Source: Eledone cirrhosa (Eukaryota). From it: 64,000 nucleotides of DNA. The notes below the pieces were generated by a model, which was not told where the DNA came from, did no database searches, and was given only the letters and a program-made list of their open reading frames with translations. This document shows positions 1-64,000 of this stretch, piece by piece (the stretch's first letter is position 1; each line of letters opens with the position of its first letter). Made by a program: the position numbers and the translations under genes. The DNA is taken from contig OZ024740.1 of NCBI GenBank assembly GCA_964016885.1, positions 271,808,001 through 271,872,000 on the forward strand, read 5' to 3'.

Positions 1-1593
1 TGATCACAGCAGCTGGAGTTAGGGATAAATCCAAATTGCGAGGGCCGGATGAGGCTGTGAGAGCTCCAGAAGTTCCAAAGTGTTTCTCTAACCCAGGATT
101 CCATCAGTTTGGCAATACAGCTAGTAAGACTGACTGGACGATAGTTGACAGGTGACGTGCGGTTGCCCTTTTTGAAAAGGGAAATGACACTGGCAGTTTT
201 CCACTGCTCCGGAGTAGCACCATTGTTGTGACAGTATTGAAAGAAGAAAGAAAGCTGGTGCAAAAGGAAGTACCCGCCACGTTTGAGAAGCAGGTATGTA
301 ACACCATCAAGACCAGGGGAGGCATAGTTGCACTTATTCTTAAGGTGACGTCGCAACATTGCAGGTATAAATTCCATAGTTGTTATGGAATTTGATGTTA
401 GAGATGGTGGAGATCGTACATTCTCGTTTTCAACAGTAAAAATGCTTGCATAGCACTCAGCAATGAGTTCTGCGCATTCTTTGGGATCGTCAGTGATCTG
501 GCTTGTGTGGGGATTGCGAAGAGGACCAACTGGGGAGTGAGCTCTCTGCTTTGAATGTACATATTTCCAGAACACCTTACTGTCAGGATTGGTTGCTATG
601 CACTGTTCAAATTCAAACACTGCCTTTTTTGTCACTTGCTTGAGATGGTTGGAAGATTTATTCCGCTTTTTTCTGTTGGCATCTGATTTATGCAGTTTAT
701 ATTCCCGTTCAGCATTCCAACATTCTTTCCTGGCAAGTCGGATTGCTGAAGTTTCCCAAATTGCACTTTTGCGGTGGGTTTTTTTCTGCTTACGTGGCAC
801 TGATGCTGCACACGCTATCCATATGGAGTCCAGGGTGCTCTGGAGTAGTGTTCACATCTCCAGAGTTATATAACTGATGCCAGTTTAGGCACTGTAGCTC
901 AGTGTAGTACAAGTTCCAATCTGCTTTCTTCCAATCAAAGCAAGCAAATTGGAGATGGTTCTGGTTTTTGTTGCTGCCCGCAAGAGCCAGATTGGCAATG
1001 ATCATAGCATGATCAGAGTCGCCTAGAGGTTCCTCAGTAGTACAACTGATAACCACTTCAGGAGTAGTGGTGAAGAGCAGGTCCAAAGTGTTGTCACCTC
1101 TTGTTGGAGAGGTGACTACTTGTGACCAGTTTGAGTCCAGCACTAGCTCAAGGAAATCGTTTGCACTTTGTGGCCAACGAAAGGGTTCCCAATCGATCTC
1201 AGGATGATTGAAGTCTCCTGCAATAAACACATAAGTGGCTGTTTTCCTGGCAGCAGCTCTGAGGATATCGCAAAGCTGTGTGTCCTGATGGTAGTTTGGG
1301 GGGCGATACACACCACCAAGCAGAAGTGTTGATATGATCATACGTATGTCACAGAAAAAAATTTCTTCTTGTGATTCGTTCAAATCAATGCAAGGAATTA
1401 CCGAAAAGTTTGAACGAATGTAGACCATCACACCATCACCACGGCGATTAATGCGGTCCTTGCGGAACAGGTTGTATGCAGTAATGCTGAAAACCCCATC
1501 ACAGAGTAAAGAATGTGCCCATGTTTCTGTGACTGTGATGAAGTCTGCGTCGATGCTTCTGACGTAGGAGTTAAACAGATATGGGGGTTTCAC
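1..1593 (-). mobile_element. Degenerate CR1/L2-type LINE ORF2 fragment (APE endonuclease leading into RT)
   Basis: ORF 790..1593 has the APE motifs ITVTETW, YRPP, GDFN, LDLLF and SDH. It is frameshifted downstream, and an RT-proximal motif (SQFGF-like) lies near the window start. Confidence 0.85.
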
Positions 1594-1697
1594 TGTCTAT
1601 TGAGCAAAAGCCTATGAAACGGCCAGGGGAGTGGTATGAAGCCTTTCTTACTGATAGGATCAGTATATCAAGAACAGTGAAACAAGTAGATGATTAG

Positions 1698-1926
1698 TTA
1701 ACCTTTTAGCTTTTACATTACTCTATATATGTATTATTGTATTTTTGTGGTAAAGGTTTCATCTCTCATAATTATCTCACATAATATTGAATCTGTGGGA
1801 TTTTGATATTATTCATTTTGAGAACAATACCTTAACATAAGCATGAGCAGCCAGTTACGGCCAGTTTGAACAGGAAGTGGTGAGAGAATTCTGGCTTGAA
1901 TGCTGGTTTAAATGCTAAAGGTCTAA
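1698..1926. mobile_element. piggyBac-like MITE (TTAA target, CCCTTTAGCATTTA-type TIRs)
   Basis: Reads ttaaccttttagctttta...taaatgctaaaggtctaa. The same family occurs at ~5610, 10914, 11467, 12369 and 53936. Confidence 0.7.
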
Positions 1927-2140
1927 GGAAGATAGAAGGATCAGGCTTACCAAGAAGTTCAACACTTACCATATATACTCAAATATAAGCCAAGGAATAT
2001 ATGACCAAAAATATTGATGGTAAAATGGGAGGTTGGCTTAAATATGCCATCTAAACAATGTGTAGATTAGCTGCCTTGGGGTTTTGATTTTTGCCTATTT
2101 ATCAAATGTGAAATAAGAGGGAGGGGCTGGTTTATATTCA

Positions 2141-2985
<845 letters not shown>

Positions 2986-3116
2986 CTATTTAGAAAACAG
3001 ACAGTTACAGAAGAAGAGTTAGTTTAAACCAGTGATTTCCATTTATCATCATCATCATCATCATCATTGTCTTTCAACTTCCACAATCATCCTCAATTGA
3101 TTGCATTATAATGATT

Positions 3117-3547
3117 TCTACTATAGGCACAAGGCCAGTAATTTTGGGAGAGGGGAAAGTCGATTAAATTGACACCAGTGCATTACTGGTACTTTATTTT
3201 ATCGGCTTTGTAAGCACGAAAGGCAAAGTTAACCTCGGCAGGATTTGAACTCAGATCGTAATGGACCGTAACTCTATGCTGCAAAGCATGGAGTCCGACT
3301 CTCTACCGATACTGCCAATCCACCGCCCTGCATAATAATAATTATAATAATAATAATAATTGTTTCTACTTTAGGCACAAGGCCAGCAATTACCCAGTGC
3401 ATTACTGGTACTTTATTTTATCGACCCCGTAAGGATGAAAGGCAAAGTCAACCTCGGCGGGATTTGAACTCAGATCGTAAAGGGACGTAACTATGCTTGA
3501 AAGCATGGCGTCCGACCCTCTACCGATACTGCCAATCCACCACCCTT
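3117..3547 (-). mobile_element. Two tandem tRNA-derived SINEs (family A, octopus CORE-type)
   Basis: Minus strand reads ggcggtggattggcagtatcggtagag (A-box-like) ... gagttcaaatcc (B box) ... gcctttcatccttacggggtcgataaaataaagtaccag, followed by a (TTA)n tail. Confidence 0.85.
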
Positions 3548-3579
3548 ATAATATAATAATAATAATATTATAATAATAA

Positions 3580-3965
3580 TAATAATGAAAATGATTATGT
3601 ACATTGCTCAGGTGCACTACAACTAATCAAATGTGCATGTATATATAGTACATAGAATAATGTACAAATGTCAGGAAAGTGAACAATGTATGAGTAATGA
3701 TATACATGTGTGCATGTGAATGAAGGAAGAATATCAGGTGTAGTGTTGGCAAATTTCAGGAAGCATGAAAGTTTTGAAGGATGCAGTGACCCGACAGCTA
3801 ACAACTGATGCAGGTAGTTTTTTCCATGATTCAACAACACTGAGTGTGAAAAAATGTTTCCGAAAGTCATAGGAGTTGTGTTATTTTCTGATTTTGTAAG
3901 CCTGTCCATGGGTGTTAGACACATGCAATTCAAAAAGGTGCTCAGAGTTGTCTTTCAACTTCCAC
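3580..3965 (-). mobile_element. CR1-type LINE 3' fragment
   Basis: Homologous to 7980-8470, which encodes HDFRKHFFTLRVAEA, a typical CR1 ORF2 C-terminus. Confidence 0.7.
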
Positions 3966-4096
3966 AATAATCCTTCACTAATTACATCACCATCACATAT
4001 ACATATATATATGTAAAACACAAACAGAAATAACACAATCGGTACAGTATATGGAAGGAATATATTAGGTTAACACTTGAAATAGCAGGAAGAGGG

Positions 4097-4132
4097 TCTT
4101 AACGTTTCGGATGCTAGTCCTTCATCAGAAGA
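4097..4132 (-). ncRNA. Minimal type I hammerhead ribozyme motif (Penelope-like element type)
   Basis: Minus strand: TCTT-CTGATGA-A-GGA(CTAGCA)TCC-GAAA-CGTT-AAGA. Stem I is TCTT/AAGA and helix III is the palindrome AACGTT. Confidence 0.8.
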
Positions 4133-4255
4133 AAGAATGAGAAATAAGATAGATTGAAGGGATGGGTGGGGTGGAATTAGAAAAAAATGTCTTTAGATAA
4201 AAATAACAGGTCCATTCATGTTGACATCTCTTGAGAGAGAGAGAAAAAACATAAT

Positions 4256-4439
4256 TGTTTCTACTTTAGGCACAAGGCCAGAAATTACCCAGTGCATTAC
4301 TGGTACTTTATTTTATCGACCCCGTAAGGATGAAAGGCAAAGTCAACCTCAGCGGGATTTGAACTCAGATCGTAAAGGGACGTAACTATGCTGGAAAGCA
4401 TGGCGTCCGACCCTCTACTGATACTGCCAATCCACCGCC
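4256..4439 (-). mobile_element. Family A SINE with ~21-bp target-site duplication
   Basis: gagagagagaaaaaacataat occurs on both sides. Confidence 0.9.
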
Positions 4440-4504
4440 AGAGAGAGAGAAAAAACATAATAACATCACTGATGATGTCACAGGTGTGTAATGAAAGAAC
4501 TCTG

Positions 4505-4543
<39 letters not shown>

Positions 4544-4651
4544 CATTCAATGCTTTTGCTGTTATTATTGACATCAGTGGTACACTAATAAAAACAATAA
4601 AAGTTTATGACTAAAATATTTACTCTGAAATGTTTTGTGTTTTTTTCTTAC

Positions 4652-4738
4652 CTTTAGCTGTTCACTGAGGGAAGAACCAGATTGAAGATTTTCAAGTACT
4701 TTTTCAGCCCCTTTCTTCCAATAGACACTTCCATGTTG
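4652..4738 (-). CDS. XYLB: Xylulose kinase exon 5 (QHGSVYWKKGAEKVLENLQSGSSLSEQLK)
   Basis: 87 nt with AG/GT boundaries, phase 0/0. Contains the conserved FGGY-kinase (Q)QHGSVYW motif. Confidence 0.95.
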
Positions 4739-5531
4739 CTATTAAAATTAAGAAAATAATGAAGGAAATAAATTTTCTTGGGACTTTTCTTTAGGCATAA
4801 GGTAGAGCAATGCCTATGACTTTTTTCAGAGCTTCCAAGACTGGTGAGAATGAGAGAGGAAATTGTCTTTAAATCAAAGACCTTGCCTGAATATTTCCAG
4901 CAGAGTAGTCTCAGCTTAAATCACTCAAGGGCCAGAAAATAGTGCTAAATTGGGCAACTGTTTAAATCTATCATCTAGGTGGGCCACAACTGGATTTGAA
5001 ATTAGTACACAAAAGCTAGAACGAATATTACAAAGCATTCCCCACAACACTCTAATGAGTATCTATGGCAGCCTACCACCTTATAGACTGGTACTTTAGC
5101 AACCCCAATAGAATAAACAGCAAGGTTGACTTCAGCAGGATTTGAACTCAGAATGAAAGGAGCTGGAATAAATACCACAAGGCATATTCTACAATACTCT
5201 AATGTAGGTGGGGCCTTCCAACCAGTGAAATGTATCCTTTCTACAAGAAGTAAAAGAGTAGATATTCAATCTGGTCAGATAAAAACTGACGCATGTCATA
5301 GCATTCATTTGATAATAAATAATGTAAGTGATGTATATATTTGCCACCTCTGCCTAACCTTTCAGAATAGTTTTTCAGTCAAATGGGATTGGCAAGCCTG
5401 CTCATACCAATGTCACAGTTTGTATCTACCAAATGAGACTGCAAGCAACTTGGCAGGACCATTAATTCAATGACCCACAATGCTGGCTCATATGTTCTTT
5501 ATAATAAAAAATCATAATAATTTCTATGTTT

Positions 5532-5942
5532 AGAGAACAGTGAGTGAAGTTTGAAAATTGAAGTAGAAATATAAGGATTAGCTATAATATTTGACTAAAT
5601 AACATAGTTTTAACCCTTTAGCATTTAACCAACTGTATCCGACCAGAATTCTCTCACCTCTTTCTGCTCAAACTGGCCATAACTAACCACTCATATTGAT
5701 ATATAAAATACATGATGTAAAAATCTTATAGATTCGATATTGTGTGAGGTAAAGTCTTTACCATGAAAATATAAAGGGTTAATAATGGGGCATATAAACC
5801 CTCCAAACAGAAAAAGATGGGTTCCAGTACATGTGTACAGATACCCATCTTTTTCCATTCAGTGGGTTTATATGCCCCATTATTAAGACTATGTTATTTA
5901 GTCAAATATTATCGTGAGGCCTTATATTTCTACTTCAATAAT
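5532..5942. mobile_element. Fold-back MITE with long inverted arms, carrying a piggyBac-like MITE inserted at TTAA (~5610-5782)
   Basis: Left arm gaagtagaaatataagg..gactaaataacatagt..taatggggcatataaacc is complementary to ggtttatatgccccattattaagactatgttatttagtc..ccttatatttctacttc. Confidence 0.75.
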
Positions 5943-6184
5943 TTCTATATTTTGACACAAGAATGACTGATGAGAGGACAACATTACAAAGTCAAATTAC
6001 AAAATGGTGGAGTTTTATGCAATAATAACAATACGTGAATTTGTATATCTAGCAATATACTGTATGTTTGTAAACATACCATATATTGCCAGATATACAA
6101 ATTATGTACTTCATACACAGCTATGTTATAGCTAACACTCAAATAACAACAATGATAATAAAAGAGAAATAGAATATCACAAAC

Positions 6185-6265
6185 CTGGCCAGATCCAGAT
6201 ATGGCAGCAACTTTTGAAAAATCAAAGTTATCTGCCTTCAGTTTGTCTAAAAGAATCTCCAATGC
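6185..6265 (-). CDS. XYLB: Xylulose kinase exon 4 (ALEILLDKLKADNFDFSKVAAISGSGQ)
   Basis: 81 nt with AG/GT boundaries, phase 0/0. Confidence 0.95.
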
Positions 6266-6314
6266 CTAATAATAGTACAAAATAGAAATACACTGATAAT
6301 ATAAAGATGTTTGG

Positions 6315-6852
6315 AACACAGTGAGCGAAGTTTAGAATTGAAATAGAAAAAAAATAGAAGCTTTGCTGTAACATTTTGACTAAATAATTGTTTCTACTAT
6401 TGGCACAAGGCCAGAAATTACCCAGTAGATTACTGGTACTTTATTTTATCGACCCCGTAAGGATGAAAGGCAAAGTTAATCTCGACGGGATTTGAACTCA
6501 GAATGACAAGGGCCGTAACTCTATGCGTCAAAGCATGGCGTTCGACTCTCTACCGATACTGCCGACTAAATAATATAGTCTAATAATGGGGCATATAAAA
6601 CCACTGAACAGAAAAAGATGGGTACCAGCACACATAGAAATTGAACCCACACCTCTCATTTGCTGGACGAATATGCTACCATTATGTCAATGAACTCACA
6701 CAGTTTTTTCCATTATGCCAATGAACCCACACAGTTTTTTCCATTATTTTTAGAAGCTATAACTTAATAACAATATGTAAACAAAGGAAGTATGTTTGGA
6801 ATGCCCCATTATTAGACTGTTATTTAGTCTTCTATTTCTATTTCAATTCTAA
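6315..6852. mobile_element. Second copy of the fold-back MITE, interrupted by a family A SINE (6389-6563)
   Basis: Same arms as 5532-5942. The SINE is flanked by the TSD gactaaataat. Confidence 0.75.
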
Positions 6853-6994
6853 CCTGATTTCTTCTGATCAGACAAACAACTAACTTCAGTAAGCAGAGGA
6901 TTAGCAATACCTTTAAAATATATCAGACACTCATACATTTAAAATACGTTAAGATTAACTTTTACTCTCTGACCATGAACATATCTCCCTTATT

Positions 6995-7192
6995 TACCAT
7001 ATATGCTCAAATATAAGCCGAGAAATATGTGACAGAAAACCTGATGATAAAAAATGGGGTGCGTGCAGCTTATATACATCATCTAAACAATGTGTTGATT
7101 AGCTGTCTTGGCTTATAAATGGGGTTTGGATTTTTGCCCATTTCTCAAACATAAAATAGTGGGAGTCGGATTATATTCAAGTATATATGGTA
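6995..7192. mobile_element. pogo/Tigger-like MITE
   Basis: TIRs taccatatatgctcaaatataa / ttatattcaagtatatatggta. Related copies at ~1967, 54657 and 62558. Confidence 0.7.
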
Positions 7193-7783
7193 TATTCTCT
7201 TATCTAACTATCTACCCAACTGTTTATCTATCTAAATATTTACCTAGCTGTCTATAGCTATCTAATTATACATATTAACCAATGTAACTACTTTTGAACA
7301 AGAACAACAAAACATGAATCTCAATATTAATCGAAAGATAGATTGATAGAACAAAGTCATCAGAATTTAGTGGATATATGACGTTTGATTATGGTTAAAG
7401 AAAATATATGAGAAAATTATTGTAATCAATTGATTTATCATCAGCATCATCATCATCATTGTTTAACGTCCATCTTCCACGTTAGCATAGGTTAGATGGG
7501 TTTGTCCCATTTAGAGGCAAGTTGGGTTGGGTGACCGTGTCTCACTCATATAGGACTGTTTCTGGCTGGTTTTCTACAGCTAGATGCCCTTCCTAGTGCC
7601 AACCACATTTATAGTGTGTGCTGGGTGCTTTTTACTGTGTATTTTACATGACCACTTTACAGTGTAGGCTAGGGGCTTTTTGTCATGACACTTACATGAA
7701 TGTAATTGAAATATTGTGATGACTGGGTGACAAAAGAGAAAAGTTTTAAAAAATTGAGGATTTACACATCTTTATGTAATAAT

Positions 7784-7960
7784 TGTTTCTACTTTAGGCA
7801 CAAGGCCAGCAATTACCCAGTTCATTACTGGTACTTTATTTTATCGACCCCGTAAGGATGAAAGGCAAAGTCAACCTCGGCGGGATTTGAACTCAGATCG
7901 TAAAGGGACGTAACTATGCTGGAAAGCATGGCGTCCGACCCTCTACCAATACTGCCAATC
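7784..7960 (-). mobile_element. Family A SINE with 19-bp TSD
   Basis: cacatctttatgtaataat at 7765-7783 and 7961-7979. Confidence 0.9.
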
Positions 7961-7979
7961 CACATCTTTATGTAATAAT

Positions 7980-8470
7980 AATGAAAATATTGTGTACAGT
8001 GCTCAGGTGCACTACAACTCATCAAAAGTGTATGTATAGTACATAGGGTAATGTACAAACGTCAAGAAAATGAACAGTGCATGAGTCATGATATACACGT
8101 GTGCATGTGTATGGAAGGGAGATCAGGTGTAGTTTTGGCGAATTTCGGGAAGCCTGAGTGTCTTCAAGGGTGCAGTGTCTCGGCAGCTAACAACTGACAC
8201 AGGTAGTTTGATCTATGCTTCAGCAACTCTAAGCGTGAAAAAATGTTTCCGAAAGTCATGGGAGCTGTGCTGTTTTCTGACTTTGTAGGCATGTCCACGT
8301 GTGTTAGACACATGGAAATCAAAAAGGTGCTCAGGGTTGTTGTTGGCGAGATGGTTAATAACTTTGTGGGTGTTTACCAAGTCCATTGCCAGATGTAGGA
8401 GCTTCAATGAATCCATGCCCAGGGAAGCAAGGTGTTCAGAGTATGGTAGGTGTCTGATGGAGGGTATGCT
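7980..8470 (-). mobile_element. CR1-type LINE 3' end
   Basis: Encodes ...NTRGHAYKVRKQHSSHDFRKHFFTLRVAEA, followed by a 3' UTR and (ATT)n tail. Confidence 0.8.
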
Positions 8471-9201
8471 GTAGAAAGATTTAATTAAGGAAATATTGAT
8501 GAAATATTTTTTTTACTATAACCCCTGTCATTTCTGGTGGGTACTATACTAGTGTATATATATATATTGATAAATAAAGGATTTGATGGATATCTATTGA
8601 ATTCAAATCAATTTCCTTAACCATTCTTCTTAGCTATGTGCCAGTTCATCATCTATGCTAAGATTGTCAATTAAACTATCTAAATAAATTTTCTTTGAAT
8701 GTCTCCAAGAACAGATGTCACCCTCCTAGAAAACCTGAGCAGCTTCTTTGGTCATACGTCTTCATTCATACATTGAAAGGGAACATATTTAGCTATTTTT
8801 TCTTTATTTTACTAATAATACCTATAGTTTACTATACGAATAGTTGATGTTGATAGTTGCTGGAAGTCCTCTCTATGAAACAAAATGAGGAGAGGCTTCA
8901 TCAGAGCTGTAGTTGAGTCGGTTCTTTTGTATGGCTCCTCAGCATGGACAATGACACAAAGATGAGAGAACAAACTTGATGGGACATACACCCAAATGCT
9001 ATGTGTAGTGCTTAACAATCGAAGGCCTGAAAACAGCAAAGGAGAACAGGAACATCTGGAGAGAGAGAGTGTTGCCCTGAGCATTTCACCTAATCCAATG
9101 ATGATGACTAATAATGACTCATCAAATGTTAAACCTATTTTTTACTAACATACCTATTGTCCCTGTATACTTCAATGATTTAAATGGTTGTTTCTAATTA
9201 C

Positions 9202-9271
9202 CTGGATCCACATTAAAGTTGGGGCTGTCACTGTAACTCCATCTGAGTGAGAATATACACCACCAGTTGTC
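9202..9271 (-). CDS. XYLB: Xylulose kinase exon 3 ((K)TTGGVYSHSDGVTVTAPTLMWIQ)
   Basis: 70 nt with AG/GT boundaries. Phase 2 start matches the end of exon 2. Confidence 0.95.
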
Positions 9272-9414
9272 CTGTAATAAAAAAAAAATGATATAAGAAT
9301 TACTGAGATTGTTACAAAATATGTAGTTCATGGAGGACCCATACACACTACAATTTAGCAGCTACGGGTCAGAGCCATATAAACCAAGTGACAGGCAACA
9401 TAGCAGCTCGGGCT

Positions 9415-9995
9415 CAAAGATATCTAAAGTCTGTCTCAAGCCCGAAGGGTCATCAGGCCGGTGTTATCCCGGTTTTTGTGGCGTTAGGTGACTGAGAGTA
9501 CAAGACTTCCCCCTGGACAGGATATCAGTCCATCACAGGGTTAAATCCCCACCTATTGCTGGTACTTATTTTCAGCTGAGTATACTGGAGCAATGTGAAA
9601 TTAAGTGTTTTGCTCAAGAACACAACACACAACCCAGTCCAGAAATCAAACCCACAACATTATAATCGTAAGTCCAACACCCTTACCACTAAACCAAGTG
9701 CCTCCACCTATGTCAAAAGTTAAAGTCTTTCCCAAGCCCAGAGACTCATCAAGCCAATGTTTAACCTAGTTTCATTGGCGTTAAGTAACTGAGAGTACAA
9801 GACTTCCCCTTGGACAGGGTGCTAGTCCACTATAAGGTTAGCTCTCAGCTACTGCTGGTATTCATTTATAGCTGAGTATACTGGAGCAATGTGTGTTAAG
9901 CTCATGAACACAATATACCACCTGATTAAGGAATCGATTCCACAACATTATGATTGTAAGTCCAACACCCTAACCACTAATCCACTTGCCTTCAA
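9415..9995 (-). mobile_element. Two tandem degenerate tRNA-headed SINEs related to family B
   Basis: Both share the cagctgagtatactggagcaatgtg core and the gactgagagtacaagacttcccc block. Confidence 0.65.
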
Positions 9996-10856
9996 CTGCT
10001 ACTACATCATCATCATCATTATCGTCGTTTTAAAATCCACTTTCCCTGCTAGCAAGGGTCGAATGGATTCACACAGACTAAGTCACTACTGAAGCGGAGA
10101 CACTGACCCCCCATGCAGGCTAGGGATCTGTGTCTCACTTATGTACAATCTCATGTTCCACCAAGTGCACAGAAGACTTGGCAGAAGACACAACTGAGGG
10201 TCCTCCCAACCCTTTGTTTGGCAAGATTTTTATGGCTGGATGCCCTTCCTATCACCAACCACTTTACAGTGTTTACTTGGTGTGTTTATCATGTAGGTCC
10301 CCAAACAGTGGGAGGCTGTCATATCCTTGACACAAGAGAAGGGCCCTCCCAAAACAAAATCCCAAATGTGTCTCTGTAAAGTAGTGAACCATACACAGTG
10401 AGTAAAGAAAATCTATACCTTTTCAGTGAGTTAGTAGAAGTGTTAGAGTGGTGGATAAAATGCCTTGCAGTCTTTATTCTGGCTCTTTTTGTTCTAAGTT
10501 CTAATCCCACGAAAGTCAACTTTTCCTTTCATTTTTTTTCGGGGTAGGGTGGAGATAAATAGAGTGTTAGTCAAGGTTAGTGGGATTCGTTAGAATGCTG
10601 GACAGAATGTCTTGCAGTATTCGTTCCAGCTCTTTGTGTTTTGAGTGCAAATCTCACCATAGCCTACCAGTTACCATGAAAGGAATTAGATTTCCACCCC
10701 ACCATGGACACATACATAGTAAAACATTCATGCCATATAAGTGATCCATAGTATTAAACCTGCTGAGAATAAATGATGGTGGTGATGGTGATGATGAGGA
10801 TGAAGAAGATGATGATGATGATCCATGATATTAAACCTGCTGAGAATAGATGATGG

Positions 10857-10898
<42 letters not shown>

Positions 10899-11140
10899 CG
10901 ACGAACCAGTGTATTAACCCTTTAGCATTTACATTATTCTATATTTACTATTATATTTCACAGTAAAGGCTTTATCTCACATAATATCGAATCTATGAGA
11001 TATTATTTATTTTGAGAACAATAACTTAACATCAGTATGAGCAGCCAGTTATGGCTAGTTTGAACAGAAAGGGCGAGAAAATTCTGGCCGGATATGGCCG
11101 ATTTAAATGCTAAGATAGATGATGATTTTAAATTACTTAC

Positions 11141-11223
11141 TTAAAAGCAGGCACGTCTTCGTCAAATCTAACTGCATCTTCCTTGAGGATCACCAAGTTT
11201 TCATTAATGGCAATAACTTTCAG
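11141..11223 (-). CDS. XYLB: Xylulose kinase exon 2 (LKVIAINENLVILKEDAVRFDEDVPAF(K))
   Basis: 83 nt bounded by tttctag and gtaagt, phase 0/2. Confidence 0.95.
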
Positions 11224-12429
11224 CTAGAAAGATATTATTATTAAACAGGGAAAATAAAAATGGTACAAACAACAAAGTGTTGGTCAAAATGCATTACTCT
11301 TATTTTGTTTCTTTCACTGCAATTCTAGTTTCAGTCCTTGTGAATGCTGACTGACCAATCATCTTTCCTGAAGGAATTCAAATATAATAAGAATCAGTAA
11401 TGAACTTTAAAAAAAAATCCCTGTGAGCCTCATAATGTCTCATTTTTCTACTAATTTCATAGCATCAACCCTTTAGCATTTACATTACTCTACATATGCT
11501 ATTATATTTTCACAGTAAAGGCTTTACCTCACATAATACTGAATCTATAAGATTTTGATGTTATTTATTTTGAGAACAATACCTTAACGTCAGTATGAGC
11601 GGTTGGTTATGGTTGGTTTGAACAAAGAGAGGTGAGAGAATTCTGGCCAGATACAGCCAGTTTAAATTAATTATATTATGATTAGGTCAGGTTTCTGCCT
11701 GCTACTGGTATCATGTAATAGTACAACCAGCATCCTGTTTGAGTGGTTGGCAACCAAACTGGCTCCCCCGCAAGATCCTGGTCTGGTGAGGAGGGTAAGT
11801 AGAACTCCAGCAGATCAAAAAACAAGAGCTGTTAAAAGGACAGATGAATTCCTCAGAGTTAATGGCCATCTACTCCAACTATAGGTAAAAATAGCCTTAC
11901 CATATTGCAATTGGCCAAGAGTGGTGAGTATGGCTACACCCCTTGACATAACCAAAACCAAACAGAAAGTAGTGGGGGGGGGGTCAACCAGGGTGGGGTT
12001 CCTCCAACATGAGTGAGAAGGCCCTGGATTGGATTGGAAATTAATGATATAAAAATTTCCTTTTGAAAAAAATAAAAAAATAAAAAAAATAAAAAAATAA
12101 AACTTGTGTAAAACTGCCAGAATATCTGCTAGGTTGAATATATAGCTGACCATACTGTGTGTAATTAAAACTTGATAATAATATTGGTGCTACTATTTTA
12201 TCTTTTACTTCTAGTTGATTAAAAGTGAGTTTGGATTATTGATGAACATGTGAAACCATTGTATCAAAGAGAGATTACCAATGCTAGTGCAATTATGGCA
12301 TCTTTTGCCTAATATTATCAAAAGTACTATTTGTTGGTCAGTCCAATAGTTTGATCTCAGTTACTCACTTTAACCCTTTAGCATTTAAACTGGCCATATC
12401 CATCCAGAATTCTCTCACTTCTTTTATAT

Positions 12430-14385
12430 AATGAATAAGAGTGGGCTGAGGACCGAACCCTGATGAGCTCCTACTTGTATCTGGAATTCCTCACTAAACT
12501 CCATTCCTACTCTCACTTTACTGACAGCTCCTCTGTACATAGCTTGCACTGTCCTCACAAACCATTCCTCTACACCTAGTTTCCTTAGGGACCACCAGAT
12601 GACTGATCGGGGGTACCCTATTAAAGGCCTTCTCTAGGTCAACAAAAGCTAAGTATAGTGGCTTATTCTTCTCTAAGAACCTCTCTTGTAGTTGTCTCAC
12701 TTAGAAGAGGGCTTCTGTTGTACTATTCCCAGGCACAAAACCAAACTGCATCTCATCTAATTTGATTTTTTTTCTTATTAGTTGTGCTAATATTCTTTCT
12801 GTCACTTTCATAACCTGATCCATCAGTTTTATGGCCCTATAATTGTTTCTCTTCGGAGCATACCCTTTACCTTTGTAGCAATCTATAAGAATACTGCTGC
12901 ACCAGTCTTTGGGTATGACTCACCATATATAGCTTGATTGACTATGCGTGCAATCAGTTTAGTTCCTACTTCTCCTGATGCCTTCAGCATCTCAGCAACT
13001 ATCCCTGATGGTCCAGCGACCTTACAACTTTTCATTTCCTTAATTGCCTCTTAGACCCTATAGTCATCAACCTCAATAGCTCGTCCCTCTGTTGAGTCAA
13101 TTGGGGGTAGTTTCTCTCTCTCCCATTCATCAGTCTCTCATAATGACATTTCCAGGCCTCCTTTTTCTGAGCATCAGTGACACTAAGTGCACCAGCATCA
13201 TTTTGGACACACTTATTTCCAACAACATCCTGATTTACACTGCCTTGCAATGCGGAACACTTCATGTCTCTGATCCTCTCGTCGCAGAACATTGGCAAAC
13301 CACCTACTCTCAGCTTCCCGGCATGCTAAGTATACCTGACATCTAGTCTCTCTTTTAGCGGCTGAGTATCAGTCTCTACTCCCCACCCCCATTTTTCCAA
13401 TCCTTCCATACTTGTCTTTTGTCTTTAATGGCTCTATCTACCATGCTGTTCCACCACCAAGTAACCTTCTGTCTGGTTGGAGCTTTGCTCCAGCCACAAG
13501 TCTCTTCAGTTGCTTGCAGTAAGTTGTTACGTAAGAACTTTCAGTTATCTTCTATGTCATACAATTCTAATTCATCTTCTTTCTCGTCATACACATCTTG
13601 AAGGGCTTTCCTAAATTTATATTTAAGTGAAAGGTCTTTTAGCTTCCAGACCTTCCTGTGTGTCTCATTCTGTCTCAAGCTTATTGAGATATCACTAACG
13701 ACTAACCTCTGCTGTGGAGTACATTCTTCCCCAGGGTATGCCTTAGCATTCGAAACCATCTGTCTGTCTCAAAGCCTAACTAGCAAGAAGTCAATCTGGC
13801 TCATGTGCTCACCTGATTGGTAGGTTATTAGATGGTTGGCAGGTTTCCTGAAGTTAGTGTTGCAAATGGTTAGATCACTTGCATCACAAAATTCAAAAAG
13901 CCTCACTCCTTCATTTCTTGAGCCATAACCATGACCACCATGTACTCCAGTGTACCTGCTAGTATAACTAGGTCTCTGTCCTTTGTCACTATGGTTGTCT
14001 CTAGAAGTTTCTCATAAAAGCAGTCCTTCTCTTCTTTACCTAGGCCCACTTGGGGAGCATAGGTAGAGATAATTGTCAGCAGTCTATTGCCTACAACTAA
14101 TCTAATCTTAATTATTCTATTACTTACTCTAACAACCTCTATTGTCTTGTTGATCCACTTCTCGGCCAGTAAAATGCCTATCCCACCTAACCCATCATCA
14201 TTTCCTACTCAGGGAAGCTTATAGCTAAGCTGTTTCCTGCGATTAATCTTGCTGAGACACCTCTCGATCTCACCTCTTGCATGCAGCACACATCCACATG
14301 TCTTCTCTCTAGCATATCCACTATCTCACCAGATCTACCTCTCAGGGTGCCAACATTAAGTGTAGCAAACCTGAGATGTGTCATC
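12430..14385 (-). mobile_element. Decayed RTE-clade LINE (APE plus N-terminal part of RT)
   Basis: Fragments read LAFVDLEKAFNRVP, HQGSVLSP and PGEECTPQQRLVVSD, with many frameshifts. Confidence 0.85.
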
Positions 14386-14489
14386 TTTTGTTGATTTTTT
14401 CCTTTTCTGTGAAGAACATATTTAGAATCATTATCCTCATTATTACTGTTGTGTGATGAGGAAATTTGATAGAAGTGTCAGTGATAGGC

Positions 14490-15123
14490 ACATTTTTCAA
14501 ATGCAGGTAAGATTTATAGAGGTAGTTGATAGCTTCCTATGCCTAGGTGATCTGATTAGCAAGGGAGGAGGATGCTCCAAGGCCATAGTATCTAGAACAA
14601 GGACAAGATGGAAGAAGTTTAGAGAGCTGCTTCCTCTGTTGACAATGAAGGGTCTCTCCCTATGAACGAAAGGTTTGTTATATGATGCCTGTGTGAGATG
14701 CGCAATGCTGCATGGTAGTGAGACATGGGCAGCAACTGCGGACGATATGCGATAACTGGAGAGAAATGAAGCAACCATGCTCCGATGGATGTGCAATATC
14801 AATGTGCGTGAACGACCAAGCATAGACGAGTTGAGGGATAAACTGTAGTATGTGGGAGAGAAGACTGCGTTGGTATAGCCATGTGATGTGCATGGAAGAT
14901 GATAGCTGGGTGAAGAAGTGCCAAGAAATCCCGGTGGAAGAAAGACGCAGTAGAGGAAGACCATGAAAAACATGGGTGGAGGTAGTGAGAGCTGACCTCA
15001 GATTGCTGAAGCTCACAGAGGAGTTGACGAGGGACCGTCTTGAATGGAGAGATGCGTGCTGAAGAGGACCTGTCCCACCTTTGCAAGCAGGGAAAAACGG
15101 ACGTAAAATGATGATGATGATGA
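14490..15123 (+). mobile_element. RTE LINE 3' end with (GAT)n tail
   Basis: EVVDSFLCLGDLIS...WKKFRELLPLL, HGSETW and RGRP motifs. Ends ggacgtaaaatgatgatgatg. Confidence 0.85.
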
Positions 15124-15173
15124 TATACATATACATGTATACATACACACACATATATATATATATATACACT

Positions 15174-15206
<33 letters not shown>

Positions 15207-16075
15207 TAGGGTGGCCCTTAGCAATAGGTAATTTTCCAAAAGTTAAAATTTTGCTGCAATCAACAAAAACACAGGGTGTGCAACATTTCAACTGAATTGA
15301 ACAACTGTTAAGTGACCCTCAAACGCCTTGAAGTTGGAACATAGAATACGCAACAATTAATTCTGTTCAAAAGCGGTATACTGTTCTCTATCTTGATCAT
15401 TTTCTTTTTTCTTCTTAGAGAAAATGGACACATCCAGTCAACACGAGCAAATGTTTAAAAACGTACTGAAATAAATTTACCAATAGTTAATTTGAAAAAT
15501 TCCTGAAATAGCATGAAAAACTTTTAAAATATTAGGTTTTCTTAATAAAGCACACAACTTCTATAAGAGAAACGCATTTTTATTTACAACAATAATTACT
15601 ATAGAATCAAAAACATAATGTGAACACTGAACACTGAATATTGAACATTATTTTTGCATAAGAGAGGATTTAGTGGCAGTTGGGTATGGTTTACAGTTTT
15701 CAGTAACGATCTGTAAAACAAATTGTTTCTCACTTTCATCTTTTGTGAGAATGTACTTGTAATCCTGAATGAGTTTGACACCTCTTTCTGCTCTGCAACA
15801 TCATTCACAACAACTGTCTTCTCAAGTTTTTCAAATCCATTTTTGTAACCAGGATCATCCTGCCATGTTGAAGTGTCTTTGTCGAAGAAATCGGTGCTGA
15901 TAGAAAATCTTGTGAAGAAAATGTTTGTACCGGGAGTTACAAAAGACAAAAACTCGATGTTTGTAAAGGAAGAAAAATCATTTTGGTGCAGAATATACCT
16001 CTTCAGTTGATTATTTTCTTGTTCCTCTTCTTTACCTTTGTCTGCTTCCAGCATAACTTGAGCAATATTTGCCTT
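15207..16075 (-). mobile_element. DNA transposon remnant, probably hATm-type, with transposase C-terminus
   Basis: Terminus TAGGGTGG at ~15207. Frameshifted VVVNDVAE-(R)GVKLIQDY..LTKDE..KQFVLQ motif. A second similar terminus lies at ~16322. Confidence 0.6.
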
Positions 16076-17624
16076 AACCTCTCCTTGCTCTCCTTTACTC
16101 CTATCTATGTACTTGTTTATATACAAATACAATGAGAAAAGGGGAGCAAGGAGAAATATGAAAGCAAGGATAGTAAGGAGAGTATATATATATATATACA
16201 TATCATATATATATACATATCATATATATATACATATCATATATATATATATATATATATATTACTCAATACCGAGTACTCATTTCTCTCAGCTGTCAAC
16301 CACATATGGATATATGTATATTAGGGTGGGCCATAGCTATAGGTAATTTTCAGAAAGTTAAAATTTTGCTGCTCTCACAGCGAAAAAATAGGTGTTTGTC
16401 CTATACCTGCACTCTGTCCCCAGCTTTGCAAGTTGCCTTCCCCATTATATTTATTGTCACTTATCCTTCTAATACCAAGAATAAGTCTGAACAAGTTTTT
16501 AATTTAAGAGAAAATTATATAAGAGATAAAAGATTTTTATCTGAAAAAATGACTTTCCAGGTGAAAACTTCAAAATTTCACAGTCGGTGAGGGTTGCCTT
16601 GCAGTTGTCCGTTTGAGCTAAAGTTTTGCATAGATTGTTTTTTTTTTGTTAATTGGAATGACTTTGGTAGGATTTGAACTAGGAACATAAAGAGCCAGAA
16701 CAAGTACCACAAAGAATTTTCTTTGGGCTGTTTCTGCCAATCAACTACCCTCAATCTGCCAAATGATGGTAATGGTTTCTGATTCAGACACAAGACTAAC
16801 AACTGGTGCTTTATTTTATTGAACCTGTAAGGATGAAAACGAAAGCTAACCTCAGCAGGATTTGAACTCAAATGTATAGGACCATAACTCGTGCTGTAAA
16901 GTATGTTGTCCGACAATATCCAGATACTGACAATGCACCCTCCTCTGCCAAATAATAATAATACTTTTGTCAGTTAGTTTAATTATGTCATCACTCTGGC
17001 TCTGGAGGTACCAAAGTGTGAAAAGTTTGTGAAGTGATAGATAGTCATTTAAGATATTTTTTCAAAAATTACGTAGATCCAAATTATCATGACAAACAGG
17101 TCAATAAAGTTTAACTGTTCCTCATCTTCCCCTCTCTCTATTCCGAAGTTATTAATCCTTCAACACCAACTGAAATTTTATCTCTCTCTCTCTCCAGCAA
17201 ATAATTTTGTCCAAAACATTAGGCTTTCCTTCTTTACAGCAAACTGATAAGAAACTCTCAGGAGAGCTGGTCAGCAAAAGGTCTTCAGAGAAGAAACCTC
17301 CCTCAAGCAAGTGTTTCAGCCCTTAGCTTCTTACACTCTAAAGGGACCAGAACACATCCAGGTCATGACTCCTGGGTACCCTATTCCATTGCTTGAATCA
17401 CTGTAGAATTAGACTAATTGATATTGGTGTTAAGATTTTTGACATTACTCTTCTCAACAAATTTGTAGTGCTAGCGATGCCCATAACTGATCAAGTCTGT
17501 GAATGTATTGATCTATCTTCTGATAACTCCTGGAAGCAGGTTAGTCATTGTATTTGGTGGCTCAATTGTCACATTCAGCTCAGTGAGTAATCAGTCACTG
17601 TGGAGTGTCATAGAATTAGACAGT

Positions 17625-18030
17625 CCTCCCCCTCCTCCTGTCCGTTATGCCCACTGGCATGCAGGGCAGCAACAAAGGTTCTCCATTCCTGTCTGTCCTG
17701 GGCCAGTTTCCGGATAGTACCTAATGCGTATTGCCAAGTCTTCATTTATCTCACAATTGTTCTTTGGCCTTCCTTGTTTTCACTTGCTTTCTGATGTCCA
17801 GTGAAGGGCTGTTCTTGGGATGCTATCTTGCTCTCTTCTGAGAACATGCCCTAGCCACTTCCATCTTTTGAGGATTCTTGATATATTCTCCTGTTGGCAT
17901 CCACTAAGCAATTCCTCATTAGAGATATTTTCAGGACAAAAAATTCTAAGAATTCTCTGTGTGAAAGACCAACAATTTGGTCAGGTCATTCTCTGCCATT
18001 CTCCATCATTCTGAGCTGTACAGAAGCAGA
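17625..18030 (-). mobile_element. RTE-type LINE 3' fragment
   Basis: Minus strand shows RWKWLGHVLR and ALHWT-like residues. Confidence 0.65.
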
Positions 18031-18919
18031 CAGTATGACCAAAGTCAGGTCAAATGGAATGGACATCTAAGTATTTGAAGTAAGAGTGCTGTTTGGCAGG
18101 GTAGTGCAATACTCATCAACCTTGTAATTAAGAGAGTATTTACTAATGGTCTAATTGAGTGCCAAGAAGTCCTAAGTTAGACATTGACAATGCTGATGAG
18201 CTTGTGCTTGTCTTACACTAGATGAGTTTGCTTCCATATTCTGATTGGAAAGTCAGTGCAGTCAAAACTAAGTTGTGGCTTTACAAAAGTCAAGCAGCAG
18301 AAAGTGGAAAAGGTTTTTACATAGGCACAACCTTCAAACCATTTCACAAATCAAAAAATGATACTCGAAGGATATATTAATATAGATCATGCTTCATTTG
18401 TAAAACTGACACTCAGGCTATGCTTCCTAAGGATCAAACTCTGCTTATAAACATTTTTTTTTTTCAAGCACTGATACACTCAAATAGTCTCTACTTGTGA
18501 AAATGTGTGCTTATAAACTGAACATGTCTACCTTTTAAGGGTGCTTTTACCTCCTTAACTGAGTGCAGGTATGTGACCCAATTGCTATAAAATAACTCAT
18601 GCAAACCAAACACACTATTTTTGTATATTTAACCATTCATATTCTCCAAAAACCATTATTCATGCTGCCTGGATTGGTAATGCTGTTGATTTGCTTTTAA
18701 GACATGACTCTACGTTATCAAGACTTTACATTGGCCACAGTTGGGACCAGGCTTTCACCTGCTGAGGCCCTAAGCTATACAAAATTTGAGACCCTGAGCA
18801 TGGGTACATCATCCTTTACATTAATTCTATATTCTCAGCATTTCAAAGTCTGATCATTTGGTTATGTACATAATTATTATTTTATGTATTAATGTTAATG
18901 ATAAAGAATATATATATAT

Positions 18920-19128
18920 ATCATCACCGTTTTACGTCCGTTCTTCCATGCTAGCATGTGTTAGACGGGTTGTCCTGTTGTGGGCAGTGCCTATCATCTC
19001 ATTTCTACAGCTGAGTAAACTGGAGCAATGTGAAATAAAGTGTCTTGCTCAAGGAAACAACACATCACCCGGTTCGAGTATTGAACTCACAACAATTGCA
19101 AGCCCAATGCTCTAACCACTAAGCCACA
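18920..19128 (-). mobile_element. Family B SINE (internally deleted)
   Basis: Matches the head and the ggacgtaaaacggtgatgat tail of 63008-63444. Confidence 0.8.
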
Positions 19129-19365
19129 TACATACATACAAAGAGGGTGTGGTAAGATACCAGGTGGACCATAACGCACCAGAGTACTCAATACTGAGGA
19201 TGGGATGAGAAGGAAGGATGACAGGAGAGTGTGAGTGATGGGTTACACATGGAAGTGAGTGATAGATGCCAGCTGAGTTTCGTGCAGGAGAGAAAGTAAT
19301 GGTTAGTGGTAGAGGGTGACGGTAATGAATATGAACATAAATTATGGATATCATATCAGGTGGAT

Positions 19366-19567
19366 ATACAAGGGTCGCCTGAAAAGTTCATAGACTGACT
19401 AAGATACTCTCATGGAATGACCAAATGAGCTTTATTTTTCAACATAGTCGTTGGAAAGAAACAATGCAGTTATTAATAAGAAGAGTTGAAATTAATGCAT
19501 GCAAGATTTTACAGCTCTAGCACCACTCCTTCATAGTCAGCCTATGAATTTTTCAGTCCCTCATATA
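19366..19567. mobile_element. Tc1/mariner-like MITE
   Basis: tacaaggg..tgaaaagttcatag / ctatgaatttttcagtccctcata. A related copy lies at ~43957-44140. Confidence 0.65.
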
Positions 19568-22500
19568 AGCCTATATGTAGCTAAGTCATATTAACAGATT
19601 CTGTTGATATTTAGAAACATATTTCATCATAATCTTCTATATGTGATTTTGGTGATTAAAACATCATCACGCTGCATGAGTTCCAAAGATCAAAGAAAAG
19701 TTATGAATAAACCAATGAAATCCATCTTTGGTAATCCAACAATGACAAGAAATTAACTTCATTTTAATTCAATATAATTGCTGTATATGCTGGTGTACAA
19801 GTCTCACCCATTTTGCATTCAACCGTCTTGATTTTTAGGTCCAGTAGCTAAGTCACAAGTTGGCTTTTACATATTGAGATTTTTTTTTTTTAATGGAAAG
19901 AGGTGTGACTTATACACAAGTATATATGATATACTCAATATTAAAACAAAGTTATTTCCAGCTTGATAACCTTACCACACACTTCAGTCTGATAGTTTTA
20001 ATCTTCAACCTGTTATAATCACTGTAGGTGTTGCTATAGCCCAACATGTTCAGATCCCACTAACATTATTCACACCCCTTTGTACCACACCTCTTTTTTA
20101 GAGCATGTGCTTGGGGGTAAAATTGCTTCTTCAAAAACATACCTGGTGAATTCTGCTGTTTTTAGTCATAACCAAAGTTTTGTATTGATATTCAAACAAA
20201 CTTCATTTAAACTTGAGAAAAAAAACTGTTGCTAAGATAATTGTTAAGATACCCTTTAAAAATATCTTGCTTTGAACCATGGAGATATATATAACAGAGC
20301 CTATCTGTTCACACATACCTACCCCACCAGTAAAGTGCATTAGTTAAAGGTTGATTATTATTGTAGGAAGATGTTAATAGAAGATCAAGCTCTCAATGTA
20401 GAGAACCTTCTAGAGATTCTGTAGTGCTAGTCTTTACAATAAAAATATTTAAGCAGTTTAATGTTGTCTTGTGAAATGCTCAAGTCGCAAAAACGTGAAA
20501 ACAGGCTGGAAAGTGTTCCCTAATACTAGATGTCCTTTAGCAAACGCTGTAGTTCACTAGCATTATACTGAGACGTTTCTCTGGATAGAAGAATAGGATA
20601 CCAGTCTATCCTAGACCTGAACTTAGCGATATAAGCTAACAAAATATCTTAAATTGATTTTATACAGTTGTCAATGTAAGCACCATTGACTGTTCCTAGC
20701 CTGTATTATAGTTAGCTTTCAAATTGTAGTAATCCACCTAAGTGTTTTAGCTACAGATGTAACACAGTGCTAGTGTCAACAAGATACCTCTCCAAATAGT
20801 TATTTTGTTATCTACCAATTTGGTAATCCAAATTTCCTTTTTTAGTGCTGGTGTCTTACATTATTTCATTTATGAAAGCCAAAGAAAACATTTGGAGATA
20901 AAGCTCTAGGTATTAACAAATTTCTCTAATACTTCTGTTATGATAAAATGTTGGCATAATGGCTGATACTAGGGGAAAAAAACATGCCCACTCCTAAAAT
21001 CCTCAGTCAAATCTTAAGCAAAACACTAGCCAGAAACACCAAGATGCATAGCAAATTCTTCAAACATATGTGAAGACCAAGAAATGGAGAAGGATGTTAG
21101 TTTTACAAACTTATATCATAATGATGGTCGCAATGGTAGACAAATTCTTCAAACATTTGTGAAGATTAAGACAGAGATGGATGTTACTGTTTTACAAACT
21201 TATATCACCATGATGGTGGTAATGGTAGACAAAAGCAATATTTTAAATAAAGAAAAAGAACATTGTCAGACAAGAAAAATATGCATGGATTTTGTTCAAA
21301 TTATTTACCTGAGAAATAAAACATATAAAACAAAACAGCAAGCTAGTATTTTCAACATTTCTTTTTAATGAAATATCATGAAATCAATGTAATTATTTAA
21401 TGGAAAGTATCTTTTTTTTAAGTTTATTTATTAATTTAGAATTTCTTTTTATCTTTCTCTCATTCTATTTCATTCACTTTTCCTATCTTTCTCTCTCACT
21501 CTCACTCTTTTCATCTTACATATCAAATGGAGAAAGACTCATAACAATGTCTACCTCTCTATTTTTTAATAAAACAGTTTCTTTGTATTCAATTCTTGTC
21601 TTTATATATTTGGTATGTTTTTTGGTGTGATGTATTTTTCCCCTTCTATTTTCATCTTTTTCTTGTTTGTCAGTAGTTATATTTTCATTGAACACAATGT
21701 TTTACAAATAAACATGAACACAAGAGAAAAGAAAATTAAACAAAAATATACATATGGAATAAAATAAAAGAACTGGGTTGTATTTTTTTCAAATATTTGT
21801 ACCAATTTTTTCCCTTGTTTTTCTTTTTTTTAAAAGATGAATACTTATTGAAAAGGCATCCTATTGCACTAAATTTAATAAAATGGTCTTAATCCTTTAT
21901 CCTTTTTGCTGTCTAATTCTTAATAAAGAAAGCTGTGCAAATTATTATTTCCGAGTTGAAAACTAAAAGGTGCCATATACTGACAGGTAGTTTAATCTCT
22001 AACACTGGCAACAAGGCCACAAATTACGGGGATGGGGTAGGGGCACAGTTAATTAAATCAGTACTTAACTGGTACTTGATTTTTATCAACCCTAGAAGGA
22101 TGAAAGGCAAAAATCGACCCTGGCACAATTTGAACTCAGTATGTAAAGAGATGTCATTAAATACCCCAAGGAATTTAGTTGTGCACTCTTATCAAATCTG
22201 CCACTTCACTGCCCTACTGAGAGATATCATTTTTTTTTTTCAAATCAGAAACTATTTGAAATAAAAAGAAATTATATTAATTCATTTTTTTTTAACATCA
22301 CAAAAATGTTCTAATTTTTTCTTAAAAGAAAATAAAAAATACTTAACATAAAAGTTACCAAAACCAGAGAATGGTGACTCTAAGAAAGAAATTACACAAA
22401 AGCTTTTTTTTTCATCTAATTACATTCAACACCCAACTATCTGCAGGTAGTGAAAGAACAGGATACAATAATAATTTTATCTGAAGCATCAATAATGCTG

Positions 22501-23273
22501 ACTAATTTGAGCTAAACGAGCAAATGTTTTGTCTTTTTGTTTTATTTTGTTTTTAGCTCAGAATAAGGTTTCCCTTTTCTCCAAAAAAAAAAAAAAAAAA
22601 TGAAAGAAAAATAAAATAAAATCATAAACAATTTAAAATAGGTATATTGGAACACCTTTGCATATTTATAATTTTTGAATCATATATCTCCACGAGGTTT
22701 TCTATCATCATCATCCTTCTACAATACTTCTTCCTGTTTCAAATAAAACAACTAGAGTCTTGTTTATTTTCTGTACTTGGTTGCAGTAAATCTGCTCTTT
22801 TCTAAGATCCAATCAATAAACTCTTTGTTGAGTCATTGAATGAAAACTTTTCAGAAAATGAACTCAGAATTTATTCTGTAAGTTCGAACCCACAAGAGGC
22901 AGTGTCATCAAAAATCTTAATTCTGTGTGTATGAGTGAGTGTATTGGCAAGGTTATGTTTGTTTACTTCATTTTTTTTTGTAGTTGAATAGTTTGGATTT
23001 TTTTTTAAAACATTCTTTTCTAATTTTTCTTAAAGATGGAGATTGAAGACAGAATAATTATGAGTGACCAAGTGAGGGGAGATTGATGAAAACAGAAAAT
23101 ATAAAAGAAAGAAGGAATTAGTAAAAGTCTTAAAGTATGATAGATATGTAGAAGAAAAAAGAGAGAGAGAAGAATAATGGTAGAATATGCAGATTAAAGA
23201 ATGTAAATAAAACGTTAAGGAAGTCAAAGTAAAAAGTGGAAATGTGGTAGAGAAGAGCCTAGCTAAATGTGTG

Positions 23274-26200
23274 TTACTTGAGGCCAAGAAATCCATACAA
23301 GTGTTCAATATGTTTTATAACAGTGTCTAAGAAATTGGGTTTTTCTCTGTGGATGGACCGTGCCCCAGAGATAGCTGTGGAAGTGGTACTGGTAGTTGTG
23401 GTTGTCGATGTTGTTGTTCCTGATGTTGTGGCAGATGCTGTCTCCTTGTTAGGGCTGTGTTGTTCACATTTCGTATCAGTTTCTTTGCCTTCTTCTGAAG
23501 ACAGCCTACCACTACCAGACTGACCAGCACCGCTACCAATGCCACCAGTTCCACTTAATGAGCTTTCAGATGCTATCTGGAAACTAGGAGACACCTCTTC
23601 AGCGTTGTTGTCAGTCTCCATTTCATCAGGGTCATTACTGAATCGCTGGCGCTTCGTAGGTGTCTCCATAGACTCATCTGCTTCAGAACTGTTCAAGTGT
23701 TCTGAGCGGGTTAGCTTTTCAGCTGTTACTGGGACTTCTGTTAATGTCTCAGTAGTAGTAATAGAAGAGTCGATGTTAATGCCTGGATTGATACTAGTTG
23801 TGGGAGATGAAGTAACAGCCGATGAAGTTGGAAGAGGACTGGAAAGAGGTGATGATGAAGATGTCTTACTGCTGTTTGGAGCAACCGTTACTGCAGTGGA
23901 AACAGTAGAGCTAGCAGCAGTGGTAGTATTTGTAGTAGTTGCTGTGGTAGTAATTGCAGTAGTAGATAAGCTAACAACACTAGTTGAACTGACAGCAACT
24001 GAAGTATCCTCGTTTTCAGATCTCTGGCGTTGTTGGTAATCACAACACACTCTGTGGATGTGTTGTAGGCTGTCTGTAAGTAAACTACTAAGTTGTTTAG
24101 GAGGTTGAACAGAAAATATTAAAAGCATGGCTCTTAGGTCACCATTAATGCGTTGGCAGATAGAAAAAAGTTCTTGATCAGTTTTTACATTTTCTGTTGC
24201 TGATTTTTCAGCAGTGATAGAAGCCACAAGACTATCAAGTAAACTTTGACCTTGGTCGTTGAGTACTTGTTGATGAACCTTAGGAAAGAAATTGCAGAAA
24301 AACTGGTAGATTATAGGGCTGTTAAGGGACATGCGTTCGTCCAATAGAACAGCATTGACATACTCAATGAAATAATAGCTGTTACACAAAACTTTTATGC
24401 AACTCTTATCAAATTGCTCTAAGTGATAGATTTCATTCCACAATTTGGCAAAATACAGTGAATGAAGGGGAACCCCTTCATAAGCAACCATTGCACTCAG
24501 ATTGATCAAGTCTTTAGTAAGGTTATGTTGATTGACAGCAACCCGGCATAGCAAGTCAATAAACAGGTGATATTGAGTGAAGAAGTCAGACAGTGCAGCA
24601 TCATAACAATCATCAACATTTCGGGAAGCTTCCAGCTGGTTGGAGTGTAGCAACATCTGAAACTGAGGCCTTGGTGGTCTGACATTAGATTTAGAGCAGA
24701 TGGTCTTTTGACCTCTGCGTGGGAAGTAAGGACCAACAGACACTGGCAGGTTGGTGTCCTGAAATGCTTTGTGGGAATCTCGCAGAATTGTAACAATAGT
24801 AGGGATTATGTCCTTTTGGAAAGTGAGTACCATTTCTTTCAGGACTTCAAAACAACTCTGACGGATTTCAGGTGGAGTATAAGAATTCAAGAGAGTAAGA
24901 AGCTTGCGAACAAACTCTGCTCTTTCATTCCAGTTAAAGATGCATTCCTTTACATGTAAAGTACTTGGGTTCTTCCGTTCCAAGTAATGCCTGGCAACTT
25001 TGAGAACAGGCAATAGCAAGGCAAGGAGTTCAACAATATCGCCAGTCACATGACACGCTGTAGCCTCATGGTACATCACATGAAGAGTAAAGAATGCTTC
25101 AGTAATCATCTGCAAACCTTGCTGGTAAATAATGAGTAGTCTGTCATCTGTACTATCAACTAGAATTTTGAAGCTGTTGATGAGTGTTTGCCAGCCAGAT
25201 CGAGCGTCTAAGTGCTGCAAATACATCTGAATAGTAGTTCGCCTGAAGTTGTTGATTGCCTTTAATTCTTCTTCTGAACTATCTTGGTGCTTCATGGACA
25301 TAACTCGCATCATTTTGAAGAGTTCTTCAACAGCAGCAGTATACTGGGCAGGATAAGGAGAAATGTTCTTAAATGCCCACAGAATATTTTGGTGCTGAGC
25401 GAGCTGCCTTGTAAAAGAACGAGACTGTTGACAGCAGATGCGCAGCAGGCCGTAGTAGGCTGGCAACATACAACGGTTGAACATGACAACTTCCTGATCA
25501 TCGTGGTCAGCGAGGATATAATTAAAAGCAATATTTTTACAGACATGTGTGTTGGTGACAATAAGTTTTACATTCTCTGGGCAGTCTAGACACACTTGAT
25601 ACCAGAACATAAGCATGGCTTGCTTGTTGTGGTGCATTGAGATCTGAGGTTCTGATAACTTAGGTTGAAACAGTTGCCATAAATCAGCAAAATAGCGGCC
25701 AAACATTAACTTTTCCTTTTTAGAAATCAAACAGTAAGTGACGACAGCAAAGTAACAAACTAGTTTGCTGGTGCCGTGAACCTGTGGGTCAACGTAGAGA
25801 CGTGCACGCGACAGCAGTGATAACAAATGCTCATAGATTTGATGTAAAACAGCTAGTGCATCCGAGGAGAGAAGCAGTTCTTTATGTGGACTCAGTATGC
25901 TTCTAGCTGTACGGAATGCTTGTCGAAAATTCAGGCTGGGAACTAAGGAAACCAATAAGAAACTTGCTGCATTTCTTACCCGTACATTGCCATGAGCAAT
26001 AAGATAACCTTCAACCCAATTGTCCATTTGCTGCAGTACCCATGCATTGGCAATTTTATTCCTAGTGACTAAATTCGAGAGCCATTCAAGACACTGATGA
26101 GGACAACATTCTGTGAGCTCCCAAAATCGCTGAAGGATATATTGTAAAAAGGGAGGCATCCCTGGTGGACCTCCGATGAATTCAACTAATAAAGACATTA

Positions 26201-29200
26201 ACTTAAAAAATGGCTGTGCCTGTTCTGCATTCAGTTTCTTGACAGCATTGAAAAGCATCTGAACAATTGCCAACGCCAAAGAGTCGTTCCATCGACAGAG
26301 ACTAAAAATTAAATTGCATGTTTGCCGTACATTAATATGGTCTTTAATTTGATTGTAAAGGAATGGAAATCCTTTGCCACCAATGATGCTGTTATAGTCT
26401 TTTTCAGAGAGGCGTAACTGATTGTCTTCTCCTCGAGACCTCTCCACTAGCTGTGCAATCAGTGCTATCATTTTATCCAATGCCAGAGGTCTGTGCTTGT
26501 CTTCAGGCATTGCAATAACATCATCTTCTTCGTCGTCATCTGACAATATTTCAACGTAATTTTCTTGAGCTTTCTGACCCATATAGAAATTAACAATTGC
26601 TGATATAGCGTTGTTATTAATTAAGAAAAAACACTCTTCATCTCCCATTTTGGCAAATTCTAGAAGAAAACTGAAATATTCCGTTAGGTACTTGCTGTGA
26701 GGTCGAACACCTTGCTCAAGAATTGCTAACATACGTCTGATAAATTTGGTAGCACATGTCTGACCACTGAGGCTGTTGGATTTGGTTTGGTCATCATTTG
26801 GATTCCCTGAGGTTAAAAGGTCATACTGGGCACTTTTAAGTTGTGTAATCACATGAACTAATAACCTTTGGAACATCTGGCGCACCATTTGGTTAGGACA
26901 TTTAATTAATATCTGCTGAGGCCACCAATCACATTCTGCCATATGCTCCAGAAACCATTCACATGCAGCTTGGCAGGAATTAAACTGCTTTGTTAGAAGT
27001 TCAATCCACTGAAGCATAGTAGGTTTTTCTTTGGCATGAATATGTGTTTCTAAGACAAATGACGCACTCAACTGTGCAACCATCAGAGGCACTTTTCTTG
27101 GGTCATCTCGAGGTAATGTCGTCTGAATGTAACCACATAACTGTAGCATGAATCCAAAATAAGTGTGCTCGAATATATTTTTATCTTGTAGAAACTGCAT
27201 GTTGTCTTGCCATATCCAGTCAGCAAGTTCCTTTGACAAATCAAAGTTGAATTTTTGTGGTGGTTCTGATGCAGCATCAGATTCTTCATTAGGCACTTCT
27301 TTCTTCTTCGGAGAACACCGTTCATAAAATAACATATAGGCACTGTTGGTCTTCTCAAAAGAAAAATCCATGAATTTGTCAGTAACAGAATCATACGTTT
27401 TACTCGTCATTTCACCCCCGAAACACTCTGCGGCTATTTGGCTAGGATCAAATGGTTTCACTTCAGCATCATTAAATAGGTACCACTTGTCAAATCCAGT
27501 CTTAGATTGACTAATACGATCTCTGATGAAACTATAGTAGTGGCCTCCATCGGCAGTTCCCGTGTGCACAGTTACTCCAATCAGTTCATATTCATGACAA
27601 TCAGATTCATCTTTTGTGAACGTATCGTTCTTGTCATCTTCATCTTGTAATTTATCTGGTCCCATTAAGTTCACTTCCATGTACTGAGACATATCCAAGC
27701 GCAACGGAAAAGAAAAATGTGTATTTACTTTTTCTTTCATCATAGTGACCATATTGAAAGTGTATCGCATGGTATTAAAACACAAGATCTTGGGAAGTTT
27801 TCTGAAACATGCCCGCTTTTCAGCACGGACTTTCTTTTGACATTTCGAGCAAGTATACATATTGTCTCCTTCTAGCATATCTTTTACTGTAACTTCATCT
27901 AATGAGTCATATAGATTTTTCATGTCAGTAACTTGACAACGGACAGTATAAAACTCTTCAACTGTGCGACTAACATGTGGACAATCGAGAGAAACAACAT
28001 TATTAGTTAGTACACCTCCAAATAAACTTTTCACAAGTTTTTTCATATCTGCAGACATTTCTTCTAGTTTTGTTATTAAATCAGTAAAGAACTCAGTCAT
28101 ATCTTTTTGTTCTCCTGTATTTAGAGGTTGTTTGTCCATGGTGTATGTCTTGCAGAAGCTCTTTGGGTTATAGGCTTTTCTTTCACTTTCTTGAAGGTAA
28201 GCAAATATTTTTTGAAGTTCAATCAGTGTTGCTTCATGCTTTGTCTGGTCTGTGCATTTTGCTTGTAAAACTGACTGCCTCGCTTGTGGAATCATGTACA
28301 AATGCTGCATACAAGTAGCCATATAACATGTAGCTCCAAGGTTAGTCAAACCTACATAGCCACATTTTGATCTTCCATCTTCATGTGGCCAATAATCCCA
28401 TGGGTAGGGAACATGTGAGTCTTTACTATGCTGCTTCATCATTTTCTCATGTAGAATAGCATAGTTTTCAACACTACCCTTTACCATTTCTACTAGCAAG
28501 TCATAAGCAGCAGCTCGAGATGCTTGACTTTTACACTTGGGCAACTTTCTGTTTACTGGTGATGGCAATGCAAAGAGACACCAAAAGATGTCTTCCAGAA
28601 ATACTCTACCATTTTCAGATGTTTTGAATGGGGGTTCATGTTTTAAAATAGCAGTACAAAGATTTAAAAGACCAATCAGGGCATCATCCTCCTCATAGCC
28701 ATTCCTGGTTTCATAAAAAGAGCGAGAGATTATATGATTAGCAATTTCTTTACATAACATGTCTAAATTCACAAGACTGTCAGATTTAGTATTTGCATCT
28801 TCTTTTGAAATATTATCAACAAATCTGCATACCAACCAGAAGTAGTCACGGCATCCAGGACCGTATGTCTCTTTCTTTTCCTCTTGTAGGTAGGCATCAT
28901 TTACTCGAGGTTTTATTAATAAAGCTTCTGGCAGAAATGACAGCATACTAGACAATATGGGTAACAGAAATGCATAACCATTTCTGTTTTCGGAAGTCTT
29001 TCCCAAGCATAATTGATAAAGTCCTGTACAAACTTCTTTGCGGACACAGGGTTCTGGAGCTTCCAGTGTTAATCTTTTCAACCAAGAATTAAAATTTGGA
29101 GATGAACAAAATGCATCCTTTAGTTCTTCACATGAATATGCCCAAGATACGAGAAAATTTAAAGCATAATGAACAACTTCCGACCTCCCCCAAGTTCCTG

Positions 29201-32200
29201 TATTGCATAAATTGTTTTCTATTGGTATAGCAGCATCAAACAAAATTTGCATGATGATTTGTAAGTCTGTATTGACATTCAGCATTGACAGAATAGTTTG
29301 GTTGAGACGAGGTACAACAATTTTATCACAATTACTTTTTTGACGTTTCATTTTCTTACGGGGTAATTCATAATTTTCAAAAAGGTCATCATGGCCTGCT
29401 TCGGCATCTGACCTCTCCACAGAAAACTGACTTATTAGACGTAGTAAATAAGCCAAGCATTCTTGATTCCACTGGTTCCAAGTTTCATCTGCTTTAGCTT
29501 GCAGTGTGCTTGATTTAAATATATCAACTAAATGGCTGAGTCCTCCTTTTGAAATGAACTGTTTGGTCCAGACTTCTTCAGGAACTTCTGGACCTTCCAT
29601 AACTTGATCGCTCTCGGCATCCCCTCCACCTCCAGATCGAGAAATTGATTTTTTTTTACTTTTAGGATTTTTCGACAATGCTTCAACAATCTGTAAGGAA
29701 TACATTAAACGGTGCGGTCTCTGTGGGTCTAGCAGACGATTCCAGTCAATAGGCTCTTCAGATGGAGTCTCTTCTTTGTAGGGAGTGGATGGCATAATAC
29801 TTCGGAAGCCGTATAACATCTCAGGACTTGTTGGTAATAACATCAATAATTCCCACACTCGGCGAGAAAATATTTTTGCTTTACTTTGTAAATTCCATCT
29901 TTCTTTACTTTCTAAATCAGCCGTTGAAAAGCTAAGGTTACTAAGTTGCTCCAGCAAAGTAAGAAGACGCTCAAAGCTAGGCTCTTGCAGAAGAATCATC
30001 ATGGGTAGCTGTTCAGGACTAGGAGATGGCAGGCATGACGATGGTAATGTTCCATCCATCTTTCTCTGGGGTCTACTTGCACCCACAGAAACAAAAACAA
30101 GTTGCAAATCCTTAAACTGCATTTCACTTAAAGTTTTCTCATCATTGTCTACAGTAAGCTCCTGCCCAAGAGTAATCATCCGTATTGGCCCATCTCCTAG
30201 CATAGCGCCAAGTATAGGAGACAACATCGAATTACCATGGTTACTAGAGGACTGTTGACGTTGAAGTTGTTGCTGTTTCTGGAGAGCTTCCCACCAACGA
30301 GCAACTTCAGCACGTAATTCTGCAATGAGATCAGTAGACAACATGTCTAAGGGAGTCTTTTCAGAGATACCAGCTGGTTGTAAGAGAATTCGGATTGGGC
30401 TTGACTGTTTCTCATGAACATTACATTGGTGACTCACAATACCATGGCCATCAATTTGCCAGTTTCTGAGGTGATAAGCATATCTTTTTCGAAAACCTTC
30501 CAAGTGATTTTTTAACAAAATCAAACCTCTTTGAATAACAAGAAGATTCATGTCGGGATTTTCTTCAACTTTCTGAGAGGCAGTTAAAAGACTGTCCATG
30601 CATCGACGAATAAATTCATCTTCTTTTTCTAAAAGTCCATTTCCATAATTGATGTAATAGTTGTTCAAGAACTGGATGGCTGTGATACTGACATCTGTAT
30701 TCAAAGCCCGTAGAGCAATTTGCCACAGCTGGTCCATGCCGCACACTTGGTCCTCAGACAATTGATTATCTATAGAAGCATTTGCAATTCTTGCCAAGTG
30801 TGATAACTGTTGGAAAAGATTCAAACCAATCATACTCATTGATTCAGGTTTAAGCTGAGGCATTTTCTCAAGAAATATGTGCTTGAATGTTTCCAAACAC
30901 ATGGCATGGTGATGCTCTTTGCTCTTGGCTTGATTAAGAAACCAGCTCAAGCATTCATCAGAACATTCTGGATCTAAAGCAAGACAAGCCCACAAAGTAT
31001 CCACTTGTTCTTGACTAAGACGGAAACTATCTGGTGATCCTGGAGCACTGAACACACCAGTTAAAAATAGAAGCCTCACTTTAATTTGTTCTTTGTGACT
31101 GTAAAGGGATGTACTTTTCTGCAGATCACATTTTCGGCTCTCAGTGTAGTGGATGAGATCGCTAAAAAAATGAGACATCATGTTCAGTTCTTTTTCTGCC
31201 CACATAGTCACAGCATGATTGTCAGAACCACTCCGGTACTGTTGAAAAGAGCTAAAGATTTTGGGCAGAAGACGCAGAGATACCACTACAGACCGGTGCG
31301 CAGCCACATTTTCAATGCATGCTTCAATGAACTTGATTTTAATGCGCCTATCTGTTGAAAAGCACACTAAAGTGTAAAGAGCTTTCTCTGCTTCAACAAC
31401 CAAGCCATCAGGTAGCAAACATGCCATGTCATCTTGCACAAGATCCCAGAGAAGTGTGTTCCCTTTCTTGCAGACATCATCAAATGTAAAATCAGTACAA
31501 GATGAAACAGAAAGTTCTTTCTGAGATGGTCTTGGATGAATGACATGAGGCATGTGGGTATGATACATTGATGCCATACTGGCGAGATGTTGTTGCATTT
31601 GGTGTGTATTGAAATGAGGATGTGCATTGATCTGAGCTAATTCCTCATCACTGAGAACTTCTTCCCCATCAAAATCTGCCATGTTTTTTTCTGATTTCGT
31701 ACTCATTCTAGAACTGTGGCAGCTACCTTCAGGACTCAATATGTCCTCAATATAGTCACTCTGGATATGTCCATGTGGGTGAGCTTGCATATGTTGGATA
31801 TAATTAGCACAGTCAAACATTTCGGCTTCATCAGCACGGTTCTCAAACTCCTGAGCAGATTGGGAGGAAGCCACACCTTGAATACTGCTGTCAGCACTGT
31901 CGTGGTTGGCTAATGTGGACGGTCTGGCTTCAGAATCATGAGAATCTCGTGAATCCTGCGACAAGTTACCAGGATCTGAAATAGCCATTTTTTTTTCACT
32001 GTCTCCACCAACTTCCAAGTCTTTACAGTGACCAGTAATACCATCACTATCACCACGAGCTTCAAGAGAAACCGAACCAGGATGCAAGCTTTGTTGAATT
32101 CTGTTCTGATTTTCTGACCTCTGTAACCCTGTCCGTATACGATAGCCTTTCTTACCTTGTCGCCGAAGAACAAGACAAGCAGGTTGTTTAAGAAGTCCTT

Positions 32201-34550
32201 GCTGTTGGAGCTGTATATGATGTTCTTGCAGTGCATGTTGAGTCTCGTAACGAAGTTTTGTCTCGTGCATTAGCTTTGCTCTTCTAGATTCATTAGCATC
32301 AAAATCTGAGCTGTCCTCACTCTCACCATGACAAGAATGTTTCATATGTACCATTTTAGTATGCTTTAGAATGTCATCATCAGATTCTTCATATTCTGAT
32401 TCCATTTCTTCCTCTTCCTCTTCTTCTACTTCTTCCTCCTCCTCCTCTTCTTCTTCTTCCTCCTCCTCTTCTTCTTCTTCCTCTTCTTCATCATCATCAT
32501 CTTCATCAGAACATGTACCTTGCTCTGTATCACGGTAAGCTTGAGCATTTCGGTTTCTCTGGGGTCTTGGTTGACATTTTAATGGTACTGGCTGTCTTTT
32601 GACACCCCGACGTTTTTGCATTCCATGTTTCAGTGAAGTGCATATTTGACCTTCTCCAGCACTAGAACCACTGCACTCTACATCACTTTCACTACCACTA
32701 CTGCCACCTCCCACCTGGTTAGGGGCCACAAACTCTTGGCCAAGGCCAGTAAGCTGCCGATGAGTACCTTCATCCATGTCACTTTCATCACTGTTGTCGC
32801 TGTTAGCCGAAAACTGCTCAGAGCTTTTCTGCTGTTTCTCAGAACAGTCATCATGCTTTTTGGAATGAGAAATCTGATGTCGTGTTGAGCCAGGTTTATT
32901 CTCAGCCTTGCTCAACTCCTTTTGATCATCCTCTGATGGTAACTCCTCATTTTTGTTATCAACCATTCCAATTCTTTTGTTGCTGTCCATCTCAGGGACT
33001 TTGTCTGTTTCCCCCTCAGAAAGTTGTAGGCTTTCACTGCTACTCATTTCAGGCTTGCTTGATTTACCATGCTCCAATTCCTCTTCTTCTTGTTCAATAG
33101 CAGCCACAATGCTCTGTGGCTGGTCAGCTGGTTGTTGTTGTTGGTGATGGACGGCAGCATTATGGCTCTGTGATGTAACACAAGTACTCCAGATGCACTT
33201 GAGGAGTGCAGATGCTAAGTATAAAGTAGATTCTGTGTGTGCAGAGGGATCAAGAGCAGATACTAAGTTAGATAAATGCTGAACCAATTGTAGTTCTAAA
33301 TTTTTTATAAGTGGAATCAATATATCATAAACTTGCTTACTGCAATGTTTCATCTGACTGGCAGTCCATATACAGTCGATATGTTCATTCGTGATTTTTC
33401 CTTCAACGGCAAGAAAATTTAAAATAATCTGGCTCTGTTTAATGATTTCCACATGCAAGTTTGGACCAAAAATATGCTCAATAATCTTATTTTCTAAAAG
33501 CCATTTAGCTAAATGATTTCCTACATTTTCTGCATCTACTAAAGTATCATTATTGCAGCATTCATTATACAAATCAATCTGACGGTTAATCTGAGCTATA
33601 CCCGCCAGTCGAATTGTTAGAGTTGAACAAGTAAAATATTTAAAGGCTAAATCCAAACCTTCTTTGTCATACGTAAAATGAGTATCCAATGGTTCTTTTA
33701 CAGCTGCCCACATGAGGTCTGTCATGTTCCGGGTGCCGGCCATTCGTAGGTCTTTATCGGATAATTTACACATATAACGAATAACAGCAGTTCGTAATGG
33801 CACAATACATTGCATCACAGTAGCGATATTCATCCAAAGACGAAGATTTGCGATAATATTGATGAGAGTATGAGCCACTGTGAATGGGAGCGTGTCCGGT
33901 GTAGCTTTTTCGAAGCATTGTTGCAGTGCCTGGACACCGTTACTATCACAGAAAAAACAAACATTGCGCAAGAGATACAGAGGAACTTCAGAATCGGAGA
34001 TTTCACAATAATTATTCAAAGCTCGAGTTTCCTGCTGAGACAGTTCTTCTAGAGATGAATGAACGACATGTTTGTAAGCCACATACGAGGGGAAGTTCAT
34101 GAGAAAGACTTTCGTAACTACCTGAAGTAATTGGTCTTTTTCTTCCATGGCCCAAACTTCGGATTCATCGAGTTCTTCTGCATCATTTTTTTCCGTTTCT
34201 TCCGATGACAAGCCATCAATTGATGATTTGTTCTTGTCAGAAATATCAGAAACAGCATCTTCGGAACAATGATCACGCTTTTCTTGTTTTTCTTTTTCCT
34301 TAGCGTAGTCATCAGGCAGAGTCTGAATGTGCCTAATCGCAACAGTCAACACGATTTGAACAATATTGTTCAATCGTTCAAAGTTCTTAAATTCTTTGTA
34401 GCAGCACATACATTGCTTCTGAGGCCATATATTTACGTATTGAATCACAGACAGAATCTCATTCTTTCCCAGACGAAGACCACCACCGCTGTGAAGCCGC
34501 TCATCGTGGCTATCGAATAAGGACAACAGGCCAGAGCATACATCACACAT
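23274..34550 (-). CDS. USP34: Ubiquitin carboxyl-terminal hydrolase 34, single coding exon, 3758 aa
   Basis: Starts MCDVCSGLL..GGGLRL..INIWPQKQCMCCYKEFK-like, resembling the USP34 N-terminus. Cys box GLTNLGATCYM, His box VHTGTADGGHYYSFIRD, WYLFND, and conserved C-terminal blocks (NIAFNYILADH). No stop or intron over 11,277 nt. The ORF-track start at 34571 is a TTG; the first ATG is at 34550. Confidence 0.96.
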   Translation of the reverse strand: MCDVCSGLLSLFDSHDERLHSGGGLRLGKNEILSVIQYVNIWPQKQCMCCYKEFKNFERLNNIVQIVLTVAIRHIQTLPDDYAKEKEKQEKRDHCSEDAVSDISDKNKSSIDGLSSEETEKNDAEELDESEVWAMEEKDQLLQVVTKVFLMNFPSYVAYKHVVHSSLEELSQQETRALNNYCEISDSEVPLYLLRNVCFFCDSNGVQALQQCFEKATPDTLPFTVAHTLINIIANLRLWMNIATVMQCIVPLRTAVIRYMCKLSDKDLRMAGTRNMTDLMWAAVKEPLDTHFTYDKEGLDLAFKYFTCSTLTIRLAGIAQINRQIDLYNECCNNDTLVDAENVGNHLAKWLLENKIIEHIFGPNLHVEIIKQSQIILNFLAVEGKITNEHIDCIWTASQMKHCSKQVYDILIPLIKNLELQLVQHLSNLVSALDPSAHTESTLYLASALLKCIWSTCVTSQSHNAAVHHQQQQPADQPQSIVAAIEQEEEELEHGKSSKPEMSSSESLQLSEGETDKVPEMDSNKRIGMVDNKNEELPSEDDQKELSKAENKPGSTRHQISHSKKHDDCSEKQQKSSEQFSANSDNSDESDMDEGTHRQLTGLGQEFVAPNQVGGGSSGSESDVECSGSSAGEGQICTSLKHGMQKRRGVKRQPVPLKCQPRPQRNRNAQAYRDTEQGTCSDEDDDDEEEEEEEEEEEEEEEEEEEEVEEEEEEEMESEYEESDDDILKHTKMVHMKHSCHGESEDSSDFDANESRRAKLMHETKLRYETQHALQEHHIQLQQQGLLKQPACLVLRRQGKKGYRIRTGLQRSENQNRIQQSLHPGSVSLEARGDSDGITGHCKDLEVGGDSEKKMAISDPGNLSQDSRDSHDSEARPSTLANHDSADSSIQGVASSQSAQEFENRADEAEMFDCANYIQHMQAHPHGHIQSDYIEDILSPEGSCHSSRMSTKSEKNMADFDGEEVLSDEELAQINAHPHFNTHQMQQHLASMASMYHTHMPHVIHPRPSQKELSVSSCTDFTFDDVCKKGNTLLWDLVQDDMACLLPDGLVVEAEKALYTLVCFSTDRRIKIKFIEACIENVAAHRSVVVSLRLLPKIFSSFQQYRSGSDNHAVTMWAEKELNMMSHFFSDLIHYTESRKCDLQKSTSLYSHKEQIKVRLLFLTGVFSAPGSPDSFRLSQEQVDTLWACLALDPECSDECLSWFLNQAKSKEHHHAMCLETFKHIFLEKMPQLKPESMSMIGLNLFQQLSHLARIANASIDNQLSEDQVCGMDQLWQIALRALNTDVSITAIQFLNNYYINYGNGLLEKEDEFIRRCMDSLLTASQKVEENPDMNLLVIQRGLILLKNHLEGFRKRYAYHLRNWQIDGHGIVSHQCNVHEKQSSPIRILLQPAGISEKTPLDMLSTDLIAELRAEVARWWEALQKQQQLQRQQSSSNHGNSMLSPILGAMLGDGPIRMITLGQELTVDNDEKTLSEMQFKDLQLVFVSVGASRPQRKMDGTLPSSCLPSPSPEQLPMMILLQEPSFERLLTLLEQLSNLSFSTADLESKERWNLQSKAKIFSRRVWELLMLLPTSPEMLYGFRSIMPSTPYKEETPSEEPIDWNRLLDPQRPHRLMYSLQIVEALSKNPKSKKKSISRSGGGGDAESDQVMEGPEVPEEVWTKQFISKGGLSHLVDIFKSSTLQAKADETWNQWNQECLAYLLRLISQFSVERSDAEAGHDDLFENYELPRKKMKRQKSNCDKIVVPRLNQTILSMLNVNTDLQIIMQILFDAAIPIENNLCNTGTWGRSEVVHYALNFLVSWAYSCEELKDAFCSSPNFNSWLKRLTLEAPEPCVRKEVCTGLYQLCLGKTSENRNGYAFLLPILSSMLSFLPEALLIKPRVNDAYLQEEKKETYGPGCRDYFWLVCRFVDNISKEDANTKSDSLVNLDMLCKEIANHIISRSFYETRNGYEEDDALIGLLNLCTAILKHEPPFKTSENGRVFLEDIFWCLFALPSPVNRKLPKCKSQASRAAAYDLLVEMVKGSVENYAILHEKMMKQHSKDSHVPYPWDYWPHEDGRSKCGYVGLTNLGATCYMATCMQHLYMIPQARQSVLQAKCTDQTKHEATLIELQKIFAYLQESERKAYNPKSFCKTYTMDKQPLNTGEQKDMTEFFTDLITKLEEMSADMKKLVKSLFGGVLTNNVVSLDCPHVSRTVEEFYTVRCQVTDMKNLYDSLDEVTVKDMLEGDNMYTCSKCQKKVRAEKRACFRKLPKILCFNTMRYTFNMVTMMKEKVNTHFSFPLRLDMSQYMEVNLMGPDKLQDEDDKNDTFTKDESDCHEYELIGVTVHTGTADGGHYYSFIRDRISQSKTGFDKWYLFNDAEVKPFDPSQIAAECFGGEMTSKTYDSVTDKFMDFSFEKTNSAYMLFYERCSPKKKEVPNEESDAASEPPQKFNFDLSKELADWIWQDNMQFLQDKNIFEHTYFGFMLQLCGYIQTTLPRDDPRKVPLMVAQLSASFVLETHIHAKEKPTMLQWIELLTKQFNSCQAACEWFLEHMAECDWWPQQILIKCPNQMVRQMFQRLLVHVITQLKSAQYDLLTSGNPNDDQTKSNSLSGQTCATKFIRRMLAILEQGVRPHSKYLTEYFSFLLEFAKMGDEECFFLINNNAISAIVNFYMGQKAQENYVEILSDDDEEDDVIAMPEDKHRPLALDKMIALIAQLVERSRGEDNQLRLSEKDYNSIIGGKGFPFLYNQIKDHINVRQTCNLIFSLCRWNDSLALAIVQMLFNAVKKLNAEQAQPFFKLMSLLVEFIGGPPGMPPFLQYILQRFWELTECCPHQCLEWLSNLVTRNKIANAWVLQQMDNWVEGYLIAHGNVRVRNAASFLLVSLVPSLNFRQAFRTARSILSPHKELLLSSDALAVLHQIYEHLLSLLSRARLYVDPQVHGTSKLVCYFAVVTYCLISKKEKLMFGRYFADLWQLFQPKLSEPQISMHHNKQAMLMFWYQVCLDCPENVKLIVTNTHVCKNIAFNYILADHDDQEVVMFNRCMLPAYYGLLRICCQQSRSFTRQLAQHQNILWAFKNISPYPAQYTAAVEELFKMMRVMSMKHQDSSEEELKAINNFRRTTIQMYLQHLDARSGWQTLINSFKILVDSTDDRLLIIYQQGLQMITEAFFTLHVMYHEATACHVTGDIVELLALLLPVLKVARHYLERKNPSTLHVKECIFNWNERAEFVRKLLTLLNSYTPPEIRQSCFEVLKEMVLTFQKDIIPTIVTILRDSHKAFQDTNLPVSVGPYFPRRGQKTICSKSNVRPPRPQFQMLLHSNQLEASRNVDDCYDAALSDFFTQYHLFIDLLCRVAVNQHNLTKDLINLSAMVAYEGVPLHSLYFAKLWNEIYHLEQFDKSCIKVLCNSYYFIEYVNAVLLDERMSLNSPIIYQFFCNFFPKVHQQVLNDQGQSLLDSLVASITAEKSATENVKTDQELFSICQRINGDLRAMLLIFSVQPPKQLSSLLTDSLQHIHRVCCDYQQRQRSENEDTSVAVSSTSVVSLSTTAITTTATTTNTTTAASSTVSTAVTVAPNSSKTSSSSPLSSPLPTSSAVTSSPTTSINPGINIDSSITTTETLTEVPVTAEKLTRSEHLNSSEADESMETPTKRQRFSNDPDEMETDNNAEEVSPSFQIASESSLSGTGGIGSGAGQSGSGRLSSEEGKETDTKCEQHSPNKETASATTSGTTTSTTTTTSTTSTAISGARSIHREKPNFLDTVIKHIEHLYGFLGLK

Positions 34551-34595
34551 TCTCGGAATCTTGGGAAACAACGCAAGGAATTCTTGCTGAATAAA

Positions 34596-34613
34596 TTATA
34601 AGCGACTCGGCAT
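34596..34613 (-). promoter_or_regulatory. Short upstream ORF (MPSRL*) in the putative USP34 5' leader
   Basis: ATG CCG AGT CGC TTA TAA, in frame with the main ORF and stopping 45 nt before its ATG. Confidence 0.45.
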
Positions 34614-34700
34614 GACAGAATCACAAAATCGAATCGAACGTGAGAAGAAGTTTTTGTTTTCCATACCTTCTTTTTTTTTTTTTTTCAAGCATTCAACAAT

Positions 34701-34710
34701 CCGCCATATT
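34701..34710 (-). promoter_or_regulatory. YY1-type motif near a putative USP34 transcription start
   Basis: ccgccatatt (minus strand AATATGGCGG), 150 nt upstream of the ATG. Confidence 0.45.
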
Positions 34711-35750
34711 TGTTTTTAGACGTTTTCTTTCACCGGGAAGAGAATTGGGAGATAAATTTAAACCAGAGTGACCTCCCTTGACAGAAACAAATTTTCTTCA
34801 ATTTCATTTGTGCAAAATTTGCTACAAACAACTTTATACAGTAACTTTCTTCCTCGCAGTATTTAGAGAAAATGGCAATGTTTTAAGCTTAATCCGATAA
34901 ACGTTGAGAAAGTAAACTAAAACTGTTACATCAGAACAAAAAACACAAACGGAAATTCGAATGTTTTTGTTTACCTCTGCTTCTCCTACCTCATATACTC
35001 AATTTAAAGTTTTTTTTTATCTCCGACAATAGAGATTTCACCCTCTGTTCTAAACCCCAACGTGTTTATTTCCCTTTTATTCTAATTTTATCATCGTTTT
35101 AATTTCTTTCATAGTAAGCACGATTTTAAGCCTATTGTCTTTATACTGACTTTTAGGTATTTCTAATAGTAACTCATTTTATCGATCACAAAGAAATGAA
35201 ATACAAAGAAAGTTATACTTGAACTAAATTTAGCATTTAGTCTAATGGCTGGCACTGCAATAAAATATTAATTATTAATACCATACTAATGTTATAGTTT
35301 TTTATTTATTTTGTCAACGTCTAAAATTCTCCGTAACAAAATACAATATATCGAACTCGAAAACTTTTTAGTGATTGTTTTTTTTTTATATTGTTTTAAA
35401 TAAAATAATTTTTAATCGATATATGGAAGACTATTTTTGGAATTATTTATAGGTTTAATAGCAGAAATTTAACATCAGAAATTTAACATCATCGTACTTT
35501 TGACGAATTTCAAGACACCAATAATTAAAAAAATTATTATGAATAAAAATGTTAGTATTAAGCAAAAGTTTTACAGAGGGAAGTAGAAGTATACATCGTT
35601 ATGGAAGTAACAAGAACCTTGTTAGAGACTTTGTAAAACTCAACGCAATTTAAAGCTTTATTATCATTCAGCTTTAGTTGTGAAAAGGAGGATGAAAATT
35701 TAAATAAATAAATGGAAAATAAAACTTTAAGAAATATGTTAGTGCCTTAC

Positions 35751-35813
35751 TTGTTGAGTACTGAAGTCAAATCCAAGAAATATTCGGTCGCTGCAAATGT
35801 TAGTGCTTGACAT
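35751..35813 (-). CDS. XYLB: Xylulose kinase exon 1 (MSSTNICSDRIFLGFDFSTQQ)
   Basis: ATG, the conserved LG.DFSTQQ motif, then a gtaagg donor. 63 nt, phase 0. Confidence 0.95.
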
Positions 35814-36064
35814 GATTGCAATGTCAAGGTTATAATTTGCTGTCAAGGCTTCGTAATATATCTTTTCAGCTCTGTTATCTCTGACGTTTTCATTCATATC
35901 TTTTTTCAAGAGTGTTGAATTTTTTTTTCTCTGTCAATTATTTCTTTTACTAATACAATTTATTGTACATTCCGAGAAGAATTTTGTAAATTTTATTTGA
36001 ATTTATTTTGGGGTTTCACAATTTTAAAAAACTTATCTTCGTATAATAGTTTGAATTGAAAATC

Positions 36065-36083
36065 TTTCGCGGGCCATTTTGAA
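36065..36083. promoter_or_regulatory. Clustered E2F-like, YY1-like and CHR-like motifs upstream of XYLB
   Basis: tttcgcgg-gccatttt-gaa, about 250 nt upstream of the ATG. Confidence 0.35.
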
Positions 36084-36814
36084 TCATCTATCATGTTTAC
36101 TGACATATACTATGCAGTAGCACTGATGATCCTTGTGAACCGAGTTTACATCTCGGTTTTTATTCTATGTTGTTGCTAATTAATTTCACTTGCACTAGTT
36201 AAAAGTACGTATCAAGTCACTAACGTTGCAATGTGCCCATAAACTAAGCCCCCCACACACACTACCACCACGGCCCAGATCACCTAACTGTGTATCGTAT
36301 CGTTTAGCCATTATTATTTGCATTTTTTAAAATCAAAATCAACAGGTTTGTAGTGGTGGGTTCAATTTTAAAAGTTACCACCAGTAGTAGCCTGGTGTCA
36401 TATCTAGAGTTATATTTAACCTTCGGCATGTCAGAACTGGTGAGGTGGGTCTGCCAACCAGTTGGCATGGACCTGCAATTTTGAGAGTACCTACTCTCAA
36501 GTTTTAGTTGTATAATTCTATTCTGTTATTTGGAAGTATATAATGGACATTACATGTATATTTCCGTAACCCATGTGTAAATCTGTTTTTAAAACTGATA
36601 ACTAAAATACTTAATGAACCAGTTGAAATAGAGCCTACATTTAACATCTGCTCCAAGTCTATTACCTGCTTTACACTAACCAGGCTATGAGTAATGTTGC
36701 CATGAATATCGGTGTTTTCAATAAAATATTTTCAATTGGGCCACTTTAAGATTAGATCTGTGGTATGTAAAACCATATTGTATCAGAAATGTGTAAAGTG
36801 GCCACCAACAATTA

Positions 36815-37300
36815 GCAGTGGAGGTGGACGTTCAGAAAGTATAATAGCCAGAGTGAGAACTGGATGGAGAACGTTCTAGGTGCTACCTTCAAAATGTAGG
36901 GCAGATTGTGTGATGTGTGTATATGAACAACAATGCATCGTGGAGCTGATACCTGGGCACTGTGGGCAGAGGACCTACAAAGATTGGAAAGAAATGAAGC
37001 TTGCATTTTCCGATGGATGAGTAATAGTAGTGCACATGAACAGAGAAAGAAACTGGGCGTAAGAGGGTCAGATGCGGTGTGCAGGAGAGGAGATTGCAGT
37101 GGTATGTACATGTGATGCATATGGAAGATGACGTATAGCAAGGTGCAAAGTGCTTGAAGCTGAAGGAAACTATGGAAGAGGAAGACCTAGGAAAGAATAG
37201 GATGATAAAAGCTGACCTCGCACAATTAAACCTCTCAAAGGATCAAGATCTCTGGTGATATGCAGTACTCCAGAAGACCTACCTTCCTATGTGCAAAGGA
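36815..37300 (+). mobile_element. Decayed RTE LINE 3' fragment
   Basis: EDLQRLERNEACIFRWM and GRGRPRK; homologous to 14490-15123. Confidence 0.75.
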
Positions 37301-37321
37301 TAAACCAAACATCTAGACTCT

Positions 37322-37380
37322 AGATTTGTTTCATACTAGTGTCCTCTAGATTCTAGAGGACACTAGTATGAAACAAATCT
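37322..37380. repeat. Perfect 29-bp inverted repeat with 1-nt spacer
   Basis: agatttgtttcatactagtgtcctctaga-t-tctagaggacactagtatgaaacaaatct. Confidence 0.95.
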
Positions 37381-38846
37381 TCTCTCTCCGCTCTTCCATC
37401 CGTACACCTTCCACGTCTTAACACTCTACCCTTCATCAGCTAAGTACTCCACTGTAGACTAACCCCCATCCTGCATACATACATCACACCCTCCCCCCAA
37501 CCCCCACCACCTACATGTCCCACAATACTGCTGAAATGGCTAAAAGGTTTCATCCCATCCTGTAAGGAGGTCATGCTGGGGACAATAAAAAACAACAACC
37601 CTAGACTTCTATGTAAGGTCTTTGTGCTGGTGACAACAAAAAGCACCCAGTCCACCCTGTAAGGTGGTCATGCTGGTGACACAATGAAAAAGTACCCAGT
37701 CCAACATGTCAGCTGGTTATTTTGGCGGTACAATAAAAAGCAGCTAATCTGTGCTGTATATGTGGTTGGTGTTAAGAAGGGCATCCAGCTATACAAATCA
37801 AACTAGAAACAGTTCTATATAAGCAAGACGTGATCACCTGACCTGGCTTGTCTCAACAGGACCACTCATCTAACTCTTGCTAGCATGGAAAATGTACATT
37901 AAACAGTGATGATGATAATATGCTAGTGTGGAAAATGGATGTAAAACGGTGATGATGATGATATATATATATGTCTGTGTGTTTAGTAAACATAGTAGAA
38001 AATGGTGGAATTATCACAAAGGCTGTGGAGTTTGGGGATTTTTTTTTTAAATTCATTTTTTAATAATCCTTTATATATGTTTCACTATAATTAACAAATT
38101 AATAATTTGCATCAATCTAGAGTGATGTGTTGAAAAATACATTTTCACAGCTCCTCGGAAGGTAAAGCAAGTTGCAAATCCCTGGCCTGCCTGGCAGGTC
38201 AGTAGCCCCGCTTCAGTACTGATTTGGTCAATGTAGAACCATCCAACCCTTGCCAGCAGGGGAAACGGATGTTGCCCCAGTGTGGCCTCAGCCAGACGAC
38301 TGGAACAGGTAAAAGAGTAACCTCTTTGATTGGAAGGAAAGTGCATAAAGGTTTTTAGTGATATTAATGTACTCAATATGAACATGAAAATTGGTTGGAA
38401 TGGGGGAAATCTTAGTAATTTATATATAGTTCATAATTATTGTTTGGTTTGATGCTTAAAAATAGAAGAAAAGTTGTAGGTTTAGCAAGAAATTTTGAAG
38501 AAAGCAAGGGTATAGTGGGTAAGATCAGAGCTTCCGTTACACTTTTGGGATGGGGTGGAGCTTAAGTATACATACTGTACATGTGTATTATTATTATTAT
38601 TATTAGCTCATGCTTTTTATAAGCAATATGAGACTATGAAAGAAATCAAAAAGATGATTATAGTAACATATTTCTGTTGTCAATAGAAAATCAGTGTAGT
38701 AAAAACCAAAGCACAAGTATATTGAAACAAATTATTGGGGTGTTTAAGCCCCTTAGTGCTGGAAGCTTGAAGATACTGGATTATGAGAGTTCAAGTTGTT
38801 TCTTAAATATTATTTTTTAGCAAAGACTTAAAATATTATTAAATAA

Positions 38847-39034
38847 TTGTTTCTACTATTGGCACAAGGCCAGAAAATTACCCAGTACATTACTGGTACT
38901 TTATTTTATCGACCCCGTAAGGATGAAAGGCAAAGTTAACCTCGGCGGGATTTGAACTCAGAATGGCAAGGGCCGTAACTCTATGCGTCAAAGCATGGCG
39001 TCCGAACCTCTACCGATACTGCCAATCCACCGCC
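38847..39034 (-). mobile_element. Family A SINE with TSD
   Basis: aaaatattattaaataat occurs on both sides. Confidence 0.9.
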
Positions 39035-39907
39035 AAAATATTATTAAATAATGGCAATGTAAAGTGTGTATGAGGGGAGCTGCTACAGATGGAGGGGATG
39101 TTGAACTGGATCTTGCAAATGGTGTGAAGACAGAGTGTAAAAAAGTTTTGTTAACTTGGAGACATGATGAATGAAGAAGGTGGATAAGATGTGAGATGTG
39201 CATGGAAGAAGTTTTATAAACTGAGTAATATACTTAAGGGAAAGGTGTGAAATGCCATAAACACAATGAAAAGAATATATAACATTTTATTGAATGTATG
39301 AGAGATTCAATGTGTTGTCTATGAGGACTTGATGTGTTGATGAGTCATTTTGTGTTGTAGACTATGTACAGGCTGTGTAACACATGAAGGAAAATAACTT
39401 AGCAACGTTAAATTTCATTTATATCACTCTAAAGCAAAAATGTTCCTTGCGATATCATGATACTAATGGATACCAATGAATCGAAGTTAGGAAACCAGTT
39501 TCTCCAAAGAATTAGTATCAAGGGAGTGTGAACCAAGAAGGCAACAAAACTGCCTTTGAAATATTTATTGGCAACCATGAAATACTATGAAACTATGTGA
39601 TGACAATAACATATCAGAAATACAAAACACTTCAAAATAACAAGCATAATCTTTTAACATTATAATAAAATGTGGAGTTCACAAAAATTATTTTCTTTGA
39701 AATGTACATGTTTAGGTGTAGATGTAGGAGTGAGAAGGAAATTGTATATGTATACTAGTGACAGAGAGAGCAGCTAAAGATGTGTGTTAAGATATGGCCT
39801 GAGAGAAACAACAGAAATATATAGGACGATTGTTTCATCTTGTCAGTTGATAGATGTTTCATTTTTTCAATCAGAAGTAGGTGAATACGACATCTGTAAA
39901 TAATTGG

Positions 39908-39989
39908 ATTATAGTGACACACTAGTATAGCACATATGTCATTTTCTAATTATAGTGACACACTAGTATAGCACATATGTCACTTTCTA
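39908..39989. repeat. Direct tandem duplication of ~40 bp
   Basis: attatagtgacacactagtatagcacatatgtca(t/c)tttcta, two copies. Confidence 0.9.
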
Positions 39990-41560
39990 AATATCTATTG
40001 TTAAATATCTAATAACAAACGAGGGGAAAATAACTGGAAACTATTTTAACCACAAGTTTTGTATTAAAGAGCCTTCTCCTAGACTTTTCCAATAAAACAA
40101 TATTTACAAGTCAGTAAAGGTTTTGATTTTGGACTCTGCTGGTACCCCTTCATCTCTGTCTATTCTCCATTCTCAAGGCATTTGTCAGTCTATTAGATGC
40201 ACTTTAAAAAAAAACATATGCCCATATCACAGATGGGAAGCCGAATGGAGGGTGAGGATAATCATGGATAAAAAAATTTAGTTTGTATTACCATTAGTAT
40301 TACTAATACAATAATACAATACAATTTATATAAACAAAATGATGTCAAACTTATATGAGTTTCTGAAAAAACAATGAAATAATTTTTAATAAATTTATGA
40401 AGAAATGTAATAAAATTCTGTTTTTCTCAAAGTGTTCATGTAAAACCAGGGAGTGTCTCAAATACAGTACTTTCCATGTTCACTTCACTTTTCCTGAAGC
40501 TGATGCAATATTATGTCTGGTAAATTATCTCAACCTAAACCCATATTAGCCTTCCAGAAGCATAATTTCTGATAGATTTTGCAGTTGCTTTAATTTAAGA
40601 GACTATGAGCAAATACCTTTTCCTGTAATGCTGACGGGGAAAAAAATCCTTCCTCTAGTTATTACAGTTACTTTTGTTACAGTGCTATTATGTTTGCATT
40701 TCTTATTTCATGTGGAATAGTTCTGTCTCCAACAAAGAATCAGGAGCTCAATTGGGATATTGTCATTGCCTGGTGATTTGCCACTAAATAATTCATGTAT
40801 ATACAAAAAGCACCCAACCCACATTGTAAAGTGGTCATATAAGTGTCATGACAAAAAGCACCCAACCCATACTGTAATGTGGTCGTTTTGGTGCCACAAT
40901 AAAAAGCACCCAGTACACACTGTAAATGTGGTTGATGCCATAGAAACCAAGCCAAAATCAGTCCTGTATGAGCAGGATATGGTCATTTGATTTGGCTTGT
41001 CTCACAATGGGACAACTCATCTAACCCATGCCAGTGTGGACAAATGGATGCTAAATGGTGATGATGATGTTGATGATTATAGCTTTCAAGAGGTTTTCCA
41101 TAGTGGTTTCTTTATCTAGTTCCATCATTTTAGGGAGTGATACAATGATATTTTCCAGTTGTTTACTTACATTCTTTCTTGTGAGTACATATTGGAGTAG
41201 TGCTCAATCCATCTGTTCAACTGTTCTCTTATGTCTAGAATCAGGTCACCAACTATCAATATTGAGAACAGAAAGCATTCTTTATTTTGTTTATCTTGTC
41301 CTGAAATATCTCATATTTGAGGCATGCTAATATCAGAGAAAAGTTTGTTCCAATATCATTAGTACTCCTGGGAACTTTTCTTTGTGCTATTCATAATGCT
41401 GTTTTAAGCTGATTGACTATAGCTTCCATTGGGTTCTTGTAGTTCAAAAGGGCTTTTCTCTTTTCCTCCTGTAGTGGTATGAATGTAGATACATTTTCTT
41501 CAACTCAGTCCACTTTGCATACCTTATTTATCCAAAATATTTTGATAGCAATATCATACA

Positions 41561-41725
41561 CAGGGCCTATGAGAGGGGGAGTCCAGCCGGTACTTTGTTC
41601 TGGGGCTCAAGAGCTAAGAAGACCCCACAGCAACCATGCAACATCCATTTTGAGAAAAATCTTTGCCTGCATCGGGCCCCAAAGGGGTTTTGTACTGCCT
41701 TGCAAAATTTCTCTTTGATGCCCTG
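41561..41725. mobile_element. hAT-type MITE with 8-bp TSD
   Basis: CAGGGC...GCCCTG termini flanked by atcataca on both sides. Confidence 0.8.
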
Positions 41726-43239
41726 ATCATACAATGCTTCCAGGTTTCATCAACAGCATTTCCAGTTGGTTGTCAATAACCACTGTAAGCTAACAGTCTT
41801 TTGCAAGTTACTGTTCTCAAATCTAATATAAATTGTCACAATCCTTCTCAACCTCATTAAGGCTTGATTTTACCTTGTTCAGACTGATTGAATGTTCAAT
41901 TAATATCTACCTTTCAATGTTTGATCTATCTTTAAACACCTAATGCAGCAAACAGACATTACAGATTAGATGGCAGGTATTTAGATCTTCCTCATCTTGT
42001 TTGCAACAGACTTCTTTCATTTCTATGCTTTTTTTCCCCCTATGTGTTTGATGTTTAATCTTGGCTTCTGTAGTTTCTTGCTCCTCTGAAGTTTCTTTGT
42101 AACTATTTTGAATTTGAGCTGTGCTGCAATCAGTATTGTAAATTTTATTAAGTTGCAATGGCATCTACAAAATAAACATTAAATTCAATTCATGCCCGTA
42201 GCCAGATCAAAAGTCTCACCAAGAAAACTTTTGACAATTTTTACCATTGTAGAATGTTATGCGAAGGCACTTGTTTTAGTGGTTAGAGCGTTGGGCTTGC
42301 AATCAGGATGTGAGTTTGATTCTCAGACCGAGTGGTGTGTTTTATTCTTGAGCAAGACACTTTATTTCATGTTGATCCAGGTTAGTCAGGTGTAGCACTG
42401 GTGTCAAGCTGTATTAGCCATTGCCTTTCCCTTGGACATTAGTGGTGTGGATGTTTATGCAGGTGTGCATGCTGCATATATTCTAGCTATTAGAAAAAGC
42501 AAAATGAATGTTTCAACTTTTAAAAAGGGATGACTCAAGAAAAAGAAGAAGAATGTAATGCATGTCTTAGCTAGGATGTGTGCTGTCTAGGTTTGTCCAC
42601 TCCTTTCTCAGCCATCACATACTTAAATATAAATAACAGACCTCATAAAAGTTTTGCCTGGGGGGTGATAGCCTGTGTCATTGCCCCTCTCACTATACTA
42701 CTGACTCTAGTAGCCATTATCCATTTTCATTGATGTTAATAACACTAAACTGTCCTTAGCATAGCAGCCAGTTCTCATGATCAGAGCCCACTTGAGCATT
42801 GAAGCTTCTTAAAATACAGATCTGTTATGGCTGATATATTGTCTATCATTCTGTAAATCCTCATAGAATTTGTCCTTGCATTTATTGTTTGCTTGAAGAA
42901 TGGGATCATATGCACTAATAACGTTTATAGGGCATGACTTGGGATGTACTCATTTTCTCCTTTGAGTTGCTAAGGAGTTTATTGCCGACTGCAACGTCTA
43001 TTCCATGCAGGAAACACTCTTCAGGTTTGTGGTCCTGCTATTAAAACATATATTTCCTTTTCAGAGACAGCCAATCTTGTCTCCTGTAGGACAGTAATAT
43101 CTATATTTAATTATTTTAGTTGGTTGTTAATTATCACTGTATGCTGACAGTCTATTTCAAGTTACTGTTGTCAAATCTAGTATAAATTAAATTGTTATAA
43201 TCCTGCTTAACTTCAGTGGGGTTGATTTTCATATTTTAG

Positions 43240-43500
43240 ACTGTCTCTTCACCTCCAGCCTTGTCGCTTTGGCCACAAACCTGGGCTCTGCTGCCTGCAA
43301 TGCAGAGGAGAGGAAGAAAGTCAAATACCAGGATCTACTCAACCACTTCCCCTTTACACTGGTCTCCGTTGAGACCTCTGGCATCCTTGGCAACCTGCAT
43401 CAGGTGGGGGTGGTTGTTGCAGCAAGTGTTTCTGGTCATTCTCTGTGGTAACACTTTTGCTGTTTTGTCTGCAGGGGGTTCCTGAGGCACTGCTTAGACT
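43240..43500 (+). mobile_element. 3' fragment of a restriction-like-endonuclease non-LTR element (CRE/NeSL-like)
   Basis: GSAACNAEERKKVKYQDL..F..VSVETSGILG resembles the REL-domain C-terminus. Confidence 0.6.
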
Positions 43501-45348
43501 GGTATGTAGTGATTGACACCCCCTCTTCCTTGCTCCTTCTTTCTTTTTCTCCTTTTCATTTTCTTTTTTCTTCTTCATTCTCTGCTCCCTTTAGTAGTGT
43601 TTTGTTTTTATTAGATACTGCTTATTTATTTTCATATAATCTCAATGGCCTTTCATGATATTGTCAGATTTTGTATATTGAATAAATAGTAAATTCATAT
43701 AAAAATTAATATCTACCTTTCAATTTTTTTATTTATCTTTAAACACCTCATGGATTAAACAGATGTAACAGATTAGCACCATTACTGGCTGGGGGTTACC
43801 CAGAAAGAAGTAGGGGGCAGCTGATCAGGGCAATTGAAAAATTGTTCACTGCATGGAGTTGGCTCATGGAGCCTTTCCTAAACTTCAGTTTGAGAAGACT
43901 TATAACCCATAACTGTATCTCCCATGTTACTATACTGTGTATGGATGGATGGATGGAGCGTCAGTTGAAAAGTTCATAGGCCGTCCAAGATGCTCTCATT
44001 GAATAACCAAATGAGGTTTATTTTTCAACATGGTCTCTTGAAAGAAACAATGTAGTTATTAATAAGAGTTGAAATTAATGCATGCAACATTTCACAGCTC
44101 TAGCATCAGTCTTTCATAGTTTTTCAGGCAACACACGTATGTTGCTTTTGTATGAGCAATGTAATCATGGTAACATGCTTTTTTGTTCAGTTGTTTCTTA
44201 ACCTCTCTTGGCTACTTTGATTAGTTCAAAATGAATGATAGTGTTAATCAGCATCATCATTGTTTAACATCGATTTTCTATGCTTGCATGGGTTATATGG
44301 GTTGTCACATTATGAGACAAGTCAGGTTCAAAGGCCATGTCTTGCTTATACAGATCTGTATTATGGCTTGGTTTCTACGACTGGATGCCTTTCCTAACAC
44401 CAACCACTTTACTGTGTGTACTGGGTGCTTTTTATCGTGGCACTGAAGCAACCACATTACAGTGTGGACTGGACGATTTTTGTCACCAACACAAGCAGCT
44501 TACAGTGTTGACTGGGTGCTTTTTCTCATGTCACCATCCCAATACATTTGAATATTGAGCATAAGTGATGCCAGAACGATGGTTCAGAAACAGACCTCTC
44601 CATCAAATATCAACAGTAGTTTTTTTCTTTAGCATTTTGCACTTGTTCTAACTTGCAAAGTGCTTGCAGAGGTTTAAGAGGGAATTTTTGCGTGTGTGTA
44701 TCAGGAAAGAGGGGGGGGGGGTCATCCAAACATCTAAGTCTATTTTATAGGGAAGTGTGGAACCACTTATGCACCCCAGCTCTTCCTGATAAGCCTATAG
44801 TAAGTTGGTCTAAAAGCCCTTATTTGATATCTACAACGAACATCTATATTTAAAGGCAGTTCCAATATTTACTACATACGGCCGCACTGGGTTAACGATG
44901 TTTTCCACCCACCCCCAGTTATATTTATACATATATAATAAAAACAAGTCAGTTTGGAAGAATTACATCGTTAATGGTAAAAGAAACAAGCCCTTCCAGC
45001 CTTAAATCAGAAACTTTCACCAAAACAGAACCCCCTATCCAACTGTTATTTAATTTGTACTATACGTGAACGTGTAATGAGAGAAACAGAAGGCAAGGAA
45101 GACAGATATATATATATAAATATATTTATATATAAGATGAACATATTAAAAAGTTTGAGTGAATATTATTTAACTAAATTAAAAAATAAAAATGAATAAC
45201 AAGCAGCAGCAACTCCACTTGTCATCCGGGTCCTAGCATCACCCGAACCGAGCCTCGATGTGACAACGAGAGCTTCTCTATAGCCTCTTCCTCCCTCCCC
45301 CTTCCATTACCAACCACCATTTTGTGAATAATATTTCAAAAGAAAAAT

Positions 45349-45400
45349 ATGTCCATAGAACCACCGTCAACGGATCACATCTCAGTAGGAAATGTATCAG
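45349..45400 (+). CDS. ZNF236: Probable ZNF236 first coding exon (MSIEPPSTDHISVGNVS)
   Basis: ATG followed by a strong CAG|gtaagt donor. Phase 1 fits the exon at 59340 (G|AT = Asp). Lies in a CpG-richer unique region. No recognised homology. Confidence 0.65.
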
Positions 45401-46471
45401 GTAAGTCATCATAGACATACAATGGGACCTAAAAAATCAACAAAACAAAAAGCGATAGAGTGAAAAGAACAGCAAGAGATAATCGATTGACACATGCTTC
45501 GATTTATTTTTCCTTGAGCAAGCATCACACCGTGCGCCTTCTCATCACCTACTATGAAAATAGTGCCCCAAAATAGTGTCGTCGGAGGTGCTAATTTTTT
45601 TCCCCCTGTATAGTTCGGCCATATCGATGGGTTCTCTTTTAGCAATGGGCGCAATAATACGCTGGCATGTACTCTCTCTCACACTTACTCTTTCTCTACT
45701 CATAAAGATTACTGCTTCTCAATCCATCACTAATACTCTTTTCTACGCATATATATACATATATATATAAGTCTATACATACATTATTGTAATGTATTTA
45801 AGTATACTTTTGTATATATATATATATTTATATATGGTAGTGTATATATAATGTATATATATATGATACATATATATGTAATATATAAATATATATGATA
45901 CATATATATGTATTATATATTATATATATATATATATATGTGTGCGTGCATGTTTATGCATATCTAGCTCGACGAAGACACCAGCGGCGTTGGTGGTAGT
46001 AAAACTTTTTGGGTGGCACCTTGTTTATGATTTTGTATTGTGTCTGAATTCATATCTAGACCAACTTTGTCTTTCGTTCTTATAAACAGAACCAAAAGAA
46101 TGAATGTTAATATACACGAGGATGGATTTCATCTATTCCTTTTACCTTGGTTCACCTTTCAAAAGAAGGGTGGTCCTTATGTACAGATCACAACAAACCA
46201 GTTATTTAAAACATCCCCATTCCCATTTATACGAATTTAGAGGGATTTCAGACAGCCTTATATGTATTTACATTAATTTTACTGAGTTTATATATTTTAA
46301 TTGGGAGAATTGAAAACTGTGCTAGCAATCTCTCTCTCTATCTATAATATATATTAAAAAAATGTATATATATATATATATATAGCCACTCGATCGGATA
46401 AAGAATCTTATCACGTAATCTAGTCTTCGTAATACTGATCAAGTGACCCGAAAAGTAATTGTATATATTAT

Positions 46472-46504
<33 letters not shown>

Positions 46505-46534
46505 GGATATTCTTCGTATCGTACTTTTGTCCGA

Positions 46535-46618
46535 GTGCCCGATGAGGGGCCAGGTTGGAAGAGCCTCCTCCACTATACAGTGGTGGCCATAACTGGACCC
46601 CGAAACCAAAGGTCACAT
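46535..46618 (+). ncRNA. Degenerate type I hammerhead motif with long stem II
   Basis: gtgc-CCGATGA-GGGGCCAG...CTGGACCCC-GAAA-CC(AAA)GG-TC-acat, lying between (TA)n arrays. Confidence 0.6.
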
Positions 46619-48600
46619 ACACGTTAAGTGTATGAAACGTTATTTACACACACACTATATATATAATGGCTGTATAAATAATATAAAAACTTTGTTGACA
46701 GTTTTTCAGTTATCTTAGTTTAATATCAAAGGCAACCTTTTTACGTTTGCTGTTTTTTCGTTTCTAAGTTTTCAATAATAACAGCAACTAGCAAACATTG
46801 TTTGGTATGTTTATTTATTTAATCATGTACATATATTTATTAAATAAACACTTGGGGAAAAATAAATAATTACGATATAATCACATGCACCAAAGAAATG
46901 GTGAGAAGTTACATTAATAAATAGAGTTCAAATCCTGCCGAGGTTAGCTCTGCCTTTTCTTGCTTACAGGATCGATAAAATAAAGTACCAGTAACGCACT
47001 GGGGTCGATTTAATGGACTCTCCCTACCACAAAAAATTGTTGGCTTTGTGTGTAAATCAGAAACAATTTATATACAGACCCAAAACAAACAACGTAAACA
47101 AAATAAGCACAACAGTCAGATAAACAACGAACAAATGAAGGAGCCAGCGCTAGAAATAGCAGCCAAATGTCTCACATCACACCCAGTCGTTCTCTAAAAC
47201 AGAAATTGGTAATTATTTAGATTACATAAACATATCACTACTTTCACTTTGGTTTTGTATAAAAGCTCGCCAATTCCATCGTTTGGCGGAATACTTCCAC
47301 AAGGCATTTTATTAACTTTTTGATATTGTGATAATAGATATGGATTTTAATATCTATGCTAATCTATTACTTAGTTACCTATATATATATATATAAATAT
47401 ATATATATAATTTTATTTTTTATTTAAGGATTTCCTCATAAATTCATAGTTTTTTTATAGAACTGATAATGGTTAAATGAAAAGCTGCTTCTTACATACA
47501 CATTCCCGATGATTTCATACGAATGAAACAGTTCTAGTCCTGTAGAAGCCATTGCTATATTAAATAATGATGTTTACACTCTACTAATGTATTGAGTACC
47601 ATTTTTCAATGTGGTTACGCCCGATTTAACTCGGAATCTACACCCCCCCCCCACGCGCGCGTATATGTGTGTGCGTGTGTGTGTGGGGGGGGGGGGGGGG
47701 TTCCAGCTCAGTATCAAAAGTATACCTTGAGAAAGAAAAGTGAAAGTCGATAAATAATATTTTCGGATTTCATGTAACTGAACAATTAGCCTTTTTCCAA
47801 TGAGCCTTTTCTTTTTTTAAAGACAGTAGTTTATATAAAAAGACATGGTGGCCACGGTTAGAACGCCTTTGGTAATAGGCGCTTGATTAGGACAGATGTG
47901 AAGGCTAAACAGTAACCAAAATAATTGTTTCTACTTTTGACACAAGGCCAGGAATTTTCCTCAGTTCATCACTGGTGCTTTATTTATGAAAGGCAAAGCT
48001 AACCTCGGCGGGATTTGTAACCAAAATAATGTGAAAAAGAATGTGGAAAACGGATGAAAACAAATACACAACAACATAAACATTAGTGTTCGTATTCAGT
48101 AAACAATAAAGACAAAAAGAAAAACGTACCAATCACATAAAAAAATCAGAACAATAAAATAAAAGGGTGGTGGGTATAGGAGTGAAAGAACAAAGACATG
48201 TTTTCTATTTCTACACTTTCTCCCTCTTCTACTAATTATTACCATCCTTACTGTTGTTTTCGTTTCTTTATGATAATCCCAGGAGAGGGGCGTGGTGGAA
48301 CAGAACTTGTGATGTTCATACGCTTCCAGAGAACATTACCTGTAAATATATTTTTTTCTTGCCATGCCCTGATGGCAAATTAGATACAAATGTCACATTA
48401 AAATAAAATTCAGATTTATACAATATCGTACAATAATTATTTCTTTATTGTACAATAATGAACAGGCGCACATACAGATTAAACTATATTAAATATATTT
48501 GTCTGTCTGCCTGTTTACATTATAACATGTATTCAATTCTTTTGTGTATAATTGGTCTTTGAATTAAGAATATCATATATATATATAAATAATATATGTA

Positions 48601-49173
48601 TCATCATCATCATCAACACCGTTTTACGTCCGTTCTTCCACGCTAGCATGGGTTAGACGGGTTGTCCTGTTGTGGGCAGTCTCCGGTCGGCTGACGTTGT
48701 CTTGCTCATACAGGAACTGATTCTGGCTTGATTTCTACAGCTGGATGCCCTTCCTAACACCAACCTCATTTACAGTGAATGATGGGTGCTTTTTTTTCTG
48801 TGGCGCCTACACGTCAACTTTACAGTGTGGGGTGTCCATCTTCCACGTTTGCATAACTTTACATCGAAAGGGGTGGTGTGGATGGGGTGGGGGTAGTGGG
48901 ACGGGGGTGTATTTTTGTTAAGAAGTGCCTACTGACCGTAGGTTTCGCTTTGTAATTAGGCAAGGCGGGTCTTCTGTATTACTGTGTAGCGCCAAAGTTC
49001 TCGGTCCAGTGACATTGTCTTGGAGAGGTGTGAGGTCGGAATTTATCAAGTCGCCCCAGGTTTTTCTGGGTCTGCCTACTCCGTGGCTACCGTCTATTTT
49101 TATCGCCCTGCACATTTTTATACAGCTGTCGCCTTTCATGCTCATCACGTGACCATACCAACGTAGTCTTCTC

Positions 49174-49228
<55 letters not shown>

Positions 49229-50205
49229 ATATCTAAATAACAGATTAAAGTTTAAGCAAAGAATCGCTGCTTTCACCCTTAACGGGATCTTCTGAAACTT
49301 ATCGAGCCCTCTTTGGATTTTAGTCTTCAAATTTATTATTACTATATATATATATATATATAATGTATGTGTATATATATAATATATGTATGTATATATA
49401 TAAATATCATCATCATCATCACCGTTTTACGTCCATTCTTCCACGCTAGCATGGGTTAGATGGGTTGTCCTGTTGTGGGCAATGCCAGGTTGGGTGACCA
49501 TGTCTTGCTCATATGGGAACTGATTTTGGCTTGATTTCTACAGCGGGATGCCCTTCCTAACACCAACCTCATTTACAGTGAGTACTGGGTGCTTTTTTAC
49601 CATGATGCCTACATGACCACTTTACAGTGTGGGCTGGGTGCTTTTTTGTTGTGACACCTACATGACCACTTTGCAGTGGGGGTGGGTGGGGCCACATTGT
49701 CTGTATGCTTCAGCTTTGGCTTGTACCTGTGGGAAGTCAGGTCTTTTATATATATATATATATAAAAGCACCCAGTACTGATTGGGAAGGCATCCAGCTA
49801 CAGAAACTAAGCCAGAACCAGATCAGTCACCAGAAGAACAAGACATGGTCACCTGACCTAGGATTGCCCACAACAGGACAATCCCACCTAACCCGTGCTA
49901 GCGTGGAAAATGGACATAAAGACGGAGGTGATGATATGTGAGTATATACACAAATATGTATATATAGACCATGTGTGTATATATGTATATAACATCCAGC
50001 CCACACTGTAAAGTGGATGTGTAAAAGACAGCAAAAAGCACTCAACCCACACTGTAAAGTGGACGTATAAAAGACACGGCAAAAACCAACCAGAAACACT
50101 CTTTAGGAGTGAGACACGGTCACCCGACTCAACTTGCCTCCAAATGGGACCCGTCTAACCCATGCTAGTGTGGAAGATAGATGTTAATCAATGATGATGA
50201 TGACG
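48601..50205. mobile_element. Cluster of family B SINE 3' parts in both orientations plus an RTE 3' fragment (48920-49170, minus)
   Basis: Repeated ccagctgtagaaatcaagccag / acccatgctagcgtggaa blocks and a GRPRKTW motif. Confidence 0.75.
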
Positions 50206-50300
50206 CTGATATATGTGATGGGAAACTGTCAGGAGAGCAGAAGGTTCATAGAAGAACTCCCTCTCAAACAAGGGTTTTGGCTTGTGTGTGTGTGTATATT

Positions 50301-50363
<63 letters not shown>

Positions 50364-50399
50364 ATATGTATATCCTTATCATCATTTTGTGTTCCCCAC

Positions 50400-51590
50400 A
50401 TTCCACTTGTAGCATCCCTTTGTCATCTCCCTTGTGAGGTTTAGCGTTTTCACTTCAGCCCAGGTTTCTGTCTTTCTCTACTACAGCTTTCCTCCTCTGG
50501 CATCTGGCACTTCATTCAGTGTTCGTCATTTACATACTTCACATACCCATAACAATGCTGTCTTCTCTCTTGCACACTTCGTCTGATTCCTCGTACACAC
50601 AGAGTTTTTCTCACTTTATCTATTCCTTGTTGTTCATGCATGTTAACATTATGCATCCAAAAGAGCATGTTTGCTTCATTTCACTTCTGCCTTCTTATAT
50701 CATATGTATTTACCACCTGTGTCCTAATGCCATGGAACATCACACTTTCTATGCAGGTATTATACAGTCTAACCTTTGCTTGTAGAGAAAATTACTTTAT
50801 AGCTCTAAACTTTTTCCAGCTTGTTTTTATTCTAGCTACTTTACTTTCAGAGCAACCCCCATGATTGCTAATTAGGTCATCTAAGTAACAGAAACTAGCA
50901 ACTACTTCTATGGTACCTTCTTGATATTTGAAAAGGTTAATTTCTCTGCTGCTTCTACTACCCACTATTCCTGTGCATCTGCCATATCTAAAGTCCATCT
51001 TTTCTGTTAGTCTGCCTACAATCCCTCTACACCACTTGTGCACCTATATCTTACATTGTTTACATTGTATTGAGTTCATACCTACTCCTTTTCTACATAT
51101 CAAGCACAGCCCCTTCCCTGATGGAATCAAAGACCTTTCCTCTTTCCTACTTACTAAAACTTTCATCTTTACTAGGTTTACTTTGAGCCCTTTCAATTCT
51201 AAATTCTGTTTTCACAAGAATTTTTTCTTGGGCCCTTCTGCAGATTTGGCTATAAGAACCAGTCCATCAGCATACAGAAGTTCTCATGGATAACTAGTCT
51301 CAAATTCCTCAATTATGGCCTTGTGAACTATATTAAACAAGAGGGAACTGTGGACTGAACCCACTTGCATATTGAATTCCTTGTTAAACATACTGCTTAC
51401 TCTCACTTTACTGACAGTACCTCTGCATATGGCTTGCACTGCTCTTATAAGTCACTCATCTACATCCAGCTTCCTTAAGGACCACCAAAAACAGATCATG
51501 GTACCCTGTCAAAGGCCTTTTCCACATCTACAAAAGTTAGGTAGAGCACCTTACACTTAGCTAGGGACTTCTCTTGTAGTTGTCTCATTC
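50400..51590 (-). mobile_element. Decayed RTE LINE RT/3' region
   Basis: EVVASFCYLDDLIS..WKKFR, LLYAD and VDVEKAFDRVP-like remnants. Confidence 0.8.
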
Positions 51591-52556
51591 ATCATTAATG
51601 TCTGCTTTTTCTGCTAGCTAGGGCTGGATGGGTTGTCAATATACCGGGTTAGTACTCATAGCAGAGGTACTGACTCCACTGTGGGCTGTGGGCCTGCATC
51701 TTGCTTACAGTCCTGCACCTTACCGAGTGCTCAGATGAGTTGGCAGTTTGGAACTCACATATGATCCTGCACACTACCAAGTGCATCAGCTGATGAATCC
51801 TTACTACCCTTCGTTTGGCAAGTTTTCTACAGCTGGATGCTCTTCCTATCACTAACCACTTTACACAGTATTTTGGGTGAGTTTATCATATTAATCACCA
51901 AACAAAGGGAGAGTTTACCTGACCCTTTGTTTGGCAGTTTTCTATGGGTGGATGCTCTTCTTATCACTAAGCACTTTACACAGTATTTTGGGAGAGTTTA
52001 TCATGTTAATAGAAATATATGGGCATTTCTCTGTTTGTCTGTCTGTCTGTCCTTCCCTAAAACTCAAATGTAGGTACTACAGAAATATTACCTTCCCCTT
52101 CCTTTCTCCACTTTGGTACTACCAAGAGAAACACTGTCGCTATAGAAACATTACCTTCCCCTCTCCACTGACTTTGGTCACTGAGGCCGAGGGAATCGCT
52201 GGTTGCTATAGAGACACCCTGCACAATCCAGAAGTAACCAGTTCGAGGCGGTTCTGACTTGACACCATGCCAAGGACCATTTGAAGATATATTTCCATCG
52301 TTATATCATAACGTTTATGTATCATAACGTTTATATTTCCGTCACTAATCTCTTTTTCTCCTTTTACGTTTTAACATATATTTATTTCAAAGATTTCACC
52401 GTATAGATAACATATATATTTATACATGCATAAAAGACACACCGAGAGACGGTGAACATGTGGTGCCGAAAACATTTCTCATCCAAATCTCAACAATATC
52501 AGTATATACACTAGATTTGCTAGCAGAAAACCACCCATCGGGTGGTTTTCTGCTAG

Positions 52557-53165
52557 TCTATATATATAAAACTGAGGATGTCTGTCTGTGTGTGTGTGTG
52601 TGCCTGTGAGTTTGAATCCCTATAACTCGAGAAGTACCCAACCGATTTTTTTCAAACTTTACATGTGTATTACTTGTTTTAGGGCGTGTTATGCACATAA
52701 AAGAATTCAACTTTTTGATTCCCTAGGGCCCGCATTAGGTGAAAAACTCCGTTTTTTCAGCTTTTTAGGGTTTTTTTGAGGCGTTACGTCAGACCGATTT
52801 CCTTGAAATTGTAACTATGTATTAGTCAGTCTCTTCTTCATACCGTGAGCAAAGAAAATCCAACTTTTTTATGGCCTAGGGCTCGCATTAGGTGAAAAAC
52901 TTTATTTAAAAAATCTTTTTAGAGCTTTTTTGAGGCGTTACGTCTAGCCAATTTCCCCGAAATTTTAAGGTATATTATGCACATAAAAAAAATTCATTTT
53001 CTTGATCCCCTAGGGCCTGCATTAGGTGAAAAACCTGCATTTTTCCTGCTTCATCGAGGAAAATCTTTAAGATTATTCTTTACAGTCCAGGCATGCAGTT
53101 TTTCCACGATTAGGTCTGTTGGCGGACCGCGTTCCAAAATACCTTATCCCGTGCCACGCTGCTAG
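52557..53165 (+). mobile_element. Non-autonomous Helitron-like element
   Basis: Starts TCTATATATATAAAA and ends ...cccgtgccacgctgCTAG|T. Three internal cctaggg..cgcattaggtgaaaaac repeats. Confidence 0.7.
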
Positions 53166-53199
53166 TTAGTTACCACTGCTAGTTAGTTATATTATCACT

Positions 53200-53930
53200 T
53201 GATCCATCAGTTTCATGCCTCTGTAGTTGCTTCTTACTAGAGGATAACCTTTTCCCTTGTAACATCAATGATTATATTGCTATGTCAGTCATTGCATATA
53301 ACACCATCAAGTATTTCCTGATTAATCATGTAGCTGACTAGTTTGACTCATTCTTCCACTGATAATATCAGCATCTCAGTGACTATCTCTGATGGTTCAG
53401 CAGCTTTTTTCATCTCCTGATTAACTCTTTAACCCCATACTGTCTATTTCGATAGCCAATCTCTCTGTTACCTCTAATGGGAATAGTCCCTCATTCTTCT
53501 ACTCATTCTCCACATTCATCAATCCCTCTTAATAACATTTCCAAGCCTCTGTCTTCTGAGTCCCAGTGAGGTTAGTGCACCAGTGTTATTCTGAACACAC
53601 TTTTCTCTGCTTTGCAGATGGAGCACCCCACATTTCTGATCCTCACATCGTAGAATGTTGGCAAACTTCCTACTTTCAGCCTCTTTATGTGCTATGATAA
53701 CCTTCCTTCTATTATGGTCCTCATTGCACAGAACATTTCTTACTTTTAGCTTCTTTTTTTGCAGAGTGTACCTGACTTGTAGCTTCTCTCCTAGATTCTT
53801 GGTATTGTTCTCTGCTTCCCACTTTCTGCCAGTCTTTTCATGGCTTTAATTGCCTCATCCACTTTACTGGTTCACCACCATGTTACCCTTCACATTCTTG
53901 GAGCTTTGCTCCAATCACAGATCTTGTGTG
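53200..53930 (-). mobile_element. Decayed RTE LINE fragment
   Basis: Homologous to ~12800-13500 (VTWW, EAWKCY, CFQN motifs). Confidence 0.7.
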
Positions 53931-53935
53931 TGGCT

Positions 53936-54368
53936 TTAACTCTTTCGCATTTACATTATTCTATATATAAGGCACAGTGAATTGGCAGTATCGGTAGAGG
54001 GTTGGACGCCATGCTTTCTAGCATAGTTATGTCCCTTTACGGTCTGAGTTCAAATTCCGTTGTGGTTAACTTTGCCTTTCATCCTTACGGGGGTCGATAA
54101 AATAAAGTACCAGTAATATACTGTGTAATTGCTTGCCCTGTGTCAAAAGTAGAAACAATTATTCTATATATATACTATTGTATTTTCGGGGTAAATGCTT
54201 TACTTCACATAATTATCTCGCATAATATTGAATCTATGAGATTTTGATACTATTTATTTTGAGAGCAAACCTTAATGTCGGGATGAGTGGCTGGTAATGG
54301 CCGGTTTGAACAGAAAGAGGTGAGAGAATTCTGGCTGGATATGGCCAGTTTAAATGCTAAAGGGTTAA
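53936..54368. mobile_element. piggyBac-like MITE containing a family A SINE
   Basis: ttaactctttcgcattta...taaatgctaaagggttaa. The SINE TSD is ttattctatatata. Confidence 0.8.
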
Positions 54369-54984
54369 GCAGCTTATCTGTCAGAAAACATCACTTTCTT
54401 CCATGTTTAGGAGGCAAATAGTATGGAAGAGATAGAAAGCAGGAGAAAAAGGAAAGTGTGAAGAAGAAGCATGAGAATGGAAGTAAGATGTTATAATAGT
54501 ATGAAACAAAGAGTATCAATAAGAGTATCAATAAGAGAAGTTAAAATGATGTAGAAGGTAACTGGTAGTGACTATGGTGGAATGGACATTGTAATTGTGA
54601 TGCAGCTTTTTCTTGGCATTATTGATGTCATTCACCCTTCCAGAGTTGATAAAATACTGTGTATACTCAAATATAAACCAGCTCCTCCATTTTATGTCTG
54701 AGAAATTGACAAAAATCTAAAGCTCATTTATAAGCAGAGACAGCTTATGAACATATGTTTAGATGGGGAATATAAGCTGGACCCCCACCACAACCCCTAC
54801 CCCATTTTTACCATCGTTTCTTTGTTTTTTTTTTGGGTACACAATTCTCTACTTATATTTGAGTATATACGGTAATTACCAGTTAATTACTGGTCAACGT
54901 AATTGACTGTTCCTTCTGACTAAAATTCCTGATTTTGTGCTTATGTATAAAAATACTTCAAATGCAAGTTAAATAGAAACAGAG

Positions 54985-56122
54985 TTGCATCAGTTGTTAG
55001 TTGTCAGGACACTGCATCCTTCAAAACTTCCATGCTTCCCGAAATTCACCAACACTACATCTGATATTCTCCCTCCATTCACATGCACGCACGTGTTCTG
55101 TATGTATATCATCATTCATACACTGTTCACTTTCCTGACATTTGTACATTATTCTATGGATTGGCAGTATCAGTAGAGGTGTCGGACGCAATGCTTTGCA
55201 ACATAGTTACGGCCCTTTATGATCTGAGTTCAAATCCCGCCAAGATTAACTTTGCCTTTCATCCTTACGGGGTCGATAAAACAAAGTACCAGTAATACAC
55301 TGGGGTAATTGCTGGCTTTGTGCCAAAAGTAGAAAGAATTATTCTATGTACTATACATGCACCTTTGATGAGTTCTAATGCACGTGAGCATTGTACACAA
55401 TAGTTTTTATTATTAAGAAAAATTATTATTATGGCTTAGTGGTTAGAGCATTGGCCCTGCAATCGAAAGGTTGTGAAATACATTCTCAGACCGGGTGATG
55501 TGTTTCCTTGAGCAAGACACTTTATTTCACATTGCTCCAGTTTACTCAGCTGTAGAAATGAGATGATAGGGACTTGGGTCCCTATCATTCCACTGCAAAG
55601 TGGACGTGTAGGCGCCATGGCAAAAAAGCACCCAGCACTCACTGTATCCAGCTGTAGAAATCAAGCCAGAATCAGTTCCCGTCCCACCCTTGAAAGCAGG
55701 TAAAAGCGGACGTAAAATGAAATGATGAAAATGAAATGATTAATTCGGTGGTTTGGCAGTATCAGTAAAGTGTCAGACACCATGCTTTGCAGCATAGAGT
55801 TATGGCTCTTTGTGTTCTAATTTTAAATCCACCGAGGTTAACTTTGCCCTTTATCCTTACGGGATCGATAAAATAAAGTACCAGTAATGTACTGGAGTAA
55901 TTGCTGGCCTTGTGCCAAAAGTAGAAACTCTTAAGGGCGATGGATTGGCAGTATCATTAGAGAGTCGGGCACCATGCTTTGCAACATAGAGTTACGTCCT
56001 TTTTCAGTCTGAGTTCAAATCCCGCCGAGGTTAACTTTGCCTTTCATCCTTATGGGGTTGATAAAATAAAGCACCAGTAATACACTGGGATAATTGCTGG
56101 CCTTGTGCCAAAAGTAGAAACA
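54985..56122 (+). mobile_element. Nested cluster: CR1 3' end with an inserted family A SINE, one family B SINE, and two further family A SINEs
   Basis: TSD attattctatg flanks 55159-55337. Other parts match copies elsewhere in the window. Confidence 0.8.
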
Positions 56123-56568
56123 ATTATTATTATTATTATAAAGACTGATGGTTACGGAGAAATCGAAAGAATAAGAGATATAGTAAAAAGTGTCAACTAT
56201 TGAGTTTTTGGTTGAGAATAACCACTCCCCAACATTATACTCTTGCTTACAACTTAGGCACATACCAATGAGGTAACCTCTATATGGATACTCAACCTGC
56301 TAGAAATGGAAGCCAATTCTTCCTCAAACGACACACTACCATATTTAAAAAAAGAAAAAATGCAAGGCCACATCTGGTATTGTAGTCCTAGATTCATTAT
56401 GCTGAAAAATAAAGACAGGGTGGACAAATAAAAAATATCTTTGATCATAAACCTGGGGCTAAACAATAACAATGATGACAACTCTTGAATTTTGGAGGGT
56501 CTGCAGAAATCATGGGGACAACTCCTCTCTCTTCCCCACCTAAATTTTCAATGCTAATGTTCTAACCA

Positions 56569-56604
<36 letters not shown>

Positions 56605-56734
56605 TATTATATTTATATATATATATATATATAATAGCTCACTGAATATGCACGTGTATTTCTTTTCTCAATATTTTCTGTTTCTTCTTCTTCTCATTCT
56701 TTATCTTTTATTTCATCTTTTATTTCTCATTCTA

Positions 56735-56770
56735 TCTTCTGATGAAGGACTAGTGTCCGAAATGTTAAGA
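56735..56770 (+). ncRNA. Minimal type I hammerhead motif (same family as 4097-4132)
   Basis: TCTT-CTGATGA-A-GGAC(TAGT)GTCC-GAAA-TGTT-AAGA. Flanks are homologous to the 4.1-kb copy. Confidence 0.75.
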
Positions 56771-56796
56771 TTCTTTTCCTATTATTTCAAGTGTTA

Positions 56797-56839
<43 letters not shown>

Positions 56840-57039
56840 ACTATTGCTGTGAAGATATATATCACACTCTACTTTTGTCTAGTCTAAACAATAACTTTTC
56901 CAAACACCCACTTTACTTTTCTTTAAAAATAACAGCCACCTAGTTTTATATCTGCCTTATACTTGGATTTGGGGGCCTCTGTTGTGTATATATATGCACT
57001 TGTGCGTACACATATATATATACACACCTGTATGGATTT

Positions 57040-57345
57040 GTGTGTGTAGATGTGTGTGTGTCTGAGGGGGCAGGTGTGAGTGTATGTACAAGTCAACCAA
57101 CATAAGTCTTTTTATTTCTAAAATTTCTAAACTTTCTAAGTATTTGACTCTAACCATTATTTTCAGTATTACCACCCCACAGTAATTCCTCAATTTGTAT
57201 GTGTGTGTGTGTGTGTGTGTCTGTAGGGGTGGGTGTGAGTGTATGTGCAAGTCAACCTACATAAGTCTTTTTATTTGTAAATTTTCTAGTATTCTACTCT
57301 AACCATAATTTTCAGTAATACCACTCCACATAAATTCCTCAATTT
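57040..57345. repeat. Direct tandem duplication of ~175 bp
   Basis: gtgtgagtgtatgt.caagtcaacc.acataagtctttttatt...aattcctcaattt, two copies. Confidence 0.85.
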
Positions 57346-57652
57346 AAGAATGACCTGTAGTATCGAATTTCATACTATGAACCTCAATTGAATATATATC
57401 TGACCAGGAATGCTTTTTGTGAAAATCAGTCATATGGAACTATTGTCATCTTGCCTAAAGTTTGAACTTTACAACACCACCTGCCTCTTTGATGTCAAAT
57501 ACCAACCCTACTATCATCTACAAACTGACCAATGAGAATTAAGACTATTCCTGCTAACAACATTAAATTATTCCTAACAAGCACATATGTCCCAAGGCTC
57601 TGATACCATCAACACCATAAACACAGAGCTGGCATATCTAAGAACTGACTAT

Positions 57653-57706
57653 CTGCCTGATGAGGTCATAGCCATTCAATGGCTATCATCGAAATATATA
57701 TAGCAG
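57653..57706 (+). ncRNA. Type I hammerhead motif with palindromic helix III
   Basis: CTGC-CTGATGA-GGTCATAGCCAT(TCA)ATGGCTATCATC-GAAA-TATATATA-GCAG. Confidence 0.85.
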
Positions 57707-57774
57707 TAAATAAAGGATTATGAGTTCATGCAATTGACTTATGTTTCGTCACTATATATATATATGCACATTTA

Positions 57775-57824
<50 letters not shown>

Positions 57825-58092
57825 AGTCTTAGACATGAACAAAAACAGAGAGGCAGTACAAATATGAGTTTATTAGGTTCATGTATGTAAAAAGTAAACA
57901 GAAATAACAAAACAAACAGCACAGTATATGGAAGGAATATATTTATTATATATAATATATACATATATATAATTATATACATATATATATATATAAAATT
58001 ATAGTAGGAGAATAAACAACCAAGTTCTTGAAAAAATATTTATTTGTTTACAATTGTTTCAGAGGACATAATCACAATCTGTATATATATTT

Positions 58093-58159
<67 letters not shown>

Positions 58160-58192
58160 ATGTGTATGTATATATATATATATATATATATA

Positions 58193-58372
58193 TAGGAGAA
58201 AGTGTCACTCCGACGGCTGAGCTCAAGTCGTTTCGAGTCCAGAAATAGCCGTCAAAACGGTTTGAGCTCTGCCGTCGGGGTCACACTTTCTCCTATTACC
58301 CACTCTACTACCCTAAGTATTGAGTACACTGGTGCGTTATGGTCCATCTGGTTCCTTACCACAACTCCCTTG
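58193..58372. mobile_element. Fold-back-headed repeat between (TA)n arrays
   Basis: 34-bp inverted arms (3 mismatches) followed by a body shared with 59164-59300 and, inverted, with ~19140-19200. Confidence 0.7.
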
Positions 58373-58463
<91 letters not shown>

Positions 58464-58465
58464 TG

Positions 58466-58656
58466 AGAAAACTCATTGCTAGAATAGCTGTTAAAACCAC
58501 TAAATGCTGTCAAAGACAGCCAAGGGCAAAAATGTCTCAGAGGACAGAGACCATCAACCAGTGGTCAACAGAGAGACAATCCACAAGGTGGGTGACAAGT
58601 CGCTGCCTTTGACAGCATTTAGTTGTTTTAACAGCTGTTCTAGCAATGAGTTTTCT
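58466..58656. repeat. 55-bp inverted repeat with ~80-bp spacer
   Basis: agaaaactcattgctagaatagctgttaaaac..tgtcaaagacagc and its reverse complement. Confidence 0.85.
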
Positions 58657-58888
58657 AATTTTTATGTTTTCAAATACACTCTTGCTTCGTCTCAATCAGA
58701 GATAACATTGTTTTTTCACACATATATATATATATATATATATAACCAAAGATTAATATGGTTCATTGATTACTCAATGAATATAGTTTTATAATAGATT
58801 AAAAGCACTCTACAAAGAAGTTTTCTGGAGTTATTAATATTATTCAAAATATTAATAAATAAAGACATTCACATAATCAAAATATATG

Positions 58889-58950
58889 TTTTATTATATA
58901 TATTTCGAAGGTACTGTGCTGTTTTTTCAGTACGTCCTCGTCAGATAAAA
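58889..58950 (-). ncRNA. Type I hammerhead motif in the left arm of a 125-bp inverted repeat
   Basis: Minus strand: TTTTAT-CTGACGA-GGACGTACTG(AAAAAACAGCA)CAGTACCTTC-GAAA-TATATATA-ATAAAA. Confidence 0.85.
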
Positions 58951-59041
58951 TACATGAATTGATGTATGACATACCTCAACGGTCTTGATGGTTCAATTCC
59001 AGTATTGGCAGAATTCATGTATTTTGTCATCAATTCATGTA

Positions 59042-59100
59042 TTTTATCTGAAGAGGACGTACTGAAAAAACAGCACGGTACCTTTGAAATATATATAAAA
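59042..59100 (+). ncRNA. Degenerate hammerhead copy in the right arm
   Basis: TTTTAT-CTGAAGA-GGACGTACTG..CGGTACCTTT-GAAA-TATAT-ATAAAA. The helix III segment is 3 nt shorter than in the left arm. Confidence 0.65.
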
Positions 59101-59339
59101 CATATATTTTGATTATGTGAATGTCTTCATTTATTAATATTTTGAATAATATATATATATATATAAGAACAAGTATGACCCCGACGGCAGAGCTCTGCCG
59201 TCGGAGTCATACTTGTTCTTATTACCCACTCTACTACCCTAAGTATTGAGTACTTTGGTGCGTTATGGTCCATCTGGTTCCTTACCACAATTCCTTCGTT
59301 ATATATATATATATATTTATTTATTTCTATTTCATTTAG

Positions 59340-59599
59340 ATTACACACAATACCTCAATCAAGTTTCAGACACAGTTCAAGGAACCACAGTAACATTTGT
59401 CAGTCATGAAGATGGAGTTTCAATTGATTCAAAACAAACAGCAGCTGATTTGTGTCAACAAATTTCACATGCTGTGTTTGGGGAGATTACAGATAGCCAT
59501 GCAGAAGTTGCCAGTGTCTTTACTCCTTTGTTCTTTGAACAACCTCAACCCGTGCCTTCAGCTAACGAAGTCATCAGTGTCAAGCCTCCTGTTGGAAAA
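59340..59599 (+). CDS. ZNF236: ZNF236 coding exon 2 ((D)YTQYLNQVSD...VISVKPPVGK)
   Basis: Bounded by ttcatttag and gtaagt, open frame, phase 1/0 compatible with the neighbouring exons. Confidence 0.75.
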
Positions 59600-60557
59600 G
59601 TAAGTCACAGCTAAGGTTTTCATGTTATGTAAATTGATGTATAGACACATGCTAATTCTCTATCTTTATCCCTCCCTCTCTTCTCTCTCTCTTAATAGTT
59701 TCAGTCATTGAACTGAAGTGATACTTGGGCACCACCTTGAAATGTTTTAATCAATCATATTGAGCTCAGCACTTATTCTTTTTCAAATTTGGTACTTATT
59801 TTATTGATCTTTGTCAAAAATGCTAAGTTACAAGTCCAGACAAACAGCACAGAGAGAGAGAGAGAGAGAGAAAGAGAGACAGACACTTTTGTAGAGTTTC
59901 CTTCTGCCAAATTGGTCAATATGAGAGTATAGAAGACACTTGCTCAAGTTGTCATGTAGTGAGAATGATCCTGAAATCACTTGGTTGAAAAGTGAACTCC
60001 TTAACCACATAACCATGTCTGCACCTATTTAATTTTCTCTTGCTTTCTTATTTTCTCTTTTGCTTTATTTCTCTCTCTCTTTCTCTTGCTCCTTCCCCAT
60101 TTCTCAATTTATCTATTGTTTCTACATCATCATGTTCACCATTTCCATTTTGTCATGGGCTGGAATGAAATTCCTATTGTAGGTTTTCTATGGTTGCATG
60201 TCCTTCTTGTCACCAATCCATTACTTACTTATTAAATATGGTATATAACGCTAACGCATTCATGTGTGTTATTCTGTGTTCAAAATCTTATATCAATAAA
60301 TAGAAAAGAAAATGTTGCTTGAAAATCCTTATTAAAAAAACAAATCAATTTTTCTATTAATACAATGAGTTATTTTTTTTATCATCTTTGTCCTACACAG
60401 GGCCTTTCAATCTTTATCTGCTAGACACCTCACATTAACCTATATTTGGATATTCATCAATTTCAGTTATACCTCTTAGGGTAAAATCATTTTTTTGTAA
60501 TTTCCTAACCCCTTTATCACAAAAGTATATTTATTCCTAGTGATTTTGTATTGGGGA

Positions 60558-60639
<82 letters not shown>

Positions 60640-60682
60640 GCAACTCATTGCTGTTATTAAAACATTTCATTATTTTAATATT

Positions 60683-60897
60683 AAGTGGATTGGCAATATT
60701 GATGGAGCGCCGGACAACATGCTTTGCAGCATATAGTTACGGCCCTTTATGTTCTGAGTTCAAATCCCACCAAGGTTAGCTTTGTCTTTCATTCTTATGG
60801 GGTTGACAAAATAAAGTACCAGTAATGCACTGGGGTCGATTTAATTGACTTATCCTTTCCCTTAAAATTACTGGTCTTGTGCTTAAATCAAAAACCA
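60683..60897 (+). mobile_element. Family A SINE
   Basis: Has the head, B box gagttcaaatcc and the aaataaagtaccag core. Confidence 0.8.
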
Positions 60898-60991
60898 TTA
60901 TTTTAATATTAAGTTATGTAACTTTGTTTTTGATATTTGCTTTTGAACAAGTTACAGGTAAACAAGCATCTCTCTTTGTATTATATTTTAG

Positions 60992-61294
60992 GGTCCCTAT
61001 CAATGTAAAAGCTGTGATAAAAACTTTCCCAAATGGAATCAGTTACAGCGTCATAGAAAGACGCACGAAGAAGATAAGCCATATCGATGCACATACTGTA
61101 ATGATTCTTTTAATGTCGAAGATAACTTGAAGCTTCACTTGGCTACACATCCACAGAATGATGACCGACAACCGATGTGTCCTCAATGTGGGAAAACGTT
61201 CACTCGAATTGCTAGTCTCAAAGCTCATATCATGCTGCATGTGAAAGAGGAAAGCCTCATGTGTACAGAATGTGGTGATGAATTCAGTCTTCAG
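60992..61294 (+). CDS. ZNF236: ZNF236 exon with three C2H2 fingers and the start of a fourth
   Basis: [80 protein letters not shown]. Matches my recollection of the vertebrate ZNF236 block [27 protein letters not shown]. 303 nt, AG/GT boundaries. Confidence 0.92.
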
Positions 61295-62557
61295 GTGAGT
61301 TATCTTCTTTCTCTTCTCTATCACCACCACCACCATCTTCTATGCCATGCTCATTGCTGTTCCATCATCATCATTATCATCACCATTGTCGTCTTCATCA
61401 TCATCATCATCATCATAATCTTACATATTTTCTTCCTAATCATTACTTGATTCAAACCTTGATTTTTTTTATTATTTTCAAGTATGCCAGCACCTGGTCT
61501 TGAAACTGAATCCTTTGAACTACTGTCATGTGAATATAATTTTGCTCTTCTGTCCCTTTTTTTCATCAGAGCCAATTGGATAAACATATGCAAGAGCATC
61601 GAGAAGAGCATGGCAACAATCGTTCTTACTGCTGTCGACAGTGTTCACAGGAATTCTCCAAAATAACATTACTACGGGAACATATGAAACAACACTATCG
61701 CATCAAGTAAGTTAGAAAATTGTTATATCTGCTGCAGTTGTTTTGACAGCTGAGGCAAGTGTAGAGAAGACAAAAAAGCAATCTTGTTTTGATTGTTGTC
61801 TCCAAGATAGTATTATTCACTGAAAATAATGTCCTGTTCTTTAACCAGCTATGTCATTGCATCTAGTCAAAGTTAGCTCTGCAGAATTTCTTTCTCCCCA
61901 TTATTATATGCTTGCAGGAGAATGAGCCAACAAGGGATCCTCTGCATGGTTTCTTTATCTGCTAGAAATGACATCCAAATCTCTCTCAAATCATATTCTT
62001 CTGTCTTTTTCCATTACTGTTTAGTCAGTGAGGGAAGGTCAGTGCCTATAACTCATTATTTTTTTAGGTACTCTAAGACTGGTTGTAGGAAGAAAGAAAG
62101 TTATTCTCAAATGGGTGATCTGGCTTGAATGCTTGCAACAGAGTGGGCTCTGCTAAAGGCTCCCAAGAATCAGTAGGTTATGTTCAACTGAACAATGGAT
62201 TAAGTCAACAACATAAGAATGGAAAGAGCTGGGACAAATATCAAAAGGCGTCTCAATCGATGCTTTAACTGTTCCACCAATACGCTTCTCTGGACTGGTA
62301 CCTTATTTTATTGGCCCTGAAAGGATGGGAAATGAAGTTGGCTTTAGCAGGATTTGAACACAGAACATAGGGTCAGAACAAATTAGATAAGAAAGGCCAT
62401 GTTGGATAATGTAGTATAAGTAATAAAACAAAAAATATTGGTTGGTCATAGTAGGAATCAGGGCTGATCTGGGGTGAAATAACAACAACCTACTGGAGAT
62501 ACTAATTATAACTATTCTGGGTCATATAGAATTACGTATATTGGTAATGGAAACAAC

Positions 62558-62765
62558 TACCATATATACTCAAATATAAGCCAAGGAATATGTGACCCAA
62601 AAACTGATTGTAGATGGCGGGGGTCAGCTTTTATTCGGCATCAATATTTTGACGATTTTCACCAACTTCAAATTCTATGTAAATAAGGTTTGGCTTTTTT
62701 TCTCAGACATAAAATAGTGGGGTCAGCTTTTATTTATATTGGCTTATATTCGAGTATATATGGTA
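62558..62765. mobile_element. pogo/Tigger-like MITE, complete
   Basis: TIRs taccatatatactcaaatataagcc / ggcttatattcgagtatatatggta. Confidence 0.8.
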
Positions 62766-63007
62766 AATGCTAATGTCAGGTTGTAAACTATTGCTTTCTC
62801 AGATGGTTGTTTGGTACTTTATTTACTTGCCTATCTGTGCTGAAAGGAAAACATACAATTAGTTGTTTCAAGGGAGCATGGGTTGTAGTAGTATTGGTCA
62901 AAGCAAACTGCTTGCCAAGTAAGTTAATAATAGAAGTGTATATGAAGGCATATACAATATGTTTATGCATAATAAATATATATAAGTTTCATTATAACTG
63001 TTCTGAA

Positions 63008-63444
63008 GGCGCATGGCTTAGTGGTTAGAGCATTGGGCTTGCAATCGAAAGGTTGTGAGTTCAATTTTTGGACCAGGTGATGTGTTGTTTCCTTGAGCAA
63101 GACACTTTATTTCACATTGCTCCAGTTTACTCAGCTGTAGAAATGAGATGATAGGACTGGGGTCCCTATCATTCCACTGCAAAGTGGTCGTGGAGGTGCC
63201 ATGGCAAAAAAGCACCCAGCTCATACTGTAAAGTGGATGTGTAGGCGCCACGGAAAAAAAGCACCCAGCATCATTGTAAATGAGGTTGGTGTTAGGAAGG
63301 GCATCCAGCTGTAGAAATCAAGCCAGAATCAGTTCCCGTATGAGCAAGACATGGTCAGCTGACCGGACACTGCCCACAACAGGACAACCCGTCTAACCCA
63401 TGCTAGCGTGGAAGAACGGACGTAAAATGGTGATGATGATGATG
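63008..63444 (+). mobile_element. Full-length family B tRNA-derived SINE with RTE-like tail
   Basis: A box tggcttagtgg, B-box-like gagttcaatt, core ccttgagcaagacacttta, tail ggacgtaaaatggtgatgatgat. Confidence 0.85.
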
Positions 63445-63467
63445 TTCTAAGCTGTGGTGTCACAGCT

Positions 63468-63557
63468 ATCTCAGTAGCCGAGTGAGAATGCCAGACTCTA
63501 GAGTTTCAGAATTTTTTAATCCATCATCAGTGATGTTTTCTCACTTGGGACAGAGAT
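63468..63557 (-). ncRNA. Extended type I hammerhead ribozyme, copy 1 (predicted cleavage after GUC at 63494)
   Basis: Minus strand: AGTGAGAA-AACA-TCA-CTGATGA-T-GGATT(AAAA)AATTC-T-GAAA-CTCTAGAG-TC/TGG-CA-TTCTCACT. Confidence 0.85.
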
Positions 63558-63760
63558 AAGAATAAGCTATAGCTTATATGTTCTTTGCATATAAAACATC
63601 TGGAAAAGTTCATTTGCATTTAGTGCATGTCTAACTTGGCTAGGATTAATTAGCAGTAGCTCTAGCATAGCCTGATTCATAAGAGAATTATATCTTAAAG
63701 CATATATAATATATTTATGTAAAATAAACATATATGTCTCGCTATGAATATTCTAAAGCT

Positions 63761-63848
63761 ATCTCAGTTGCCATGTGAGAATGCCAGACACCAGTGTTTC
63801 AGGATTTTTAAATCCATCCTCAGTGATGTTTACTCACTCAGTACTGAG
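63761..63848 (-). ncRNA. Extended type I hammerhead ribozyme, copy 2 (predicted cleavage after GUC at 63787)
   Basis: Minus strand: GTGAGTA-AACA-TCA-CTGAGGA-T-GGATT(TAAA)AATCC-T-GAAA-CACTGGTG-TC/TGG-CA-TTCTCAC. Confidence 0.85.
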
Positions 63849-64000
63849 AAAAGAATAAACTATAGCTTAGCAGATGTTTTATATGCAAAAAGTATATAAG
63901 CTTATTAAAACATTCTGAAACAACTAAAAAACATTCATAGTGAAACCTATATATGTTTATTAAACATAAACATATCATATATACCTACACATACACCTCT

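Follow-up and report, generated by a model that had tools for sequence, protein, structure and literature searches.

The locus examined here, in the octopod Eledone cirrhosa, raises the question of how a gene with an 11.3-kb coding sequence came to lie inside the first intron of another gene on the same strand, and how both are expressed from that position. The window (the whole 64,000-nt stretch of DNA analysed) contains the 5′ part of XYLB and, between its first two exons, USP34. An earlier note made from the sequence alone had placed XYLB exons 1 and 2 in phase on either side of a 24.5-kb intron, with all of USP34 inside it in the same orientation. This arrangement is confirmed in both respects, and the coordinates of the features are collected in Table 1.

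Table 1 Features of the XYLB/USP34 locus (window coordinates).
Feature	Position	Strand	Remarks
XYLB exon 1, coding part	35751–35813	−	21 codons; phase-0 GTAAGG donor; 5′ UTR to at least 35852 (run X1 record aligned at 35751–35852)
XYLB intron 1	11224–35750	−	24,527 nt, GT-AG; contains the whole USP34 unit; junction in 4/4 runs
XYLB exon 2	11141–11223	−	Follows TTCTAG acceptor
XYLB exon 3	9202–9271	−	Octopus vulgaris protein alignment; loose contig ends before 11140 match this exon
XYLB exon 4	6185–6265	−	Octopus vulgaris protein alignment
XYLB exon 5	4652–4738	−	Octopus vulgaris protein alignment
XYLB exon 6	2893–2985	−	13 further pieces located before the window start
Likely USP34 5′ UTR	34551–35016	−	Unspliced in contigs listed; start probably near 35000
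USP34 coding sequence	23274–34550	−	One frame, 11,277 nt, 3,758 aa; ATG at 34550, stop at 23274
GAA/GAG repeat	32398–32514	−	Encodes poly-Glu tract; contigs break there
USP catalytic domain	27324–28355	−	aa 2066–2409; Cys box, His box and Asp motif aligned to human USP34
Likely USP34 3′ UTR	21412–23273	−	Approximately 1.85 kb; ends with AATAAATAAA (21432–21423) and an A8 run (21419–21412)
Remainder of intron 1	11224–21400		10.2 kb; 40% is repeats common to the surrounding 264 kb
CpG-undepleted domain	33501–36250		Includes the two transcription starts and the opening 1 kb of the USP34 frame

XYLB is spliced across the nested gene

The coding sequence of XYLB exon 1 (MSSTNICSDRIFLGFDFSTQQ) is followed directly by the GTAAGG donor and continues in phase 0 into exon 2. 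The Octopus vulgaris xylulose kinase P0242 aligned in 19 ordered pieces, from 35813 to approximately 24.8 kb before the window start, and all 16 matches of this protein in the whole genome fell at the XYLB locus, making XYLB single-copy. Exon 1 also occurs once in the genome assembly, and a search of the XYLB locus found no remnant of it near exon 2. An FDFSTQQ-type motif encoded by exon 1 is present in nine of the ten homologues shown, which indicates an old coding exon and not a recent recruit. The XYLB gene models of O. bimaculoides and Sepia pharaonis are without exon 1, as would be expected where a first intron that is long, or holds another gene, defeats gene predictors. Individual XYLB exons are too short for Pfam or PDB matches (exon 2 matched xylulose kinase 4bc2 only at E 1), and the PF02782 profile failed to detect XYLB at all, so the family scans used here give lower bounds.

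Runs X22, X1, X5 and X12, from four organisms, are not recorded as RNA but were treated as such, given the spliced state of their contigs and a genome that contains no processed XYLB copy. The junction that the earlier note had proposed checking, 35751 to 11223, was found in spliced contigs of all four runs, and in each the sole contig on exon 2 runs past 11223 into the letters of the exon 1 3′ end. For example, the 30 letters beyond 11223 in X22 are identical to 35751–35780, their single occurrence in the window, while an X1 record (1,838 nt, depth 24.8) carries exon 1 at its positions 23–124 and exon 2 at 125–208. Full-length XYLB contigs of 1.8–2.3 kb exist in every run. XYLB transcripts are thus obliged to cross the whole USP34 unit, as the note had reasoned. 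No contig with an alternative XYLB first exon occurred in the four runs; as contigs lose rare forms, this demonstrates the presence of the main form, not the absence of others.

USP34 as a probable retrogene replacement

The nested gene is orthologous to USP34, with best matches to USP34/puf along the protein, UCH and DUF3517 domains, and the catalytic motifs; its catalytic domain matched the human USP34 structure 7w3r at E 1e-188. The frame is intact and present in contigs of X22 and X1, and it differs by 2.9–3.3% in relatives. The distance of 1.2 kb between exon 1 and USP34 given by the note is correct for the ATG (1,201 nt behind the exon 1 donor, same strand) but not for the contig starts, which lie at 35016 (X1) and 34987 (X22), approximately 0.75 kb behind the donor. 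The X1 piece (34696–35016) and the X22 piece (34751–34987) both begin at record position 1, while a contig of run X23 continues, a weak hint of a start. The contig ends of these two studies suggest that USP34 may have its own transcription start near 35000, and its 3′ end is predicted near 21410, with X22 pieces over the 3′ part at 22629–32397, 22082–22568, and 21482–22111. Between 35010 and 35676, contig depth is 0.87 in X22 and 2.55 in X1, and X22 depth is zero at 20336–21002; these depths were given no weight in placing either end. Run X14 has almost no cover over the USP34 frame; a filter may remove records.

The earlier note had described USP34 as a retrocopy, and a single 3,758-aa frame where homologues show introns bears this out. 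Among 126 aligned short unnamed homologues (proteins, not independent species), 21 end exactly at N322 and V comes next in all 12 shown; we read this V as a GT donor translated through, so that homologues have an intron where USP34 here has none. Ten others end at H1002, with smaller groups at aa 185–187, 236, 257, 368, and 406. Human USP34 has 80 exons and is dosage-sensitive (pLI 1.0) according to the available text of PMC13432289. Three regions of the protein (aa 151–400, 2056–2409, and 3001–3500) each gave one orthologous match in the whole genome assembly, the search with aa 2056–2409 also catching exon-sized paralogue pieces at 31–63% identity, and this three-region search found no many-exon USP34 parent. 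Genome-wide intron loss was ruled out by control loci (n = 55, grouped from match rows by hand), at which the whole domain lay in one frame in 0 of 18 HECT, 0 of 6 BEACH, 1 of 12 PI3/PI4-kinase, and 1 of 19 SNF2 loci; the two single-frame loci are ATR (2,687 aa) and RAD54. ATR was also examined for a position inside a same-strand host, and this found no support.

USP34 here shows three features of an orphan retrogene: introns are absent where orthologues have them, the parent is absent, and the frame is intact, expressed, and conserved. Of insertion marks, an A8 run follows the hexamers in AT-rich DNA, with no clear poly(A) tail. The median mammalian retrocopy measures 500–750 nt, or 1,100 nt in sloth (PMC13251070), and as a retrocopy USP34 would exceed the median mammalian length more than tenfold, which speaks against this origin. 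We consider it probable that USP34 at this locus is an old retrogene replacement, in which an mRNA copy settled behind XYLB exon 1 and took over from its parent. Donor, acceptor, and AATAAA motifs in the frame are not depleted relative to synonymous shuffles (P 0.18–0.92); by this measure the sequence bears no mark of adaptation to a position within an intron.

The note underplayed both the absence of the parent and the 11.3-kb length of the retroposed frame. Its statement that nested genes are mostly antisense to the host was overstated: same-strand cases make up 28.7% of D. melanogaster nestings in the available part of PMC5174743, and the two orientations are called "broadly similar" for mammalian nested genes in an accessible passage of PMC11694760. 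Intronless genes nested on the strand of their host are already known as a class, with mouse H13/Mcts2 as one case, so the orientation is not the surprise; the surprise is the size, a probable coding retrocopy of 11.3 kb in place of its parent.

Promoter region and coexistence of the two transcripts

The suggestion that the copy landed beside an active promoter agrees with the single CpG-undepleted domain over both starts, where CpG o/e is 0.82–1.50 in 500-nt windows. The value for 34001–36000, 1.07, ranks third of 131 2-kb windows (median 0.35). In the sections available, octopus methylation is found along gene bodies, with little of it in promoters (PMC9476566), and CpG-island promoters are used by nine of ten mammalian orphan retrogenes (PMC4772013). 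A head-to-head promoter with the zinc-finger gene on the + strand was unsupported; no first exon of that gene could be placed, and the finger exons start near 61 kb.

Under retrogene replacement, reverse transcription of a USP34 mRNA likely gave a copy that entered the genome directly behind XYLB exon 1, in an ancestor that was an octopod or older. The inserted copy likely acquired its own start within the XYLB promoter domain, itself probably unmethylated, and would then have replaced the many-exon parent. Coexistence would involve tandem starts approximately 0.8 kb apart that fire into the same DNA. XYLB transcripts, with a consensus-like exon 1 donor, would pass the poly(A) site of USP34 at a rate sufficient for full mRNA, as U1 protection of introns would allow. 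Some loss of XYLB transcripts at the promoter or the poly(A) site of USP34 is likely a tolerated cost and not a switch. With no introns of its own, USP34 has no genuine splice sites to set against the donor and acceptor of XYLB.

Mcts2 is a small gene on the same strand as its host, H13. According to the available text of PMC13309782, this mouse pair resembles USP34/XYLB in that a retrogene with its own CpG-rich promoter sits in a host intron and the host is transcribed through it; it differs in that the ancestral gene of Mcts2 is known by name (Mcts1) and that Mcts2 sits in intron 4 and is subject to imprinting, the alleles splitting the work, whereas the USP34 unit spans approximately 13.6 kb, is the only copy, occupies intron 1, and has no known imprinting. 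Coupling by intronic polyadenylation is plausible at USP34/XYLB as well. We nevertheless regard it as rather unlikely that transcription of USP34, or the poly(A) site of that gene, shortens XYLB transcripts in a reciprocal regulation of the H13/Mcts2 kind, which could hold in addition to retrogene replacement. The geometry is the same, and nested transcription drives intronic polyadenylation of H13 in the portion of PMC13309782 at hand; five AATAAA hexamers lie between the XYLB donor and the USP34 start and five within the 3′ UTR. However, the five upstream hexamers do not exceed a dinucleotide shuffle (mean 2.6, P 0.12), and full-length XYLB contigs occur in all four runs, together with USP34 contigs in both runs also examined for them (X22 and X1), although these are bulk samples in which cell-level exclusion is possible. 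Furthermore, same-direction polymerases push each other forward in vitro (available text of PMC13309782). As to where interference would arise, transcription of the nested gene is itself enough to halt H13, also after deletion of an upstream poly(A) site (same source), and conflict at USP34/XYLB is therefore just as likely at the nested promoter as at the poly(A) site of USP34. USP34/XYLB offers a natural, non-imprinted test of how a poly(A) signal ends one transcript while another on the same strand reads through it.

Alternative origins of the arrangement

An origin in place, by which USP34 recombined repeatedly with its own cDNA and a local rearrangement moved XYLB exon 1 upstream, appears improbable. 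No clear tail or known duplication marks the putative insertion, and coleoid genomes are heavily rearranged (PMC12988792, in its accessible part), as this origin would allow. It requires, however, the loss of all coding introns over 11.3 kb and the shift of a 63-nt exon together with its promoter, exon 1 being single-copy with no remnant near exon 2. The starting state, same-strand nesting of a many-exon gene, is moreover a disfavoured one in the available sections of PMC5174743.

Still less probable is one shared promoter, with USP34 mRNA made from the XYLB start, either unspliced or through alternative splicing, and the choice between splicing and polyadenylation picking the protein. The starts are less than 1 kb apart in one CpG domain, and chimeric host–retrocopy transcripts are described in the available part of PMC4772013. 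Yet the X1 record with exon 1 passes unbroken into exon 2, the USP34 contigs from two studies begin at 35016 and 34987, and no joint from 35751 to the USP34 leader was among the joints listed (15 of 42). An unspliced transcript would also place a 24-codon upstream frame and approximately 1.2 kb of AT-rich leader ahead of the USP34 ATG.

The layout was also compared with that in run X23 (organism H), which was treated as DNA from its size and intron cover. An 8,450-nt piece of X23 lies gap-free within the USP34 frame at 2.9% difference, and a single contig of 4,465 nt covers 32515–35242 and 35560–35905, linking the USP34 5′ end to XYLB exon 1. The position of USP34 behind exon 1 therefore recurs in a relative. 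That assembly misplaced USP34 between two XYLB exons is hardly credible: no independent contig bridges the side from the USP34 end to exon 2 (10 kb, 40% repeats), but the contig of the other organism has the same order, exon 1 has no second copy, and the 264 kb read contain zero N. No cephalopod USP34 record was among the matches listed in two homologue searches (120 in each) or in the ten protein clusters looked up.

Comparison with known retrogenes and nested genes

The 25 human orphan retrogenes listed are small genes. They were described in PMC3548309 and, with amphioxus SYCP1, resemble USP34 in having a single coding exon, a lost parent, and a promoter gained beside a neighbour promoter or CpG island (available parts of PMC3548309, PMC5803294, and PMC4772013). 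SYCP1 differs in its coding exon of approximately 3.2 kb, compared with 11.3 kb in USP34, and in standing head-to-head with its neighbour, whereas USP34 is nested in tandem (PMC5803294, available text). Same-strand nestings in Drosophila are alike in that the inner genes are mostly intronless (71.5% in D. melanogaster), which is read there as selection against mis-splicing (PMC5174743, sections at hand). Those inner genes are small, young, and tissue-specific, whereas USP34 is giant, old, and, in humans, dosage-sensitive (PMC5174743 and PMC13432289, both in part). A literature search covering few subscription papers and leaving out cephalopod genome supplements found nothing on USP34 in octopus or on retrogene replacement in cephalopods, and none of the papers on USP34 and intronless genes, judged by title, concerned a nested octopod USP34.

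Retrogene replacement at this locus would extend the size range of such events to an 11.3-kb coding sequence. We tentatively raise the possibility that in octopods full-length intron-free retrocopies, far larger than in the retrogene replacements described, repeatedly took the place of very large genome-maintenance genes (USP34, 11.3 kb; ATR, 8.1 kb; RAD54, 2.2 kb), and that at USP34/XYLB the same poly(A) signal may be obeyed by polymerases from one promoter and ignored by those from another 0.8 kb away. The single-frame ATR and RAD54 suggest that such genes form a small, surveyable class in octopod genomes.

Nesting of USP34 within XYLB

USP34 is a real nested gene within XYLB. Alignment of the O. 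vulgaris xylulose kinase, XYLB, to the genome gave 19 pieces in order around USP34, and introns 1–8 were all GT-AG and frame-preserving, with intron 1 measuring 24,527 nt and the following seven 727–4,281 nt. One exon shared 93% identity with O. bimaculoides XYLB, on which basis the source animal is regarded as an octopod. In the source genome (G000), exon 1 is single copy and 16/16 XYLB matches fell at this locus. An earlier note had claimed that exon 1 joins exon 2 across a same-strand USP34 lying wholly within intron 1. Contigs of four runs from four organisms, spliced and hence taken as RNA, were aligned to exon 2. In every run a single contig (1.8–2.3 kb) spans exon 2 and runs into the 3' end of exon 1 on one flank and into exon 3 on the other. 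What would have overturned the earlier claim, a different first exon downstream of USP34 or an unspanned intron, thus did not turn up in these runs. The letters of the X22 contig past exon 2 are identical to 35751-35780, and the X1 record (1,838 nt) also matches exon 1, stopping exactly at 35751. Furthermore, a single contig of X23, an apparently genomic run from a related organism, carries the USP34 5' part and XYLB exon 1; the run also has a gap-free piece of 8,450 nt within the USP34 frame. The layout is therefore common to a relative and its 5' side is no assembly quirk; no independent contig bridged the 3' side of the nest.

Features of the nested locus and of other single-frame genes (window positions, or contig and stretch positions in the source genome, G000)
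Feature	Location	Strand	Basis
XYLB exon 1	35813-35751	minus	first aligned piece of O. vulgaris XYLB
USP34 long open frame	34595-23274	minus	first ATG at 34550
XYLB exon 2	11223-11141	minus	second aligned piece of O. vulgaris XYLB
ATR, uninterrupted frame, 2,687 aa, full-length	G000:C26:9661394-9669457 (L032:1394-9457)	minus	
RAD54, uninterrupted frame, 739 aa	G000:C6:17347718-17349937 (L039:4718-6937)	minus	

Elsewhere in XYLB, exon 7 (approximately 1.4 kb before the window start) reads RAIERLTG where aromatics occupy both altered positions in 10/10 homologues listed, which may reflect relaxed constraint on the enzyme in this species. Within intron 6, at 790-1596 and 2067-2932, are a fragment of a LINE endonuclease and a long simple repeat of the (CAC)n/(CCA)n type. 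Both public XYLB models, P0122 (O. bimaculoides) and P0254 (Sepia pharaonis), are without exon 1; in the latter, repeat-like sequence leads into exon 2, a hint that intron 1 is present in cuttlefish as well.

Origin of the intronless USP34

From its first ATG at 34550, USP34 has 3,758 codons in one frame, with UCH and DUF3517 domains. In database searches it matched mollusc USP34 proteins best (at most 84% over aa 140–460; 78% over aa 2900–3500), and the catalytic domain aligns with human USP34, its Cys, His and Asp motifs all being retained. The human gene is divided into 80 exons (PMC13432289). A set of 126 short, unnamed homologues most likely consists of frames called from genomic sequence: 21 of them end at N322, 10 at H1002 and smaller groups at five further sites, a pattern that reads as exons running into introns; the frame studied here is uninterrupted at every such site.

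General intron loss was rejected: with matches grouped by hand, a whole domain lay in one frame at 0/18 HECT, 0/6 BEACH, 1/12 PI3/PI4-kinase and 1/19 SNF2 loci of the genome, and its other host-type USP genes are mostly in pieces. The two exceptions are ATR (PI3/PI4-kinase set) and RAD54 (SNF2 set), which in vertebrates have many exons each; the genome search gave no second copy of the ATR kinase end. No second USP34 was found in the genome with three separate regions searched, while exon-sized paralogue pieces did register. Neither of two protein searches had a cephalopod USP34 among the 120 matches listed, and cephalopod XYLB did turn up. The simplest account would be that USP34 is a retroposed copy whose parent was lost. 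Active LINEs have been reported in octopus (PMC12988792).

In a Helitron, a Rep/helicase frame 2,230 aa long (G000:C2:253895885-253902577; L037:885-7577; plus strand) closes with a USP-type (UCH) protease domain. Several loci on different contigs, among many similar matches, have frames of 2,230–2,245 aa with the same match pattern; one copy was checked.

Transcription and coexistence of the two genes

Mature RNA of both genes occurs in bulk runs X22 and X1, whose contigs cover the USP34 frame save a poly-Glu repeat. USP34 contigs start at 34987 (X22) and 35016 (X1), and X22 pieces reach 21482, 50 nt before AATAAATAAA at 21432; as contigs cannot show ends, this is a weak hint that suggests a transcript of approximately 13.6 kb with its own start. 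Measured over 262 kb, CpG is for the most part depleted (median o/e 0.35); 33501-36250, one domain covering both starts, escapes this depletion (rank 3/131 windows). Since octopus methylation is reported on gene bodies and scant at promoters (PMC9476566), we infer an unmethylated promoter zone common to both genes. An X1 contig (226 nt, depth 3.5) at 35868-36097, directly upstream of XYLB exon 1, may come from a divergent transcript or from one extended at its 5' end. A plus-strand C2H2 zinc-finger gene of many exons, which we take to be ZNF236-like, is directed away from the locus (60992-61700 and past 64000); its first exon was not located.

Without introns, USP34 would provide no true splice sites within XYLB intron 1, which agrees with flies, where 71.5% of inner genes on the host's strand are reported to lack introns (PMC5174743). 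XYLB transcripts must read through the USP34 poly(A) site, for which U1 at the exon-1 donor would likely provide protection. Neither splice nor poly(A) motifs are depleted in the USP34 frame, and behind the exon-1 donor the count of five AATAAA is within chance; both results argue against special adaptation. For the possible coupling of the two genes proposed earlier, H13/Mcts2 offers a precedent: transcription of the nested gene reportedly truncates the host even without the upstream poly(A) site (PMC13309782).

Comparison with known nested genes and retrogenes

Same-strand nesting and first-intron placement are both described as common (PMC11694760), and orphan retrogenes are already known (PMC3548309; PMC4772013; PMC5803294). 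Among the papers listed in literature searches, none was an account of the USP34/XYLB locus. The departure from known cases is one of scale and sole-copy status: the coding size is 11.3 kb, compared with approximately 3.2 kb for amphioxus SYCP1 (PMC5803294) and reported medians of 0.5–1.1 kb for mammalian retrocopies (PMC13251070), and USP34, dosage-sensitive in humans, exists in this genome only as the nested copy.

Follow-up and report, generated by a model that had tools for sequence, protein, structure and literature searches.

USP34 in Eledone cirrhosa is encoded by one 11.3-kb coding exon, which sits within intron 1 of the xylulokinase gene XYLB and has the same orientation as that gene. 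We consider it quite probable that this gene is an old orphan retrogene of exceptional size: a spliced, full-length mRNA would have been copied into XYLB intron 1, and the parent gene would later have been lost. The evidence for this reading comes from the completeness of the protein, the nesting of the gene, the absence of a recognizable parent, the density of introns in USP34 relatives elsewhere, and the split structure of most other large genes searched in this genome.

All positions refer to the window, the 64,000-nucleotide stretch of E. cirrhosa DNA analysed here, unless another sequence is named. The USP34 frame is open on the minus strand from stop to stop over 23274-34595 (3773 codons), a length expected by chance with a probability of about 1e-101 at the local stop frequency. 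The coding sequence itself (23274..34550, minus strand) begins with an ATG at 34550 and specifies 3758 aa and a stop codon. A Pfam search of the protein identified the UCH catalytic domain at aa 2066-2409 (E 1.8e-48; 27324..28355, minus strand) as well as DUF3517, and the catalytic residues Cys2075 (28326-28328), His2337 (27540-27542) and Asp2361 (27468-27470) are all present in this minus-strand frame. The closest solved structure is the catalytic domain of human USP34 (7w3r, E 2.5e-180), USP9X being a weaker match (6.8e-60), and the domain with its Cys, His and Asp residues is thus nearest to USP34 rather than to USP9X or USP24.

Among the best 120 of 328 matches, the top named ones were mollusc USP34 proteins, with 73-76% over aa 1900-2900. 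Their alignment with the Eledone protein runs from residue 1 to near the C-terminus, which indicates that the entire USP34 protein is encoded. In a tree of 39 rows, the protein falls within the molluscs (support 99/99) on a branch of 0.21 against a median of 0.25. This placement and the ordinary branch length indicate that USP34 is neither foreign nor fast-evolving, and alignment and tree together identify it as a full-length USP34 orthologue of molluscan descent. Judging from the intact catalytic residues, the protein would act as an ordinary USP34, that is, as a large cysteine-protease deubiquitinase. An earlier sequence-only reading of this DNA had described an unbroken, full-length USP34 frame with intact Cys, His and Asp motifs, and the searches above agree with it on each of these points. 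Its further statement that the frame contains no repeat insertions needs a minor correction, since an in-frame (GAA)n tract encoding poly-Glu is present at 32406..32504 (minus strand). This tract is the sole tandem repeat reported within the frame, and the contigs of all runs break there.

The gene that surrounds USP34 was recognized from a series of small exons on the same strand. The coding part of its first exon (35751..35813, minus strand) has 21 codons and a GT donor at 35750, and the exon reaches upstream to at least 35905; we take it to be XYLB exon 1 from its N-terminal motif, and a PDB search with this exon alone gave 0 matches. Intron 1 (11224..35750, minus strand) measures 24.5 kb and contains the whole USP34 gene. 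Exon 2 (11141..11223, minus strand; 83 nt, phase 0 to 2) was the top-scoring candidate in an AG..GT scan, and exons 3 (9202..9271), 4 (6185..6265), 5 (4652..4738) and 6 (2893..2985) lie beyond it, all on the minus strand. Exon 6 matches residues 129-158 of human xylulose kinase 4bc2 (E 1.9e-11), a second XYLB exon matches the same structure (E 2.8e-15), and exons with GT and AG ends go on past the window into adjoining DNA (L052, L053). Motifs led to the recognition of XYLB, and these two exon searches corroborated it. A search with the FGGY_N family did not detect it, which shows that family models can overlook exons of 25-30 aa.

Because XYLB exons stand on either side of the frame, USP34 is nested in XYLB and not just adjacent to it. 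Single contigs of organisms C, E and F connect the 5' region of USP34 with XYLB exon 1, indicating that the layout is common to these relatives. The small exons and large introns that the sequence-only reading had noticed in the neighbourhood are real, with XYLB coding exons of 63-93 nt; what had escaped it is that these exons form a single gene enclosing USP34. In its first intron, XYLB apparently tolerates a complete transcription unit that runs in the same direction and carries a poly(A) site. Separately, a broken LINE piece with an endonuclease and the start of a reverse transcriptase lies inside an XYLB intron at 3-1596 (minus strand), and a C2H2 zinc-finger exon is located at 60992-61450 (plus strand). 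Elsewhere in the genome (L149:3425-4312, plus strand; G000:C19 near 15.736 Mb), an FGGY-family kinase exon forms a 295-codon open frame with most of the N-terminal domain.

That the locus is a young processed pseudogene, an artefact of assembly or DNA of foreign origin, with the true gene absent from the assembly, is scarcely credible. Contigs from 8 of the 24 listed sequencing runs were compared with the window. Those of X1, which carries the same organism label, cover 22082-32397 and 32515-36994 with no differing letters; X1 may be the source sample and so is not independent, a point that leaves some room for an artefact. Against it, the DNA contigs of two related species cross the frame without introns and continue into the flanks, covering 23158-32397 in organism B (144 differences, 0 gaps) and 23947-32396 in organism C (245 differences, 0 gaps). 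Their gapless passage through the frame indicates that it is no product of assembly, an objection that the sequence-only reading had itself raised. Contigs of organisms E and F, compared outside the middle 8-9 kb of the frame, are gapless over 32515-34658, and the uncovered frame middle of X13 and X16 was treated as a filter gap and not as evidence. Moreover, contigs of the same organism label that resemble RNA differ from the locus at 2 sites in 9.8 kb, and the protein sits inside the molluscs.

The differences between organisms also argue for a gene under selection. The difference list comprises 40 of 895 rows, chosen by support, and within it 33 differences fall in the poorly conserved stretch aa 459-669, 27 of them synonymous and 6 non-synonymous (rough pN/pS 0.05). 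On this partial list, the intact frame is under purifying selection. As a separate observation, X3, X5 and X6 agree at the synonymous sites 23712 and 27597 on a letter unlike that of the window and X1; the differing letters are likely alleles.

Our searches of the Eledone genome recovered a single copy of USP34. Queries with aa 1-460, aa 2060-2420, aa 2801-3500 and 8.3 kb of DNA each returned one USP34 match, the gene itself, and none of the four found a second copy or a parent; these counts are lower bounds in a possibly incomplete assembly, which is the other point in favour of an artefact, and the aa 2801-3500 query had a stricter first look. The 8.3-kb DNA query was chosen without (GAA)n, a whole-frame query having been swamped by (GAA)n matches. 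As for sensitivity, the whole-frame query returned pieces of 84-137 bp at 76-89% identity. A UCH search of the genome gave 97 matches, including exon-sized parts of other USP genes, and among 14 Cys-box motifs in translated loci one is this USP34 and the other 13 are not USP34-like. One of the Cys-box loci, situated in a 97-codon frame, is presumably USP24-like, as its motif suggests.

Within these lower bounds, the gene has no parental copy in the genome, as is characteristic of an orphan retrogene, and the near-identical, intron-bearing parent that the sequence-only reading had allowed for was not encountered. Nor does the locus resemble a processed pseudogene in the sense of a disabled or neutral copy beside a living parent: the intact frame, the single copy and the predominance of synonymous differences support the functional gene that had been proposed. 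A distinct multicopy family with frames of up to 2230-2245 codons was also observed (L050:3-6578, plus strand; G000:C2 near 253.90 Mb). The copy scanned carries Helitron N-terminal and PIF1 helicase domains and a C-terminal USP-type (UCH) protease domain, and matches to the family also occur on C1, C3, C4, C5, C13, C14, C19 and others.

The RNA-like contigs (X3, X8 and X19; their RNA status is guessed) extend from 21482/21486 up to 34987/35003, and the pieces shown have no skips in the coding region. They likely trace an unspliced, ~13.5-kb transcript that begins separately from XYLB, ~750 bp behind exon 1 of that gene. The candidate 5' UTR and start region, unspliced (34551..35003, minus strand), is marked by RNA-like contigs from two studies that stop at 34987 and 35003, where DNA contigs continue. 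This zone is CpG-rich, with an observed/expected ratio of 1.22 vs 0.24-0.29 in the flanks, a weak hint of a start region, and contains at 34702-34710 (minus strand) a motif that we take to be YY1-like. At the opposite end, RNA-like contigs of two studies finish at 21482 and 21486 and delimit a likely 3' UTR (21482..23273, minus strand). A candidate poly(A) signal follows at 21412..21432 (minus strand), with AATAAA at 21432-21427 and then an 8-A run at 21419-21412.

This 8-A run is too short to be called a poly(A) remnant in AT-rich DNA, and no target-site duplication was found, the longest shared word of 11 being at chance level (9-12 in shuffles). The locus consequently lacks the poly(A) tail and target-site duplication of a young LINE-made retrocopy, in agreement with the sequence-only reading; decay of both is expected in an old insertion. 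With regard to XYLB, a separate 1909-nt record of X8 aligns solely to 35905-35751 and departs at the XYLB donor, and we read it as spliced XYLB mRNA. A possible acceptor AG (34587..34588, minus strand) precedes the USP34 ATG by 36 nt and would join XYLB exon 1 to it in frame. None of the joints shown fuses XYLB exon 1 to USP34, and X3 and X8 contigs cross the acceptor at 34587 unbroken; a rare XYLB-USP34 fusion transcript is possible.

The intron content of USP34 in other animals was assessed by scanning metagenome contigs, in which 78 loci with USP34 relatives were grouped by best hit and their introns placed by splice-aware refinement. The outgroup loci were grouped by best hit alone, and none is proven molluscan. 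Eight lophotrochozoan-like loci contain, per kb of coding sequence, 5.0-8.1 introns; at this density the Eledone gene would have ~55-90. Across four groups, for which 43 of the 78 loci were used, 21 of 132 intron positions coincide in codon and phase between two or more groups; for instance, positions 1044, 1086, 2044, 2121, 2189 and 2246 are common to vertebrate-like, lophotrochozoan-like and insect-like loci. Since introns are dense in the lophotrochozoan-like loci and many of their positions are shared with vertebrate-like and insect-like ones, we estimate from these sequence comparisons that about 70 introns were likely lost. The Eledone exon spans 47 lophotrochozoan-like intron positions between aa 1003 and 2778 (with a few near-duplicates), none of which is occupied here.

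Mollusc proteins lead to a similar view. USP34 isoforms have indels at matching intron positions in a chiton (aa 2170), mussels (~2725), and abalone and Gigantopelta (3379). Isoforms of abalone, scallop and mussel also have in common a 17-aa skip at 169-185. In addition, four gene calls of the mussel cluster are exon-sized (42-83 aa). The matching isoform indels, which reveal coding splice sites, and the exon-sized calls indicate that USP34 is not intron-poor across molluscs, which had been named as a reason to doubt a retrogene.

The uniqueness claimed in the sequence-only reading was, however, overstated. Chelicerate-like USP34 loci have open frames of 1651-3419 codons (L064:389-10645, L065:7103-14182, L066:9863-17272 and L059:2-4954), that of L064 being fully open at 3419 codons. 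In L065 and L066 the neighbours also have long frames, as compact genomes with general intron loss would show. These chelicerate- or mite-like loci became intronless, or nearly so, independently, which indicates that such a state is reachable by other routes, and ATR supplies a second case within the Eledone genome. A bee-like locus (L057) retains 10 introns. Many apparent introns in the divergent loci L059, L061, L062 and L064-L067 turned out to be protein insertions, lying as they do in open frames, and these loci were excluded from the count of shared positions.

The intronless state may be considerably older than the species. The gene call P0332, 905 aa long and located on an ENA contig of 526 kb, is 90.7% identical over aa 1517-2398, a stretch in which other molluscs reach 70-72%. 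Its last residues are a +1-frame reading of the coding codons that follow, which indicates an unspliced call on DNA interrupted by a one-base error. The DNA behind this protein call, so far as it can be deduced from the call, has no interruption at 27 mapped intron positions, of which 14 were found in at least two outgroup loci. Two further calls of similar identity, P0325 and P0378, have C-terminal tails just 44-48% like this USP34; tails so much more divergent than those of the compared relatives suggest that they probably come from squids or cuttlefish. By this comparison, P0332 probably also derives from a deeper, squid-like cephalopod, and the intron loss would then likely predate the split between octopods and decapodiforms (squids and cuttlefish). 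Among the best 120 of 328 matches no full-length cephalopod USP34 appeared, and near records may be omitted there.

Introns could also have been lost one by one within a lineage-wide loss, like that of compact mite genomes. The intron-poor USP34 of the bee-like locus (10 introns) and of the chelicerate-like loci would suit such a history, as would the intronless ATR of E. cirrhosa, but we regard it as very improbable. Some of the ~70 introns would be expected to remain, the genome measures 3.0 Gb, and small exons make up XYLB and other USP genes. Control searches for general intron loss covered HECT, dynein, BEACH and PI3K-family kinases. The longest open frames had 725 codons for HECT (43 matches), 324 for dynein (96 matches) and 407 for BEACH (24 matches); with these genes split into exons, there is no general intron loss in the E. 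cirrhosa genome. One BEACH match (L156, G000:C14:44524462-44525073, minus strand) stands apart from the remaining BEACH loci in that one 407-codon frame holds most of it.

The PI3K-family search gave 23 matches, 22 in frames of at most 372 codons and one in a frame of 2695 codons. The latter is ATR, encoded in a single 2687-codon frame with all ATR domains (G000:C26:9661394-9669457, minus strand; L144:395-8458), and no second ATR copy was found in the own-genome search. Human ATR is a many-exon gene, and small isoform indels occur in ATR of four mollusc species; these two lines would place introns in ATR of the mollusc ancestor, a conclusion less well supported than that for USP34. One full-length ATR call of 2645 aa, from an ENA contig of 58.6 kb, has 87.5% identity to a cluster including cuttlefish and 64% to Eledone ATR, which hints that ATR may be intronless in decapodiforms too. 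Within 50 kb around ATR no host gene was recognized among open frames of at least 110 codons, a threshold blind to small exons.

The single copy, the missing ancestral introns, the synonymous differences, the RNA-like contigs and the lack of a target-site duplication all fit the old, functional, parentless retrogene proposed in the sequence-only reading. Under its alternative, cDNA-mediated replacement, the gene would have shed every intron at its original site through one or a few long recombination events with its cDNA, and the nesting would be older or would reflect a later DNA-level move during cephalopod genome reshuffling. Such a process accounts for a single intronless copy without parent, target-site duplication or poly(A), and an in-place mechanism has been proposed for precise intron loss in a mite, according to the account of that genome in PMC7738191. 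Nevertheless, it requires either that a gene of ~70 introns was already nested on the same strand in an intron of another gene or that a second event took place, and the surrounding XYLB retains its small exons. It also sits poorly with the retention of zero 5' introns here, while that account reports greater 5' intron retention (PMC7738191). We therefore judge removal in place to be unlikely, and the same-strand nesting in XYLB intron 1 favours retroposition over it.

Under retroposition, a full-length spliced USP34 mRNA would have been reverse-transcribed in the germ line by a LINE-type reverse transcriptase, and the copy inserted ~750 bp behind XYLB exon 1, where a CpG-rich zone could have supplied a housekeeping promoter. 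Transcription of USP34 would now begin at a separate start near 35000 and yield an unspliced mRNA of ~13.5 kb, and XYLB transcripts would read across USP34 and splice it out. The retrocopy, complete and expressed, may have made the many-intron parent dispensable, leading to its loss. We infer a relocation away from the ancestral parent site; in a weak test, 8 USP34 loci with flanks, arthropod-like or unplaced, showed no neighbouring XYLB motif. RTE-class full-length LINE elements have been reported in octopuses, as outlined in PMC9115989. No particular element is implicated as the source of the reverse transcriptase.

These findings have implications for the limits of gene retroposition. Retrocopies are usually short or 5'-truncated, and to our knowledge the parent replacements described so far involve small genes. 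A complete copy of ~13.5 kb replacing a gene of ~70 introns would shift the known size limit of functional retroposition, and would serve as a natural experiment on whether a giant conserved gene requires its introns and splice isoforms at all. Together with ATR, it also raises a testable and datable question for cephalopods, namely the number of essential genes replaced, the time of replacement and the element responsible. We advance only tentatively the broader idea that, in the coleoid ancestor, full-length mRNA copies of 8-13 kb repeatedly took the place of giant housekeeping genes with many introns, USP34 and ATR at the least. If it were true, a reverse transcriptase able to copy very long cellular mRNAs up to their 5' ends would be required, no orphan retrogene on record would be longer than USP34, and wholesale retro-replacement would have moved essential genes by a hidden route, with loss of alternative splicing, during cephalopod genome reorganisation. 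Our literature search, whose scope lay outside subscription journals and supplements (where longer retrocopies may be described), found no account of an intronless cephalopod USP34 or an intronless mollusc ATR, and public octopus gene models may already show a one-exon USP34.

Comparison with known systems places Eledone USP34 at the edge of several categories. The 25 human orphan retrogenes of Ciomborowska et al. reportedly encode proteins under ~800 aa. Unlike them, Eledone USP34 has 3758 aa and would have replaced a gene of ~70 introns. It otherwise resembles mammalian orphan retrogenes as characterized in PMC3548309 and PMC4772013, with a single exon spanning the junctions of parent orthologues, an untraceable parent and strong purifying selection. 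According to these sources, the mean Ka/Ks is 0.088 for 25 human cases and promoters are often linked to CpG islands (PMC3548309, PMC4772013).

Similarly, amphioxus SYCP1 is an invertebrate case in which a large multi-exon gene was replaced by one coding exon (PMC5803294). As described there, the SYCP1 retrogene has a coding exon of ~3.2 kb, borrowed regulatory DNA from a head-to-head neighbour and gained 5' UTR introns (PMC5803294), whereas the Eledone exon measures 11.3 kb, is nested on the same strand and has no evident UTR splicing. For retrocopies in host introns, 13 cases are summarized in human and 14 in mouse, Taf9 in Ak6 being an example, with transcripts that are chimeric with host exons (PMC4772013). 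Eledone USP34 shares with these a same-strand position within an expressed gene's intron, but the RNA-like contigs indicate a separate USP34 start, and the acceptor at 34587 was not seen in use.

In domain order, length and catalytic residues, the protein is like other USP34/puffyeye deubiquitinases (7w3r). It differs from them in gene structure alone, the exon-skip and shifted-splice isoforms of molluscs being impossible from the Eledone gene. Finally, the loss of conserved introns is precise and leaves the protein unchanged, as in the mite Aculops lycopersici, for which more than 80% of genes are given as intronless in a 32.5-Mb genome (PMC7738191). Unlike the situation in that mite, USP34 is exceptional within an intron-rich genome of 3 Gb.

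Follow-up and report, generated by a model that had tools for sequence, protein, structure and literature searches.

A probable retrozyme relic bearing two hammerhead motifs in an intron of an octopod ZNF236-like gene

The two hammerhead motifs close to the end of the window (the whole 64-kb stretch of DNA analysed here) are interpreted, with reasonable confidence, as parts of an aged and mutated copy of a dispersed ~310-nt non-LTR retrozyme family, a copy that was likely inserted into the intron by Penelope-like element (PLE) machinery and is probably no longer efficient at self-cutting. Metazoan non-LTR retrozymes, as described from coral, the mussel Mytilus and axolotl, are units of 170-400 nt with a GC content below 45% that carry type I hammerheads and are expressed as circles (PMC7229834). 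The locus would extend this class to cephalopods: no report of cephalopod retrozymes was found in the literature searched, the supplements and subscription papers of which may hold one, and the words 'cephalopod' and 'octopus' are absent from the main text of PMC7229834, the supplement to which may list such repeats. Unremarkable as a relic in itself, the locus matters as a pointer, chiefly to the insertion anatomy of the family as a whole and to a young sister family.

Two hammerhead motifs in a ZNF236-like intron

Both motifs are of type I and lie on the minus strand, with cleavage sites at 63787 and 63494 and a spacing of 293 nt. This arrangement had been described in the initial annotation, together with the CUGANGA and GAAA cores and the GUC triplets, and is confirmed in the sequence, as are the 5-bp helix II with a U-U at its base, the change of helix III (CAC..GUG versus CUC..GAG) and the AACA/CA mismatch. 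The features of the locus are as follows:

61558..61707, plus strand: ZNF236-like exon 5' of the host intron, donor after 61706 (next exon 64942-65097, beyond the window)
62924..63002, minus strand: remainder of a partial third unit (unit positions 51-129), terminating at the short 3' end of the family
63005..63445, strand not given: later insertion of very high-copy repeats, splitting the third unit
63445..63493, minus strand: start of the partial third unit (about unit positions 1-50), interrupted by the later insertion and overlapping the 3' arm of hammerhead copy 2
63464..63576, minus strand: hammerhead copy 2, type I (core CUGAUGA 63530-63524, GAAA from 63507, cleavage C 63494)
63494..63786, minus strand: full unit between the two cleavage sites (length 293 nt, GC content 31%, identity to the 311-nt family majority 87.5%)
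63757..63869, minus strand: hammerhead copy 1, type I (core CUGAGGA 63823-63817, GAAA from 63800, cleavage C 63787)
63869 to 64034, plus strand: inverted, internally deleted copy, head to head at the 5' end, its last 34 nt beyond the window end

The canonical core (C3-U4-G5-A6-N7-G8-A9, G12-A13-A14, A15.1-U16.1 and an NUH triplet) is present in both copies, while the G10.1-C11.1 pair closing helix II is absent from both, with U-U in its place. Three helices with helix I open can be drawn for each copy, being well formed in the family majority and weakened at the locus; either copy has an intact core and retains four of six proximal helix I pairs, and copy 2 additionally has a G-U within helix II and a palindromic helix III. 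The two hammerheads constitute a direct repeat of 113 nt with 86% identity. When both strands of the window were scanned generically for type I hammerheads, these two motifs were the only matches, and 100 dinucleotide shuffles gave 0.01 type I matches per window and never two. The Rfam check proposed by the initial annotation failed to recover them, the hammerhead model matching nothing in 58000-64000 at E values up to 1, and the pair was not reported by Tandem Repeats Finder. Positions 63506-63897 are covered without difference by contigs of two public runs, possibly from the assembly's own sample, indicating that the pair is not an assembly artefact.

The exon at 60992-61294 is 90% identical to a ZNF236-like protein of Octopus bimaculoides and at most 73% identical to the other 119 listed matches. 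The plus-strand exons 61558-61707 and 64942-65097 are consecutive in the same protein, with flanking exons of C2H2 type, and the hammerheads are therefore intronic and antisense in an octopod ZNF236-like gene; the cephalopod origin, ZNF236 host and antisense intronic position suggested earlier from the sequence are thereby upheld. Given that the ZNF236 transcript carries the non-catalytic strand, the host pre-mRNA is not expected to be cut.

Both motifs are parts of a single insertion extending from 62924 to 64034, which SINE-like repeats subsequently interrupted. Its order on the minus strand is the inverted copy, hammerhead 1, the full unit, hammerhead 2 and the third unit, the last being split by 63005-63445 and resuming at 63002-62924. 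The inverted copy comprises unit positions 203-236 (63869-63902), a short hammerhead remnant (63904-63921) and unit positions 49-155 (63928 to 64034), terminating at the long 3' end of the family; the outer ends of the insertion are thus inverted repeats that stop at +129 and +155, one being 26 nt longer. The interrupting repeats, which we take to be SINEs, are covered by reads thousands of times as deeply as the hammerheads and include a weak tRNA-like match (63007-63076; E 0.68). The initial annotation had overlooked three features: the inverted copy at the 5' end, the partial third unit on the far side of the SINE-like repeats and the fixed 3' ends of the family.

The ~310-nt family and the ends of its copies

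A DNA search of the genome with the two-hammerhead query yielded 1332 first-look candidates, 40 of which were scored and contained 56 matches with identities of 69-90%, the query locus aside; two core patterns gave 10 and 57 exact genome matches, compared with 0 for controls. After removal of 6 neighbour stretches and 8 duplicates from 76, there were 62 non-redundant loci of about 3 kb, 30 from the DNA search and 32 from the pattern. A single hammerhead is found in 43 of these, a direct pair 266-341 nt apart in ten and another layout in nine. Dimers are a minority, since nine of the ten direct pairs stem from the 30 loci recovered with the two-hammerhead query and one from the 32 pattern-picked loci. 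The genome-wide occurrence of tandem copies, proposed earlier as a check, is thus borne out for dimers but not for longer arrays, none of the 62 loci carrying three hammerheads at unit spacing. A further single copy of the family lies on the minus strand about 80 kb downstream of the locus (G000:C1:271952192-271952219, L050).

The units are non-coding, 266-341 nt long and 31-36% GC. A 311-nt family majority was derived from ten full units and folds as a circle with a z-score of -5.7 relative to shuffles, versus -1.9 for the unit of the locus; over the hammerhead, copies diverge from it by a median of 16% (64 near-full copies of 83). Helix III of the family is a 10-nt palindrome, reduced to 8 nt in one subfamily in which a U-A pair closes helix II. 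The U-U at the base of helix II had been called unusual, yet it occurs in 27 of 45 copies and also in the axolotl repeat HHR_Amex2 as described (PMC7229834). Among the copies from the DNA search, 10 of 43 carry a U4-to-C core variant or its CpG-decay product (e.g. L003:1522-1613, L019:1496-1595, L025:1498-1596 and L064:1475-1567). Derivation of CUGA from an ancestral CCGA by CpG decay was considered and rejected, as 45 of the 57 pattern matches have CUGA and only 5 have CCGA or CCAA.

At the level of sequence, unit size and GC content, flanking type I hammerheads, a tandem pair and dispersed copies all agree with a non-LTR retrozyme, and the repeat very likely represents a family of retrozyme type. 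The class assignment made earlier is consequently retained, now for a dispersed family of ~310-nt units with direct dimers at 10 of 62 loci. As far as they are described in PMC7229834, metazoan retrozymes share with the octopod repeat the AT-rich non-coding unit of ~300 nt, the type I hammerhead, the dimers, the self-paired circular fold as seen in the octopod family majority, and the presence of PLEs in the same genome. The octopod family differs in being old and mostly single-copy, in lacking arrays of more than two hammerheads in 62 loci and in its cephalopod host, and its cleavage and circle formation are predicted from sequence. HHR_Amex2, in which the U-U-closed helix II is likewise found, reaches 22% cleavage as a monomer and more as a dimer, and both HHR_Amex1 and HHR_Amex2 are described as working best as dimers (PMC7229834); HHR_Amex1 resembles the young octopod sister family in its 1-bp helix III with a palindromic tetraloop. 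The 10-nt palindromic helix III of the ~310-nt family sets it apart from the axolotl repeats, the likeness to which is one of description rather than sequence comparison. A short palindromic helix III and hammerhead activity in dimers have both been described (PMC4209133).

The copies have characteristic ends. Measured from the cleavage site, the 3' ends of 20 of 62 loci lie at +115..131 and those of a further 17 at +148..164, about 30 nt apart, with 12 and 10, respectively, of the 32 pattern-picked loci in the same intervals; these bins were set after inspection of the data and span about a ninth of the unit while holding 60% of the ends. Only 2 of 62 3' ends lie within 15 nt of the cleavage site, many single copies are longer than one unit, and several loci, including that in ZNF236, have been shortened by later insertions. 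The 5' ends are ragged, ranging from -39 to -298, and are abutted by an inverted piece at 10 of 62 loci as opposed to 3 of 124 control stretches at the same score. PLE insertions are reported to be marked by 5' truncation, partial tandems, an adjacent inverted 5'-truncated copy and a 30-40-bp tail at one end (PMC8557442). A fixed 3' end with an optional tail, 5' truncation, an inverted 5' copy and partial tandems are all found in the ~310-nt family, the end anatomy of which is that of PLE insertions. Penelope-type mobilisation of the family is therefore proposed with good confidence; no target-site duplication was identified. The template would have been a circle or an uncut multimer, as the copies do not stop at the cleavage site in the manner of linear monomers cut twice.

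The likeness extends to PLEs and their pseudo-LTR (pLTR) hammerheads as described in PMC4209133 and PMC8557442, in which the fixed 3' end with its optional 30-40-nt tail, 5' truncation, partial tandems and inverted 5' copy, as well as a hammerhead near the 3' end and microsatellite-rich flanks, are also encountered. Unlike PLEs, the octopod family has no reverse transcriptase (RT) or GIY-YIG ORF, and its core and helices are full canonical ones rather than a minimal motif; no sequence common to the family and the PLE 3' ends examined was found. Animal retrozymes have been derived from PLE pLTRs in a preprint that sampled 31 vertebrates, 3 insects and a coral, with no mollusc, on the basis of homology to pLTRs (10.64898/2026.07.22.740005). 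Its vertebrate retrozymes are dispersed monomers and dimers, some of them intronic, that occur with Neptune and Poseidon PLEs, similar to the octopod family, for which the evidence differs in consisting of insertion anatomy and in coming from a mollusc. The published link to Penelope is one of co-occurrence and pLTR homology, whereas the ends and inversions of dozens of copies bear directly on mechanism.

In the mechanism proposed for the family, the source RNA would either have cut itself, as a double hammerhead formed through the palindromic helix III, and then circularised, or have remained multimeric. Copying by a Penelope-type enzyme, combining reverse transcriptase and endonuclease, would then have started from a fixed priming point, 120-155 nt downstream of the cleavage site, and continued across the intact hammerhead junction over 1 to 2.5 units, so that the 5' end came to be ragged and often inverted. 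At the ZNF236 locus, the two copies would have decayed independently after insertion, chiefly at CpG sites.

Decay of the ZNF236 copy and competing readings

The AACA/CA internal loop, earlier presented as a feature of the motif, proved to be two lost helix I pairs: the family majority (AACG/CGUU) has seven possible pairs in proximal helix I, two of which are gone from both copies, each through a G-to-A change at a CpG site. Across 83 copies, the states of these sites (TG/CA 11, CA/CA 10, CG/CG 8 and TG/TG 5) fit random CpG decay. In the 45 DNA-search copies, mismatches affect 110 of 242 CpG positions, 478 of 3308 other non-core positions and 42 of 460 core positions, the core being slightly better conserved than other non-core positions (9% versus 14% mismatch). 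The two copies differ from the majority at 7 and 12 positions, with only the two CpG changes in common. The helix III change earlier regarded as compensatory is so within copy 2, the double change keeping its own perfect palindrome, but it spoils pairing between the copies (-5.1 kcal/mol versus -13.2 to -15.2 for like pairs). Helices I and II cost +7.1 and +6.0 kcal/mol in the two copies, compared with +0.8 in the family majority and +1.1 in the young sister family; these costs and the weak helix III cross-pairing argue against the earlier portrayal of this copy as a working unit. Folding as a double hammerhead costs +17.7 kcal/mol at the locus, +3.2 in a majority dimer and +12.4 in a dimer of the young sister family, the monomer of which has a folding penalty of +8.4. 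Folding penalties are only suggestive, given that the young sister family scores poorly too, and the full active-fold penalty was set aside as an unreliable test of activity. Covariation within the family does not exceed that of shuffles (324 of 500 as high) in 48 aligned copies, chosen from 57 near-full ones by exclusion of nine with large gaps; 80% of cells pair in this alignment, and the missing covariation is as expected of relics. This copy appears fairly likely to be a poor or silent source of circles.

Were the pair still active, an antisense transcript in the ZNF236 intron would yield a 293-nt RNA or circle, possibly under selection, a reading regarded as unlikely. The locus is the only one of ten direct dimers in which both cores, here with their GUC triplets, are intact, none of the 64 near-full copies is less diverged than copy 1, copy 2 has preserved a perfect helix III palindrome through two changes, and an axolotl hammerhead with a U-U-closed helix II is active. 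Selection may have retained the intact pair, and the tandem A-C/C-A mismatches may be tolerated inside the long outer stem. However, about one dimer with both cores intact is expected by chance, as 15 of 45 copies are intact, and the locus was also the query. Against activity also stand the loss of two of six proximal helix I pairs in both copies, the cost of helices I and II, the weak helix III between copies, the decayed fold of the unit and a host pre-mRNA of the wrong strand; among genomic dimers of Xenopus, moreover, cleavage is reported in only one of nine (10.64898/2026.07.22.740005).

The origin of the family could also be read otherwise. It would improbably be a detached, 5'-truncated pLTR or 3' end of an autonomous PLE, rather than a circle-forming retrozyme, with the dimers arising from partial tandems. 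Every insertion hallmark is PLE-like, the copies are mostly single, Neptune-type 3' hammerheads share the U-U-closed 4-bp helix II, and dispersed single or opposite-strand hammerheads of Schistosoma have been ascribed to truncated PLEs (PMC4209133). Upstream of the hammerhead, however, the copies re-enter their own unit (to -298, with ten full units of 266-341 nt) and never an ORF, the family majority folds as a strongly self-paired circle, and a related young family makes pure tandem arrays; should retrozymes derive from PLEs, little would separate the two readings. A local, minisatellite-type duplication of a single hammerhead copy at the DNA level would account for the same two CpG-decay changes in both copies, but CA/CA is a frequent state (10 of 83 copies), the remaining differences are all private (5 and 10), and ten dimers with unit spacing and fixed ends occur elsewhere, making this explanation highly improbable. 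An old insertion of a retrozyme family copied by PLE machinery is the preferred reading of the locus.

Sister families, Penelope-like elements and other features of the window

PLE loci revealed two related hammerhead families. The young sister family has 24,157 exact genome matches to a 31-nt core pattern (control 0), the first 100 of which include runs at about 420-510-nt spacing and head-to-head pairs. One of its arrays (G000:C3:308736567-308738996; L117:7168 into L127) contains six units spaced 468-511 nt apart that are 98-100% alike outside a TA tract. It has 77 of 120 bases in common with the ~310-nt family majority, a 1-bp helix III with a palindromic tetraloop, a GUA triplet and a U-U at the base of helix II. 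The base of helix II is A-A in the second sister family, which occurs at 3 of 20 loci (L116:674, minus strand; L125:67 and L126:3858, plus strand) and the helix III of which is similar, with a length of 10 nt. Across the three families, helix III, 6 to 10 nt long, is palindromic or nearly so, and in helices I and II both bases of a pair change without loss of pairing, though only three lineages are compared (proximal helix I pairs AU,CG,UG,GC,CG / GC,UA,GU,GC,CG / AU,UG,GC,UA,CG). These interfamily double changes are the best sign in the alignments of selection on the fold and suggest that it acted in the source RNAs. The possibility that the array lying 3 kb behind a PLE in L117 forms part of that PLE was rejected; as the PLE has its own 3' hammerhead-like motif, the array is a separate element.

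The genome contains 10,596 GIY-YIG candidates, and all 150 that were scored lie above the cut-off. Most of 30 translated elements have a Cys-rich linker of Neptune type. The Neptune-type PLEs (L077-L104 and L107-L125) carry hammerhead variants 3' of their GIY-YIG frames, with a U3-A8 core change and a palindromic helix III, and some of their frames, of 840-940 aa, are open; in one family, the U3-A8 variant has a U-U-closed 4-bp helix II much like that of the ~310-nt family. Searches with hammerhead and unit profiles found no autonomous PLE sharing the family hammerhead or 3' end in 30 plus 20 endonuclease loci, from more than 10,000 candidates, and recovered only the sister families. No RT or GIY-YIG frame is present at the ZNF236 locus or beside 61 of the 62 family loci, the single exception being a weak endonuclease-region match (E 7e-4).

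Taken across these families, the data tentatively suggest, at somewhat less than an even chance, an unreported octopod radiation of hammerhead retrozymes comprising old, A-A and young families, the young one probably making abundant small circles at present, in which insertions show a PLE-type enzyme priming at a fixed internal point and copying more than one unit through the intact junction. If true, this would provide direct genomic evidence of rolling reverse transcription of circular RNA by PLE machinery. For cleavage assays and the detection of circles, the young sister family offers the best target and an easy one, in animals of interest for RNA biology.

Elsewhere in the window, a near-perfect 63-nt hairpin at 59161-59225, with Rfam miRNA matches below threshold, is probably a MITE-like repeat, since related palindromic repeats occur in other loci (L117:6267-6378, L025 and L040). 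Fragments at 3-1596 and 5987-6265, both on the minus strand, are taken from their translations to be LINE-type endonuclease and RT pieces and a xylulokinase-like exon. A single frame of 3773 aa, uninterrupted by stops and containing UCH and DUF3517 domains, occupies 23277-34595 on the minus strand, forming an 11-kb single-exon gene. It resembles USP34, its vertebrate counterpart has many exons, and it is possibly a retrogene.
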